Part shown: piece by piece, positions 1 to 56,758 of the stretch | How positions within the stretch are numbered: position 1 is the stretch's first letter | Layout: every line of letters starts with the position of its first letter | NCBI GenBank assembly: GCA_963575745.1 | Contig: CAUYUJ010000067.1 | Coordinates: 62,001 to 118,758, forward strand | Direction of reading: 5' to 3' | Source of the DNA: Prorocentrum cordatum | Lineage: Eukaryota | Length of the DNA: 56,758 bases | Program-made: the position numbers and the translations under genes | The notes under the pieces: generated by a model | What the model saw: only the letters and a program-made list of their open reading frames with translations | What the model was told of the DNA's origin: nothing | The model's database searches: none

Positions 1-96
1 CGGCGTCGGCGTCGGCGTTGGCGTCGGCGTCGGCGTCGGCGTCGGCGTTGGCGTCGGCGTTGGCGTCGGCGTCGGCGTGTGCGTCGTCGTCGACGT

Positions 97-128
<32 letters not shown>

Positions 129-262
129 TCGGCGTCTGCGTCGTCGTCGACGTCGGCGTCAGCGTCGGCGTCGGCGTCTGCGTCGACGTCGGCGTCGGCG
201 TCGGCGTCGGCTTCGGCGTCGGCGTCGGCTTCGGGGTCGGCGTCGGCGTCGGCCTCGGCTTC
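1..262. repeat. (GGCGTC)n hexanucleotide microsatellite
   Basis: Direct reading; explains the Ala-Ser, Gly-Val and poly-Arg ORFs. Confidence 0.97.
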
Positions 263-269
263 GTCGTTC

Positions 270-1700
270 CCCCCCCAGGTCATCTGGGGGGTGGGCCTGT
301 GGAGCCCTGGGGTCCATCCCACTGGGGGGAGGCCTGCGAACCCTCGACCCAAGATCATACAATTCACCACTTGGCTTAAACTATAGCTTGCATCACTGCG
401 TGCTCACACCACAGCTTGCACCGCAGAGCTTCCACCTCTACCTTGCAGCAACTCACCGCCTTGGAGTCCACGTTGGCCAGCATTGTCAGAACTACGTGGG
501 GCCAGGCTTGTCGGCCTCTTCCCAGGGACAGCCCTTTGCGACCTATAGCGCCTTTGCCTGTCTGAGAGCCCACAGCGGTCCCAAACGGCTGAAAATGACG
601 AACCACATCCGTCTTTCTTTTTCCAAGTCGTTGGATGTCCGGGTTGATTTGGCTGTATCGTATCATTTTACATGACATTCCATGACGTCGTACTCGCCAG
701 GGAAGCGGGCATCCGACGGCCGCTGTAAGGCTGCCCCCGGAAAATCGCAAGCTTGCCTGCCTGACTTGCGCGCGAAACTGCACCTGGACCCGCTGATCAA
801 GTTTGACGTCTTGCCCTTTCGGAGGTTGCTTGGTCCTTTCTGCGGGATCAGGTGGTCAGGGCTGGACTCGGCTCGAAAACTTGTCAGGATGGACCCCGCG
901 AGGGGTCGGCCAAATGATTTCGCGGCAGGCCTGGCCGTCCGAATGTGGTGACCCGATGGTGTCGCGACGTTTTTTGGGGACGCTGGTCTGGTTGAGCCCC
1001 GACTATATTCTCGTGCTATCCCACATAGTTCTGACAGAAACAGCTTCCCTGTATCGTGCCGACGGGTTGTTTGTCAACGTTGGTCCCAGTTGCGTCCTCG
1101 TGGATTTTCGATGGCACCCCATTTGAGGTCTGACGCTTTCCCCTGGAGTCCCCCAATAACGTTTTCATGTGGTTTCTCGATGTCTGTCCCGATTGATCCC
1201 CGATGGCATTTTGCTAGTGCCCCGACTGATTTGTGTCGTCGCATCGATCGCTCAAGCCAAGGCGCAGGGTAAGGCGAGGCATACCCCTTGTTCGTTGCAC
1301 GTGGGTAGCTTTGGAGTCCCAGGTTCCAATCACTTCCACTCGCCTTCCTATTTCAAGAGTCGAATGGTTCTCACTTGCCCTTCCTTTCCAGGGTGTGGGG
1401 GGGAACCCAATCTGTGTTCTACGCTTTCTCACTTTCTGGTGGACCTGCTTCTCCGAACGATAGGTACCCATACGGAGCTTGCAATGATGGGGCCTCTCTT
1501 GAGGTGCGAATATCTGCCCGGCAGCAGTGCCGCGCGTTCCTTGTCCCAGCCCCGTCCCCGACTCTCCCCCGGGCCCCGGTGCTGCACTCTGCCGCCACCA
1601 CTCTCTGATGTCCCTGCCCACGGCGGCCGCTGGGGACCCCCCTGTGCGTGGCACAGGAACCTGGGACTCCGAAGTTGCTGAGGGAGATCAGGCTCTGTTG
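270..1700 (-). pseudogene. Possible highly decayed non-LTR retrotransposon RT fragment
   Basis: Manual minus-strand translation gives TDIEKPHENV (~1160-1190; resembles RT D-x-x-K-A-Y/F motif) and, ~43 codons later in another frame, GTIQGSCF (~1037-1060; resembles the QG motif). Many stops and frameshifts; boundaries approximate. Confidence 0.35.
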
Positions 1701-1995
1701 CGCGTCACACGTGGATCATCGCGTGCCTCGCTGTGAGGCTGGTTGCATCGATGTGCACAGGACAGCGTCAACAGAGCACCATGCCGGTGGATCGGTTCTC
1801 CCCCCCCCACACTGCTGGAAACCGCACACCAAGCGCAAGAGATATCGAGGTTCGCCTGATCATCGCAACCATCATCTCCAACATTCGACTTCTTGGCTCA
1901 ACCGAAATCCGCATGCAGCTCGCTGTGGGCTGTGGGCAGCGGCCACAGCGAGCCCCAGCAGCATTCACTCTCAAGGTCCGCCCGAGCTGTGTCGG

Positions 1996-2187
1996 ATGGC
2001 GCTGAGCCCATCCTGCGTTGCTTTTGCCCTTGGCCGCTGCTGGGGCCTGGGCTCCTGGATCTACATCCTCGTGGACTCGGCGGCGAGCCTGAGCAAAAAA
2101 GGGCGGCAATTATTCTCCACAGACCACCTGAGTAAGCCGATAGAGTGGGCGTGCTTGGTGGTAAACATCTTATCGAAGACGCCTACG
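1996..2187 (+). CDS. First exon of a small uncharacterised multi-pass membrane protein gene
   Basis: ATG 1996 gives MALSPSCVAFALGRCWGLGSWIYILVDSAASLSKKGRQLFSTDHLSKPIEWACLVVNILSK, with two hydrophobic segments, ending at a G|GCGAGT GC donor (2188). Resembles the N-terminus of the family matched by the exons at 14.2-14.8 kb. The expected 'AY' residues are out of frame at 2181, so the 3' edge is uncertain. Confidence 0.6.
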
Positions 2188-2319
2188 GCGAGTCACCGCC
2201 GCCCCGTGCCTTCCCTAATCGGCTGCGGTGTGAAATATCGAGCGAAAGTTGGGCCACGCTGGTGGACTGCGTGTTCTCCAGGCTGGTGGGAAACAACTTA
2301 TGGAACACTGGGACATGAT

Positions 2320-2790
2320 CCTCTGAGGCCGTCTTGGGGCTGTCTTGGGAGCTCTTTTCGGGCCTTCCGGAGCTTCTTGGGTGCCTCCTCGGGCCCTGTG
2401 CCATCTCGGGGCTCTCTGATGCCGCCTGAGAGCGCTCTTGAGCCACGAAGCGTCTTTGGAGGCCATCTTGGGGGCCGCTCTGGGCCGTCTTGGGACCCTC
2501 ATGGGCCGTCTTGGGACCTTCTCTGGGTCCTGTCGGGGTGGTGTTTGGGGCCTCTTGGGCCGTCTTAGTTGCTCGTAATGCCGAAAAAGGTGAAAATGAA
2601 AACACGTTGGAAGACAGTTGTCTATCAATGATTGGGGTCTCTTGGCCCCCCCAAGACGACCCAAGACGTACCCTGTTGGGATTATCTTGAACAATCTTCT
2701 TGAGGTCATCTTGGTGGTCAGCGACGCGTCTCGGGGGCCATCTGAAGCCGTCATGCGCCATCTTGGGCCATGTCGCACCATCTCCGACGT
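2320..2790. repeat. Dispersed degenerate GGCC-TCTTGG / CCAAGA repeat family (also ~3360-3800 inverted, 13040-13170, 34570-34900)
   Basis: Recurrent ~11-nt motifs such as gccgtcttggg, gcctcttggg, ggccatcttg and their complement ccaagacggc/ccaagag. Confidence 0.8.
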
Positions 2791-5007
2791 CTGAACGGCG
2801 GGCGTTGCGCATTTGTTGGCGCTTCGTGCTGCTTTCGGGTGGCCGGCAGGTCGGACCAAACCCCGCAGACTTCTGTTGAGGGGGCCGAGCAGTGTCTTGA
2901 ACTCCAGCGCGCCCAAGCATCCCTCCTGCAGCGGGGGCGGGGAAAGACGGAAAGCGCGCACAGCGTGTGATGTGTCAGTCGTGGGAATTGGATGAGTTTG
3001 ATTGGGTTGGCATGTGTAGCCCCGGTGATCTAGTAGCAAACATTGCGACGTTGCTGGGAACATCCTCGAAACACTGAGATGTCTCGGGATCCGTACTGGA
3101 AGGCTCCAAGACGGCTTAACATAGCCCAGCAAGATGGCTCTAACACGCCCCTTTTCCGGCCGAAATGGCGATTTCGCTAGGGACATCATGACATCCTCAC
3201 ACACATGCGATGTTGACGGTATCGCTCTTGCTCAATGTGGCGATTTCGTTAGGCACATCCTCGTAGCAATGACTTAGTCTTGGTCTCGATCTTGCCCAAC
3301 ATGGTGATTTCGCGAGCAAATGCGATATTCCCGACATCGTCGTCTTGGGATCGTTTCTGGAAGGCCTCAAGGCGGCCCAACATGGCCCAACACCACGGCC
3401 CAAGAGGGTCCCAAGGTGGCCCAAGACGGCTTCCGGATGGTCTCCAAGAGAGCCCAAGACGGTCCAAGACGGCTTCGCAGACGGCTCCTGACGGTGCAAG
3501 AGGCATCGAGAGGTCCAAGAGCATTCCAAGGCGGTCCAAGAGTCTGAAAGCGTTTCAAGACGGCCTACGAGGCAGGCTCCAAGAAGTCCCAAGAGGTCTC
3601 CAAGAGGATCCCGGAGATGGCCTGAAGGGACACATTTCAGCGATCCCGTTCATGTTTCTGAGCGTTCTCACATTTTCGAGCTTCCGCTAGGCTAAGAGGG
3701 CGCACGATGCCGCCAGGGTCGTGCCAAGACGGCCCAAGAGGCTCCCAAGAGGGTTCCAAAATGGTTCACGAGGGCCCGACGACGGCCCGAGAGTCTCCCA
3801 GGTCCAGACGGGGAAAACGCACGGTTTTGCAAAAGTGGGCGGTCCAAATATGGAAACAACGACATTCGGACAGCGGACTGTCCAAATGGGGAAAATGCAT
3901 GGTTCTGAAGAGCGGGTGGTCCGAGCGGTGAAAACACATATATAGTTTCTGCAGATTCCCTGTCACAGCTCCGCGCGCAGATGGACGGTCCAGGCACAGA
4001 AAACGCGACATTCGGACAGCGGGCGGTTCAAAAATGGAGCACACGTGGTTCTGGAAAGCGTGCGGGCAAAACGGGCAGAACACGATATGCGGATTCGAGA
4101 TGGCCGAAAATGGCAATTCCGCCAGGGGCATGTTTAATTTATGTTTCTAGCATCGTCTTGAAATCTCTCTTTGAAGGGCCTCACGACGGCTCAATAAGGC
4201 CCGACGACAGTTCGAGACGGCCCAATAGGGCCCCAATGATGATGCGATAAGGGCGAGGCGAGGGGAAGAGGGGACGTGAGGGGAGGAATAACGCACAACC
4301 CAGCGATCTCGTGCCATCATAGAGTAGGTTGCGCGTTCCGTTCTCGTGCCAAGCAGGTCTAGTAGCTTTCGGGACCATTTTGTCACCGCGGCTTGTTTGT
4401 TGACTTCCTCCTGGGGTCTCCTGGAGGGCCTCCTGGAGGGCCTCCTGGGGGGCCTCCTGGAGGCCGCCTGGGGGCCTCCCAAGGCTTGAGGGGTTCGGAA
4501 TATTTAATCTTTCGAGAGGGGCGCTTGAAGTCCTGCTGGCTGGTCGTCTCGGGGGGCATCCATCACCAGAGACAAAAAACGTACCGCTGTATCATCTAGG
4601 AGGGCGGCTGTCCCACCCTCTCGAGCTGGTAGCACCTCGTTCCCGGCATGCATCCAGAGAGCTCCTGGAAGGAGGTGCCACCGGCTCGAGAGGAGGGAGC
4701 GGCCACCCCCCTAGCTTTAAAAGACGGGCCTGTCCCTCTACAGGAGGAATATTCAAAAATAGTGCAAAAATAGTCGGGGGACGATTTTAGGAGGAATGTT
4801 CCAACAATAGTCAAAAAATTGTCGGGGGACGATGTTAAAACTATTTCGGATTATGTTTGGCGTATTTTTGGCGTATAATTGATTCCCAAGCATCCTGTGG
4901 TGTTGGTTCCTCGTTTTGAAGAGACAGCGCCCGCGTCCTCCTTCCTTCTCCCGCTGCCTCCCCTCCTCCCCCTCCTTGCCTCTGCCCTCCGCAGGTATTT
5001 CTGTCTG

Positions 5008-5830
5008 CACACCCCTCACACGTTTCGTGGCCCCATAGGGAGCTCCACCTAAGGTCCCAGTGGCGGAACTCGCATGGCGGCCCCGCCCCATTGTGGCACA
5101 CCCCTCACACGTTTCGTGGCCCCATAGGGAGGTCCAGGGAAGGTTCCAGTGGCGGAACTCGCATGGCGGCCCCGCCCCATTTTGGCACACCCCTCACACG
5201 TTTCGTGGCCCCAAAGGGAGATCCAATAAAAAGGCCCAGTGGCGGAGCTCGCATCGCGGCCCCGCCCCATTTTGGCACACCCATCAAACGCTTCGTGGCC
5301 CCATAGGGAGCTCCACCTAAGGCTCCCGTGGCGGAGCTCGCATCGCGGCCCCGCCCCCAGTGTGGCACACCCCTCACACGCTTCGTGGCCCCATAGGGAG
5401 CTCCACGTAAGGTCGCAGTGGCGGAACTCGCATGGCGGCCCCGCCCCATTTTGGCACACCCCTCACACGTTTCGTGACCCCACAAAGGGGGCTCCACCTA
5501 AGGTCCCTGTGGCGGAACTCGCATGGCGGCCTCGGGGCATTTCGGCACACCACTCACGCGCTTCGTGGCCCCATAAGGAGCTCCACCGATGCTCCCAGTA
5601 GCGCAGCTCGCATGGCGGCCTCTGGCCATTTCGGCACACCCCTCACACGCTTCGTGGCCCCACAAGGGGGCTCCACCAAAGGTCCCAGTGGCGGAGCTCG
5701 CATGGCGGCCCCGCCCCATTTGGGCACACCCTTCACACGGTTCGTGGCCCCATAGGGCCTAGGGAGCTCCACCTAAGGTCGCAGTGGCGCAGTTCGCATG
5801 GTTGTCCAGTGGCGGAATCCGCATGGCGGC
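5008..5830 (+). repeat. Tandem array of ~89-bp units (about 9 copies)
   Basis: Unit CACACCCCTCACACGTTTCGTGGCCCCATAGGGAGCTCCACC.AAGGTCCCAGTGGCGGAACTCGCATGGCGGCCCCGCCCCATTTTGG; starts at 5008 and 5097. Confidence 0.95.
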
Positions 5831-5859
5831 AAATTTCGATCTTTGGAGGTTTGGTGTCG

Positions 5860-6132
5860 TCTTCGGCGCATGGAGGCCGCTTTCGGGCCCCAGGCGTGAT
5901 CCTTGACTGCGCCACGAGGTCGGGAACGGCAAGAAGAAGGACGACCACTGGTGGCTGGAGTTCCACGTGCTGCTGTCGCGCGCCACGCGCCACGAGGACC
6001 TCCTGCTCGCGCGGGCGCCGCGCATCGAGTTCTTCCTGGCAGCAGTTTGCGGCGCGCACGAAGCGGCGCAGAAGGGAGGCGACGACCCTCGCCAGGGAGC
6101 TGGTCTTCACCGAGTTTATCCGTGAGGCTTGA
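5860..6132 (+). pseudogene. Frameshifted C-terminal fragment of a PIF1-family (Helitron RepHel-type) helicase
   Basis: SAHGGRFRAPGVILD, frameshift, HEVGNGKKKDDHWWLEFHVLLSRATRHEDLLLARAPRIEFFL, frameshift, QQFAARTKRRRREATTLARELVFTEFIREA-stop. HVLLSRAT matches SF1B motif VI (YV.LSR) and SAHG is at the position expected for motif V. Confidence 0.78.
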
Positions 6133-6783
6133 CCTGAGGAGCGGCCAGCCCAAGCCTCGCCGTCTCTCGACGGTCTGACAGTTTGGCCTCGCGCCGCGGG
6201 CGACCCGCGCGCGTCGCTGGGACCCTTTCGGGCCGACCAGCGCGCGTTGCGGGAATTCCGCGCTGCGCTGTGCCCAGATCCTCGCGCGCCCCCGTCGTCG
6301 CTTTGCCCAGCGGCCACAGCCTTGCCCGCCATCGGCCAGCCAGCTAGCTCTCTCTGCTCCGCGCAGCGGACGACCCGCGCGCGTCGCCGGGACCCCTCCG
6401 GGGCGACGGGCGCGCGTCGCGGGGGCTCCGCGCGGCGCCGCGTCCGCAGCCATGGACTTCGGCGCGCGCGGGCAGAGGGGCAGAAACAAAAGGGAAGGAA
6501 GCGGGCGCGATCCTCGCGAGGAGCCTGCCGACGTGGGCGTCGACATTCGCGCGCGCATAGACAGATTCGCGCGCGTACTCATTCACAATCAGACTCACTC
6601 GCGCTCAGATTCGCTCGTTCTCAGTCTCTCGCGCTCAGACCGACCGTCTTCGTTCGTGTGGCGGGCCCCGCCACGCATGTCGGCGCGCCCCCATCGCGCT
6701 GTTCGTGGCCCCGTGGGGAGCGCGAGCGAAGATGAGATTCACAATTTCGGTATTCACAACTGCACATGGTTGGGTCCCTTGCC

Positions 6784-6840
6784 ATATATATATATATGTA
6801 TATGTGTATATATATGTATATATGTATATGTGTATATATA
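6784..6840. repeat. (TA)n/(TG) microsatellite
   Basis: Direct reading. Confidence 0.95.
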
Positions 6841-6994
6841 ACACAATAAAAACGCCTGTAGGGGGACACGCCCGGCCTAACCCTAGCTGGTGGTATTGGT
6901 ACTTTTGTCTCTCCTGACTCTACGGGGAGACGAGCCTTTGAGGCCCGCTGCCTTGGAAGCTGTGGCGCCCGAGAGGACGAACACATTCAAGGAG

Positions 6995-7292
6995 CAGGGA
7001 GGAGGAGGAGGAGGAGGAGGAGGAGGAGGAGGAGGAGGAGGAGGAGGAAGAGGAGAGGAGGAGGAGGAGGAGAGGAGGAGGAGGAGGAGGAGGAGGAGGA
7101 GGAGGAGGAGGAGGAGGAGGGAGGAGGAGGGAGGAGGAGGAGGAGGAGGAGGAGAGGAGGAAGAGGAGGGGAGGAGACAGGGGGGCGGAGGAGGAGGAGG
7201 GAGGAGGAGGAGGGAGGGAGGAGGGGGGAGGGAGGGAGGAGGAGAGGAGGAGGAGGAGGAGGAGGAGGAGGGGGAGGAGGAGGAAGAGGAGG
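6995..7292. repeat. (GGA)n microsatellite at the 3' end of LINE copy 1
   Basis: Direct reading. Confidence 0.97.
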
Positions 7293-7986
7293 ATACGATA
7301 CGATACGCACACCCTTAACGCCATGTTGTCTGGTTGTCCAATGAATGCTGTACTCGCTTAGTTACAAAAACGCGCAGCAGTGGGCCCTGAACATACAAGA
7401 CAGACTGGAGGCAGTGTGGCGCGGTGAACCTTCCCTTTGGAATGAGTGCCTATGCCGAAGCTCTACGCACCAGGGCCGCGGACGTGGCCCCGCACGGGGC
7501 CGTCCTGGCCTCTGCAGCCACCGACGCATAAGGTAGCCACAGGAGTCTGATGCGGGCGATATTCAGGGTTGACCGCTTGCTCTCTTAGCAATGTCAAGGA
7601 TGTTCCTACTGCTTGCAAAACTGGCAAACCTCTGAGACCCTGGGTAGATCCCTCTGGAGGCCAAATATTCAGTAACTATCTGCTTTTTCGGTTCGAGGAG
7701 GAGCGGGGGGAGGGGGCTGAGGACTCCGAAACCTGGGTCCAGAGAGGGCGGAGCGCACGGGCCTACAGGAAGAGGTAGTGGAGCTTGCCCTCGTAGGTCT
7801 CGATGGGGTGCTCAGCATGTCTTGGCGTATACCGGGTACTTCCAGGATAATATCATCAGAGCGGCCTTCGGGAACTGGAGCATGAGAACGAAAGCCGATC
7901 TCTGGTATGTTGAAGGTCGCTCGTACTTGATCAGCTTCAGTAGGTACTGATGCTTCCAAAATACGAACAACGTTATCTTCACACAT

Positions 7987-8155
7987 TCCCCCCCTCTTGT
8001 CAGCACGCAGGTCACCGTCACCGACGGATCCCAGAATGTGGCTTGCGCCACGATGCTGTTCGAGGGGGGGAGGCGCCCCCTCAGCACGCAGGTCACCGTC
8101 ACCGACGGATCCCAGTATCTGGCTTTCGCCACGATGCTGACCGAAGGGAGCGCCT
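7987..8155 (-). ncRNA. Two tandem copies of a predicted ~85-nt multi-stem RNA structure
   Basis: 59-bp core repeated at 8000-8058 and 8081-8139 (3 mismatches). Each copy is closed by a different 10-11 bp stem, and both hairpin loops are GNRA on the minus strand (GCAA, GAAA). Confidence 0.6.
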
Positions 8156-8675
8156 ATTTCAGCAGGGCCTTCTGGTATATCTTGTCCTGGCGGCATAATA
8201 GAATTAGCTCGCACTTCTGCTCGACTGAGTACCCGTCGTATTCCGCCCACGCCTTCTGTAGGTCGGCGTTGTTCTGGGCTCCGAGACTGTCGCCGTACGT
8301 GAGGAGCCCTTTGATGAGTCTGCCCATCGCGTAGATGTGCGGGGGCCCGAGTATGTGTTCCTTGCCCTTGGTTTCGTTGGCGTAAGCGACGGTCTGTTCG
8401 CTCATCATCGTGATGGATGCGGCCGTCATCGGGACGATGAGGGTGTCGAAGATGACTCCTGACATGTCGCGGTACTGCTGGCTGAGCCTGAGGATCTGCT
8501 TGAGCATGGGTGCGACGAGCTTCTTCTGCTTGTCGGGGATCCCTGCTGCCATCTTGTGTGAGTCCTCCTTCGTGCCGCCCTCGGTCCGTATCTTCTTCCG
8601 TTCGTCGCGTTGTCCCTGTCCACTGTCGTCGCCAGAGGCTGCTCCCCCGCTCGATGCCGCCAGGACGCCAGGCAT
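8154..8675 (-). CDS. Unknown 173-aa ORF downstream of pol inside LINE copy 1
   Basis: Own ATG, uninterrupted, non-repetitive protein-like sequence (RKKIR basic patch; MLKQILRLSQQYRDMSGVIFDT; LGPPH; CRQDKIY), same strand as pol. Confidence 0.7.
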   Translation of the reverse strand: MPGVLAASSGGAASGDDSGQGQRDERKKIRTEGGTKEDSHKMAAGIPDKQKKLVAPMLKQILRLSQQYRDMSGVIFDTLIVPMTAASITMMSEQTVAYANETKGKEHILGPPHIYAMGRLIKGLLTYGDSLGAQNNADLQKAWAEYDGYSVEQKCELILLCRQDKIYQKALLK

Positions 8676-8730
8676 GATGAGATAATGACGGGAGGGGTCG
8701 AGGTAGATGCTCGTCTTGGAGGTGCCGAAA

Positions 8731-9531
8731 CTACTCTATGCTCGATTGAACGTCTACGGACGTCGGGCACAGAGGGCATGTCCTCTCTTCCTTCTGCTCT
8801 GGTTCCCAAGACATGTGAGCTCTACCCATGATACATCTGCCATATCCATAAGAGTGTTTCAAATGTTTGCGAGCATTGTGTACATCTTTGAATATACTCA
8901 TGCAGTTAGGGCACTGGTTAGATATAACGCCACTATGCAATATGTACTTCATCTTGTGTCCGTTTGTCTGATGTCCCATAAGAGCCCTGTAGGTGTCGAA
9001 CTGGAGGCCACATGAGTTTCCCTCGGGGTCCGTCAACATGCATGTGTATACGTTTTCGCGTTTGGCTTCGCGGCAATGTACTTCTGGAAATAGTGTGCAC
9101 CATTTATCATAGTTTGTGAACGCTGCTGCTCTTAAGATCGAGGGGTCGATGCGAGTGAATTCGTGGAACGAATCTGAGTTGGGGTCGAGTAGGGTCTTCC
9201 ATGAGAACCAGCCGCTTCCCAAGCCTCGAAAAAACTCTCGGTCCCACTCACCCCCCGTAGAGGTACAAACTGCGATGCAACTCTTTTGCCCAGGGATTTG
9301 CGTCGATACTGAGCTGTCCGTCTGGCAGCAGCGTCGGTCGCGCATTCTGTAAATGACCGAAGATCGCCGCAATCGTCTGGCTGTGGGCGTGGCGGTGGTT
9401 GAGCATGCCTTGAAGCTACCTGAACCTGCGCACCGCCAACTCTCCCCGAGCGGGGAGGATGCGAAATCTGTAGAGCACCTCTGAATTCCGAAGTGTGCGA
9501 ACGTGTGGCCCATCGTAGGAAGTGGCAGCAC
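8731..9531 (-). pseudogene. C-terminal region of LINE copy 1 pol with C2H2 zinc fingers
   Basis: YTC...CGLQFDTYRALMGHQTNGH and QCPNCMSIFKDVHNARKHLKH; a third CPLC start. Confidence 0.85.
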
Positions 9532-9577
9532 CTCGCAATAGAACTCGTAGGTATTTTTCAGTGCAGGAGTCGATTCT

Positions 9578-10838
9578 TTAATATTCTGCTGGCTTCAGGG
9601 CAAATGTTTCTAAACCCGCGATGCCACTTTCCACAACTTTGCCAAGAAAGAGCTCGCGCTTGAGGCGATGCAATCCACGCTCGTGCCAAAATAGACCGAT
9701 GACCGACCAGCCCGCGTGCATAGAGCGCACTCTGTACTGTGCCTCTGGAGCGTTAGAGCCGTTCATATGGTGCCGAGCTCCCAGGTGCCTAGCGTGGCTT
9801 CGAACGGTGCCACAGGACTCAGGGCATATTTCCTGAAGGCGACGGTTTTCCTTGGTGGATCCCAGACATGGTATGATGTCTGTTTTGCATATTCTGCCGA
9901 ACCCGCCATTTTTCCAGAACCTGGTTCATGTTCGAGTCGCCTTCCTAGATTGCCTCTAGAGCCCCAGACGCCGAGTGATCTTCTAAAAATCGCCGTCGAC
10001 ATAAATCATCTGCAAAACCTACCATCGAGCAGTCCAGTGCTGTGTTTCCAAAGACTCCTGATAGGTAAACCGGGGTCCCGCCGAGCTCGGTGATTTCATC
10101 ATAACACTTGTCGAAGACGCCGACGAATTGTCGAGGTGCCTCACAGGGCCCCTGGATCCCCCCGTTCTTGCTAATAAAAGCCTCAAACTTGTTGTCTACT
10201 TCGATTAAAACTACACTGTTGATCAGGCGCTGCTTCGCGAAGTCCTGGGGATCCTCGCGCACCATGATCTCAGAAGTGCGCATTAAAAGGTCCTCAGTCG
10301 CTGGACACAAGAATGCATTCGTCATGTCGTGAAGCTCGCAAATGTGGGGGATCTTGGGTTTTCGTAAAGGCCATCCTAGACGTAGTTGTACTAGTATGGC
10401 CCCCTCCGTCCTCCGATATCTCAGAAAACCATGCCATCTTCCAGAAAACGATTTGTCATACGCCTCATCTTTGTCCCCCCAGCTATATAGTACTGAATAC
10501 CAATATTTCCAAAACGCGTCCGATAAGTGTACTATGCGTTGGCTGAACATGTTGCTCTTCCCGTTAGACTTGTCAAGCAGGATCCCCGCAGTGATACCAG
10601 ATTTTGTGGGTAGCTGTCCCACCTCGAAAGACCGAATCATAATATTTTCAAACTCCAGGCGTGCTCGTGTCATCTCTGCAGTGGCTGCAAGCATGTGCTC
10701 ACGTCCGGCAGGGGCTCGCTGGTCGTCGGGGTTCGCACGGCCTGGTTGAGTACTAAATATTTGTGTCAACTGAGAAGCTGGGGGAGCGATATGTTCGTCA
10801 TGTTCTTCGTGCGGTCCCATGTGCAGATCGAAGTCCAT
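9578..10838 (-). pseudogene. Reverse transcriptase domain of LINE copy 1
   Basis: QRIVHL, WHGF...RRTE, HDMTNAF, GGIQG, GFADD, then out-of-frame ARHLG followed by the thumb segment (EAQYRVRSMHAGW...LFLGKVVESGIAGLE). Confidence 0.92.
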
Positions 10839-11899
10839 GTTGTCGATCTCTGCGAAGGAATATGTCTCCCCCTCGTCGGCCGTAGTCCAGCGTAGACGTG
10901 GTCCTTCGTCACTGAGGGTGTTTTCTCCATGCGCTCAAAATCTCGGGTTGGTAGTATTTCCATCAAAGCGATGATGTTGACCCAAACCTGGTCGCTCCTC
11001 CTGTTTCTTATCTGAGCAGCCACCATACCCCAGACCAAACTTGGAATATCGTTGCTTGGATAAATGTCCAGGTTCCAGAACAATAAGAGCCAATTCCGAT
11101 GGTACACTCCACTTTGGTCCGCAACGTCTGCCACGAGCTTTTCGCAACTTCCATGCCATTTGTCTGACCATAACTGAGGCCGTGATCTCCATGTTGTGGT
11201 TGCGACGCTTGATCGTGGCCTCTTCTTCCAGGAAATTGGTGTATCATCTCATTCATGTCAGGTATGTAGGTCGCTTCCATTCCTTCGTCTGATCCTCGTT
11301 GTGCTAGGTGTCCCTTCAGTTCGTCCAGCGACGGCTTGTACGAAGAAATTGTATTGTAGCGCCTATTTTTCACACCAGTTGATCTGCCAAACAGTAATCG
11401 TGCCAGCTTGTGTACTTCAGCCTGCTGTCCTAAGAAACGTGCTTCCCGTAGTTCTTGATGGAGGCGTTCGCGGTGTGCGGCTCGGCGACGACGGGCCCAG
11501 CTTCGAAGCTGGGATGATATGCGTTTTATCCTCGCCAGGACATCCAAATACTCATCAGTAAAGTCAGGGAGATGGCCATAAGAATTCCAATACTCAGCTG
11601 CCTCGAGTCGGTGTAGTTTTCTTTGTCTTACCAGGGATAAACGTTCTTGCTGTAATCGATGTTGTGCTGTGTCCGTAGATGTTGGTTCCAATGAAAAATG
11701 TCGGAGTCCAACCTCGTGCACTGTTTTCGCCCAGGAATCGTAGAACTGCTCAGTGTGTTGATGTTGTGTGGCACATTCCGTGAAGAAATCCGCTTGTGCC
11801 TGCATAGTTTGTTCCAATTCCCGATGGAAACATTCCTGTCCTATGCCCGTCTGGAGTGCCTTTGATAGTTTCCGGAAGTCCCATTTTTCCTTTGGTACC

Positions 11900-12791
11900 A
11901 GGGGGATCGGGATGGGGATCTCGTACTTCATTTCAAGAACCACTGGAACGTGATCTCGGGGAGTGCTGTTTGGTATGAGTTGTAAGCTTCTTCCTGCCTG
12001 CCATGCCACATTGCAATGTTTTGTACCTGGTCCCAGGCCCTTTGGTATGGCGAAGACGTCCAGAGTAGCTTTGTTTCCCTGGGCCCCGTAGTAGGTAGGT
12101 CCTGAGTTTGGCCAAAACGTCCCTGGTGACATAAATTCGAGGTCTATAAGCATATTCGAAACATCTCTCCCGAGGGGCCATTTGGTCGAAGATGATGGGG
12201 CCCCAGGAGGTCTTGATCTCTATCTACTGGTGTTCCATCTTCCCAAAGCGCAAATCCAGAATCGATATCTAGGCCGCATGTTGGGGTACTTCTCGCTCGT
12301 GTTTGTTCGAGTCGCTGTCTCATATATTTCATGACCGTCGTCGCCGCCTGTATCTGTGCTCGCTTTTTTTTGTCCACTCGCATAGATAGGTGGGGGAGGT
12401 ATGCACACATTGCCGTAATATCTATGTTTCCACTTTTGATTCGTACCTCGCCATATCTGCCTGCAATTTTTTTGGGGCCCGCATGTACAGCATACACGTG
12501 TTGACGTTTGTTATGACGACTTAATACTATGCACACTCCTGCGCTGTTGTTACTGAAGGGAGCTCGTTGCCATCCAAAGTGTATTGCTACAAACTTGTTT
12601 CCAATATTCTCTGTATGATAATCTCGGCCTGACCACTCTTTCACCCTCGTCCCTGGTAATAGTATCAGGTCGCAGTTCATGGTCTCTGCGATCTCTCTTA
12701 AACGGCCTGCGGACACGAGGGAGAGGGGGTTGTAGAGGGCGACACGCAGTATACCCACCGTCAGCCTCCCGTATGGGCTCGCCAGATGCAT
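11900..12791 (-). pseudogene. Apurinic-like endonuclease (EEP/APE) domain of LINE copy 1
   Basis: LRVALYN, CDLILLPGT, SAGVCI, CAYLP, GLDIDS (for GDxN), PTYYG...TLDVF, RDHVPV (for SDH). Confidence 0.88.
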
Positions 12792-14236
12792 TGGTGGCCG
12801 AGCCAGGCTGGTGAAGGTGAATGAACGCTAGGTCTCTCTGGGACCTTTCGGGTCGCTGCCGCTGCGGAATGTTGGTTCGGGAGGACATGGCAGCTGGAAG
12901 AGGAGGAGGAGGAGGAGGAGGAGGAGGCAAAGGAGAGAGGACGACGAGGGGGAGGAGAGAGACAAAGGAGCAGGCCTACAGAAGCAAACAGCAACAGGCA
13001 CACGCTGGACACGCAACTAAAGACATTAAATTATCTTTGGGCCGTCTGGAGGCCACCGGGCCGTCTTGGAGCAGTCTCGGCTGTCTCGCGGCGCTCTTGG
13101 ACTGCCCCGGGGCCCTCTTGGGGCTCGCCTGGGCCCCTCTCGAGCAGTCTCGGCGCTCTCTGGCCTCCTGGGGAAGGGAGTGTGGCAAGCCACGGCGGCG
13201 CCGGAGAACGCCCGAGCAGCGCCCCAGGAGTTCCGGGAATCTGGGATCTAGACTTCTTGTGGGCGTCGCGTACTGGGGGGGGGCAATCATCGGAAACTGG
13301 AACGTGTACATTGCCAGTGGCGGGCTGTTTTTCAATCCCAGGACTCTCTGGGGGTCGGGGACGACGTCGGGGTGGTGTGGTGTATACTTATTTTCTTTTT
13401 TCCCCGGGGAAACGACGAAACATGTATACACCAGGGTCCCGCATACACCAGGATCCGTTTTCCTGTGCAAATTTCAGTGCAGGGCCAGAAAGGCGTCGGT
13501 GTATAGAGGTCGGTTCCCTAAATAAATGGGGGGGCAGCGAGGGCTCCAGAAAATGGGCCATTTCGGGCCCCTGAAGGGGTTCTTTTGGGCCCAGAAGGGA
13601 GCCTCCGGGGCCCGAGAAGTGCTCAACGCAGTTCCTCGTGGCACGGTGGCGGATCTAGAGGCCGCCGCCGTTGCTGGCCCCCCTGTGCTGGTCAACCGTG
13701 TCGCTCCAACCATCCTTTCACCACCCACCAAACCTTCCCAACCCAACCCGAAGGCCCCAATTTGCCCTCCATTACCAGTGCGGGGGGGGGGGGCGCCGGG
13801 GAACACTGACAAAACACATCTGAGATCCGTACCCCCCTCAACCCGAAATTTGGGTCTTCGGGCTGGGTTGGGACGAACTGTCCTTGAGCTGTCTTGGGGT
13901 TGACACTGTGACGCTGGGGTGCCCCTCGAGGAACCTCAGGTCCTCCCTGAGGGCCCCGTGAAGGCACCCTGCGAGACGTGTGCCCGGGGTGCGGCGATCT
14001 CGCGCGATTTGCTGGAATAGTCCCAGATGGAGCCATGGGCCACAGTACCCAAGGGTCGTGCAGCCATAGGTCCTGAGAGACCCCCACAGCGCGCGCTGTT
14101 CGGGGAGCCTCTTGGCGAATGCACGCACTCCCCAAAGTGAAGTGCAGGATTTTGTATCGTTGCTCTCGGGGAGACCAGATCGAAGCCTGGGGGCTTTGAA
14201 GGCCCGGCGTTTTTTTCGCGCTCATCGCGTGCACAG

Positions 14237-14370
14237 TCATGGTGCGCTGGAGCGGCGTGCTCGTGCGTCGTGCCTTCTCTTTGGATGCTGGCTGTCCCTG
14301 GCGGCATCACGTTTTGGCCCCCCTGTTCGTCGCCGGGTTCTATGCTGCCACGCCGAAGCGAATACTAGGG
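14237..14370 (+). CDS. Internal exon of the same membrane protein gene (not in ORF track)
   Basis: CAG| acceptor, then (V)MVRWSGVLVRRAFSLDAGCPWRHHVLAPLFVAGFYAATPKRILG. Resembles the 'VRRA...H.LLAPLFC.G.FHAT.KR' block of a conserved hypothetical membrane protein family of algae and bacteria (from memory). An alternative acceptor at 14202 keeps the same frame. Confidence 0.75.
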
Positions 14371-14564
14371 GAACGAATAATGGTATAAACATACAAACTC
14401 GGAGGTCCGCGCGGACTTCTCGGATCCGCGCTTGGCCCCCCTGGCGGCGCCTCCGACGCCGCTCCTGGCGCGCTCCGCGCGCCAGGGAGATGGGTCCAGC
14501 GCGGATCCAAGAAATCCGCGCGGACCTCCGAGTTTTTATGTTTATGTCATCTTTCGTTCCCCTA
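14366..14564. mobile_element. 199-bp MITE-type Introner with ~70-bp TIRs and AATAC target-site duplication
   Basis: AATAC (14361-65), TAGGGGAACGAA ... TTCGTTCCCCTA, AATAC (14565-69). TIRs continue inward through AAACTCGGAGGTCCGCGCGGA / TCCGCGCGGACCTCCGAGTTT. Confidence 0.92.
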
Positions 14565-14574
14565 AATACTGAAG

Positions 14575-14835
14575 GCGTGGGGTTTGGTCCTCTTCATCGT
14601 TGTCATCGGCATTGTGGTGGCGCACCTTCCTTCGCCGTACCGGGCCATAGTGGACGTAGGAGTAGTTCTAAACTTGCTGGGAGGGACCCTGGCACTCATC
14701 GGATTCACGGCCCAGGTCCTGTTCCTGGGGAGGCTCCCAGAGCTGTCCCCGGACTTCCCCGACGGCGGGCCCACGTATCCACCGGTGGTGGCGTTCCCAT
14801 CGGGCGATGCGGGGCTGACTGACGTCGCTGCGTGA
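14575..14835 (+). CDS. Terminal exon of the same membrane protein gene
   Basis: GAAG| acceptor, then AWGLVLFIVVIGIVVAHLPSPYRAIVDVGVVLNLLGGTLALIGFTAQVLFLGRLPELSPDFP...VAA-TGA. Two TM helices and an 'LP.P(W/Y)R.I.D.GVV' motif; in frame with the previous exon once 14371-14574 is removed. Confidence 0.8.
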   Translation, partial: AWGLVLFIVVIGIVVAHLPSPYRAIVDVGVVLNLLGGTLALIGFTAQVLFLGRLPELSPDFPDGGPTYPPVVAFPSGDAGLTDVAA

Positions 14836-15104
14836 CTTGGCCACCAGCGGGTGAGGCACAGCCTGAGATCCATCCCGATCCGAAGACGCTGTTCGGGGCC
14901 GACTGAGGCAGCCCCGGTTTCGGATCTTCGACGGTGGCGTGGTGGAGGCAGCACGTGGGCTCCTTGCCACGCCCTCACCGCAGGCCGCGTCCGCCAGACG
15001 CAGGTGCTCCCGTCGTTTGAGCTGTAAGCTTACGACCTGTGAGCATGCCCTGGCGTTTCTGGCAGAACCACCATCATCAGGGGCGACGCGAGGGAAGGAT
15101 ATAC

Positions 15105-15262
15105 TGAGGAGGGAATGCATCGACCCCCAATCGCCCGCTGATCGCCGATGGGGGCCGGATAGCCCGCCTCACCCAGGAACGTGCGGTTTCGCTATCGGGT
15201 GCTTACCGTCGATCTATCGCCGACGTATCGCCAATTTCAGCTTGACTTGCCCCCCCCCCTGA
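15105..15262. mobile_element. ~155-bp MITE family (CATCGACCCC ... GGTCGATG, G-run/C-run ends); other copies ~23093-23255, 35104-35258, 43948-44105
   Basis: Shared catcgaccccc.atcgc...atcgccgat core. The copy at 35104 shows TIRs TCAGGGGGGGG..CATCGACC / GGTCGATG..CCCCTGA. Confidence 0.7.
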
Positions 15263-17499
15263 GGCGGCCCTCCTACAGTCAGCGCGCATGGTCAGGTTGA
15301 ATGACATTCCCATGGGTACCCTTGCACCCTTGCCGATTCCGCCTATTCTGAGGCAATTATTAGCTCAAAGAACTTCAACTGAGGCGTCCAAAGATCTTGC
15401 AGCCTTACCGTTTACATCACGTCGCGCACATCATGTCATGTCATGTCGCGCAAGGCCTTGCACATTCCAAATCGTTTCAACTTGAAGCAGTAGCGCTCGG
15501 CGCACGGCCACCCCTTCTGGCAATAACGAAACCGATGAACGCAATAGGACTGAGTTCTGACGCTACTTGTAGCCCCACCAACCCATCCAACATCGCATCC
15601 CAGGAGCGCGTGGTCCAGGGAAGTCCTTGGGGGGATGGGAAGAGCCGCAGTCTCACTCTCACGCTTCTGGTATGCAGTCCTCAGAGCGCGGGCCCCAGGA
15701 GGGATATTCTCACGCAGATGTTTAGACGTGTCGGTTGGCAGGTTGAGTGTTTTTGCGTGTGTTCTTGATTTGGCAGCTGGAAAGCTTGTTTTTTGTTTGT
15801 AGTTGTTCTGGATACCCAGGTCTTCTGGCATGTTATATTTTCTGGGCGACCACGCAATTGAACGGCATTCTGCTGCATGGCTTTCAGGATCATGCATTCT
15901 ATCAGCCGTCCTCGGTTTCCCCACCTCTGCCCTTTTCCTCCTGTCACCCCTCCGCTTCCTCGTCCTCCTCTGCGCGACGCCTCTTGCCAGGTCGCAGGGC
16001 GACAGACCATTCGGTGTTTCTTTCGGTGGTGAGCCTGGGGGGCAATGAGAGGGGGCCGGCCTTCTCAGAAGGTGGGGGGGGGTTCTCAGAAGCCCTCGCG
16101 CCTTCTGAGAGGTGTCCCGCGTCTCCGGGGAAGGCTCAAACAACTTCTCAGAAGTCCTGAGGCCTTCCGAGCCCTTCTGAGAAAGCCCGCCCCCTCTCAC
16201 GTCCCCCTTGGGCTCGCCGCCGATTCATGTCAGAGGGTAAGAAGCCACTGTGAAGCACATGACTCCATGCTTGTGGTTCAATGCTGATGTGGATCTCCCC
16301 AATGAATATCCCCCTGATCGTGCATGCAGCCAATACGATGAACTCAGAATCGTTTTGGGCGCAGGCAGGGCTCTGGGTTTCGGGCTGCTACCTAAATTTA
16401 GGTCGGGGAACCTGTTTGTGGCCTAGGCCCGCCGGCGTTCCTCATGGTGGCACGATGACTGCATATCCACCGACCTGCTAAACTGGCTCAGCTCAGCATT
16501 GGCTTAGAACGGTTCCGTGCCCTCCGACACGAAACACATGTTGTTACAAGGGCATGCCACTCTGCGACCTGGCAAGAGGAGCCGCGCCCAGAAGAGGAGG
16601 AGGGGGGGTCAAGAGGAGAGGCTGAGGGAGGAGGAGCAGGACAAGGAGGATGACACAGCGCTTGGCCGACCAAGAACATGGAATGCAAAAAGTAGCGGCC
16701 CCGAATTACCGCACACACCTATGTGTATGTGTGTATCTGCAGTACGGTGTATAGAGGTACACACATATATATATATGTATATAGATGTGTGTATGTTGAT
16801 TTGTAAGTCGGAGGCTGGGGGTGAGATCGCAGTGGAACGGAGACCCCCCGCCGTGAAATCGATGTCGAAATCGTGTTCGTGCCGTGCGTCGTGCCAGCAC
16901 AATTGTCAGTTCTCAATCGCGCCAAAATATTTGGAAGTCATGTGTCGTGCCAACACACCATTCTTGGGATTTCAACGCCGCGAGGCAACGTGACTGTTAC
17001 GTCCTGACGATCGTGAAACGTGCCAGAAAAGGGTTGCTGGAACTGCTACACCGCGAGTCAAAGCGATTGCTACGTCTTGACAATTTGAAACCGTGATAGA
17101 GCACCATTCCTTGGAGTTCACCGCGAATCAGCGTGTAGTCCGCGCAGTTTGAGTCGTACCAGAGCGCCCTTCCTGGGACCCCAGCCGTGCGATTGTTTTA
17201 CACTGCGCGATATTCCTAAATGACTGTGCGCGGCGCCAGGGCGAGAGTGAGATCTTGAAACGCAAGCACGCCGCCCCCCCATCCGTGAAGCTCTCTGCAA
17301 ACCTGTGAGACGAGTGCGTGCGGCGCTACGGCGAGACCCGCGCAGCGAAAATGGCCCGCCCCCCATCTGAGAAGCCCCTGCAGCTTCTGAGCGCTAGGGC
17401 TATGAGTGGTGGCGACGTCTCGGGCAAAAGGCCAGGCCCGCCCAACCGACGCGTCTCGGGGTCCGACAGGGCGGAGTGATTGAAAGGAACAGGCGTGAA

Positions 17500-17670
17500 G
17501 GAGGAGCAGGAACAGGAGCAGGAGCAAGAGGAGGAGGAGGCGGAGGAGGAGGAAGAAGAGGAGGAGGGAGGAGGAGGAGGGAGGAGGAACGGGAGGAATC
17601 TGGCAGCAGGCGGAGGTGTCCGGAGGCAGAGGAGCAGGAGCAGGAGGAGGGGAGGAGGAGGAGGAGGAGG
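17500..17670. repeat. Degenerate (GAG)n tract at the 3' end of LINE copy 2
   Basis: Direct reading. Confidence 0.92.
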
Positions 17671-17849
17671 ATTGTGCTAGGATTGTGTTACTTAGGACTT
17701 ACGCAGATGGAGAGCACCACGCAAGCCGCCTTCGCCGTGCAAGTTAGGACTTACAAGGGCTTCCCTGTGGATGGATGGCGGCACTCCCACAAACGCGTCA
17801 GTCGACCCTTGGCCGACCGAGCTCGGGAAGGCATGTAGCCCTCCTTCAC

Positions 17850-20696
17850 ACGGTGCGTCCACTTACACTGAACGTAGGAAGCACATCGCCTGCTGAAAAG
17901 AAACGGGGCGAAACAAGAGGTGGTGTCCTCACCCCTGTGCCTTAAGGATGCGTGCTTGTCGGGCTTCGAATTCGACAGATTCTGCGCCCGACGGCCCGCA
18001 CTGAGTCTGGCTTATGGCCCTGGGAGTGACGGTCCCTGGGGCCGACAGAAGGGGGGAGGCATCAAAGGAGGAGCAGGATTCGACTCGGCGGCCTGACTCG
18101 GAACTGGTCCACTGATGCTGCACGTTTCGGCGTCGGTAATCGTATCGACGACTTCGGACGACATAGCGCCGAGCCTGACAGCAAACGCCATGGCATCTGC
18201 TACCATGGGATACTTATGCTGATACGCCTGACGCTGCCAGAAACGGACTAGCGCACAAGTTAGCCCCCTTCTTCGCGCATTCGTCCGCGAAGCGGTTGCC
18301 ATTAATCCGTCTCTTGCCAATCTCTCGCCACTGGGCTCGAGTGGCTTAGGCCCTACGTTGTATTATATGGATGGTCCTGGGGCCCGACCTTCCAAGATCG
18401 TGAACCAGAAAACCAAATTCTCGCCAGAGATCGCAGTGTGCCCTGGCATAGATTTTGAAGGACGGCATCACGCTCCTCAGCACCTGAGGGGTAGCGTACA
18501 GTTCTGACGGGTACATCCCTTGCCGATTTTGAGGCAGGGGGAGGGGGCCGACAGCTGAAAAACACACGGGTCTCCCCCGAGGCATCTAGGGTGGGGAAAC
18601 TCCACCCCGCACGCTGAAAGGGGGACAAACTCACCGTACTGGAGTGATCCGTCAGTGCAGACCTCTCCTGTGATGACTCCTGGATGTTCGCCCTCCTGCG
18701 GAACCTCGAACGAAACTGGCAGAACATCCAGGGGTTCTATAGGGCCCTCGGAGGTTCCTCTGGCCCAGAGGGATTCGAAACCTGTGAACGGGTTTGCTCC
18801 TCTCTGTTGTACGTGCCTGCCACCAACACGCCTGCGCATGACATGCCGCGTGCTGCATGCATACGTGCGGTGCAAAACTGTACCTACAGCATACATATCA
18901 ATATGTGCCAACTGGTGCACCTCGGTCCTGCATGTGACAGTAGCTAGACTCTGGGTGCTCCAAACAAGGCGGAATGCAGTTGCAAAGCACGCGCCTGTTG
19001 GCCCTCTCACTAGGCCCCTCGGCCTCGGATGCCCGTGGGGTCGCATGACCCACGAGCGCCAGCTGGCCGTCAGGCGGCCGCGCGTAGCCATGTCCGTCGC
19101 CTCCTGCCTCGCCCTGGCCCACTCCTCGATGAGCCCCACGTTGGCGATCACGGCAGGGTCTGCGCCCTCCATCAGCAGCACCAGTGCGGCCGACCTCCCC
19201 TTGTTGTCGCCAGGGAGGGCCGCTGCCACCGTCTGCCTGAGGATGGTGTACAGCGTGTCTGTGGCGCCCTGACCGCGCGTGCCGTAGAGCTTCGACAGCG
19301 CGACCCCGAGCTTGACCACCTTCTCCGCTGCGCCTCCTGCGGCCTTGACCCTCTGGATCTTCCAGCTCCTGTCCTTGGCCTTCATGATCCTCTTGGACTG
19401 GGCTTCAGGACGAGGTCGCCGTGCAGCTGACTGGGTCACGCCCAAATGCACGGCCTCTCGCTCCACTTGAATGCCCATCTGCTTGTACTGGCTGCCAAGC
19501 TGCTGCTCCACTCCGCCATGCGAGACCACGTCTGCGGTCTTGCCGTCGCTGCCTCTCGATACCTGCATCTCTAGCACCTGCTCGCAGGCGAAGATGGGCT
19601 CGTCTGTCAGCTTCGTGTGGAGCGCCGCCATGGCGGCCAGATCGCCTCGGTTCGACGCCGCTATGTCGTCGGCGTATAGGTACATGTCTGCCCACGGGTT
19701 CGCGACGTAGAGGTCGTCGATGGCGCCGATGGGGGCGAGGGGCAAGTACAGCGGGCCGAACGCGGATCCTGCCACGGCCCCTCGCGCCCAGACTTTGCCC
19801 TCGGTGTAGCACCCATTCAGCGCCACTCTCCTCGTCATCACGGCGACGCGCTGGTACGTCTCGCCCGCGGGGACTGTCTCTGGAGGCTCACCGAGTCTGG
19901 GTGTTGCCTCTCTCGCGTTGTGTTGTATCAAGGGCCCCCACGGGACCTTCGACTTGGTCCACTTGTGCAGGGCCCCCGCGGACTTCTCGCTGTGGTTGCG
20001 AACCCATGCCCGCCTTGGCTTGGTGGCTTCCCTGAGCTCGCTCTGCTTCGCCTCGTCCGCCTCACTAGCCGTAACCCGCTGCCAGTGCTGGAGGTATTCC
20101 AGGCGCTCTGACAGCTCCCGCGGCTCATTCATGCATTCCATGATGGTCTCGAAAAAGTGGGACCACGAGGTGTCTAGCTCCTTGCCATACTGGTATAGCG
20201 GGCCGAAAGCCCAATTCTGGGTCTTTGCCTCCTTGGTGGACTTGATATGGCCCGCCTCCTGGCCTCCTGGCTCGCACGAGCTGCTGCTGAGGATATGAAC
20301 CAGGTCCCGCAAAGGACTCGCCACCCATTCTGTTGCCATAGCTCGCGCCGTCGGGGCTCCCTTGTCCCTGACCGCTGGGGGCGCCAGCTCTCGCTTCTTG
20401 TAGACAGCCTCGTCAGGCAGGTAGGTTATGCCCATGCGGCTTGGCACCGCGATCATCACCCCCGCCCTCGCGCCTTCATTGTTAGGTGCGCTGGGCACCA
20501 CTGCCGCCTTCCAGCCATATTTGATGGGCCTGGCCGACAGCAACTCCTCTTGCTTGGGCGCCAGCTGGAGCTCCTGGCCGAAGACGACTGACGCCTGGAC
20601 CTGGTAGCGCAGCTGGTGCAGCACTTTCTCGAGTTGGTTGGAGGTGTTCGCATTGTACGTGATGAAACCCGTTTGTCCGCCGTGATACTTGCACAC
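17850..20696 (-). pseudogene. ORF2 of LINE copy 2: APE N-terminus, RT, RNase H, C-terminal Cys/His motif
   Basis: ITYNANT, FGQE, GVMIAV (APE); RGAVAGSAF, LYADD, HLGV (RT); VCTDGS, ELYA, HCDLW (RNase H); GHHLL...RRCASY near 17870-17930. The APE C-half and early RT motifs are missing. Confidence 0.88.
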
Positions 20697-20711
20697 TGCT
20701 CTGGTATGTCA

Positions 20712-21645
20712 CTAGGATCTCGACAGGCTCGGCTTCCGCATCGCGAAATGGACCCTATCAGCCATATCAGCAAGAATCGTATGCAACATCTGCCCGTGCT
20801 TCTGTACTCCCTCGTCATTGGCACGGGCCTGCTTGAGGGCTGTCGCGATCTCGTGGGGGCTTGCCTTGGCCTGGAGCTGGCGGATGTCCTCGCCCTGCTC
20901 CTCGAGGCCTGCACAGGCTCGCCTCTTGTAGCATGTGCGGTTGCCGCTGAGGCATGCCCCATCTTCTTCCATCGCCACCGCCATCTTCTCTGCAGCGTTC
21001 GCCTTCTTCTTAGCCGCGAGCGCGAGGGCCGCCTCCAACTGCTTGATGGCCTCCGCGTCTTGCTCCTCGCCATCCGTCCTCATGGACTTCTTGGCGATCT
21101 CCAGGCGCGCGCAGACCGAGTCCCATCCCTTAGACTTGGGGGCCTGACCGGCGGCTTCTCCTTGACGCGGAGGGACTCGACTTTCTTGCCCGCCTGCTCG
21201 GCCTTGTTCTCTGCGATGTGCAGCTGAGTCTTGATGTCCTCGAGCTGCTGCTTGAGCTTCACCACTTGGGCGTCTGCCTTTGTCTGTGCTTCCTCTGCTC
21301 CACGGAGACTGCGGCGCACCGCCGCTTCCGCGTAGCATGCTGGTAGTTGTACTTCTTTTGGTGCCAGCAGCCCGTCGATCTGTTATTGCAGCTTCGTCGT
21401 GGCTTCCGATACGAACTCCATGCCAGGTTCCTGCGCGAGTTGTCCGAGATCTTTGTGGCGGGCCCTGAAAATCTCCAGCTTCTTCGCAAACCCTGAAAAT
21501 CGCCATCGGAGTCCTGGTGCGTGTCCTTCGAACCGTCGCCTTGCCCGTCACTCTTGGGCATCTGCCGAGGCTTCTTACACCAGTAGCATACTTTCGTCCT
21601 GTCCCAACAGTCATCAGTGTGGCACGCTGCGCAGGTCCACATCGC
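20712..21645 (-). pseudogene. ORF1-like protein of LINE copy 2: RanBP2-type zinc finger plus coiled coil
   Basis: MWTCAACHTDDCWDRTKVCYWCKKPR, then heptad-rich QVVKLKQQLEDIKTQLHIAENKAEQAGKKVESL and AEAIKQLEAALALAAKKK in shifted frames. Confidence 0.75.
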
Positions 21646-21759
21646 CAGACCTCTGGGGCATCTGGTTGCTCGGGGCGGCAGTGCCACTGCCAAGTTTGCC
21701 GCACCCTGCGACACGAGAAATCTCCTGGCACCTGGAAATCCTCGAGTCGGGCAATGGCT

Positions 21760-21828
21760 GAGGAGGAGGAGGAGGAGGAGGAGGAGGAGGAGGAGGAGGA
21801 GGAGGAGGGGGAGCAGGAGGAGGAGGAG
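21760..21828. repeat. (GAG)n microsatellite at the 5' end of LINE copy 2
   Basis: Direct reading. Confidence 0.95.
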
Positions 21829-22029
21829 GCCCCGCGCGCCGATGGTCGGCCCTCCGCCCCCCAGCCTTTGCACCCGAGCCGGCCCTGTGCCCCGCCCGCC
21901 CTGCCGCGCGCGCGCACGCACGCCGTGGTGGCCCTCCGCCCGGGCCTCGGGGTGGCTGGCCGGGAGACGGGCTGGCAGGTGCTGGTCGGCGCTGCGTAGA
22001 TCGGCTCTTATAAGCCCTGGAAGCGACAG

Positions 22030-22240
22030 GGCCGTTTTGTTACCGGTTCCGTTTCGCCGTTTTTTTGCCGGTTCCGACGCCGTTTTTGTACCGGTTCCGT
22101 CGCCGTTTTTTGACCGGTTCCGGCTCCGGCTTCAATCCTGGAGCCGTTTTTTTGCCGTTTCCGGTCGCCGTTTTTTTGCCGTTTCCATTTTCAAGGGACA
22201 TTTTTTTGGAATCGGGGGAAAAACGGCCCTGCCGTTTCCG
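22030..22240. repeat. Short degenerate tandem repeat CGCCGTTTTTT(T)GCCGGTTCCG
   Basis: About 7 copies of a ~22-nt unit. Confidence 0.85.
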
Positions 22241-23796
22241 GGGCCCACAAAGGATCGGCTAGACCCAGAAGGTCGGGGGCCCCCAAACGGTGTGGTGACC
22301 ACCCCGTGCGGTGAGTCAGTGGGGAGTAGGGGTCGCCGCACGGTTTTGGGACTCGGGTCCTTTTCCGAGGATGTCTCGGGCGACAGGGGCCTCCAGGGTC
22401 CCAAGACCGTGCGGTGACGGACCGGTGAGGTCTCTTGGGGTTCCGAGGTCACCGCACGGTCTGTCACCGCACCGTTTCGGGACTCCAAAGAAGGAGGTCC
22501 AGCGACAAGAGGGTGGTGCAATAGATTTGGTGCAATCGATTTGTGGGCTTGCCATACACTTGGGGCGTGCAATACGTTCCGGGGCGCACATGTATTCTGG
22601 GATTTCTCGCGCGCAACACACGAGGTGCAATCTAATGCATTACATGTCTCCGGTGCAATACACTTGCAATACAATTGCCCCAAACCTATTGCACCACCCC
22701 CTTTCAGCTGGACCCCCTCTTGGATCAACCAGAGTAGATCTAGGCCTCACAGATGGGGTCCGAGCAGGTGGGGTCGGCCGCCATGGGGGAAGCGGGTCCT
22801 CAGGGAGACGGCTCCTGAGGTTTGCTTTGTCTCTCTGGACGAATGTCTCGTCTTGGGGAAGGGGCCCTGGGTCCAGGGCCCGTTTCCCTCGGGAGCCGTT
22901 CCCGTTTCCCCCATGCTGAGGCAGAGGATTGCGCCGCATCGTCGACGGCGCCGGTGCATCGTCGACGTCGCCGGCGCGTCGCCGATGCCTTGGCGAGGCA
23001 TCGGCGATGCGGCGCGATCCTGCGACCCTTACACCCGCCCCATCTAGGAGACCTCAAACCGAGGGTGGCGGGGTTGAACGTTGGGGGGAATAGGCGGGGG
23101 TGGATGCATCGACCCCCATCGCTCGCCCACTCATGGCCGATGGGGGCCTGGTAACCCGCCCCGCCCAGCTCGTGGAGTCGCTATCAGGGGCATATCGCCA
23201 CTCCAACGGCGAAGTATCGCCGATCCAAGCCCGATCCCATCTGAGCTGCCCCCCTGCACCATTACCTCTCAGGCAGTGCGTGCCCAGATTTCCTCGCGTT
23301 GCCAAACAGTTACGACGGGTCCCCTTCTGGGGCCTGGGGCCTCAAAAAACGATTCGAGCGAAGCGGAGGATCACGCCGCATCGCCGATACATCGATGTTG
23401 CGGCTCGATGTGGGGCTCGGTTTGCTCCACGACCATACCGCTGATGCATGGCTGATGTCGCCGATGCACTGGCGATGCGTGAGCGATGCGTCGCGATTCT
23501 CCGACCTCATCTGCTCCGGCTCCATTTGAGAAGCCTGCGGATTTCTTGAGGATAATGAAGGAATCCGAAGGATGTCCCAATGATTCCTGAGTGTTGCCTA
23601 AGAACTCAAAATCATACGTCTGAGCGCCGTGGATGTCGGATTCCTTCTGTGGCGTCTTTGTCAGTTTCTGTCACGCACGCGTCTGTCTTCAGAGCCTAGA
23701 TGCCGCCACAAGCCTCGGGGTCTCACTTCTTTTCGATTCCGCGGTTGTGATCACAGCTTAGTGGTTTCATGTGTGGTTCGCCGAGTTGCGTTGTCT

Positions 23797-23834
23797 CATC
23801 ATCATCATCATGATGATGCTGATGCTGATGCTGA

Positions 23835-23875
<41 letters not shown>

Positions 23876-23882
23876 ATTATGC

Positions 23883-23959
<77 letters not shown>

Positions 23960-23985
23960 GTGATGATGGTGCTGCTGCTGCTGAT
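23797..23985. repeat. (GAT)n/(GCT)n microsatellite
   Basis: Direct reading. Confidence 0.97.
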
Positions 23986-24259
23986 GAGGAGGAGGAGGGG
24001 GAGGAGGGGGAGGGAGGACGGTTGGAGAGATGATGGGGGAGGGGGGAGGGAGGAGGCAGGCTGGATTGCAACAGACGGGGTACGCAGCGATGGCAGAATC
24101 AATTGGCCGCACTTGTGCCATAATCTCCGTCATTCAGCGTGGCGTTTAGGTTACCCCAGGGACGCGAGGACAGCAGCGGTCGGATTTGTTTCCCCAACCA
24201 TCCTGTGGTGTTGGGTCTTCGTTTTGAAGAGACAGCGCCCCGCGTTCTTTCATCCTCTA

Positions 24260-24607
24260 CAATTACACAATATGAAAATACTCTCCCACTTCCCCTGATG
24301 GCGTCCCGAAGATATCCAACACCCCCCCGCGTATTGTTTTTAACGCAGGATTCCCGGGAAACGGGTTTTCGCTGGTGTTTTTTTTCAAAATGCTGCTCTC
24401 GCCGAGGCGCTGGCCTCATTTTCGGGCCCCGCTCGTTCCGAATCGTGCTCCCGCTGCAGCGCTGGCCTCATTTCCGTGCTTCCGCTCGTTCCGAATCGTG
24501 CTCCCGCTGCAGCGCTGGCCTCATTTCCGCGCTTCCGCCCGTTTCGACTCGTGCTCCCGCTGCAGCGCTGGCGTCATTTCCCGTGCCATGCCACAGCACA
24601 CGCGCAC

Positions 24608-24641
<34 letters not shown>

Positions 24642-24865
24642 CACACACACACCACCACCACCACCACCACCACCACCCACCCACACCACACCACACCACA
24701 CCACACCACACCACACCACACCACCACCACCACAACCACGCACACACGCACGCACGCACGCACGCGCACCACCACCCACTAGTCCGCGGATAGAGAAAAT
24801 CAGCGGCATGGTAAGGGATGGGAGGGAGGGGTAGGACGTCAGATATGACGCGCGCGCACCTAGCT
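24260..24865. mobile_element. Insertion between the head and array of copy B, with ~43-bp tandem units and a (CA)/(CACAC) tract
   Basis: Absent from copies A and C; repeats of CGTGCTCCCGCTGCAGCGCTGGCCTCATTT at 24390-24580. Confidence 0.6.
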
Positions 24866-24910
24866 TGCCTCATCCCCCTCCTCCCTCCCCCCATCATGCC
24901 CCTCACTTTG

Positions 24911-25526
24911 GCACAACCCTCACACGTTTCGTGGCCCCATAGGGAGTTCCACCGAAGGTCCCAGCGGCAGGGTTCGCATGCGGTTCCACCCCAATTCCGG
25001 TACGGGGAGCTCCACCGAAGGCCCCAGCGGCAGGGTTCGCATGCGGTTCCACCCCCAATTTCGGCACACCCCTCGCACGTGTCGTGGCCCCACAGGGGGC
25101 TCCATCGAAAGCCACAGAGGCAGAGTTCGCTTGCTGTTCCATCCACTTTTGGGCACACCCTTCACACGTTACATGGCCCCATAGGGAGCTCCGCCGCAGG
25201 CCCCAGTGGCAGGGTTCGCATGCAGTTCCATCCCAATTCCGGCACACCCCTCACACCCTTCGTGGCCCAATAAGGAGCTCCGCCGAAGGTCCCAGTGGCA
25301 GGGTTTGCATGCGGTTCCACCCTAATTTCGGCACACACTTTACACGTTTCTTGGACCCTTGGGGAGCTCCACCGAAGGCCCCAGCGGCAGGGTTCTCATG
25401 CGGTTCCACTTCAAATTTCGGCACACCCCTTGCACGTTTCGTGGCCCCATAGGGAGCTCCACCGAAGGCCTTAGTGGCAGGGTTCGCATGCGGTTCCACC
25501 CCACATGTCGGCACACCCCTCACACG
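24911..25526 (+). repeat. Tandem array of ~90-bp units, variant GGCAGGGTTCGCATGCGGTTCCACCCC
   Basis: Same CACACCCCTCACACGTTTCGTGGCCCCATAGGGAGCTCCACCGAAGG core as copy A. Confidence 0.95.
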
Positions 25527-25689
25527 TTAATGTCTCAAACCAGTTAAAAAATGATGACCTCTCCCTCCCTCCCCCCGGATCCCGACCGCCATTAATTCGC
25601 ATCCGAACAACTATTTGTTTTATCTGTCCCTCCTAGAAAAAATACATGGATGCCGATCGATGCCACTTGTATATACCTCGGTACCAGGG

Positions 25690-26430
25690 AGAATGCCGAT
25701 GGGGATGTTCCCGTCTTCCGATCAGAAAATCATTTTTTTCATTGGGTTATCGCCATTGGGATTTAGGAATTCAACATTGCCCCCGTGGTAGAACATCTAT
25801 CAGCGGTATGCCGCCGCCGCGCACGCGCCCGCGCGCGCGCGCGCGCGCGCGTTGGCGATTGGCATTTGTGCATTCAGCGTCGCATATCCACATGGGGATG
25901 TCCCCGTCTTCTGATCAGAGAATGATTTGTTTTGCATCGGGTTTTCGCCATTGGATTTTGGAGTTCAACCTCGCTCCCGTTGTATAAAACCTATCGGCGG
26001 CATGCCGCCGCCGCGCGCGCGTTGGCGATTGGCATGTGTGACTTCAGTGTCGCATATCCACATGGGGATGCTCCCATTTTCCGATCAGAGAATGATTTTT
26101 TACATTGGGTTTTCGCCATTGGGTTTGGGAGTTCAACGTGGCTCCCGTTGTATAGAAATTTATCAGCGGCATGCCGCCGCCTCGCGCGCGTTGGCGATCG
26201 GCATTCGTGCATTCAGTGTCGTATATCCACAGGGGGATGTTCCCGTCTTCCGATCAGAGAATGATTTTTCACATTGGGTTTTTGCTATTTGGGTTTGAAG
26301 TTCAACAGCGCCCTCATTGTATCAAATCTATCAGCGGCGCGCCGCCGCCGCGCGCGCGTTGGCGATTGGCATGTGTGACTTCAGTGTCGCAGATCCACAT
26401 GGGGATGTCCCCGTCCTCCGATCAGAGAAT
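25690..26430. repeat. ~175-bp satellite (TATCAGCGGCATGCCGCCGCCGCGCGCG...CGCATATCCACATGGGGATG...CCGATCAGAGAATG), block 1
   Basis: About 4 diverged tandem units. Confidence 0.92.
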
Positions 26431-26519
26431 GCTTCCCCATATCCTAAGATAGGGTTCTTGTTATTACTTGGACGCCTCCTACTCCCTCTCCCTCCTCCTC
26501 TTTCCTCCTCCCCTCCTGT

Positions 26520-27410
26520 CGGAGTTACTCATACACTCATACATACTCATACACAGACTTACTCATACACAGACTTACTCACACCCAGACGTACTCATAC
26601 ACAGACTCACTCATACCCAGACTTACTCATACACAGTACTAGTCATACTCAGACTTCGCTTGGAGAGCAGATTGTGAGGATGTCTCAGGCGGGGCGCTGG
26701 TTTCAGCACCCCTAAGGGGGGCCGCCAGGGGTGTTTGCACGGGCTCGTTCGCGGCCATTTTGTGGGGATGTCTTAGGCGGTTTGCTTGGTTTTGGGCCCA
26801 ACATCCTTCGCTGGGAGAGCAGATTGTGAGGATGTCTCAGGCGGGGTGCTGGTTTCAGCACCCCTAAGGGGAGCCGCCAGGGGTGTTTGCACGGGCTCGT
26901 TCGCGGCCATTTTGTGTGGATGTCTCAGGCGGTTTGCTTGTTTCTGGGCCCCACATCCTTCGCTTTCGGAGCAGATTTGGAGGATGTCTCGAGCGAGGCG
27001 CTCACTTTCACCCCCCAGGTGGGCCAGATTTTGAGGATGTCTCGACCGGTTTGCTTGTTTTGGTGGCCAGGCTCGTGGCCCTAAGGGGAGCCGCCAGGGG
27101 TGTTTGCACGGGCTCGTTCGCGGCCATTTTGTGGGGATGTCCCAGGCGGTTTGCTTGTTTCTGGGCCCCACATCCTTCGCTTTCGGAGCAGATTTGGAGG
27201 AGCCGCCAGGGATGGTTGCACGGGCTGGTTCGCGGCCATTTTGTGGGGATGTCTCAGGCGGTTTGCTTGTTTCTGGGCCCCACATCCTTTGCTTTCGGAA
27301 CAGATTTGGAGGATGTCTCGAGCGAGGCGCTCATTTTCACCCCCCAGGTGGGCCAGATTTTGAGGATGTCTCGATCGGTTTGCTTGTTTTGGTGGCCAGG
27401 CTCGTGGGCG
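26520..27410. repeat. Composite repeat: ACTCA(T/G)AC-rich tract plus GAGGATGTCTCAGGCG / GGGGAGCCGCCAGGG units; relative at 44460-45430
   Basis: Same unit motifs and the same ACTCA-rich neighbour at both loci. Confidence 0.8.
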
Positions 27411-27419
27411 CAGGTTCTT

Positions 27420-28060
27420 CTCAGGATGCCACAGGAGGCTCCAACAGGCTCCAGGAGGCCCCAGGAGACCACATGAGGTCCCAGGAGGCATCAGGAGGCC
27501 ACAGAAAAACTCAAGAGGCCACAGGATGTCCCAAGAGGCTCCAGGAGGCCCCAGGAAGCTCCAGAAGGCTTCAGGAAACCACAGGAGGCCCCAGGAGGCA
27601 ACAGGAAGCGCCAGGAGGCCTCGGAAGGCAACAGGAGGCCCCGAGAGGCCCCAGGAGCAGGAGGCCTCAGAAGGCAACAGGAGTGGCTCCAATCCCATGT
27701 GTTTTACGTATGCTCCTATCGATTGGGCCTTACCTGGGGCACGATTCTTTGATGTTCTACGTATGTTTATATAGATGGTCCTTCTCCTGTGTACACAATC
27801 CTAAATGTTTTACTCATGTTCCTATATATTGGGCCCCCCCCCTGGGGCACGAGTCCTTGGTGTTTTACGCGTGTTCCTATAAATTGCCCTTCTCCTGTGG
27901 TTCTAATCCGCAATGTTTTATGTACGTCTGTTGCTATAGATTGCGCCTCTCCTGGGGCACGAAACCTTCCTAGGAGGTCCCAGGAGGTACCAGCAGGGCT
28001 CCTGGAGACCCCAGGAAGCCCCAGTAGGTTTCAGGAGGCCCCAGGAGGCCCCAGGCTCAT
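27420..28060. repeat. (CCAGGAGGCC)n degenerate decamer, interrupted at ~27690-27965 by AT-richer tandem units
   Basis: Direct reading. Confidence 0.85.
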
Positions 28061-28233
28061 GCACAGAGACGCGCTTGTACTACTGAGGCTCATTCACACT
28101 CCAATTCATTCGCAGTTAGATTGATGTCCAGACCGTCACAACTGAAGCCCGTTAATATTCGAAAGCTCTTGCGCCTAGACACTCACGGCGGACAGGTCCA
28201 TGCGAGTAGATGCACATATGGGGAGCTCTACGC

Positions 28234-28235
<2 letters not shown>

Positions 28236-28313
<78 letters not shown>
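28236..28313. repeat. Poly-T run (~78 nt)
   Basis: Direct reading. Confidence 0.98.
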
Positions 28314-28314
28314 C

Positions 28315-29430
28315 ATTCGGGTTTTGCCATTGTGTTCTGGAGTGCAACATCGCTCCCGCTGTATCATATCTATCAGCGGCATGCCGCCGCCGCGCGCGCG
28401 CTCGTTGACGGTCGGCATTTGTGCATTCAGTGTCGCATATCCACATGGGGATGTTCCCGTATTCCGATCAGAGAATGAATTGTTACATTGGGTTTTCGCT
28501 TTTGGGTTTGGGGGATCACATTTCGCCCCGTTGGATAAAATCTATCAGCGGCATGCCGCCGCCGCGCGCGCGCGAAATTTCGCCCCGTTGTATAAAATCT
28601 ATCAGCGGCATGCCGCCGCCGCGCGCGAGCTGGCGCTTGGCATTTGTGCATTCAGCGTCGCATATCCACATGGGATGTTCATGTTCTCCGATCAGAGAAT
28701 GGTTTTTGACGCGGGGCTTTCGCCATTGAGCTTCGGAGTTCAACCTCGCTCCCGTTGTGTAAAACCTATCAGCGGCACGCCGCCGCGCGCGCGTTGGCGA
28801 TTGGCGTTTGTGCATTCAGTGTCGCATATCCACACGGGGATGTCCCCGTCTTCCGATCAGAGAATGGGTTGCCGCCACTGGGTTTTGGACTTCAACATGG
28901 CTCCCGCTGCATAGAAATCTATCAGCGGCATGCCGCCGCCGCGCGCGCGCTGGCGCTTGGCATTTGTGCATTCAGTGTCGCATTCCCACATGGGGATGTT
29001 CATGTTCTCCGATCAGATAATGAATTTTTACTTGGGGTTTTCGCCATAGGGTTTTGGAGTGCAACATCGCTCCCGTTGCATAGAACATAGCATCGGCATG
29101 CCGCCGCCGCGCGCGCGCCCCTTGGCGCTTGGCATTTGTGCATGCAGTGTCGTCTATCCGCATGGTGATGTTCCCGCTTTCCGATCAGAGAATGATTTTT
29201 ACATTGGGTTTTCGCCATTGGGTTTTGGAGATCAAATTTCGTCCCGTTGCAAAAAACTTATCAGCGGCATGCCGCCGCCGCGCGCGCGAAACTTCGTTCC
29301 GTTGAGTAGAAATTTATCAGCGGCATGCCGCCCGCCGCGCGCGCGCGTTGGGCGCTCGGCATTTGTGCATTCAGCGTCGCATATCCACATTGGGATGTTC
29401 CCGTCTTCCGATCAGAAAATGATTTTTCCC
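28315..29430. repeat. ~175-bp satellite, block 2 (fragment also at 30420-30510)
   Basis: About 6 units of the same consensus, preceded by poly-T. Confidence 0.92.
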
Positions 29431-29547
29431 GACCTGGGTTCTGCCTAGAAAAGGGCTCTTACTCGGTAAGCTTGAAGGGCCGGGCAGCGCAACCCGCCCC
29501 GGGCGGTTCCCCCAGTATTCGCCCCGCGGTTCCCCCAGCTACGTCCC

Positions 29548-30366
29548 CTTAGCTTAGCGTTGCTTATCTCATCTTAGCTTAGCTTATTTCATCTTCGCTT
29601 AGCTTATGTTGATTTTAGCTCTGGTCTATCTTAGCTTAGCTTACATTCGTCTTAGCTTCGCTGAGCTCTAGCATAGCAGAGCACATCATAACATATCATA
29701 GCGTAGCATATCATATCGCTGCACAGTATATCACAGCATAGCCCAGCATATCATCGCGCAGCATAGCATAGCATAGCATAGCATAGCATAGCATAGCGCA
29801 GCACAGCACAACACAGCATAGCACAGCGCAGCATAGCATAGCATAGCATAGCAGAGCATAGCCCAGCATAGCAGCACAGCAAAGGCAAATCAACAGCAGC
29901 GACAGCAAAGTAAAGCACAAGCAACGCAAAGCAAAGCAAAGCAAATGCAAAAGCACAGCAAAGGAAAGGCAAAGCAACAGCAATGTGCGACAGATGCCGG
30001 GCTAGCCTCGATGGCCGGACCGGAGCCCCCGCAAGCAGTGTCTTCCGGAGCCAGCTTAGCTTAGCTTGGCATAGCATAGCGCAGCGCTGTATTAGCATAG
30101 CCAAGCATAGCATAGCATAGCATAGCATAGCATAGCGCAGCGTAACATAGCCTAGCCTAGCATATCATAGCAGAACGTAACGCAGCTTTACATAACATAT
30201 CATATCATAACATAGCTTAGCATAACACAGCGCAGCATGACATAGCATAGCTTAGCATAGCATAGCGCAGCATCGAATAACATATCATATCATAGCATAG
30301 CGCAGCATAGCATAGCATAGCATAGCGCAGCATAGCATGGCATAGCACAGCATAGCATAGCATAGC
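29548..30366. repeat. (AGCAT)n / (AGCTT)n / (AGCAA)n pentanucleotide satellite
   Basis: Direct reading. Confidence 0.95.
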
Positions 30367-30921
30367 AACTAATGTTGCTTTCCTAGGGGCTCCACCTTCT
30401 AGGTAGGGTCGCACTGGGGTAATTTACATTGGGGTTTCGCCATTGGGTTTTGGGGGTTAAGATTGCCCCCGTTGTATCAAATCTATCAGCGGCATGCCGC
30501 ATTTGCATATTCAATGCCGCTTCGAAACCCAGACTGGGTGCGCGGTGCGCAGGGAGTGGTCCCTGAGCGCAGTCTCTATCCACGCTGGGGTCGCGGGGCG
30601 TGGCGTGCGTGGCCTGGCGCCAAGAGGGGGTGTTCAGGAATCTGTCCCTGCACGCAGGGCGCCAGGGCGGTCGCGGGGGCGTCACCAGCGATCCAGTTTC
30701 GATGGGCGCATTACAGCGCGGGGGAAAACCATTTTTTTAATGTCCCCCCAACTATTCTTAACCAGTTTTTTGACATTACGTGGCAGGGGTCGCGTGTTGT
30801 TCCACCCCAATCTCGGCACATCTCTCACACGCTTCGTAGCCCCATAGGGAGCCCCACCGAAGACGATTCTCACATTTGCGGCACTCGCAACTGCATATGG
30901 TTGGGTCCTTCGCCAGGCTAC

Positions 30922-33361
30922 TTTCTCCCCAGGGGGGGCGGCAGCGCTAAGGCGCGAAGGCTACTTCGCCAGGTGGCGTACGGTCGAAACTTTGTAATAC
31001 GGGCTGATTTGATTTCTGGGGTGGCGTGGAGTTTCCTCCGTTCTTCCCAGGGCGCTCCCAAAGCTAGCTTCGAGTGAGGCTACAGGGACCTCGTTCCCGT
31101 TTCGTGGTTCCTTGGGGGGGAGGTTAAGGAAGGAGGTTAAGGAGGAGACAGAGGACGGGGAGGAGGAAGAGGAGGAGGAGGAGGAGAAGGAGGGAACGGA
31201 CGATGATGAGGGTGGGGACGCGGACGATGATGATGCGGATGCTGATGTTGATGACTAGGTTGTTGCGGATAGTGATGATGTTGTTGATGAGGTTGGCGAT
31301 GGTGATTGTGATTATCGCGATTATGATGACGACGACGGCGACGACATGCTGATATGATACCCATGATGGTGTTGGTGATGATGATGAGGATGATGAGGAT
31401 GATGATGCTGCTGATGATGGCCGTGTTGATGGTCAGGATGCCGCTGATGAGGATGATGATGCTGCTAATGATGATGATGATGCTGATGCTGATGGTGATT
31501 ATGTTGTTGCGATTATTGTCGTTGATGCTGCTGATGATGCTGGTGATGGTGATGGTGTTGATTGCGATTAACATGACGAATACGGCGATGAACTGATGAT
31601 ACGAGACTGATGATGATGTTGGTGATGATGGTGATTATGTCGCTGATGATGGATGATTATGATGGTGGTGACGATGCTGATGAGGGTGATGATGATGATC
31701 CTGATTATGCTGATGCTAGTGTTGGTGATCATTGTGGTGGTTGTGACGATGCTGTTGGTGCCGATGATGATTTTAATAAGAATGGTGATGTCGGTGATAA
31801 TGACTGTGATGAGTGTGATGAAGCTGCAGATGACGATGGTGATGATGATGATTCCGATGATGCTCATGTTGATGCTGAGTATGGTTCTGATGATGGCGAT
31901 GAGTGTGGTGATGAGGATAATGCTGCTGATCATGATTGTGCGGCTGCTGCTTCTGATGATGCTGCTGATGATGATGCTGATGAGATCATGATGGCGATGA
32001 TGATGATGCTGCTGATGGTGATTATGCTGATAATCACGACAATGGCGATGCTGATAACAACGATGTTGATGACGAATATGATGCTGCGGCGGATGATGCT
32101 GCTGATGATGATGATGATGATGACGATGTTGATGCAGTTGCTGGTGATGATGATGCTGCTGATGCTGTTGCTGTGGGTGATGCTGCTGATGATGAGGAGG
32201 AGGGCGGAGGAGGAGGAAGAGGGGGAGGAGGGGGGGGAGGGAGGACGGTTGGAGGTAAAATGGATTGCAGCATATCCTACAGCAATCAGACGGGGGACGC
32301 AACGATGACAATCTCAAGTGACAGCATTCGCGCCATATACTCCGTCAATCAGCGAGGCGTTTAGGTCACCCGCAGGGACGCGAGGACAACAGCGGCCAGA
32401 GTTGTTTCTCCTCGGGGGGGGGGGGAGCGCTACGGCGCGCATACTTCTGCGCCAGGTGGCCTACGGCCGAAACTTTGGAATAGGGTATGATTTGATGACC
32501 GAGTGGGCGTATGGTTCCCTCCGTTCTTCCCAGAGCGCTCCTAAAGCTATCTTCAACTGAGGCCACACGGGGACCTCGTTTCATTATCGTGGCTGCTTGG
32601 GGGGGAAGGTGGAGTTCGGAGGACGAGGAGGAGTAGAAGGAAGATGATGACATGGATGATGGTGATTCTGATGATAATGATGATGGTGATGCTGATTGTG
32701 ATGATGCTGATGCTGGTGGTGATGATGATGCTGATGCTGATGCTGATGATGGTGGTGGTGCTGCCGATGATGATGATGCTGGTGGTAATGCTGACGCTGG
32801 TATTGATGATGATGATGATGCTGCTGATGCTGATGATGATGATGATGCTGATGATGATTGTGATGATGTTGATGAGGATGACAAGGCTGATGTTGATTAT
32901 GCTGACGATGCTGATGATGACAAAGGTGATGATGATACTGATGACGATGACGATGATGGCAATGGTGAGGATGATGATGATGTTGATGATGATGGTGATG
33001 AAGATGCAGATGACGACGACGATGATGATTGTGATGATGGCGATGACGAGGATGGTGATGCTGATGATGATGATGGTGCTGCTGATGATGATGCTGATGA
33101 TGCTGATGAAAATTATGATGCTGATGGCGGTGATGATAATGATGATGCTGATGATGACGATGCTGATGATGGTGAATCTGATGACGATGCTGATGGTGAT
33201 GCTGCTGATGATGGTGATGTTGATGCTGCTGCTGCTGATGATGATGATGATGGTGATGATGTGATAATACTACTGCTGATGCTGAGGATGATGATCAGGA
33301 GGACGAGGATGATGATGATGATGCTGATGATGCTGATGATGCTGATGATGATGATGATGAC

Positions 33362-33450
<89 letters not shown>

Positions 33451-33630
33451 GCATGCAGCTTGTGACCACGAGGCTTATGCAGATCATGATGATGCTTCTG
33501 TTGCTGATGATACTGATTGTGACGATGATGGTGACGCTGCTTCTAATGATGAGGAGGAGGGGGCTGGGGGGAGGGAGGATGGTTGGAGAGACGAGCGGGG
33601 GAGGGAGGAGAGCGGAGGCAGGACGATGAT
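30922..33630. repeat. Tandem ~1.5-kb macro-repeat: conserved ~200-bp head, ~1 kb degenerate (GAT)n, conserved tail
   Basis: Heads 30925-31125 and 32408-32610 align (CGCCAGGTGGC.TACGG.CGAAACTTTG...CCGTTCTTCCCAG.GCGCTCC.AAAGCTA); tails 23985-24190, 32190-32407 and part of 33550-33625 align. Confidence 0.85.
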
Positions 33631-33830
33631 CCTTGACCCAATTCGGCTTGGCTGCCCGGCCGCCCGCGCGTGCCTGGCCTCGTGCCTTATGGGGCCAGGG
33701 GGAGATATGGCCGCACCGCGGCTGGCGGGGGCCCCGGGGAGGCGCGCCCGCGGGCGCCTCTGGGAGCTGGGCCGGAGGAGGAGGAGGAGGAGGAGGAGGA
33801 GGAGGAGGAGCTCCGCGTCTAGGCCTCTCA

Positions 33831-33998
33831 GTTGGGATCGGAGCAGGTGGGGTCGGAGGATCGCGCCGCATCGCCGATGCATCGGCGATGCATCGGCGAT
33901 GCGGCTCGACGTGGTGCCCAATTTTCTCCACGCAGACTTCGCGGATGTATCGGCGATGCGGCGCGATCCTCCCACCCCATCTACTCCGATCCCATCTA
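33831..33998. mobile_element. Palindromic MITE family with CATCGCCGATG core; other copies ~22750-23045 (with nested TIR insert ~22781-22915), ~23355-23525, ~40200-40380
   Basis: Long TIRs GGGATCGGAGCAGGTGGGGTCGGAGGATCGCGCCGCATCGCCGAT / ATCGGCGATGCGGCGCGATCCTCCCACCCCATCTACTCCGATCCC. Confidence 0.8.
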
Positions 33999-35404
33999 GG
34001 AGGACGAGGAGGAGTAGGAGCGGCTGGAGAAGGACCGGCTCGCGTCTCATGGGAGGCGATGAGTGATCCAGCGCGTCCGTCGTGCACGACCCATCCGCGC
34101 AGAGCTCCGGAGCTCTAGTCCACGTCCCCCTTGGTGCGGATGCGCTTTATGCATTCTTCACGCTTCACGTATCCCCACGTCACGCATGCAGCCCTGGCCG
34201 CTTGCAGCCAGCCCAACCAGCTCAGCTTCAGCCAGTTGCCCCCCCGGCGGTAGGTTCTGATCCCGCGCTCGGTCGCTGCATAATTAGGCTCGCGCGTAGC
34301 CCGCTCGACCTTTTCGGACGCCTCCTGCGCTTTCGCTGGCGGCCGCGACAAAAAAAAAGTATCCCCACGTCACGAGCCCGTTCAGAGAAACCCTGCTCAT
34401 GAGTGCTGACGGGAAGAGGAGCGAAGAGGCACGTAGTGAACCAGAGCGGGCAACCAGGATGAACAGAAAGATCTTTTCGGGCCATCCCTGGGGCCCGCGG
34501 GGGGGGAAAACGGATGAGGAGGAGGAGGACAAGGAGAAGGAGGGGGAGGGGGAGGAGGCAAACCGTCTCTTGGGGCTCTCGGCACGCTCTTAGGCGCTCT
34601 TGGGGCCGTCTTAGGGCACTCTTGGCACCCTCTTGGAGCTCTCTTGGGGCCTTCTGGGGGGCCCTGTAAGGCTTGTGGGCCTCTTGGGCTCCTCTTGGGG
34701 CTCTCTTGGGCCATCTGGTGGCCATCTTGAGGCATCAAAAGCACATCGGAATCGAAAGTGCGAGAAGGCAACACTCATTGACTTCCCGTCGGTGTTTGGA
34801 AGATTTTGGCCTCTTCGGGGGGTCCTGGGTTTTGTGGCCCTCGTCGTGTCTCTCGGATGTACGTCGAAAGCCAGATTGAACCATCTTCGGCAATCTTGAG
34901 GCATCGTGAAGGCCCTGACGGCCATTTTGTAGCATTGGGTATTCTCATGACGCTCTAGCCCCTCGGGCCCCCTGCCAACAAACCTCAGGGAGGGGAGGGG
35001 GAGGGTCCCCCCCCCCCCGAAGGGAAGAGGGTTTCGGACGAGGAAAGAACTCGTCAGACCGCCTGCGCCCAGAGGGCTGGTGGGGCTCTAGGGGTGGATA
35101 GGATCAGGGGGGGGATTCATCGACCCCTGATCGCCCACTCATCGCCGATATTGGCCCGATTGCCCCGTCCAGCAGCGTACGGTTTCGCTGTCGGGGGCCC
35201 ACCGCCGATCTACCGGCGATGTGTTGCCGATTCCAGGTCGATGTCCCCCCTCCCCTGAGCCAGCCCCCCCGTACCGTCCCCCCTCGCTGCGGTGTTCGCC
35301 ACCAGGGCCGATGCGCGCACCGCAGCAGCGCACCGTGCGAGCTCCGTGCTGGGCGCTCTCCGGCCACACCTGGGCAGCATGTCTGCCGCGCTGCCGTGTT
35401 CCGT

Positions 35405-35850
35405 CCCTCCCCTCCTCCTCCCCCCCCTCCCCTCCCACTCCTCTACCTCCTCCTCCTCCTCCTCCCCCTCCTCCTCCTCCCTCCTCCTCCTCCTCCTCCT
35501 CCTCCTCCTCCTCCTCCTTCCTCCTTCTCCTCCTCCTCCTCCCTCCTCCCCTCCCTCCTCCTCCTCCTCCTCCTCCTCCTCCTCTCCTCCTCCTCCTCTC
35601 TCCTCCTCCTCCTATCCTCCTCCCTCCTCCTCCTCCCTCCTCTCCTCCTCCCTCCTCCTCCTCTCCTCCTCCTCCTCCCTCCTCCTCCCCTCCCCTCCCC
35701 CTCCCCCTCCTCCCCTCCTCCCTCCTCCTCCTCCTCCTCCCCTCCTCCTCCTCCCCTCCTCCTCCTCCTCCTCCTCCTCCTCCTCCTCCTCCTCCTCTTC
35801 CTCCTCCTCCTCCTCCTCCTCCTCCTCCTCCTCCTCCTCCTCCTCCTCCT
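35405..35850. repeat. (CCT)n microsatellite
   Basis: Direct reading. Confidence 0.97.
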
Positions 35851-36219
35851 ATCGCATCCCAGGCGGCCGCCCTCTCGCCATCCGGGGCCCCCGCGGGCCG
35901 GGTTCGGGCCTTGGGGCCGTCCGAGACGCAGCTCATGGCGAGAAGCTGGGCCACGGCAAGGGGTCGAGAGGGTCGAGCCGAGGGGTGTCTTGGGTCTTGG
36001 GAGGGTGGACGATGGAGAGAGCCGCGCGGGGGTGTGCGGTAGGCTCGTGTCGCGTCGACGCGGCGGCGACACCGCCGCGGGCCTTCAGGGTTGAACGCCG
36101 CCAGTGGCCCAAATCGGCCTGAGATGGAAAGGTCCGGCGATCGAAAAGCCGCCGATCGATCGTCCAAGTTTGAACGATCTACGCGGTCTCACAAGCCAAC
36201 GCTGGGTTCGTCACGACAG

Positions 36220-36426
36220 GAGCTTGCCGCATGGGAGAGGGCATATTGCAACCTCATTGGACTGATCTCGCGCTGCCTGGGAAAGGTTCCAAGCGCCGGA
36301 CGATACGGTTCGCAACGGGTGAAATGGATCTTGAACTGAATGCGACACAGAGAGACTTGCGTTTGCCGGACGTGGCGGAATACAACCAGCTTATTGAGGG
36401 AAGAGGCTTCATACAATTCTTGAGAG
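36220..36426 (+). CDS. Candidate exon of an unidentified gene
   Basis: CAG| ... AG|GC boundaries, open frame ACRMGEGILQPHWTDLALPGKGSKRRTIRFATGEMDLELNATQRDLRLPDVAEYNQLIEGRGFIQFLR, non-repetitive island; no family recognised. Confidence 0.4.
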
Positions 36427-36504
36427 GCTGACTGCGAGGCTTACTTAGCTGCTTGAGAGGCTCCTTCAGAGCTAAGCTGGCTGTCTCCGTCTCTGCCTCT
36501 TTTT

Positions 36505-38225
36505 CCCAACCATCCTGTGGTGTTGGGTCCTCGTTTTGAAGAGACGGTGCACCGCGTTCCCGCCTCCTTCCTCCACCTCCCCCCTCCTCCCCCTCCCACA
36601 CCCATTCTGGCACACCCCTCACACGCTTCGTGGCCCCAGAGGGAGCTCCACCGAAGGCCCCAGTGGCTGCGCTCGCATGCGGTTCCACCCCCCATTCTGG
36701 CACACCCCTCACACGTTTCGTGGCCCCATAGGGAGCTCCACCGAAGGCCCCAGTGGCTGCGCCCGCATGCGGTTCCACCCCCCATTCTGGCACACCCCTC
36801 ACACGTTTCGTGGCCCCATAGGGAGCTCCACCGAAGGCCCCAGTGGCTGCGCCCGCATGCGGTTCCACCCCCCAATTCTGGCACACCCCTCACACGTTTC
36901 GTGGCCCCATAGGGAGCTCCACCGAAGGCCCCAGTGGCTGCGCCCGCATGCGGTTCCACCCCCCATTCTGGCACACCCCTCACACGTTTCGTGGCCCCAT
37001 AGGGAGCTCCACCGAAGGCCCCAGTGGCTGCGCCGCATGCGGTTCCATGCATTCTGGCACACCCTTCACACGTTTCGTGGCCCCATAGGGAGCTCCACCG
37101 AAGGCCCCAGTGGCTGCGCTCGCATGCGGTTCCACCCCCTGGCACTCACACGTTTCGTGGCCCCATAGGGAGCTCCACCGAAGGCCCCAGTGGCTGCATG
37201 CGGTTCCACGGCACACCCCTTTTCGTGGCCCCATAGGGAGCTCCACCGAAGGCCCCAGTGGCTGCGCCCGCATGCGGTTCCACCCCCCATTCTGGCACAC
37301 CCCTCACACGTTTCGTGGCCCCATAGGGAGCTCCACCGAAGGCCCCAGTGGCTGCGCCCGCATGCGGTTCCACCCCCCATTCTGGCACACCCCTCACACG
37401 CTTCGTGGGTGGCTCCATGGGGAGCTCCACCGAACGCCCCAGTGGCTGCGCTCGCATGTGGTTCCCCCCCCATTTCGGCACACCCCTCACACGGTTCGTG
37501 GCCCCATAGAGAGCTCCACCGAAGGCCCCAGTGGCTGCGCTCGCATGCGGTTCCACCCCCTTTTTCGGCACGCCCTTCACACGTCTCGTGGCCCCATAGG
37601 GAGCTCCACCGAACGCCGCAGTGGCTGCGCTCGCATGCGGTTCCACCCCCCATTTCGGCACACCCCTCACACGTTTCGTGGCTCCATAGGGAGCTCCACC
37701 GAAGGCCCCAGTGGCTGCGCTGGCATGCGGTTCCACACCCCATTCTGGCACACCCCTCGCACGTTTCGTGGCCCCATAGGGGGCTCCACCAAAGGTCCCA
37801 GTGGCACTGCCCGCTTGCGTCCGCCACCACCCAGCACAGCCCTTGTTCCCTGCGCTTCACCCACCCAGAACAGCGCTTCGTAGCCCTATAGGGAGCTCCA
37901 CCAAAGGTCCCAGCGGCACCGCCCGCATGCGTCCGCCACCACCCTGCACAGCCCTTGCTCCCTGCCTGCGTTTCACCCACCCAGTACAGCGTTTCGTGGC
38001 CCCATAGGGAGCTCCACCGAAGGTCCCAGTGGCACCGCTCGCATGCGTCCGCCACCACGCAGCACAGCCCTTGCTGACCGCGTCTCACCCACCCAGTACA
38101 GCGTTTCGTGGCCCCATAGGGAGCTCCACCGAAGGTCCCAGTGGCACCGCCCGCATGCGTCCGCCACCACCCAGCACAATTGCGGCATTCACAACTGCAT
38201 ATGGTTGGGTCCTTCGCCAGGCTAA
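36505..38225 (+). mobile_element. Helentron/DINE-1-like element, copy C (cleanest copy)
   Basis: TTTT|CCCAACCATCCTGTGGTGTTGGG head, 90-bp array 36611-38177, tail ATGGTTGGGTCCTTCGCCAGGCTAA|TTT. Confidence 0.82.
36611..38177 (+). repeat. Tandem array of 90-bp units switching to longer ~115-bp variants after ~37800
   Basis: Units start at 36611, 36701 and 36791; later units carry GCGTCCGCCACCACCCAGCACAGCCCTTG...CACCCACCCAGTACAGCG. Confidence 0.96.
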
Positions 38226-38575
38226 TTTGTGTTCTCTCTCTATCCCTCTCCCTCGTCATCTTCCTCTTCTCCTCGCTCTCCCTCTCTCTCTCTCTCCCTC
38301 TCTCTCTCTCGCTTTGCCCCTCAGTTGCTACTCCCCTCGGCGCGCAGCACGCTGGATCACTGGGCCGCGAGAACAAGCAGAACTGAGCTGGAAGAGCTTC
38401 AGGAGGGGAAAAACACACAGACACAAATAGTCGTCCACTCCCAGGAAAAGATGGGAAAATATGGGAAGTGGGGGGGAAGACAAAAATTCAGAAATATCTG
38501 AAAATATGGGGTATAATTTTGTTTGTGTGTATTTATTTGTGTGTCCTGGCGCCCCTTCAGAGTTGCATATTCGAG

Positions 38576-38783
38576 GTGCCTTGGGGAAGCAGCAGTCTGG
38601 TGGGCCTCGTGCTTTCGATCAACTGGCGTGGCGACTCGCCATGCCAGGGAATGCAATTGCCGCAACCTGTCTGGGCATCATACACACCCACTGTTCTCTG
38701 GATTCCAGATGTTGCCTTGCACGCAGGGTTGTTGATGCAACCGATCGCCAGCGCGTTTCCTGGAATCGAAGTTGCCATTTGAG
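38576..38783 (+). CDS. Candidate exon, phase-compatible with 36220-36426
   Basis: AG| acceptor and AG|GA donor; frame ambiguous because more than one frame is open. Confidence 0.25.
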
Positions 38784-39388
38784 GAAGGCCGTATATATTG
38801 GCATTTCGTTCGCCATCGCGCTATCGCGCTATGTGTTTGGGGCCGGCCCGTTCGTGGCAACTGGAAGGAGCGGCTCACAGTAATTTGCGCTCCGGCCTGC
38901 CTGGTCTCGACGTCGCGTCATCTTTCGATCGGGATCTGGTCGTGGGTAGGGAGGGTCAGGGAGGGAAGATTCCTGCGGAGCCGCACAGCTCCTACTGGAG
39001 CACGGGCCCAAACTTGTTACCCCGCCTCGGACCCGGGCGGCAAACGGGAGAGCGGTGCAGCCGAAAGGCAAGCGAATCTCCGAATCTCCGAATGGAGAAG
39101 GACGCGGCTTGTGAGAATATTCCTCCCCAGAGCCAAGGGTTCGGGATGATAAGGAGGGGGGGGGAAGGGGGAGCGGCGGGGAAGGCGGGAGAAGCGGGGG
39201 AGGGCGAGGGAGGGATAGGAGTTGGTCGGTCGGGCGCGGCATGGACAGCAGTCTGTGTGCTGATGGGCCGACCTTCCACCGCCACTACCACGGGTAGGAG
39301 AGGGAGGAGGAAATGGAAGGAAGAAGAAGAAGGCTCCCCATCCTGCCTTCTCTCGAAGCTGAAACATCGCTAGAAACATCACCTTCTG

Positions 39389-39514
39389 GCGCTCCGCGCG
39401 GACTTCATGGATCCGCGCTGGGCTTCCCCAGCGGCGCCTCCCGCGCCGCCCCTGGCGCGCTCCCCGCGCCAGGGTGGGGGGCCCAGCGCAGATCCAAGAA
39501 GTCCGCGCGGAGCG
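39389..39514. mobile_element. Relative of the 14366-14564 Introner (core only)
   Basis: TCCGCGCGGACTTC.TGGATCCGCGCTGGGC ... GCCCAGCGC.GATCCAAGAAGTCCGCGCGGA, plus the shared spacer GCGGCGCCTCC..CGCCGC.CCTGGCGCGCTCC.CGCGCCAGGG. Confidence 0.8.
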
Positions 39515-39903
39515 TGCCACAGGTTTCTGTTCATGGCATTCTGTTTCTCCCGCTCCCCCCTCGTCCTGCCTGTGGCAGCGGTGGCGGAGGCTCGGCCCAT
39601 CGTGTGCTGGTCAGGGGTCGGCTCCCGGGGGTCCCCGGGGCGAGGGCTGCAGGGCGCGGGCGCGCGGCCCCGCCCTGCCCCGCCGCCCCGCCCAGCGCAG
39701 GGGGGGGGGCACGCGGCCGTGCGCGCCGGTCGCTGGACTCTCGGACTCTGGGCCTCCCAGGCGGGGTCGGAGCAGAAGAGAGAGAGAGGCCCAACAGGAT
39801 GAAAGAGAGGGAAGGGTAGCGGTATGGGTGCCCTTGCCTCCTCGGGTACGTGGCGCGTTCCGGAAGGGCCTCGCCTCCAAGAGCTTGGGGAGCTCCCGCC
39901 CAG

Positions 39904-40059
39904 GTGCAGGAGCGAAATGAGGACGTGCACGTACACGAATCCACGCTGGTTTCGAGAGTACGCGTTGCCCGAATGTTCGTATCACGCGGTCAGTGTCGCG
40001 GAGCGAGGGGCCGCGTTCATGTTCATAGCTGGGCGCATATGTCCTTTCTGGCCTCCCAG
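39904..40059 (+). CDS. Candidate exon of the unidentified gene
   Basis: CAG| acceptor, strong CAG|GTAGGT donor, frame CRSEMRTCTYTNPRWFREYALPECSYHAVSVAERGAAFMFIAGRICPFWPP. Confidence 0.38.
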
Positions 40060-43000
40060 GTAGGTGGTGTCGGAGCAGATGGGGAGGTTGGTACCTCTGC
40101 CTGAGCGGAAGGCCAGCAGTCGGGCGGAGGGCGCCAGAAGCGAGACCGAGACGGCGCCACCAGCGGAAGCAGGAAATGCGCCCCCAAGAGATTCTGGGCC
40201 TCCCAGATGGGGTCGGAGCAGATGGGGTCGGAGGATCTCGCTGCATCGGCGATGCATCGACGATGCGGTTCGATGCGGTGCCCGATTTCCTCCACGCCGA
40301 CGTCGCCGATGCGTCTCCGACGTCGCCGATGCATTGGCGATGCGGTGCGATCCTTCGACCCCATCTACTCGGACCCCTCTACAGATTCCTTCCTACTTCC
40401 TACTTCCTAGTTCTTACCCAACACGCAGCAGATGCATGTCAATTCGGCTTCAAGCGCCCTCCTACTTCAAGAGTCGATATGCTTCTAGTGTACTTTGTTA
40501 TTCTCTGTGAGGGCCTGGACCCAATCTGCTTGATCCAACTTCATGCTTAATGCTTACATCAGCCCAGAGCGCCCAGACGACGGGGCAGGGCGGAGTGGCG
40601 CCAGTCTTGGCAGAGGATCGAGCACTCTCAGGCGACCGCAAAAATGGATCAAGGGGGCGTGGGGGTCGATCTTTGTCCGGTCGGGGGGTCTTGAGCACAT
40701 GTCCCCAACGGTTCTGGCCAAGCATCTTGCGAAAATCTTCCCTTGAATATCTGCCCGCAGTGCTGGGCCCATGCAGATCCCCCGGGCGGAATCCACAAGC
40801 CAGGTCTGCACCGAACTCTCCGGGAAATCTCCGGACGTGCCCCTTCTGGTTGGGACACGTGATCTAGGCATTTCCTCGATCTTAGCCTATAGTCGTGATG
40901 AATCCACTCCAGGGCGTTCCGGAACGCTCTCCGAGCGTTCCAGGACTCTCCGAGACGGCCGCGGCGCCCTATGCGTCCTCCGAACCCGCCGATTCTCAGA
41001 GCTATCCGATCTATGTCGGTCCCAGTTTGTCTCGATTCTGCCCTCGTCTTAGCGTGCCTGCCCCGAAGCGTGGATTTTTCTGGTCGGATGGACAGGGCGC
41101 AGGCCTGTCCCCGAGATCGAGGGCGCGCGCGGTCGGGAAACTGGGAGTCTTGTGGGCAGTGACGACGGTCTCTTGGTAAGCCGAAGATGGCAGGAGCGAT
41201 GACTATTTCGAGGCGGGGCTTTATACAGAACCACCGCCCGGAGGATCGATCTTCGCGGACCTCCACGGGCGTTGGATTCGGATAGGTTTTGGCCCTCAGG
41301 GGCCAGAACACGTCCAGATCCACCGCCCGCGGGGTCCCCAGGACGTGTCGGTTTCCAGGCGGTGGATGTGGATGAATCCCCGCCTCGCAGCGATGGTCTC
41401 TGTGTACGTCGAGGACGGCAGGGGCGATGGCGCAGGGAGGAGGGGGAGGCGTCAGGGGGGTGTCGGGGCGGATGCCGGGGGGGGGGAGGAGGGGGGGCGG
41501 GAGGCCACGGGGGCGCACGAGGCAGTGGGGGGACCAGGCGGGAGGAGGAGGGAGGTGGGAGAGGGGAGCAGGCCGGACGTTGGAGGCAGGAGGGCGGGGG
41601 TGCAGGAGGCAGTGAGGGCGCGGGCGCCTGCCTGCCTCGTGCCCACCTCCTGCCGAGGCAGCCTCTTTGAGGGCACCAGCGCGAGGGCGCGGGGTCAAAA
41701 CACCACGCTTCTTCGGCGCGACGCGCCGGGCACGCCACCTGTCCCCAGGCAGCAGCGCGCCAAGCTCGCCCCAGGCTCCCGTCCCACGATCGGGGAGACG
41801 CAAGGCTCGAGCAAGCCGGAGCTCGGGTTTGCCGACGTTTTTTTGGCGAGCGCGTCCTGGATTGCGACGGTTCAGTTTTTGTGGGATGTTTGCAGCGGGG
41901 GCTCGCGTCGAATTTCACCATGATGGCCTTGTCAGGCCAGCCCGAGTCCCCCGAACCCCGAGGCTCTCGTTTCCCCGACACGAAGCGACACGCCGTCAGC
42001 TCGCAGGGCGTGGCGTGCCGCAGGAGCCGCTGCCGCGGCTCGCCAGTCAAGAGTTCCTCACCATGTCATGGATAACAAAGAGCCCCTGACCCTAATGACA
42101 CGATGAAGACGTGGCTTCACTGAGGTTCCCGTCTTCGCATTAGGGGTAATAATTCTGGGCGGTTTAGTCTGATACATCTGCAGGAAAAACAAGGCCCCCT
42201 ATCCCCAGTGTTCCTGGCCTCCTAACTTAGGTCGCCTCCCAAGGGGTTAGGGGTCCTGTTATGCCTAATCACCAAGAGGCCCGTTTTCCTGTGTCAGGTG
42301 TTCGGTCATGGACCCCTCGTTGAACGCAGCCATCCAGCCTCAGTGCCGAAGACCGCTAGAAACCGCCCGAGTCCGCCAGAAGGCCGCCGAAGACCGCCGA
42401 GCGGCATACGGTCCGCAAAGGGCCCACGGTCGAATCAGATGCCGATCGTCGCCCAAGTTTCGGTAGCGCGCCCAAGGGGGAAGGCAGCGGAGGCGGGCCT
42501 GCTCAGAAGGCCGAGAGAGCACAGAAGGCCTCTGGCCTTCCGGGGAGCTCAGACTCCGAGGCCGCAGCGGGCTCCTCAGCAGGCCGGAGGGCTTCCGAGA
42601 AGCCCCGCCGCCTTCGGAGAGGGCCAGCCCCGTCTCGGACGCCTGATGGCTTTTGGGTCATCGCTCGGCTCGCCCGTGGCTCTTCGGAACGACCCGGGCA
42701 CTCCCAGGACGCTCCCGGCGAGGCGCGGCCGCTCCCAGAACGCGTCCCGAGGCTGGCAGACCGCCGCGGACACACGAAGGCGCCCGAAAACACGAGACCT
42801 GGAATCCGGAATTCCCCCCCGGGCTCGCCGCCGAGCCCGAGATGGAATGCCCGCTGGCTGGGCCCTCTCCTCCTCCTCCTCCTCCTCCTCCGCCTCCGCC
42901 TCCGCCTCCGCCCGCCAGCGCCCCGGAGGCAGCCGTCGCGCCTCGCGGCCGCCGCGCTGCTCCTCGGCGCGCCGCCGCGCGCCCCTCGCGCGCCCCTGTC

Positions 43001-43260
43001 CGTCTCTGCGCCGGCGTCCCGCGGCAGCGGCAGCGGCGGCGGCGCCCTGCAGCCGGAGGCGACGACGAGGGCGAACAGCCCAGGCGCGGGCACTACGTGC
43101 ACGCATTCGACGGGGAGCCTCGCCGAAGGCATGGACCATCGGTGCCCCTGGATGCACGTACTGCTCTCACCTGGGCTGTGCGCGCCTATCCGTCTCTGCG
43201 CCGGCGTCCCGCGGCAGCGGCAGCGCCGGCGGCGCCCTGCAGTCAGAGGCGACGACGGGG

Positions 43261-43459
43261 TTATGACGTTCCAACCTACTTTAGCTTTGATCACCAGAGA
43301 GAATTTCGAGCACCAAAAAGTACCGAAACTCAAGGGTGTTCACGCGTCGGGCCCTGGGAGGCACTCGTCCGACACTGCTTCGACACTCTTTCGACACTTT
43401 CCCGGGTGCTCGAAATTATTTTTGGGATGTGGTCCTTAAGTACGATGGGAGCAACATAG
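43261..43459. mobile_element. ~200-bp MITE with imperfect TIRs and a probable 8-bp TSD
   Basis: CGACGGGG|TTATGACGTTCCAACCTACTTTAG ... CTTAAGTACGATGGGAGCAACATAG|CGATGGGG; the empty site is seen in the paralogous unit at 43060-43090. Confidence 0.65.
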
Positions 43460-45439
43460 CGATGGGGGCGAACAGCCCGGGCGCGGGCACCAAGTACAGT
43501 GGGGGCGCGCATCAAGAAGCCATCTGCTTTTCGTCAGGGTCTCCTGGGTTTCTTTGCTCCGCGCGCTGCGCGGTGACTTCCCGCGGCCGTTGAAGAAGCT
43601 GCTGCGTTCAGGGTGCTCCGGGTTTCCCCTCAGAGTACCTCTCGCGCGGGTTTTCAGGGTTGGGTTTCTTGCGAGGGTTTCTTGCGGCCGCGCCCGCTCT
43701 GCACACGTATTCGACGGGGAGCGTCGCCGAAGGCATGGACCACCGGCGCCCCCGGATACACGTATTGCTCTCCCCTGGGCTATTGGCCCCCTTCGCCGCC
43801 CCCGGCTGAAGCCACGGTGTCCTGGGGCCCATCAGAGCACGAGTCAGGGTGGGCGGGCGTCCTGCGGCAGTCGCGTCCTGCGGCGGCGGCCGGAATCTGC
43901 AGAGGCACGGGGCAGGAGATCAGAGGCAACGATAGGGGGGGATAGGCAAGGGGGGGGGGGTACATCGACCCCCATTCGCTAACTGATCGCCACAGGGGCC
44001 CAATAGCCTCCACCATCCCCGGATCGTGTGGACTCACTGTCGGGGGCCTGTCGCTGATCTATCGGCGGTGTATTGCCGATGCCAGGTCGATGTGTCCCCT
44101 CCTGTGCCAGGCCCCCCCGATCGTTTCCCCCCTGGTGGAGGAGGAGGACGGAGGGAGGGAGGGAGGCGGCGGAGGGCGAGCGGCGCCACGGAGACGGAGG
44201 ACGAGGATCAGGTGAGAAAAATTGGGCACAGGCACGACAAGCATCGATTTCCAGGAAGACATGAGAAGCAGTGGGAAATGGAGGTGAAGAGGGAAACCCA
44301 TAACATACTGAAACATCTGAGTGGAATCCTGGAAGTCGTGTTTATCCCCAGTGTCCTAAGATGGGGTCCGTGTTCTTCCGTAGTCGTTTCCAGCCCTTGC
44401 TCCTCCTCCTCCTCCTCTTCCTCCTCTTCTTCTTCCCCTCCCTCACACATATCATTCCTATACGCATACTCAGATCACTCTCACCCAACTCATACTCACA
44501 TCACTCCTCTTCCTCCCGCACTCTCATCACACTCATACTAACTCATACTCGGAGTCACTCATACTCAGGCTCATTCACACTCAGACTCACACTCATACCC
44601 ACTCACACTCAGACACCCTCACACTCAGACTCGCGCATCACTCCACTCAGACCCGCTCCCTCACTCAGACTCGCCCAGATCAACTCACACATGCAGACTC
44701 ACTCAAGCTCAGACTCAGCCGGACTCACTCGGGCTTAGACCCACCCAGATTCGCTCACACTCAGAATCATTCCCTTCGCGATATAGCAGGCGTGGCACTT
44801 GGGCACCCCAGGGGGGAGCCGCCAGGGGGTATTTCACGGGCCTGGTCGCACCTAGATTGTGGGCATGTCTCAGGCGGTTTGCCTGTTTGCATGGTCAATA
44901 TCCTCTGCTTTCGGAGCATAGTATGAGGATGTCTCAGGCGAGGCGCTGTTTTCAGTACTCCCAAGGGGGAGCCGCCAGGGGGTGATCATGGGCCCGTTCG
45001 CGCCCAGATTGTGGGGATGTCCCGAGCGCTTTGCCTGTTTCGGCGCCCCCGGCTCCTCTGTTGTCAGAGCAGCTTGTGAGGATGTCTCTGGCGAGGCGCT
45101 GGTTTCGGTACCCCAAGGGGGAGCCGCCAAGGGGAACTTCACGGGCCCGTTCGCGCCCAGAGTGTGGGGGTGTCCCAGGAGGTTTGCTTGTATCGGCGCC
45201 TCCGACTCCTCTGTTGTCAGAGCAGGTTGTGAGGATGTCTCAGGCGAAGCGCTGATCATTCATATTCAGACTCATACTCACCATACTCACACTCAGACCC
45301 ACTCACACTCAGACTCACCCACCCTCATATTCACTCACACTCAGACTCAATTTTATCCATGTTCACTCATACTCAGACGCCTAAACAAGAAACTCATACT
45401 CAAGCCCACTCACACTCGCACTCAGACTCAGATTCGGAC

Positions 45440-46747
45440 ACACAAACACACACACACACTCACACACAAACACACGCACCCCTCCCACACACACACACAC
45501 ACACACACACCCACCCACACACCCACACGTACACACACACACTCCGACACACACCCACACACACACACGCACACTTTTTAAAATCGGCGGCGCAGAGGGT
45601 CCTCAAGCGCGGGTAGCAGATGGAATTGCGAATTGGGATCGAGCATTGTCGAAGGCACAGTGTACGACACACACACACACACACGCACGCACACACACAC
45701 ACCCTTACCCCCACACACACAACCACACGCACACACACCCAAACACGCACGCACACCCACACGCACACACCCACTCACCCACACACACACACACACATAC
45801 CCACACACCCACGCACCCACACACCTTCACACCAACACTCACACACGCACATACCCACACACCCACTCACCACCCACACCCATACACCCACACCCACCTA
45901 CCCACGTACCCACACACCCGCACAACCACGCACCCGCACACCCCCACACCCCCACACCCACACACGCCCACACACACACAGCCACACACCCACACACACC
46001 CACAGCCTCCCACAGCGCACACCCCACACCCGCACACCCCCACACCCGCACACCACGACACCCACACGCACCCACACCCCCACACCCTCACACCCACACA
46101 CCCACCACCCAAACCCCAACGCACTCACACCCCCACACCTCCCCACTCCCAACCCCACACCGCCACACCCCCACACCGCCACACACCCACACCCACCTCC
46201 ACACCCACACCCACTCCTTTACCCGCACCCACACCCACATTTACACCCACACCCACAAGGACACGCACACGCACACGACACGCACACGCACACGCACACG
46301 CACGCGCACACGCACTCGCACCCGCACACGCACCCGCACCCGCACTCGCACACGCACACGCATACGCACACGCACACGCATTCGCACTTGCACCCGTACA
46401 TACACACACACGCACGCACACGCACACGCACACGCCTACACACGCACACGCACACAAACCCACACCACACACACGCGCACACGCACACACACGCACCCGC
46501 ACCCGCACCCGTACCCGCACCCGCACCCGCACCCGCACCCGCACCCGCACACGCACCCGCACCCGCACTCGCACCCGCACACATACGCACACGCATACGC
46601 ACACGCACACGCACCCACCCCCCCACCACCCCCCACACACACACACACACACACACACCCACACACACACACCCACACCCACACCCACACACACACACAC
46701 ACACGCACATTCACACACGCACACGCACACGCACACGCGCACACGCA

Positions 46748-46779
<32 letters not shown>

Positions 46780-47140
46780 ACACACACTCACACACACACC
46801 ACGCGCAACCCACACCCACACACACCACCCACACACACACACGCACACACCCACGCACGCACGTACGCACTCACGCACGCACGCACGCACGCACGCACAC
46901 GCACACCCACACCCACACACCCACATGCACACACCCACGCACACACGCACGCACGCACGCATTCACTCACGCACGCACGCACGCACGCACACGCCCACAC
47001 ACCACTCACACACACCAGCACACACACACCGACACACACACACACACACACCAACACACACACACACACGCACACACACACATCACCACACACCACACAC
47101 CACACCACACACCACACGCCACACACCACAAACCACACCA
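45440..47140. repeat. Compound (CA)n/(CACG)n/(CACACG)n/(CACCCG)n microsatellite field
   Basis: Direct reading; 45576-45665 is a short unique interruption. Confidence 0.97.
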
Positions 47141-48124
47141 CTCATTGGCCCGAAAGATACCCGTACCCGGGGCCAGCCAAGGTGAGATGGGCCGTCCGGG
47201 GGACTGGGCGCTTGCTATTGTGCCCGGTCAGCTTGCCCCGCGCGCGCCAGTACAGCATCCGCGCGTCAAGACGCAACGGTGCGCTCGATGGTTGGGTGTT
47301 TGATTGCAGCGAAAAGCGCTGGTTTTTGTTAGGGACGTCTCGGGGCATCGTGGTGCGTGCGCGGCTCAAAGCCGCCCATATGTGGTGGCGCCTGTCCCAA
47401 TCGATAAAGAGTTGACTTTCCTCGCTATCTTGGCAATGCGTCTGGGCCTGCCCTGAGGAACGACGTTGCAATGTCGCGCCCCCAGGGGGCCGCAGCGGCC
47501 ACGTCGGGGACGGCTCTGGAGGGCATGATATGTGCTCGAGAGCGTTTTGGGCCTGCCGCCACCTCGGCTAGGTACGGGGGCCTGCCTGAAACCACCGAAA
47601 CATACCCAGACCTAGCTGGGGTGGAGCTGCGGCACCCCGGTTAGTTACGGGTATGTTTTTTTGTTTTCGTGGGGCAACCGTACCTAGCTGGGGTGATCCG
47701 CAGACGGCCGTCCAAGGGGGGCGGCCTTTGGCGACCTCGCCCAGGGCACAGATTCTCGCGATGTCTCTGCATCGAGCAGTTCGCGATAGGGCGGTTGTCG
47801 CGCAATGACGTTCGCGCCAGAGTTGTTCGCATGCGCCCCCGAGTGCGCGTTTACTCCTCAACGCCCGGATGTGTGTCTGGGGGCGCGCCTCTGCAGTAGG
47901 TGGTCTACATCGACAACAACCAACGCAGGGTCGGGCAGTCCGCCGATTCGAACGCACGTGCGATCGGTGCTAACGTGCGCCCCGAGAAGACAGTTGTCTG
48001 TAATGCCTGATCGGCTGTCGTTTCTACACTTGTGCAGCCGCCGTCAGCTGCGACGAACCGCCCCCCCCCCCGGCCCCTTGCCACCCTGTCTAGGTAAGGG
48101 CGCGAGTATCTTTCGCGCTCGAGA

Positions 48125-49690
48125 ACCACGCAACACACCACACGCCACACACAACACATAACACATAACACACACCGCACGACGCACAACGCTCAACACA
48201 CAACGCACAATACACAACGCACAACACACAGCACACAACACACATCACACACCACACAACACACAACACACAACACACCACACACCACACAACACACACC
48301 ACTCAACACACACCACACACCTCACGACACACAACACACAACACACAACGCACAACATACATCACCCGCACGCGCGCGCACACACACAGACACCCACACA
48401 CACGCACACGCACACGCACACGCACACGCACACACGCACACGCACACGCACGCGCACACGCTCACACGCACACGCGCACACGCGCACACACACACACGCA
48501 CACGCACCCGCACGCGCACGCGCACGCGCACGCGCGCGCGCACGCGCACGCACGCGCACACGCACGCCCACGCGCACACGCACACGCACACGCACACGCA
48601 CCCGCACCCGCAGACACACCCGCACCTGCACACGCACTCGCACACGCACATGCACCCGTGCACGCAGTCGCACCTGTACCCACACACGCACACGCGCACG
48701 CACACGCACGCGCACCCGCACGCGCACGCGCACGCGCACCCGCACCCGCACCCGCACACGCACACGCACACGCACACGCACACGCACACGCGCACGCACA
48801 CGCACACGTACGCGCACGCGCACACGCACACGCATACGCATACGCATACGCATACCCATACGCCCGCACCCGCACCCGCCTACGCACGCGCACACGCACC
48901 CACATACACGCACACCCGTACCCACAGCAACACACGCGCACCCACACATACACACGCGCACACGCACACGCACACGCACACACGCACACGCACACACACG
49001 TGCACACGCACACGCACACGCACACGCACACGCACACGCACACGCACGCGCGCACGCGCACGCACACGCACACGCACACGCACACGCACGCGCAGACGCA
49101 CACGCACATGCACACGCACACGCACACGCACGCGCACGCGCACACGCACACGCACACGCACACGCACACGCACCCGCACCCGCGCCCGCACCCGCGACCG
49201 CACGCGCACGCGCACGCACACGCACACGCACACGCACGCGCACACGCACGCGCGCACACCCACGCGCACACGCACACCCTCGCGCACGCACACGCACACG
49301 CACACGCACGCGCACACGCACGCGCGCACACCCACGCGCACACGCACGCGCACGCGCACACGCACGCGCACACGCACCCGTACACGCACACGTGCACGTG
49401 CACGCACACGCACACGCACACGCACGCGCACACGCTCACGCACCCACACGCACACGCATCCGCACACGCACGCGCGCACGCACACGCACGCGTACACGCA
49501 CACGCACACGCACACACTCACACACGCACACGCACATACGCACACGCACACACGCACACACGCACACACGCACACACGCGCACCCTCACACGCGCACACA
49601 CGCACGCGCAGGCGCACACGCACACGCACGTAGGCACATACATACACACGCTTGCAGACACGCAAGTACGCACACACACACACACGCACA
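48125..49690. repeat. Compound (CACAA)n/(CACACG)n microsatellite field
   Basis: Direct reading. Confidence 0.97.
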
Positions 49691-49699
49691 CTTGATGAT

Positions 49700-51750
49700 A
49701 AAGTTTGATGGATACCTGGCTCTCTTGAGCCCCGCATAACTCCGACATCAAAACCAGGCTGCCCAACAGTAGCAAGATAACCAATCATGCGTTGAGTAGA
49801 CAAGATCGCGACGGTCAGGCGGAAGCCTCAACCAGTCCAACAGTTTTAGGTCCACCACGCGCGAAGCACAGAAGGGTAATCTATTCATCCACTGCAACTC
49901 CAAAAACCAATCAAGATGCGCCCCTTCTGGTCGGGCGCGCGCACTGGCGTAGACTTCTGGAGCTAGCTCGCGCCACATGTGCGCTGGAGGAGGAGAGTGG
50001 GAAGGAGGACAGAACGGAGCTCCCACGGTCGCCCCCACAGTCAAGGCGCCGCCGAACACTTGAAATTCTCAAGCGAATTCTGGCTGGGTCTCGCATAATT
50101 TCGCCGACTTGCTGCAGAGCGAGAGAACGGTTTATAATGGCCGCGCGTTGCAGGGCAATTCCAGCGCACGCGCGCGCACGCGCGCAACCACCCAGCAGCG
50201 TGGGTAAAGAAGACAGGCGGAAGCCTTCATTCGCCCCTGTCCGACCCTCGAGGACCGCGTGTATCCATGTGGGCACGAGCTTACAGGCATCGAACAACTG
50301 AAGAGGTGGCCGGCGCAAGTCCACGAAGCAGTCTGATATGCGTCGGCCAAAAGGCTGGAACGTATGCAACCGGGGCGGCAAAGGTGGCGACCCTCCTTCG
50401 AGGCCCTCAGTAGCGTCCTCACAGAGGGTCCAAGAAGGTGGGCCTTGACGATCGGCATCGTCAACGTCGCCGTCTGGCGGCGAGGGCGCGAGGTGAGTGG
50501 CCGAGTAAATCGCGATGGCCCTGGAACAAACGCACGCGAAGCATTTCAAATGAGAATTCGACCCAGCCAGACCGGAATCTGTTCGGCTACGCGGCCCACT
50601 GCCTGCTCAAGGTTATCCACGATCGCGAGGAAACGAACGCGAAGCCCGCGCGACAAGAGCCCTGACTGCCAGATCGCGACGCCGAGCCTCCCAAACAGCT
50701 TCATGCGGCTCACATTATAACCGTGATTGAATGCAGACCGCCCCTCGCCGTCCCCAGAGACGCGGCGCGAACTCTGTTGCATGGCCAGCATTCGCATACT
50801 GCTGCTGACGACGATTTGTAGACTGCGATGGAGCAAGATGTTCGTAGTGTTATCTGCGCCGACGGAGGTGCGGTGCATGTTCATGATTGCCGTCGCAGGA
50901 AGGAACTCAGGCAGCAGGCGGAGACGGCTGGACGGCCGTCTCTATGCTGTCTCCCCGTCGGCGGAGTGGTGGCGGAAGAAGTGCCCCCAAGCCGCGTTCT
51001 TGTCCAGGTTCGACAGCTGCTTCTCTGAAGCTATTTCCGGTCGAGGCTGAGCTTCGTCATCGAGGGCCGCCACGCTGTGAACGGCATGCCGTCTTTCGGG
51101 GAGTCGTCATCCATCTGGCGCAAGTGCTGGTTGTTCTGTGCGCCGAGCGCCGCCGCCGCGGCGGCGCGCGCGGTCCCCGGCGCCTGCTTCTCGAGGAAGG
51201 GTTTGGTCTCGTTGGCGTCGGCGGGCGTCGCCCGGCGCTGGTGGCCCACTACCGTGGCCAGGACTGTGGATTCGCGCGAACTTGTCCATCGGCCGGCCCA
51301 TCATGCGCCTGGCGTCGACGCGCGCGCACTGGCTGTCCATGCTCGACTGCTCGACGTCGGCGACGTCCTTGCCCGGCGCGTCCGCGCGGCGGGGGGGGGC
51401 CTCCAGGTCCGCGCGGAGGCGCTTGACCTCGGAGTCTGGGCTTGCCGCGGAGGCCGAAGACCCAGGCGAAGTGATGTCCACGGGGCGCCTCGCCGTGCCC
51501 GCCAGCCGCGAGTCGCGCGGCGCCGCCTCCGCTGCCGGTCGAACCGCAGCCGCCGGCGCTTGGGCCAGTTCGCGGGCTGGCGCGAGATCGGCCGCCTCGT
51601 GGCCGCGACCGTGAACGCCCCGCCGAAAGCGTGGACGTCGTACATGGCTGTCTGGAAGTTGGCCATCATTTCATCGAAGCCTGAGCCGCCGCGAGGAGCT
51701 TTGCGGGAGTGCTGCCGCTGCTGCTGCTGGCGCTGCTGAACCCGCTGGCT
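49700..51750 (-). pseudogene. Decayed coding-like region, possibly ORF1 plus endonuclease remnant of a retrotransposon
   Basis: Protein-like minus-strand fragments in shifting frames (GFDEMMANFQTAMYDVHAF; SPDSEVKRLRADLE; LHTFQPF; AHLDWFL); no intact diagnostic motif. Confidence 0.3.
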
Positions 51751-51999
51751 CGGTCGCAGGCCCGCGGCGGTGCGTCCGCGGGAGCTGAGCGCGCGATGCA
51801 AGGTCCGCTTTAATGTCATCGGAAGAAACAACCACATGCTTCGAAGGTGAGGGCGCCAGCCGAAACGCTGGGAAATCTTCGCTCAGTGGACCAGGGGGAT
51901 TCACCTCTCCAGACAGCCGACGCATGCCTGGCAGGAAAACCCAAGCGGAAGAGCGTCAGCACATCGACCGTGATCAACACAGTCATATTGACGGGATGG

Positions 52000-54650
52000 G
52001 GTACAATCCAATGCAGCGATTGGAGACGGCCCTTCGCCCCTCCCCCATTCATCTCTCGGAGTCAGTCTGCTGGTCCACGAGAGTAGGGCCGCCAGCGAAG
52101 GCGCTCTTCTGGTTCTCGCGGCGCATCTCAGCGCGTGGCCCAGCGAAGCTCTCTTGCAGGAACAGGTCGGGGCATCGTAGGGCATGCCGAGACCAATCAT
52201 TTCAAACTTGTCAGCATGCTTAATCGCAGTGGCATCGCGGCACGCACCATGTAACAGTTTGACAAGGCATGCACTGCAAGCCCGATATCTCAGCGCGCAC
52301 ACGTCGCCCACGCATGGCGAGGTACATCTGTTATCCGAAAACGCCGCCGCCGTATGTCACCGAGCCCGTGCCCGCCCAGAGAGGACTTCATGTAGCAAGC
52401 GCCGGGATAGCCCCCCCCCCCCCCCCCGCGGGCATTCAACAAATCTGGCGCAACGCAACGTCACCTGCATTTACACAACTCTATAGCTCGAGAAGCCCGC
52501 CGACGATCTCCGCGAAGATGAGAACGTGAACGAAGCCACCCGCGAACGCCGAGGCGCTGGGGAAGCGCGAGGCGGATGTTGTCTCTGTCTGAAGGGCGTG
52601 GCTAGCACGATCCAGCAAATCCTGGATTGATATCAGCGCGACCTGCTCGCCCAACACCTCGCGCTTGACGCGCGCCAGCCACGGCGAACCCAGGGCGGGG
52701 CATGGGGGCGGCCGCGACGGATGCAGCAAGGGTCCATGGGGCCTTCTCTCCATGGGGCTTCGGAGTCGTTGAGCATATCGGTGGGGCACGCGCGCGGTAG
52801 GCTCGGATGCGAGATCATCCCGGGACGCCCTCGCGACGTTTCTGAAATGGTCCAGTCGCGACATAAACAACACCGGGACAAAGCGTCCAGGGCGCCGCCG
52901 ACAGGCGCCAACGTTCCGAAGCCGACGGCAAAAAATGCCCGCCCAACGAACCATCACCTGGCGTAGCCCCGAAAGTCTGCATATTCAACAACAACCTCGA
53001 AGCTCGACGGAAGTGATTCGCGCTCAGAGCACAGGCCCCTGAGGGCCATCCCTCTGGGCGGGCTCGGCGTCCTCGGGTGCAAAATCTGCGAGGTATTTCG
53101 CCGGCGCGGGGAATCTGCCGCCCTGGTCAAAAACGCGCGCCTGAAGGGCGCAGTTGCCGCCTAGGGCGGCGGCGCGCAGCTGGCGAGGGGCGCCGCGCGC
53201 CCAGCGGAAGGTCGATCGGCGGATGCGCCGCGCTTCTGGTGGAAGGTCCTCTCGGGGAGGGCGCCTTGCCGGATTGGGTCCGTCGGCCTATGCGCGGGTT
53301 GTCCACCCATGGCGGGCGAGGGTCTCCCTTGTCAAGCTTCCCGCGCTCGATGGGCACAGGGATAGCGAAAGCGCGCGGAAGGCCCTCGCGTTCCAATCAC
53401 CATTCACATTGGTGGCCCAATGTCACGCGGGCTCTAACAGCCTCTAGCCATCGCCGCGGCAAGCGCCCATTGAGGGGGGCCGGGCCGGGCCGAGACCGTC
53501 GCGGACGGCATCGAAAGCCCGCTGGCCCAGGGAAGCGGACCCATCCGATTTAGATTCGCCCGCTCATGTGGAAGTATCCATTCATCGTCGCTGAATGGAC
53601 ACCGTCGCCTGCATTTTCGCAAACACGTTCGTGCTGATAGCTTTCGCCCGAGCCAGCCTAACGCGCGGCGTCTCACTGATGCCCTGCCGAAGCCAATCGC
53701 GGATCACCAGTGTTTCATATCCATCATCAATTAGAGCGCGTCCAGGAAGGGGAGGGCTAAGCCTATCATGCCGCACATGCCAGCCGAAGCCCCGCGAACA
53801 GTCGACCGAGTAGCATGGCGCGGCAGAGCTGCGGCCGAGAACTGGCAGGTGCGCGCGCTGTCCATGCCAAGCCGTCGACGAACAAGCGCCCTTGCCAGAC
53901 GACCTCACGCGGCCTCCAGGCAGTCCATCTCGTCGGAATCGAACCGTTCGAGTGGGAACTCCTTTCGAATGTTTCGTAGCCCTCTCACGATATTATGCGT
54001 CTCCTCATAAACTCATCGAAGACGCCAAGATCGCGTTCTCGCGAGATCTGGGCCCACTCGAAACGTCGGGCTCTAGTCGACTTCTCGCGGAGAGAACGCA
54101 ACTGGCGGGCGCGGGGGCGCGTCTCCAACTTTCATCGAGAGCGCTCATGTCGGTTAGGCCTGCGATCGCTGTCAATCCGACGAGCCCGCCGCCCACTCCT
54201 TGATCGCGGCCCCCCGCCCTGCCCCCGAATGCCCGCCCGCGACGGGGATAGAGAAGGGATGTTGGCGGGAGGACGTGATATGACGATGTAAGGGGAATTC
54301 GACGCAGTAGCTTCCATGCTTGCCCCCATTGCGACGAAGCGGACGGGGGGGGGGGCTGCGTTTGGCTGTTCGCTGGCGCTGGTATCTAGCATTGCCAGGC
54401 ACAGGGCCTCGCGGGGCCAGCGGCGTCGGGCATGCCCCCTGCATCTACACGCGGCCCGTTCCATCGCGCAAGTCTTGCGCAGGATATGTTCTCGCTCAAT
54501 GCGGCGCCCCACAAGGTCCCAACTGCTACACGGCCGCGCTGTCGTTCGCGCGGCACGGGGCAAGCGCGCGACGGGCTTGGAGGGGGGGGCCCAGGCGCGC
54601 AGTGCCACGCGATGAAACGAAGAGGCAGGCCCGCGCCGTTTCAGAGCGCA
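52000..54650 (-). pseudogene. Heavily decayed non-LTR RT remnant
   Basis: Correctly ordered relics: KAISTNVFAK (~53612-53645; like RPISL..K), RAFDAV (~53504-53521), a degenerate G-V-P-G (~52820) and VNAGDVAL (~52452-52475; like YADDV.L). Numerous stops. Confidence 0.55.
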
Positions 54651-55511
54651 AACCAGATCTCCCGGGAGCCAGCGCTGCGCAGGTTCCCGCGCCCGCCGCC
54701 CACCTGCGAGTTGCATGCGCAGGTGGAGCGCGCTCAGGGGGGGGGGGGGGCCGCGGCCGCCAGCTGCGCCCGGTGGATGCGGGCGTCCTCCGTCGCACTC
54801 GAGCCGAAGTCCAGGCGGGGAATCTCCCGTTCCCGAACCTCCAGGGCCAGGATCATACCCTACGAAGGCATAGCCAGGGCGACCTGGGCGAGAGCCCCCT
54901 TCGGAGATGTTCAGCGCGGGGCGCCCGGGGGCGGGTGCCCAGGGCGCGGGGGGTGGGCGGGTTAGGGGGGGGCCCGGGGCCGCGTCGCTCAGGGGGCGCG
55001 TCCAAGAGCTCAACTCCCCAGCGTGAGACCGCAGCCTGTCCTTAAGTGGCGTGGTTGAAGGGTCAGTGAGGGGCTGGCGCTGGCGAAGAAACCTCGCGCC
55101 GACGCCGCCCCCCGGGGGCTGGGGCGACCTCCCAGCCTGGAGCGCGGAGCTTGCGAGAGGGCGAATCTCGGGGAACAGGCCGGCGAGGGGAAGCTCGCGG
55201 CGCTTGCGGCGCGCCGCAGAGCCCGGGCAGTGGCCCCGCTCCAGCGCTGACGCACACGAAGGAACGATGCATGGATATCTGCGCTTCTCAGCCCCCCCCC
55301 CCCCCCCGACAGCGAGCTCTGAATGCCCGGGGCGCCCGATGGAATCAAGATCACCATAGGCGCCGCATGCGCGCGAGGTCGCGACCGAGCGGCGGAAGCC
55401 TTGACCAGTCCAGCAAACCTGGGGCCAACAAGCGCGCGGCGCAGACGGACGATATGTTCCAGCAGCGGCGACTTCAGAGACCCATCAAGGCACGCGCCCG
55501 CTGGTCGGGCT

Positions 55512-55980
55512 TGACGCACGCGCACGCACACGCATACGCGCGCGCACGCGCACACGCACAGCCATACGCACACGCACATGCACCCGCACACGATCACGCA
55601 CAAGCGCACGTACACGCACACGCACAGGCACACGCACACGCAAAGGCACGCATACGCATACGCATACGCATACGCATACGCATACGCATACGCATACGCA
55701 TACGCATACGCATACGCATACGCATACGCACGCTCACACGCACACGCACACGCACGCGCACCCAAACACACACGCGCACGCACACGAACACGCACATGCA
55801 TACGCACATGCACACGCACATGCACAGGCACACGCGCACGCACACGCACACGCATGCACTGTCTGACTCACTCGCACTTAGACTCACTCGAACTCAGACT
55901 TATGTCTCCGCAGACCTACTCGTACTCAGACTTGCTCATACCAAGACTACCTCGCTCACGCTCAAACTCAAACTCAATCA
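55512..55980. repeat. (CACGCA)n/(TACGCA)n microsatellite followed by an ACTCAG-rich tract
   Basis: Direct reading. Confidence 0.95.
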
Positions 55981-56106
55981 TACCCGGCCTCATCGCTCGA
56001 GTCCAAATGCACTCACAGGCGTCTCTCTTGTAGTAGTCAAATGCTCCTTCGTTCTTTCACCTGTGTGTCCCTCATTTCCCCTGAAAAAACACCCAGAGGA
56101 GGAGGA

Positions 56107-56137
<31 letters not shown>

Positions 56138-56634
56138 GTCGTCGTTGTCGCGCCCGTCGTCGGCGCCGACTCGCTCTCACACCCAAGTGCCCACATACAG
56201 AATTCCTCCGTGAGACGTGCCACGATCATAAGCTGCACATATGAGGACGTCAGCGCCGGGTAATTCGTGTGCGCGCCCCCCTTGGCCCATCCAGAGGATG
56301 GTGGCGATGGGGGGGCGCCAGCTGAACGACGCAAGACTGCGGGGTCGTCTATGCCGACATTGGCGCGCAAGCTGCCCGCGTAGGGTCGCGCGTGAGCGCC
56401 CTCGTCCCCGCTCTGGTATTCCGCGCTGGGGGCCTGCGTAAGTCGCCGCGTGAGGTCGCTATGCGATTTTGCGTAAGACCCGCTACTGTTCGTCGCTCAG
56501 TTGGCGCAGGGCGGGGGCGGCGCCCTGGAACCAACAGGCCCCGAGAGAGACGGCTCCCGTGTGCGCCTCGCCGTCCTGCCCTGGGCGCGCGTTCCGCCCC
56601 GCCCCTCTGCCTTCCTCGGCGTCCAATTCCGCGT

Positions 56635-56749
56635 CCTCTCCCCTCCCTCCCTCCTGCCTCCTCCTCCTCTTTCCTCGTCCCTCTTCCTCCTCCTCCTCCT
56701 CCTCCTCCTCCTCCTCCTCCTCCTCCTCCTCCTCCTCCTCCTCCTCCTC
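56635..56749. repeat. (CCT)n microsatellite
   Basis: Direct reading. Confidence 0.95.
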
Positions 56750-56758
56750 GAAGTCGGT

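What the first reader, a model, noticed from the sequence alone, without database searches (positions are those of the whole stretch)
4885..38225. Helentron/DINE-1-like rolling-circle family carrying amplifiable ~90-bp tandem arrays (3 copies)
Seen: three loci (4885-6784, 24192-30921, 36505-38225) share one plan. It runs T-run, head CCCAACCATCCTGTGGTGTTGGG (self-complementary CCCAAC/GTTGGG), a tandem array with core CACACCCCTCACACGTTTCGTGGCCCCATAGGGAGCTCCACC, tail ATGGTTGGG (inverse of head CCCAACCAT), a tiny CCT-TCGCC-AGG hairpin, then a T-run. Known: a 5' subTIR with adjacent inverted repeat, central tandem repeats, a 3' subTIR with stem-loop and TT insertion sites define Helentron-associated elements such as Drosophila DINE-1. 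Inference: this apparent satellite is the cargo of a rolling-circle transposon. I am not aware of such a family being described in dinoflagellates.
Basis: partly seen in the sequence, partly recalled or inferred. Interest (0 to 1): 0.82.

Follow-up and report, generated by a model that had tools for sequence, protein, structure and literature searches.

The report
Rolling-circle transposon carrying satellite arrays
Three stretches of this dinoflagellate-like DNA are copies of a non-coding jumping element of the Helitron type, and its body is a tandem 90-base repeat, so the apparent satellite is spread around the genome by a transposon.

Summary
Three co-oriented copies (4885-6783, 24193-30921, 36505-38225) share a ~55-nt head, 89-90-bp arrays and a ~60-nt tail. 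At least 12 further copies with different flanks occur in 13 independent metagenome contigs.

The ends fit the Helitron2/HINE plan:
- a 9-nt 5' inverted repeat (CCCAACCAT) that folds on itself;
- its complement (ATGGTTGGG) 16 nt from the 3' end;
- a 3-bp mini-hairpin after that complement;
- strand-specific insertion into T-runs.

A paralogous empty site at 32282-32554 shows that copy 2 (6.7 kb) is one discrete insertion. It has at most a 4-nt (TTTC) duplication or terminal-T ambiguity.

Copy 1 keeps the last ~98 codons of a RepHel transposase just upstream of its tail. Longer relatives of that protein carry DUF6570, Helitron_like_N and a PIF1-like helicase. No AP endonuclease was found in the 17 long homologues scanned, so the partner looks Helitron2-like, not Helentron proper. 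The closest named proteins are from Prorocentrum cordatum.

A Helitron2-like RepHel has already been reported in Symbiodinium. I found no description of this non-autonomous, array-bearing family. Verdict: a real, new member of a known kind. No full autonomous copy with both ends was seen.

The parts
4885..6783 (+). Copy 1: an old deletion derivative. Order: head, CT-rich tract, 89-bp array, RepHel 3' remnant, UTR-like stretch, one unit remnant, tail. The last ~7 nt are lost into (AT)n.
4885..4907 (+). Copy 1 head (5' ATIR plus partner of the 5' hairpin). It has 2 mismatches and the stem is weakened (-2.0 kcal/mol).
5007..5757 (+). Copy 1 array: 8.4 units of 89 bp, 85% matches.
5874..6134 (+). 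Remnant of the last ~98 codons of a RepHel (PIF1-like helicase motif VI region). It is frame-shifted by a ~30-nt deletion at 6040/6042.
   Evidence: (tblastn P0004 residues 2526-2623)
6766..6774 (+). Copy 1 3' ATIR, ATGGTTGGG.
24193..30921 (+). Copy 2: 6729-bp insertion, absent from the paralogous empty site. The array is interrupted by about 5.2 kb of other repeats.
24193..24215 (+). Copy 2 head: 5' ATIR CCCAACCAT and hairpin CCCAAC/GTTGGG.
24905..25528 (+). Copy 2 array: about 7 units of 89 bp, 79-80% alike.
25529..30770 (+). Block that interrupts the copy 2 array. It holds 168-bp and 152-bp tandem families, 16-bp and 5-bp microsatellites and a T78 run. It is secondary insertions or captured DNA; this was not resolved.
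30897..30921 (+). Copy 2 3' ATIR (30897-30905) plus the terminal 16 nt TCCTTCGCCAGGCTAC with the CCT/AGG mini-hairpin.
36505..38225 (+). Copy 3: the youngest and most compact copy. Order: head, CT-rich tract, two consecutive arrays, tail.
36505..36527 (+). Copy 3 head: 5' ATIR and 5' hairpin (-4.8 kcal/mol as DNA).
36601..37805 (+). Copy 3 array of about 13 units of 90 bp (89-95% matches; some units carry deletions).
37762..38178 (+). Copy 3 second array: 3.7 units of 112 bp that share the core.
38201..38225 (+). Copy 3 3' ATIR (38201-38209) plus the terminal 16 nt ending in CTAA.
32282..32554 (+). Paralogous empty site of copy 2. The junction word TTTC lies at 32405-32408 within GTTGTTTCTCC.

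Best explanation
The three loci are copies of a non-autonomous Helitron2-like (HINE-like) rolling-circle transposon family of a Prorocentrum-like dinoflagellate.

Anatomy of a copy:
- a 5' end, (T)CCCAACCAT..., whose first 6 nt pair with GTTGGG 11 nt downstream to form the 5' hairpin;
- about 30 conserved nt, then a CT-rich microsatellite-like tract;
- one or two consecutive tandem arrays of 89-90, 76-77 or 112-120 bp, with 1 to about 17 units;
- about 45 conserved nt;
- the 3' inverted repeat ATGGTTGGG;
- a terminal 16 nt, TCCTTCGCCAGGCTA[A/C], holding a 3-bp hairpin.

Inferred mechanism. A RepHel protein supplied in trans (DUF6570 + HUH Rep + PIF1-like helicase) nicks at the 5' end and peels off one strand 5' to 3'. 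It stops where the 3' inverted repeat and hairpin are read, and pastes the strand into a T-run in a fixed orientation with no regular target duplication.

Origin of the array forms. Array-only forms arise from coding elements by internal deletion. Copy 1 is such a derivative and still holds the last ~98 codons. Arrays grow and homogenise locally by slippage or unequal exchange, and are then dispersed by transposition.

Shown here: anatomy, multiplicity, T-run preference, one insertion/empty-site pair, the RepHel remnant, and local homogenisation of arrays. Inferred: nicking, strand peeling, termination and trans-mobilisation.
For: 1. Multiplicity. There are 3 copies in the window. An exact-word scan for the core found 14 metagenome contigs, 13 of them independent because L003 = L004. 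A co-oriented head lies upstream of the array in 9 of 11 cases where at least 150 nt upstream is visible. A tail lies downstream in 9 of 12 cases. Flanks differ between copies.

2. Asymmetric ends. The 9-nt inverted repeat sits at the very 5' end but 16 nt from the 3' end. Those 16 nt are conserved in 8 of 9 independent tails and are absent from the empty site. The 5' hairpin is intact in 5 of 8 heads, at -4.8 to -5.2 kcal/mol against about -2.1 +/- 1.4 for shuffles. This matches the Helitron2 definition (PMC3627910) and the HINE/Cg_HINE plan (PMC4067079; PMC7492417).

3. Target. T makes up 32 of 40 bases in the 5 nt before 8 heads and 31 of 40 in the 5 nt after 8 tails. Background T is 0.205 (p about 1e-15). 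The T-run is always on the element's own strand.

4. Empty site. The flanks of copy 2 (24043-24192 and 30922-31071) match 32282-32408 and 32405-32554 at 82% and 81%. The empty site reads GTTGTTTCTCC. The filled site reads GTTGTTTC|CCCAAC...GGCTAC|TTTCTCC.

5. RepHel link.
- Window 5874-6134 matches the C-terminus of P0004 (residues 2526-2623; 86% identity over 43 aa).
- P0004 (2623 aa) has Helitron_like_N (E 6e-14) and DUF6570. P0012 has these plus PIF1.
- A helicase profile hits PIF1 structures at 8e-22 and Helraiser at 4.6e-8.
- P0001 and P0003 are gene calls that start in a translated array unit and run into the same helicase C-terminus.
- 932 contigs of run X1 lie on 5874-6798. None lies beyond 6799 and few lie before 5874.

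6. Arrays. Mean unit identity within an array (79-93%) is at least as high as to any other array in all 7 arrays with 2 or more units; other arrays reach 73-88%, and c2 is marginal at 79% within against 80% to c3.
Against: - No full-length autonomous copy with head, RepHel and tail on one molecule was seen. The head was never seen next to a RepHel gene.
- The RepHel remnant is present in only 1 of about 15 copies. It could in principle be a captured fragment.
- The X1 contigs are short (about 170-380 nt), so continuity from helicase end to tail is piecewise.
- The 3' hairpin has only 3 bp (0 to -1.5 kcal/mol as DNA; 5 bp in L011). It is absent in L006.
- The 3' inverted repeat lies 16 nt from the end, against about 20-30 nt in the published definition.
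- The one empty site shows TTTC on both sides. This could be a 4-bp target duplication.
- Misses: 2 of 11 array 5' sides (L003, L007) and 3 of 12 array 3' sides (L002, L008, L010) lack a head or tail within the contig.
- The metagenome copies were found through an exact 24-mer of the core, so the sample is biased towards well-kept arrays.
- P0002 and P0004 alone give no significant PDB hit. P0002 alone is below Pfam's PIF1 cut-off.
Confidence: 0.8

Rival explanations
1. A cut-and-paste TIR element (MITE) with 9-bp inverted repeats and a short (about 4-bp) target duplication, mobilised by a DDE transposase. The RepHel piece in copy 1 would be unrelated captured DNA.
For: CCCAACCAT and ATGGTTGGG are inverted repeats near both ends. 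The one empty site has TTTC on both sides of the insertion. Tandem-repeat-bearing MITEs have been reported (listing of PMC3879986).
Against: The 3' repeat is not terminal. Sixteen conserved nt follow it in 8 of 9 tails and belong to the insertion. The flanking identity is 4, 3 and 1 nt in the three complete copies c2, c3 and L009, which is not a fixed length. The T-run target is strand-specific rather than palindromic. No transposase of any kind was found in the window ORFs by Pfam.
Confidence: 0.07
2. A single-strand 'peel-and-paste' element of another HUH type (IS200/IS605-like, or an unknown enzyme) that only resembles Helitron2 ends. The RepHel fragment would be a passenger.
For: Subterminal hairpins, insertion next to a short fixed word (T-run) and no regular duplication also describe IS200/IS605-type elements; this is recalled knowledge, not tested. 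The head was never seen beside RepHel.
Against: The helicase end, UTR and tail form one high-copy unit in run X1, and its cover stops at the tail. Array-unit-to-helicase fusions recur in P0001 and P0003. No TnpA- or TnpB-like ORF was seen.
Confidence: 0.05
3. A SINE-like retroposon read on the minus strand. The T-run before the head would be its poly(A) tail.
For: On the minus strand, every copy ends in CCCAAC...GGTTGGG followed by 2-5 A.
Against: The T-run already exists in the empty site, and no A/T tail was added. The duplication is at most 4 nt. T-runs flank both ends. No tRNA, 7SL or 5S-like RNA family matched. The RepHel remnant lies in the + orientation.
Confidence: 0.03
4. Ordinary satellite DNA copied with its surroundings by segmental duplication. 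No transposition is involved.
For: The window does hold a local segmental duplication around copy 2.
Against: That duplication holds copy 2 in one copy only, with sharp ends. Similarity in 15 or more copies stops at the same head and tail nucleotides, with unrelated flanks beyond.
Confidence: 0.02

Closest known systems
Helitron2 group (Bao & Jurka 2013, PMC3627910; passages read), e.g. Helitron-1N1_CRe of Chlamydomonas
   Same: Short asymmetric terminal inverted repeats (9 nt here; 8-15 in the definition). The 5' repeat is at the end and folds on downstream bases. The 3' repeat is subterminal and followed by a hairpin. The 5' neighbour is T, and insertion follows a T-run without a regular duplication. 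The RepHel partner has no endonuclease.
   Different: The 3' repeat is 16 nt from the end, not about 20-30. The 3' hairpin has only 3 bp. The body is a long tandem array. The host is a dinoflagellate. The RepHel relatives are very long (2,600 aa) and carry an N-terminal DUF6570.
HINE / DINE-1 and oyster Cg_HINE non-autonomous Helentrons (PMC4067079; PMC7492417, abstract and section 7)
   Same: The same order of modules: 5' subTIR, complementary IR a few nt away, microsatellite-like tract, central tandem repeats (sometimes two array types in a row), 3' subTIR, small palindrome. T-rich/TT target. Strings of T at the boundaries. The arrays resemble satellite DNA.
   Different: The partners of HINEs encode an AP endonuclease. 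None was found in 17 long homologues here. The subTIR is 9 nt, against 11-15. There is no sequence similarity to those elements. The hosts of HINEs are animals.
Helitron2-like RepHel element of Symbiodinium microadriaticum (Heringer & Kuhn 2022, PMC8788227; passages read)
   Same: A dinoflagellate RepHel without AP endonuclease, described there as structurally Helitron2-like.
   Different: That report concerns one coding element placed in a helicase tree. No non-autonomous family, terminal sequences or tandem arrays appear in the passages I read.
Canonical Helitron1 (5'-TC ... CTRR-3', A|T target), as summarised in PMC3627910
   Same: RepHel of HUH + PIF1 type. The 3' end reads CTAA in 4 of 8 scorable independent tails (c3, L006, L007, L009), which fits CTRR. 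There is no regular duplication.
   Different: This family has terminal inverted repeats and a 5' hairpin. The flanks are T and T, not A and T. Two of the 8 tails end in CTAC (L003 and c2); L011 and L014 end differently.

Membership tests
Helitron2 group | [quoted passage not shown] | tested here: met
   CCCAACCAT (9 nt) starts where similarity between copies starts, directly after the flanking T. Its complement ATGGTTGGG lies near the 3' end.
Helitron2 group | 5' hairpin formed by the 5' ATIR with downstream bases | tested here: met
   CCCAAC pairs with GTTGGG across an 11-nt loop. The stem is intact in 5 of 8 heads, at -4.8 to -5.2 kcal/mol against shuffles of about -2.1 +/- 1.4. It is broken in the 3 degenerate heads, and no compensatory changes were seen.
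Helitron2 group | 3' ATIR subterminal (about 20-30 bp from the end), immediately upstream of a 3' hairpin | tested here: inconclusive
   The repeat is subterminal, 16 nt from the end (20 nt if the TTTC belongs to the element). It is followed at once by CCT-N5-AGG. That stem has only 3 bp (5 bp in L011; CTT/AAG in L014) and is absent in L006.
Helitron2 group | Insertion after a T-run, no target duplication, T at the 5' boundary | tested here: inconclusive
   The T-run preference is strong: 32 of 40 and 31 of 40 bases are T. The single empty site leaves a 4-nt TTTC ambiguity. Flank identity is 4, 3 and 1 nt in the 3 complete copies.
Helitron2 group | Autonomous partner encodes RepHel (HUH Rep + PIF1-like helicase) that falls in the Helitron2 clade | tested here: inconclusive
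   A RepHel 3' remnant lies in copy 1. Relatives carry Helitron_like_N and PIF1. Clade placement was not tested, because no named reference sequences were at hand. No full copy with both ends was seen.
Helentron / HINE (DINE-1-like) | Partner RepHel carries a C-terminal AP endonuclease | tested here: not met
   No Exo_endo_phos domain was found in any of 17 long homologues scanned with Pfam: 6 at E<=1e-3 and 11 at E<=1e-4. Four distant ones carry a UCH domain instead.
Helentron / HINE (DINE-1-like) | subTIRs (11-15 bp), IR or palindromic subTIR at the 5' end, 3' palindrome, central repeats or microsatellite, T-rich/TT target | tested here: met
   All modules are present in the published order. 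The subTIR is 9 nt, slightly shorter than published.
Canonical Helitron1 | 5'-TC and CTRR-3' ends, no inverted repeats, insertion between A and T | tested here: not met
   Inverted repeats and a 5' hairpin are present. The 5' host base is T in 8 of 8 heads, allowing one extra C in c2. CTAA is seen in only 4 of 8 tails.
TIR (cut-and-paste) MITE | Terminal inverted repeats at both extreme ends and a fixed-length target duplication | tested here: not met
   The 3' repeat is followed by 16 conserved nt that belong to the insertion. Flank identity is variable.

The most novel reading that the evidence does not exclude
Helitron2-like elements may be a major, so far unannotated source of dispersed satellite-like arrays in the giant genomes of free-living dinoflagellates. 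The array may not be passive cargo. A unit copy sits on each side of the RepHel gene: the 5' array, and a solitary unit about 45 nt before the 3' inverted repeat in 8 of 9 tails. Recombination between them would therefore repeatedly shed the gene and create new array-only parasites.

A bolder extension follows from the 3' end, which looks like a splice acceptor (pyrimidine tract + CAG|G). Combined with the 8-20-nt inverted repeats and 3-5-nt direct repeats used to call 'introner elements' in P. cordatum (PMC10666404), some of these copies might be scored as, or act as, introners.
Probability: 0.25. Interest if true: 0.65.

Novelty: new member of a known kind. Interest (0 to 1): 0.45.

Why it matters
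Dinoflagellate genomes are huge and repeat-rich, and much of that repeat content is unclassified. The P. cordatum genome paper and a 2024 review of dinoflagellate genomics contain neither the word Helitron nor 'rolling'.

A family with defined ends gives annotators a concrete model: head, tail, array core, target and a RepHel link. With it they can mask and count a class of 'satellites' that are really transposon bodies. It also lets them look for autonomous partners.

The family extends the link between Helitron-type elements and satellite DNA from insects, mites and molluscs to alveolates. It adds terminal-sequence data to the single Helitron2-like RepHel noted in Symbiodinium.

Tried and rejected
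- Own genome: not held, so no genome-wide census was possible.
- Rfam at gathering thresholds: 0 matches in the window. The units are therefore not a known RNA gene.
- A recalled 21-nt dinoflagellate spliced-leader motif: 0 matches at up to 3 mismatches. The CCATTTTGGC in the copy 1 units is probably chance.
- Pfam on 4 ORFs of the copy 1 interior, 16 large window ORFs and 6 ORFs of L010/L007: nothing significant.
- The copy 1 interior 5830-6650 has no DNA match in the 14 loci.
- Earlier findings of this scan: none.
- Sequencing runs: one holder with only 0.12 of the words. When laid, X2 gave 0 contigs and X3 gave 1 contig. No habitat or absence claim is made from these.
- Viral contigs, searched for RepHel relatives and for the tail: none. 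Prokaryote genome contigs, searched for the head: none.
- phmmer of P0002 and of P0004 against PDB: 0 hits. Only the profile worked.
I could not check whether any hit is the published Symbiodinium accession.
- Inverted-repeat scan of the block that interrupts copy 2: swamped by CG-rich words. Its nature stays open.
- The extra N-terminal 646 residues of P0017 are not translated array units.
- Flank search with 17 flanks: only the two flanks of copy 2 found an empty site. The L003 and L014 flank hits are dispersed repeats.

Full report
**Observation**

- The 23-nt head occurs three times on the + strand, at 4885 (2 mismatches), 24193 and 36505. None was expected by chance. Each head is followed by the same TCGTTTTGAAGAGAC.
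- The 42-nt array core occurs 17 times at up to 3 mismatches, only inside the three loci.
- Tandem Repeats Finder reports arrays of period 89 (5007-5757), 89 (25005-25528), 90 (36601-37805) and 112 (37762-38178).
- The tail word ATGGTTGGG lies at 6766, 30897 and 38201. It is the reverse complement of the first nine bases of the head.
- The 30-nt tail is identical in copies 2 and 3. It is eroded in copy 1, whose end runs into an (AT)n microsatellite.
- Alignments of the junctions show that similarity starts exactly at CCCAAC and stops at ...CCAGGCTA[A/C].
- A relaxed BLAST found no other head, tail or unit in the window. The only outside hits were CCT-rich low complexity.

**More copies elsewhere**

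No genome is held for the window. I therefore scanned the metagenome collection for the exact 24-nt core. This returned 14 contigs from two data sets, of which L003 and L004 are the same locus.

BLAST and fuzzy matching found heads in L001, L005 (diverged), L009, L010, L012 and L013. They found tails in L003/L004, L006, L007, L009, L011 and L014. L009 is a complete 1.6-kb copy with a single unit.

Counting the window copies as well:
- A co-oriented head lies upstream of the array in 9 of 11 cases where at least 150 nt upstream is visible. The misses are L003 and L007.
- A tail lies downstream in 9 of 12 cases. The misses are L002, L008 and L010. L005 has only 95 nt downstream and was not counted. 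Arrays that run into a contig end were also not counted.

Flanks outside the head and tail are unrelated between copies. This sample was retrieved through a perfect core word, so it is biased towards well-kept arrays.

**Anatomy of the ends**

The 9-nt inverted repeat is asymmetric.
- At the 5' end it is terminal. Its first six bases pair with GTTGGG eleven bases downstream. This stem is intact in 5 of 8 heads, at -4.8 to -5.2 kcal/mol as DNA against about -2.1 +/- 1.4 for shuffles.
- At the 3' end it is followed by 16 further conserved bases, TCCTTCGCCAGGCTA[A/C]. These are present in 8 of 9 independent tails.
The stem is weak (0 to -1.5 kcal/mol). It is 5 bp in L011, changes on both sides to CTT/AAG in L014, and is lost in L006.
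- Between the head and the array lies a CT-rich, microsatellite-like tract.
- About 45 nt before the 3' repeat, 8 of 9 tails carry the end of one array unit (...GGGAGCTCCACCGAAG).

[quoted passage not shown] It is also the order published for HINE/DINE-1 and oyster Cg_HINE elements: 5' subTIR, complementary IR, microsatellite, central tandem repeats (sometimes two array types in a row), 3' subTIR and palindrome (PMC4067079, passages; PMC7492417, abstract and section 7).

**Target**

In the five bases before 8 heads, 32 of 40 are T. In the five bases after 8 tails, 31 of 40 are T. Copy 1 was dropped from the tail count because its end is lost, and L004 was dropped as a duplicate. Background T is 0.205, giving p of about 1e-15. 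The T-run is always on the element's own strand.

**An empty site**

I searched 17 flanks against everything held. The two flanks of copy 2 hit one place in the window. Bases 24043-24192 match 32282-32408 (82%), and 30922-31071 match 32405-32554 (81%). The paralogy extends to about 400-480 bp on each side.

- The empty site reads GTTGTTTCTCC.
- The filled site reads GTTGTTTC|CCCAAC ... GGCTAC|TTTCTCC.

The whole 6,729-bp copy 2, including its complex interior, is therefore one insertion with sharp ends. The four bases TTTC stand on both sides. This has two possible readings:
- a 4-bp target duplication; or
- the usual boundary ambiguity of elements that carry and target T strings. Two of the five possible registers place the cut between T and T.

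In the three complete copies the flank identity is 4 nt (c2), 3 nt (c3) and 1 nt (L009). This argues against a fixed-length duplication but does not settle the matter.

**Link to a RepHel transposase**

The copy 1 interior holds a stop-free frame (5907-6125) with a helicase motif-VI-like peptide. Pfam alone saw nothing. A search among longer proteins found P0001-P0003 at 84-89% identity.
- P0002 (598 aa) has Walker A and the other SF1 motifs.
- P0001 and P0003 are gene calls that begin in a translated array unit and continue into the same helicase C-terminus. Their junction points differ from the one in copy 1.

Longer relatives of P0002 include the following:
- P0004: 2623 aa, 78% identical to P0002, with DUF6570 at 189-344 and Helitron_like_N at 693-878 (E 6e-14). 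It has an HPH motif near residue 873.
- P0012: Helitron_like_N plus PIF1.
- P0017: an NCBI protein named Prorocentrum cordatum, 75% identical to P0004 over 1706 aa.
- P0013: named Symbiodinium sp. CCMP2592.

A 14-sequence helicase profile hits PIF1 structures at 8e-22 and Helraiser (7lcc) at 4.6e-8. Eight of the 14 members pass E<=1e-3 for Pfam PIF1. The library of representatives holds 762 relatives at E<=1e-3.

tblastn of all fetched proteins against the window and loci hits only 5874-6134. This corresponds to residues 2526-2623 of the 2623 residues of P0004. Copy 1 therefore keeps the very end of the gene, in the element's orientation. About 630 bp of UTR-like DNA, one unit remnant and the tail follow it.

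None of the 17 long homologues scanned has an AP endonuclease domain. Four distant ones have a UCH domain.

**Independent support from a sequencing run**

Only one public run held part of the window, with a word share of 0.12. I laid its contigs on 5800-6900 at 80% likeness.
- 932 contigs lie on 5874-6798.
- None lies beyond 6799, and very few lie before 5874.
- Most carry 30-32 extra bases at 6040/6042. These restore the frame seen in P0001 and P0002, so copy 1 has a deletion there.

The helicase end, UTR and tail thus behave as one high-copy unit that ends at the tail. The contigs are short, so this continuity is piecewise. Summed depth is not a copy number.

**Arrays**

Unit periods are 89-90, 76-77 and 112-120 bp. 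The number of units per copy ranges from 1 (L009) to about 17 (copy 3). Two array types can follow one another, as in copy 3 and L013.

Mean unit identity within an array is 79-93%. It is at least as high as identity to any other array in all 7 arrays with 2 or more units; other arrays reach 73-88%, and c2 is marginal at 79% within against 80% to c3. Arrays are therefore homogenised or expanded locally. Array subtypes are also shared between copies: copy 1 units are closest to L013 and L012. Variants therefore travel with the element.

**Mechanism**

The mechanism is inferred. RepHel is supplied in trans and nicks at the 5' end next to the T-run. The helicase peels the strand. The 3' inverted repeat and hairpin mark the stop. 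Bao & Jurka suggest that pairing of the two repeats dissolves the 5' hairpin and sets the end point. The strand is then pasted into another T-run.

Array-only forms are deletion derivatives. Unit copies lie on both sides of the gene, which offers an obvious route for such deletions.

**Rivals**
- A cut-and-paste MITE is disfavoured by the non-terminal 3' repeat and by the variable flank identity.
- A minus-strand SINE is disfavoured because the T-run pre-exists in the empty site and no tail was added.
- Plain segmental duplication is excluded by the sharp, shared ends.
- A different single-strand HUH system cannot be fully excluded until a head-RepHel-tail copy is seen.

**Organism and literature**

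The longest window ORF (18477-20708, minus strand) has its best hits to Prorocentrum cordatum proteins at 81% identity. The RepHel relatives point the same way. The source is therefore a Prorocentrum-like dinoflagellate.

Literature checks:
- A Helitron2-like RepHel without endonuclease has been noted in Symbiodinium microadriaticum (PMC8788227, passages).
- Four full-text searches found no description of a non-autonomous or array-bearing family: Helitron + dinoflagellate, 34 papers with 20 listed; Symbiodiniaceae + transposable elements + Helitron; Prorocentrum + Helitron, 1 paper; and Helentron with dinoflagellate names.
- The one Prorocentrum + Helitron paper only counts Pfam domains in ocean samples.
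- The P. cordatum genome paper and a 2024 review contain neither 'Helitron' nor 'rolling'.
- The HELIANO paper contains none of the alveolate terms I tried.
- Helitron-derived introners are reported for a fungus, not for dinoflagellates, in the passages I read of PMC12130899.
- I did not see Repbase or the supplementary tables, and they might hold related entries.

**Verdict**

This is a real mobile family and a new member of a known kind (Helitron2-like, with HINE architecture). It is of moderate interest.

Noticed in passing
window 18477-22007 (minus strand): A 743-aa open frame (18477-20708) is 81% identical to Prorocentrum cordatum proteins that UniRef calls 'reverse transcriptase domain-containing'. 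Pfam itself gave no hit. It is probably a retroelement. A 431-aa frame (20712-22007) lies next to it.
   Followed up: partly
window 26525-27400 and 44523-45378: A second composite repeat occurs twice: once inside copy 2 and once 18 kb away, at 75-78% identity. It consists of a 16-bp ACTCA-type microsatellite followed by 152-bp tandem units. It may be another array-bearing mobile element.
   Followed up: partly
window 25680-26431, 28314-29420, 30420-30500; T-run 28236-28313: A 156-224-bp tandem family (unit contains ...ATCAGCGGCATGCCGCCGCCGCGCGCG...) lies in three blocks inside copy 2. One block starts right after a perfect run of 78 T.
   Followed up: no
window 25528-25550 and 30738-30778: The 5.2-kb block that interrupts the copy 2 array begins with TTAATGTC...AACCAGTT. 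It ends with TTAATGTC...AACCAGTTTTTTGACATTA, that is, short direct and inverted words at its borders. The array does not resume in register. Whether this is a nested transposon was not resolved.
   Followed up: partly
window 23810-24192 + 30922-31396 versus 31997-32857: A local segmental duplication of about 860 bp (71-82% identity) includes (ATG)n/(GAT)n microsatellites. This duplication provided the empty site.
   Followed up: yes
window 45407-49691 and 55517-55854: Several kb of (AC)n, (CACGCA)n and related C/A-rich repeats lie on one strand. GC skew falls to -0.40 and AT skew rises to +0.63.
   Followed up: no
L001 394-419 (minus strand) and 943-966 (plus strand): Two head-like sequences point away from each other on one 1-kb contig, each followed by units. 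The second is degenerate (5 errors).
   Followed up: no
L010 1763-3382 (+): A 539-aa open frame lies inside a copy, between the array and the contig end. It has no Pfam hit. It is possibly captured host DNA.
   Followed up: partly
proteins P0053, P0061, P0077, P0094: Distant relatives of the helicase carry a C-terminal ubiquitin hydrolase (UCH) domain. P0061 also has eight DUF4116 repeats. This recalls the protease domains reported on some Helitron-type proteins.
   Followed up: no
proteins P0002, P0003, P0130, P0004 (between helicase motifs V and VI): A stretch of about 40 residues (REGDGAG...) is absent from relatives such as P0084 and P0109. It looks like an unspliced intron read through by the gene callers.
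   Followed up: no

What the first reader, a model, noticed from the sequence alone, without database searches (positions are those of the whole stretch)
7987..8155. Tandem covarying structured RNA starting at the stop codon of the LINE's 3' ORF
Seen on the minus (element sense) strand: two adjacent ~85-nt units. Each has an outer stem, an inner CAGCA/UGCUG stem, a UGGC-GNRA-GCCA hairpin and a CCGUC-GGU-GACGG hairpin. The outer stems differ completely in sequence yet both pair: 7987-7996 with 8062-8071 is a perfect 10 bp, and 8071-8081 with 8145-8155 is 11 bp with a G-U valid only on the minus strand. The loop change GAAA/GCAA keeps GNRA. This pattern suggests selection on RNA structure rather than a plain duplication. 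I could not fit it to hammerhead, HDV, twister or pistol consensus. Candidates (inference): an RT-recognition signal, a readthrough or processing element, or a new ribozyme or small mobile RNA.
Basis: partly seen in the sequence, partly recalled or inferred. Interest (0 to 1): 0.75.

Follow-up and report, generated by a model that had tools for sequence, protein, structure and literature searches.

The report
Tandem structured repeats in retroelement tail
Two almost identical 59-base segments, each clamped by a GC-rich stem, lie directly after the last gene of a decayed retrotransposon-like repeat in a dinoflagellate genome; they are probably a conserved tail signal of that element, but the claimed proof of selection on RNA shape does not hold up yet.

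Summary
The anatomy is real. On the minus strand, 8155-7987 holds two 85-nt units: 59-nt cores identical at 56 of 59 positions, 81 nt apart, each closed by a 10-11 bp stem. The "covariation" reading is not established:
- The three inner helices never vary.
- The two outer stems are not in register relative to the core.
- The outer stems are G-run/C-run pairings of related, partly palindromic spacers.
- Both strands fold equally well (z -4.6 and -4.8).
- The core alone folds no better than shuffles.
- The G-U pair is a private C>T change.

No Rfam family matches.

The best protein relatives are from Prorocentrum cordatum. The TAG is the family's genuine stop. The window copy carries a 49-codon in-frame deletion just before it. 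The small ORF is linked to an RT-like ORF at a second locus, but Pfam sees neither RT nor endonuclease.

One low-coverage DNA run holds the core in at least 8 contigs, including tandem cores with other spacers.

Best reading (0.38): a conserved cis-acting 3'-UTR module of a LINE-like element. Main rival (0.30): a neutral tandem duplication. Interest is modest.

The parts
8071..8155 (-). Unit A: outer stem (8155-8145 with 8081-8071, 11 bp, one U-G at 8149/8077) enclosing core A
   Evidence: Pair probabilities in a 569-nt context are 0.28-1.0.
7987..8071 (-). Unit B: outer stem (8071-8062 with 7996-7987, 10 bp, perfect) enclosing core B
   Evidence: Pair probabilities are 0.59-1.0.
8081..8139 (-). 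Core A (59 nt). Possible closing stem 8139-8135/8086-8082. GAAA-capped hairpin 8131-8120. Hairpin 8108-8096, which could extend through a 3x3 internal loop (GAU/UGA) to GG/CC.
   Evidence: The closing stem has probability 0.03 here.
8000..8058 (-). Core B (59 nt), identical to core A at 56 of 59 positions. Closing stem 8058-8054/8005-8001. GCAA-capped hairpin 8050-8039. Hairpin 8027-8015.
   Evidence: All helices have probability 0.96 or more.
8059..8080 (-). Spacer between the cores (22 nt). A G-run then a C-run. It supplies the 3' arm of stem A and the 5' arm of stem B, and can instead fold on itself.
   Evidence: 31-nt piece 8085-8055 folds at -14.3 kcal/mol. My alignment by eye to the 16 nt before core A.
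8154..8156 (-). TAG stop of the last ORF. Its AG is the start of stem A.
   Evidence: P0001 and the window both end ALLK-stop.
8154..8675 (-). Last ORF of the element (173 aa from ATG). 77% identical to residues 1-172 of P. cordatum protein P0001. Residues 173-221 of P0001 are missing (in-frame deletion at 8168/8169).
   Evidence: Four X1 contigs continue at 8168 with letters that I read as RRRITFATR.
9945..10934 (-). RT-like ORF. By eye it shows D..NAF, G.QG and FADD motifs in RT order. Linked to the small ORF in P0009.
   Evidence: No Pfam or PDB match.
12144..12827 (-). N-terminal ORF that I read by eye as AP-endonuclease-like. It lies in a different frame from the ATG at 12888.
   Evidence: No Pfam or PDB match.
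7000..7293 (-). (CCT)n microsatellite preceded by (CGTAT)3 at 7307-7292. A possible alternative 3' end of the element. A shorter (CCT)n lies just before the element's ATG at 12930-12900.

Best explanation
The two units are a conserved cis-acting module in the 3' untranslated region of a LINE-like retroelement. The element is a multi-ORF, RT-like repeat of a Prorocentrum-type dinoflagellate.

The module is an old tandem duplication of a 59-nt core. In the element's sense transcript each core can form a small three-way junction. It has a short closing stem, a GNRA-capped 4-bp hairpin, and a longer hairpin with a GAU/UGA internal loop that could form tandem G-A pairs.

GC-rich spacers, made of a G-run plus a C-run and partly palindromic, lie between and beside the cores. 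By pairing across a core they clamp it.

I infer that the core sequence is what is kept. I also infer that it serves as a binding or recognition site for an element-encoded protein during RNP assembly or target-primed reverse transcription, as in stringent-type LINEs.

Shown here: the anatomy, the position at the genuine stop, recurrence in other copies, and tandem cores with other spacers. Inferred: that the RNA (not the DNA) is the active form, that the stems matter, and the function.
For: - The units start at the family's real stop codon. They lie on the coding strand of all the element's ORFs.
- The small ORF and the RT-like ORF are linked at a second locus.
- In run X1 the core is covered by 8 contigs at 8116, all with the same single difference from the window. 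Two further records join two cores in tandem, through 33 and 7 other letters instead of the window's 22-nt spacer (tables 3 and 5c). The duplication therefore predates the divergence of the spacers, while the cores stayed alike.
- Table 3 lists 12 sites in 164 nt of ORF where most of X1 differs from the window. It lists 2 such sites in 118 nt of cores. Fisher p = 0.048. This is weak, because 82 rows were not shown.
- GNRA loops and the G-A-capable internal loop exist only on the sense strand.
- The outer stems and hairpins persist in a 569-nt context.
- In stringent-type LINEs the ORF2 protein recognises a cognate 3'-tail stem-loop (PMC4176376, abstract read).
Against: - There is no covariation: 14 of 14 inner pairs are invariant and the outer stems are out of register.
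- The core alone is no more stable than shuffles.
- The plus strand folds as well.
- One X1 record joins two cores with 7 other letters in place of the spacer. By my reading this leaves about 10 nt between cores, too short for two 10-bp arms.
- The units may lie about 690 nt upstream of the true 3' end, if the element ends at the (CGTAT)3/(CCT)n junction near 7294. That is unlike the terminal stem-loops of UnaL2 or ZfL2.
- RT and endonuclease are not recognised by Pfam or by PDB sequence search.
- No other copy could be read base by base. No genome is held and the public scans found only chance 22-mers.
Confidence: 0.38

Rival explanations
1. A neutral minisatellite. An 81-bp segment of the 3' UTR was duplicated in tandem. 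Its spacer was a GC palindrome (G-run, CG, C-run). Neighbouring spacer copies therefore automatically pair across each core. Slippage in the homopolymer runs makes the spacers look variable while the cores simply have not had time to diverge. There is no function.
For: - The 16 nt before core A and the 22-nt spacer align directly by eye. All stem arms are G-runs or C-runs.
- The spacer folds on itself (-14.3 kcal/mol).
- The stems are out of register.
- Inverted repeats at this spacing are common in the window (2.8% of positions; about 30 distinct 9-mer pairs).
- The U-G pair is a private transition.
- Both strands fold alike.
- This copy is a dead one, with at least 4 frame breaks and a deletion.
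Against: - Other copies keep two tandem cores while their spacers differ in length and content (33 and 7 other letters). One of these is not a simple run-length variant.
- The listed majority differences are fewer in the cores than in the ORF (weak).
Confidence: 0.3
2. An independent small mobile element (SINE-, MITE- or introner-like) that landed in, or was captured by, the element's 3' UTR.
For: - Each unit has 10-11 bp inverted ends. Dinoflagellate introner elements are defined by inverted repeats of 8-20 nt (PMC7789003 and PMC10666404, passages read).
- The window holds other small inverted-repeat elements.
Against: - The inverted ends differ between units while the interior is conserved. 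This is the opposite of a transposase-bound TIR.
- I saw no convincing direct repeats, only a 3-nt AAT on both sides of the pair.
- There is no other core in the 56.8-kb window.
- My earlier idea that the units were inserted into the ORF was refuted by the ALLK-stop match.
Confidence: 0.08
3. A translational recoding or termination signal. A stable structure at the UAG promotes readthrough into the 113-codon open frame that follows, or promotes termination-reinitiation.
For: - The structure begins inside the stop codon.
- The same frame stays open for 113 codons (7812-8153).
- Third-position GC is 0.84 in the units, against 0.79 in the ORF.
Against: - By my recollection, known readthrough stimulators sit several nt downstream of the stop, not at it.
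- The extension has no protein relatives. The 5 hits were all unrelated repeat proteins, and one search gave 0 hits.
- All 3 core differences would be non-synonymous.
- Another frame is open for 353 codons here, so open frames are cheap in this sequence.
Confidence: 0.07
4. A new self-cleaving ribozyme or processing element that trims the element's transcript. Each tandem unit is one catalytic fold whose closing stem is free to vary.
For: - Compact three-way-junction architecture with GNRA and possible G-A pairs.
- Tandem arrangement.
- Conserved core with variable closing helices.
Against: - No match to any of 4227 Rfam families at E up to 10 in 7000-9000.
- No conserved unpaired nucleotides could be assessed with only two sequences.
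- No RNA run was available to look for ends.
- The core is not unusually stable.
Confidence: 0.07
5. A coding repeat: the units encode a 27-residue protein repeat in the ORF's frame.
For: - The period of 81 is a multiple of three.
- Third-position GC is 0.84 in that frame. This is 17 of 20 codons per core, binomial p = 0.024 before correcting for three frames.
Against: - A stop codon precedes the units.
- No real homologues were found in 1.84 billion representatives or in the word-indexed search.
- The differences between units are all at codon positions 1 or 2.
Confidence: 0.04

Closest known systems
3'-tail stem-loops of stringent-type LINEs (eel UnaL2, zebrafish ZfL2-1/2)
   Same: - A conserved, structured RNA in the sense 3' UTR of an RT-bearing element.
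- The stem is recognised generally and the loop specifically by the element's own ORF2 protein (PMC4176376, abstract; PMC1636434, search listing and start of abstract).
   Different: - Here there are two tandem three-way-junction modules, not one hairpin.
- They sit at the stop codon and possibly about 690 nt from the 3' end.
- No short tail repeat directly follows.
- No partner SINE is known.
- Binding and requirement are untested.
- The RT is not verified by any profile.
Introner elements of dinoflagellates (Amoebophrya, Prorocentrum cordatum)
   Same: - Short elements with 8-20 nt inverted repeats at both ends that can form a hairpin.
- The inverted-repeat sequences are not family-specific (PMC7789003, passages).
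- They are reported as enriched in P. cordatum introns (PMC10666404, passages).
   Different: - There is no evidence that the units are an intron.
- No 3-5 nt direct repeats overlap the ends.
- They lie after a stop codon in a retroelement, in tandem, with a conserved interior.
Tandem-repeat (minisatellite) regions in transposon untranslated regions
   Same: - Head-to-tail duplication of an approximately 80-bp unit in a UTR.
- Spacer length is variable between copies.
   Different: - There are only two copies here.
- The cores appear conserved while the spacers diverge.
- Each core is enclosed by a long stem.
Small self-cleaving ribozymes associated with retroelements (HDV-like in R2/RTE/L1Tc, hammerheads in Penelope-like elements and retrozymes; recalled from memory, not read here)
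   Same: - Compact multi-helix RNA inside a retroelement transcript.
- The closing helices are free to vary.
   Different: - No covariance-model match to any of them.
- By my recollection, the known retroelement ribozymes mostly lie at the 5' end or in terminal repeats, not after the last stop.

Membership tests
Stringent-type LINE 3'-tail recognition stem-loop | The host element is a non-LTR retrotransposon encoding RT (and an endonuclease) | tested here: inconclusive
   Pfam found no RVT or Exo_endo_phos match at E up to 10. PDB phmmer found none. AlphaFold gave pLDDT 32, which is unusable. The Atlas lead points to a cluster where 41% of members carry RVT_1, score 0.93. By eye the RT motifs A, B and C appear in order. 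The RT-like piece and the last ORF are linked at a second locus.
Stringent-type LINE 3'-tail recognition stem-loop | The structure lies at the very 3' end of the element, just before the tail repeat | tested here: inconclusive
   A (CGTAT)3 plus (CCT)n junction at about 7294 would put the units about 690 nt upstream. One X1 record (7910-8082) runs from unit B into the same downstream sequence. No second full copy could be read.
Stringent-type LINE 3'-tail recognition stem-loop | Conserved among copies of the element | tested here: inconclusive
   8 contigs of run X1 carry the core, all with the same single difference from the window at 8116. Two tandem joints have other spacers. This comes from one low-coverage run, and the contigs could not be read base by base.
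Stringent-type LINE 3'-tail recognition stem-loop | Bound by the element's protein and required for retrotransposition | not testable with these tools
   Needs a binding assay and a retrotransposition assay.
Known self-cleaving ribozymes and all other Rfam 15 families | Match to the family covariance model | tested here: not met
   cmscan of 7000-9000, both strands, E up to 10. It gave 3 weak matches, none overlapping 7987-8155 and all far below gathering score.
Dinoflagellate introner element (definition of Farhat et al. 2021 as used by Dougan et al. 2023) | Inverted repeats of 8-20 nt at both ends | tested here: met
   10 and 11 bp.
Dinoflagellate introner element (definition of Farhat et al. 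2021 as used by Dougan et al. 2023) | Lies in an intron, with direct repeats of 3-5 nt overlapping the boundaries | tested here: not met
   The units follow the ORF's genuine stop. By eye, only a 3-nt AAT flanks the pair. There are no GT/GC/GA...AG borders that restore a frame. No RNA data were available.
MITE / TIR DNA transposon | Family-specific terminal inverted repeats and target-site duplication | tested here: not met
   The arms of units A and B differ while the interior is 95% identical. I saw no target-site duplication.
tRNA / tRNA-derived SINE head | tRNA-like fold | tested here: not met
   ARAGORN found 0 genes in the whole window.

The most novel reading that the evidence does not exclude
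The 59-nt core is a previously undescribed functional RNA fold specific to dinoflagellate retroelements. It would be either a new small self-cleaving or processing motif that defines the transcript's end, or a new kind of RT-recruiting three-way junction. In either case its closing helix is free to change, which is why each copy has its own stem.
Probability: 0.1. Interest if true: 0.7.

Novelty: new member of a known kind. Interest (0 to 1): 0.33.

Why it matters
Dinoflagellate genomes are huge and rich in repeats, and their retroelements are almost unstudied. A conserved, structured tail module would give a handle on several things:
- how these elements are recognised and copied;
- a probe to census the family;
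- possibly a way to find non-autonomous passengers that share the module.

If the module turned out to be catalytic it would be a new ribozyme class. As it stands, it is an ordinary-looking UTR repeat with an attractive predicted fold and no demonstrated constraint on structure.

Tried and rejected
1. Units as a 180-nt insertion into the ORF. I held this. I rejected it because P0001 and the window both end ALLK-stop. The break at 8168/8169 is a 49-codon deletion in the window copy, and the P0001 tail is found nowhere else in the window.

2. Whole genome. None is held.

3. Public scans with a 22-nt core pattern.
   - Viral contigs gave 0 hits.
   - Metagenome contigs gave 1 and genome contigs gave 2.
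   - All three match only model positions 44-64 of the unit model, at 22 bits against 97-105 for the real units. L001 reads as unrelated sequence. These are chance matches.

4. RNA evidence. No RNA holder was listed for 7600-8800. The one DNA run (X1, share 0.08) was laid.
   - Its summed depth is lower just 3' of unit B (9-19) than on the cores (77-123).
   - The tool warns that contig depth cannot rank parts, so I draw no boundary from it.
   - Record 4 (8157-8415) has fewer than 31 letters beyond 8168, so it does not count as bridging the deletion.

5. Coding-repeat idea.
   - phmmer of the 113-aa post-stop frame against 1.84 billion representatives gave 5 hits. Of these I read 4 (P0004, P0005, P0006, P0008), and all are unrelated repetitive proteins. 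The fifth (P0007) had no aligned stretch.
   - The word-indexed search of the 55-aa unit frame among longer proteins had 69 candidates and 0 at E up to 10.
   - Only one of the three open frames was searched.

6. RT and endonuclease verification.
   - Pfam and PDB gave nothing.
   - The single-sequence AlphaFold model had pLDDT 32, so I ran no fold search.
   - Atlas for P0001 gave only inconsistent helical-repeat leads.

7. Target-site duplication search between 6900-8000 and 12700-17000. It found only (CCT)n and two CT-rich 10-mers.

8. A covariance model built from the two units found no further copy in the window.

9. Earlier findings of this scan. There was nothing for this place, this sequence or these words. 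The dinoflagellate hits were all plastid minicircles.

10. Literature. Searches for dinoflagellate + introner, P. cordatum + LINE + repeats, dinoflagellate + non-LTR/LINE, and ribozyme + dinoflagellate + retrotransposon listed no paper describing this module. I judged these from the listings only. Supplements of the P. cordatum genome paper were not opened.

Full report
**What is there**

On the minus strand, 8155-7987 consists of two adjacent 85-nt units that share one base, 8071.

- Each unit holds a 59-nt core: 8139-8081 and 8058-8000. The cores repeat with a period of 81 and differ at 3 of 59 positions.
- Those differences are GAAA versus GCAA in a tetraloop, plus two bases in the single-stranded stretch after it.
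- Each core is flanked by complementary arms. Stem A is 11 bp with one U-G (8155-8145 with 8081-8071). Stem B is 10 bp and perfect (8071-8062 with 7996-7987).

No other copy exists in the 56.8-kb window:
- a 20-mer search allowing up to 3 mismatches found 2 matches, against 0.04 expected;
- self-BLAST of 7001-13500 found only the unit-to-unit match;
- a covariance model built from the two units found nothing else below E = 0.1.

**Is it more than chance?**

- The 169 nt fold at -91.6 kcal/mol, z = -4.56, with 0 of 200 shuffles as good.
- Within 569 nt of context most outer-stem pairs keep probability near 1. The exception is the inner half of stem A, at about 0.56. The four hairpins keep probability 0.87 or more.

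Three controls weaken the RNA reading:
1. The plus strand folds as well (-84.0, z = -4.77).
2. The conserved core alone is not unusually stable (z -1.3 and -1.7, with 49 and 26 of 500 shuffles as good). The statistical signal is therefore the outer stems.
3. In this window, flanks of an arbitrary 59-nt segment contain a complementary run of 10 or more at 225 of 8092 sampled positions, or 2.8%. The window is generally rich in inverted repeats at this spacing.

In addition, the inner CAGCA/UGCUG stem is not favoured in unit A. Its probability is 0.03, because an extension of the outer stem wins. It is favoured in unit B.

**Covariation**

- On a core-anchored alignment the 14 pairs of the three inner helices never vary. 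That says nothing either way.
- The two outer stems occupy different columns. Stem A starts 5 nt before and 0 nt after the core. Stem B starts 3 nt before and 4 nt after.
- In the register of stem A, only 1 of 11 pairs changes on both sides and 5 fail in unit B.
- All four arms are G-runs or C-runs.
- By eye, the 16 nt before core A align directly with the 22-nt spacer between the cores.
- That spacer is a near-palindrome (G-run, CG-rich centre, C-run) that can fold on itself, at -14.3 kcal/mol.

A tandem array with a palindromic spacer automatically gives each core a closing stem. So "different sequence, both pair" is expected without selection.

It is therefore a private C>T change in this copy.
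- GAAA to GCAA changes the free N position of GNRA, so keeping GNRA is no evidence.

**Known families**

- cmscan against all 4227 Rfam families over 7000-9000 at E up to 10 gave 3 weak hits. None lies in the units.
- ARAGORN found no tRNA-like gene.

**Context**

- The best relatives of the ORF that ends at the units are unnamed proteins of Prorocentrum cordatum. They are P0001 (225 aa, 78% identity by BLASTP, 77% by tblastn) and P0002. There is also a transcriptome-derived fragment. The window is therefore from that dinoflagellate or a close relative.
- I first thought the units were an insertion, because P0001 continues for 53 residues where the window stops. tblastn shows P0001 residues 1-172 on 8675-8169 and nothing for the tail elsewhere.
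- P0001 ends ...ALLK and the window ORF ends QK-ALLK-stop. The window copy therefore has an in-frame deletion of residues 173-221, and the TAG at 8154-8156 is the family's own stop.
- Four X1 contigs leave the window at 8168. By my translation, their letters read RRRITFATR, which is the undeleted form.

**Is it a LINE?**

- Upstream on the same strand lie broken ORFs. By eye I read an AP-endonuclease-like start (12144-12827) and RT motifs A, B and C in order (9945-10934).
- No tool confirmed this. Pfam gave nothing at E up to 10. PDB phmmer gave nothing. The single-sequence structure model was unusable at pLDDT 32.
- A language-model search gave only a lead, to a cluster where 41% of members carry RVT_1 (score 0.93).
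- A chimeric P. cordatum gene model (P0009) contains the same RT-like peptide followed by the small ORF. The two therefore travel together at a second locus.
- The element is flanked by (CCT)n on both sides: 12930-12900, just before its ATG at 12888, and 7293-7000. A (CGTAT)3 lies at 7307-7292. If that is the true 3' end, the units are about 690 nt internal.

I call the element LINE-like and unverified. This copy is dead, with several frame breaks and the deletion.

**Other copies**

No genome is held. Scans of viral, metagenome and prokaryote collections gave only chance 22-mer matches.

One coded DNA run (X1, kept as contigs, share of words 0.08) was laid, and 67 of its contigs fitted:
- 8 contigs cover 8116 and all carry the same single difference from the window.
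- 2 contigs cover 8038, likewise with one shared difference from the window.
- Two records join one core to the next through 33 and through 7 other letters, instead of the window's 22-nt spacer.
- One record (7910-8082, 13 differences, 1 gap) runs from unit B into the same downstream sequence.

The tandem pair of cores is therefore old enough for the spacers to have diverged, while the cores stayed nearly identical.

Among the rows shown, the X1 majority differs from the window at 12 sites in 164 nt of ORF, but at 2 in 118 nt of cores (Fisher p = 0.048). This is suggestive only, because 82 rows were not shown and the contigs were chosen by likeness.

The copy with 7 joining letters leaves, by my reading, about 10 nt between cores. 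That is too short for two 10-bp arms, so closing stems are not universal in the form seen here.

**Interpretation**

- The best-supported reading (0.38) is a conserved cis-acting module of the element's 3' UTR. It acts as sense RNA, possibly as a protein-recognition site. The precedent is stringent-type LINEs, whose ORF2 protein binds a cognate 3'-tail stem-loop (PMC4176376, abstract).
- Sense-strand-only features give mild support: GNRA loops, and a GAU/UGA internal loop that could form tandem G-A pairs.
- The main rival (0.30) is a neutral tandem duplication with a slippage-prone palindromic spacer.
- Smaller rivals: a captured small mobile element, a recoding signal at the stop, a new ribozyme, and a coding repeat. 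For the coding repeat, third-position GC is 0.84 in the ORF frame, but searches found no protein relatives.
- The introner elements reported for P. cordatum and Amoebophrya share the 8-20 nt inverted ends (passages read). Their intron position and direct repeats are not met here.

**Verdict**

The claim of covarying structure is not demonstrated. The ribozyme idea has no support. The LINE-tail idea is plausible but needs the genome-wide set of copies. Novelty: at most a new member of a known kind (a structured LINE 3' UTR element) in a lineage where none has been described in the papers my searches listed.

Noticed in passing
window 22915-23030, 23365-23490, 33850-33980, 40230-40345: Four copies of a 100-130 bp foldback or MITE-like element. 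It has long terminal inverted repeats that begin with a shared GGAGGATC motif and contain CGATG-rich internal repeats. One copy has a perfect 16-bp inverted pair 70 nt apart. It may be one of the introner-type elements reported for this species.
   Followed up: partly
window 36660-37140: Tandem array of about five units of roughly 90 bp. Each unit carries the palindrome CCGCATGCGG.
   Followed up: no
window 7000-7293 and 12900-12930: A (CCT)n microsatellite flanks the retroelement on both sides, with about 98 and about 10 repeats on the element's strand. A (CGTAT)3 lies at 7307-7292. The element may target this microsatellite, or may end in a short tail repeat.
   Followed up: partly
window 8168/8169: In-frame deletion of 49 codons in the last ORF relative to P. 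cordatum protein P0001. By eye, the deletion is bounded by a repeated G/GAG.
   Followed up: yes
window 7669-8730, minus strand: A second frame, offset from the ORF, stays open for 353 codons across the ORF, the units and the downstream sequence. It is probably a by-product of GC-rich codon usage.
   Followed up: no
window 30001-34000 and 44001-50000: Long stretches of strong strand asymmetry. GC skew is +0.25 to +0.39 at 30-34 kb. At 44-50 kb, GC skew is -0.30 to -0.40 and AT skew is up to +0.63.
   Followed up: no
protein P0009 (P. cordatum, 1244 aa): A public gene model that fuses an Hsp70 fragment with pieces of this retroelement (the RT-like peptide and the small ORF). It is probably a mis-joined prediction.
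   Followed up: partly
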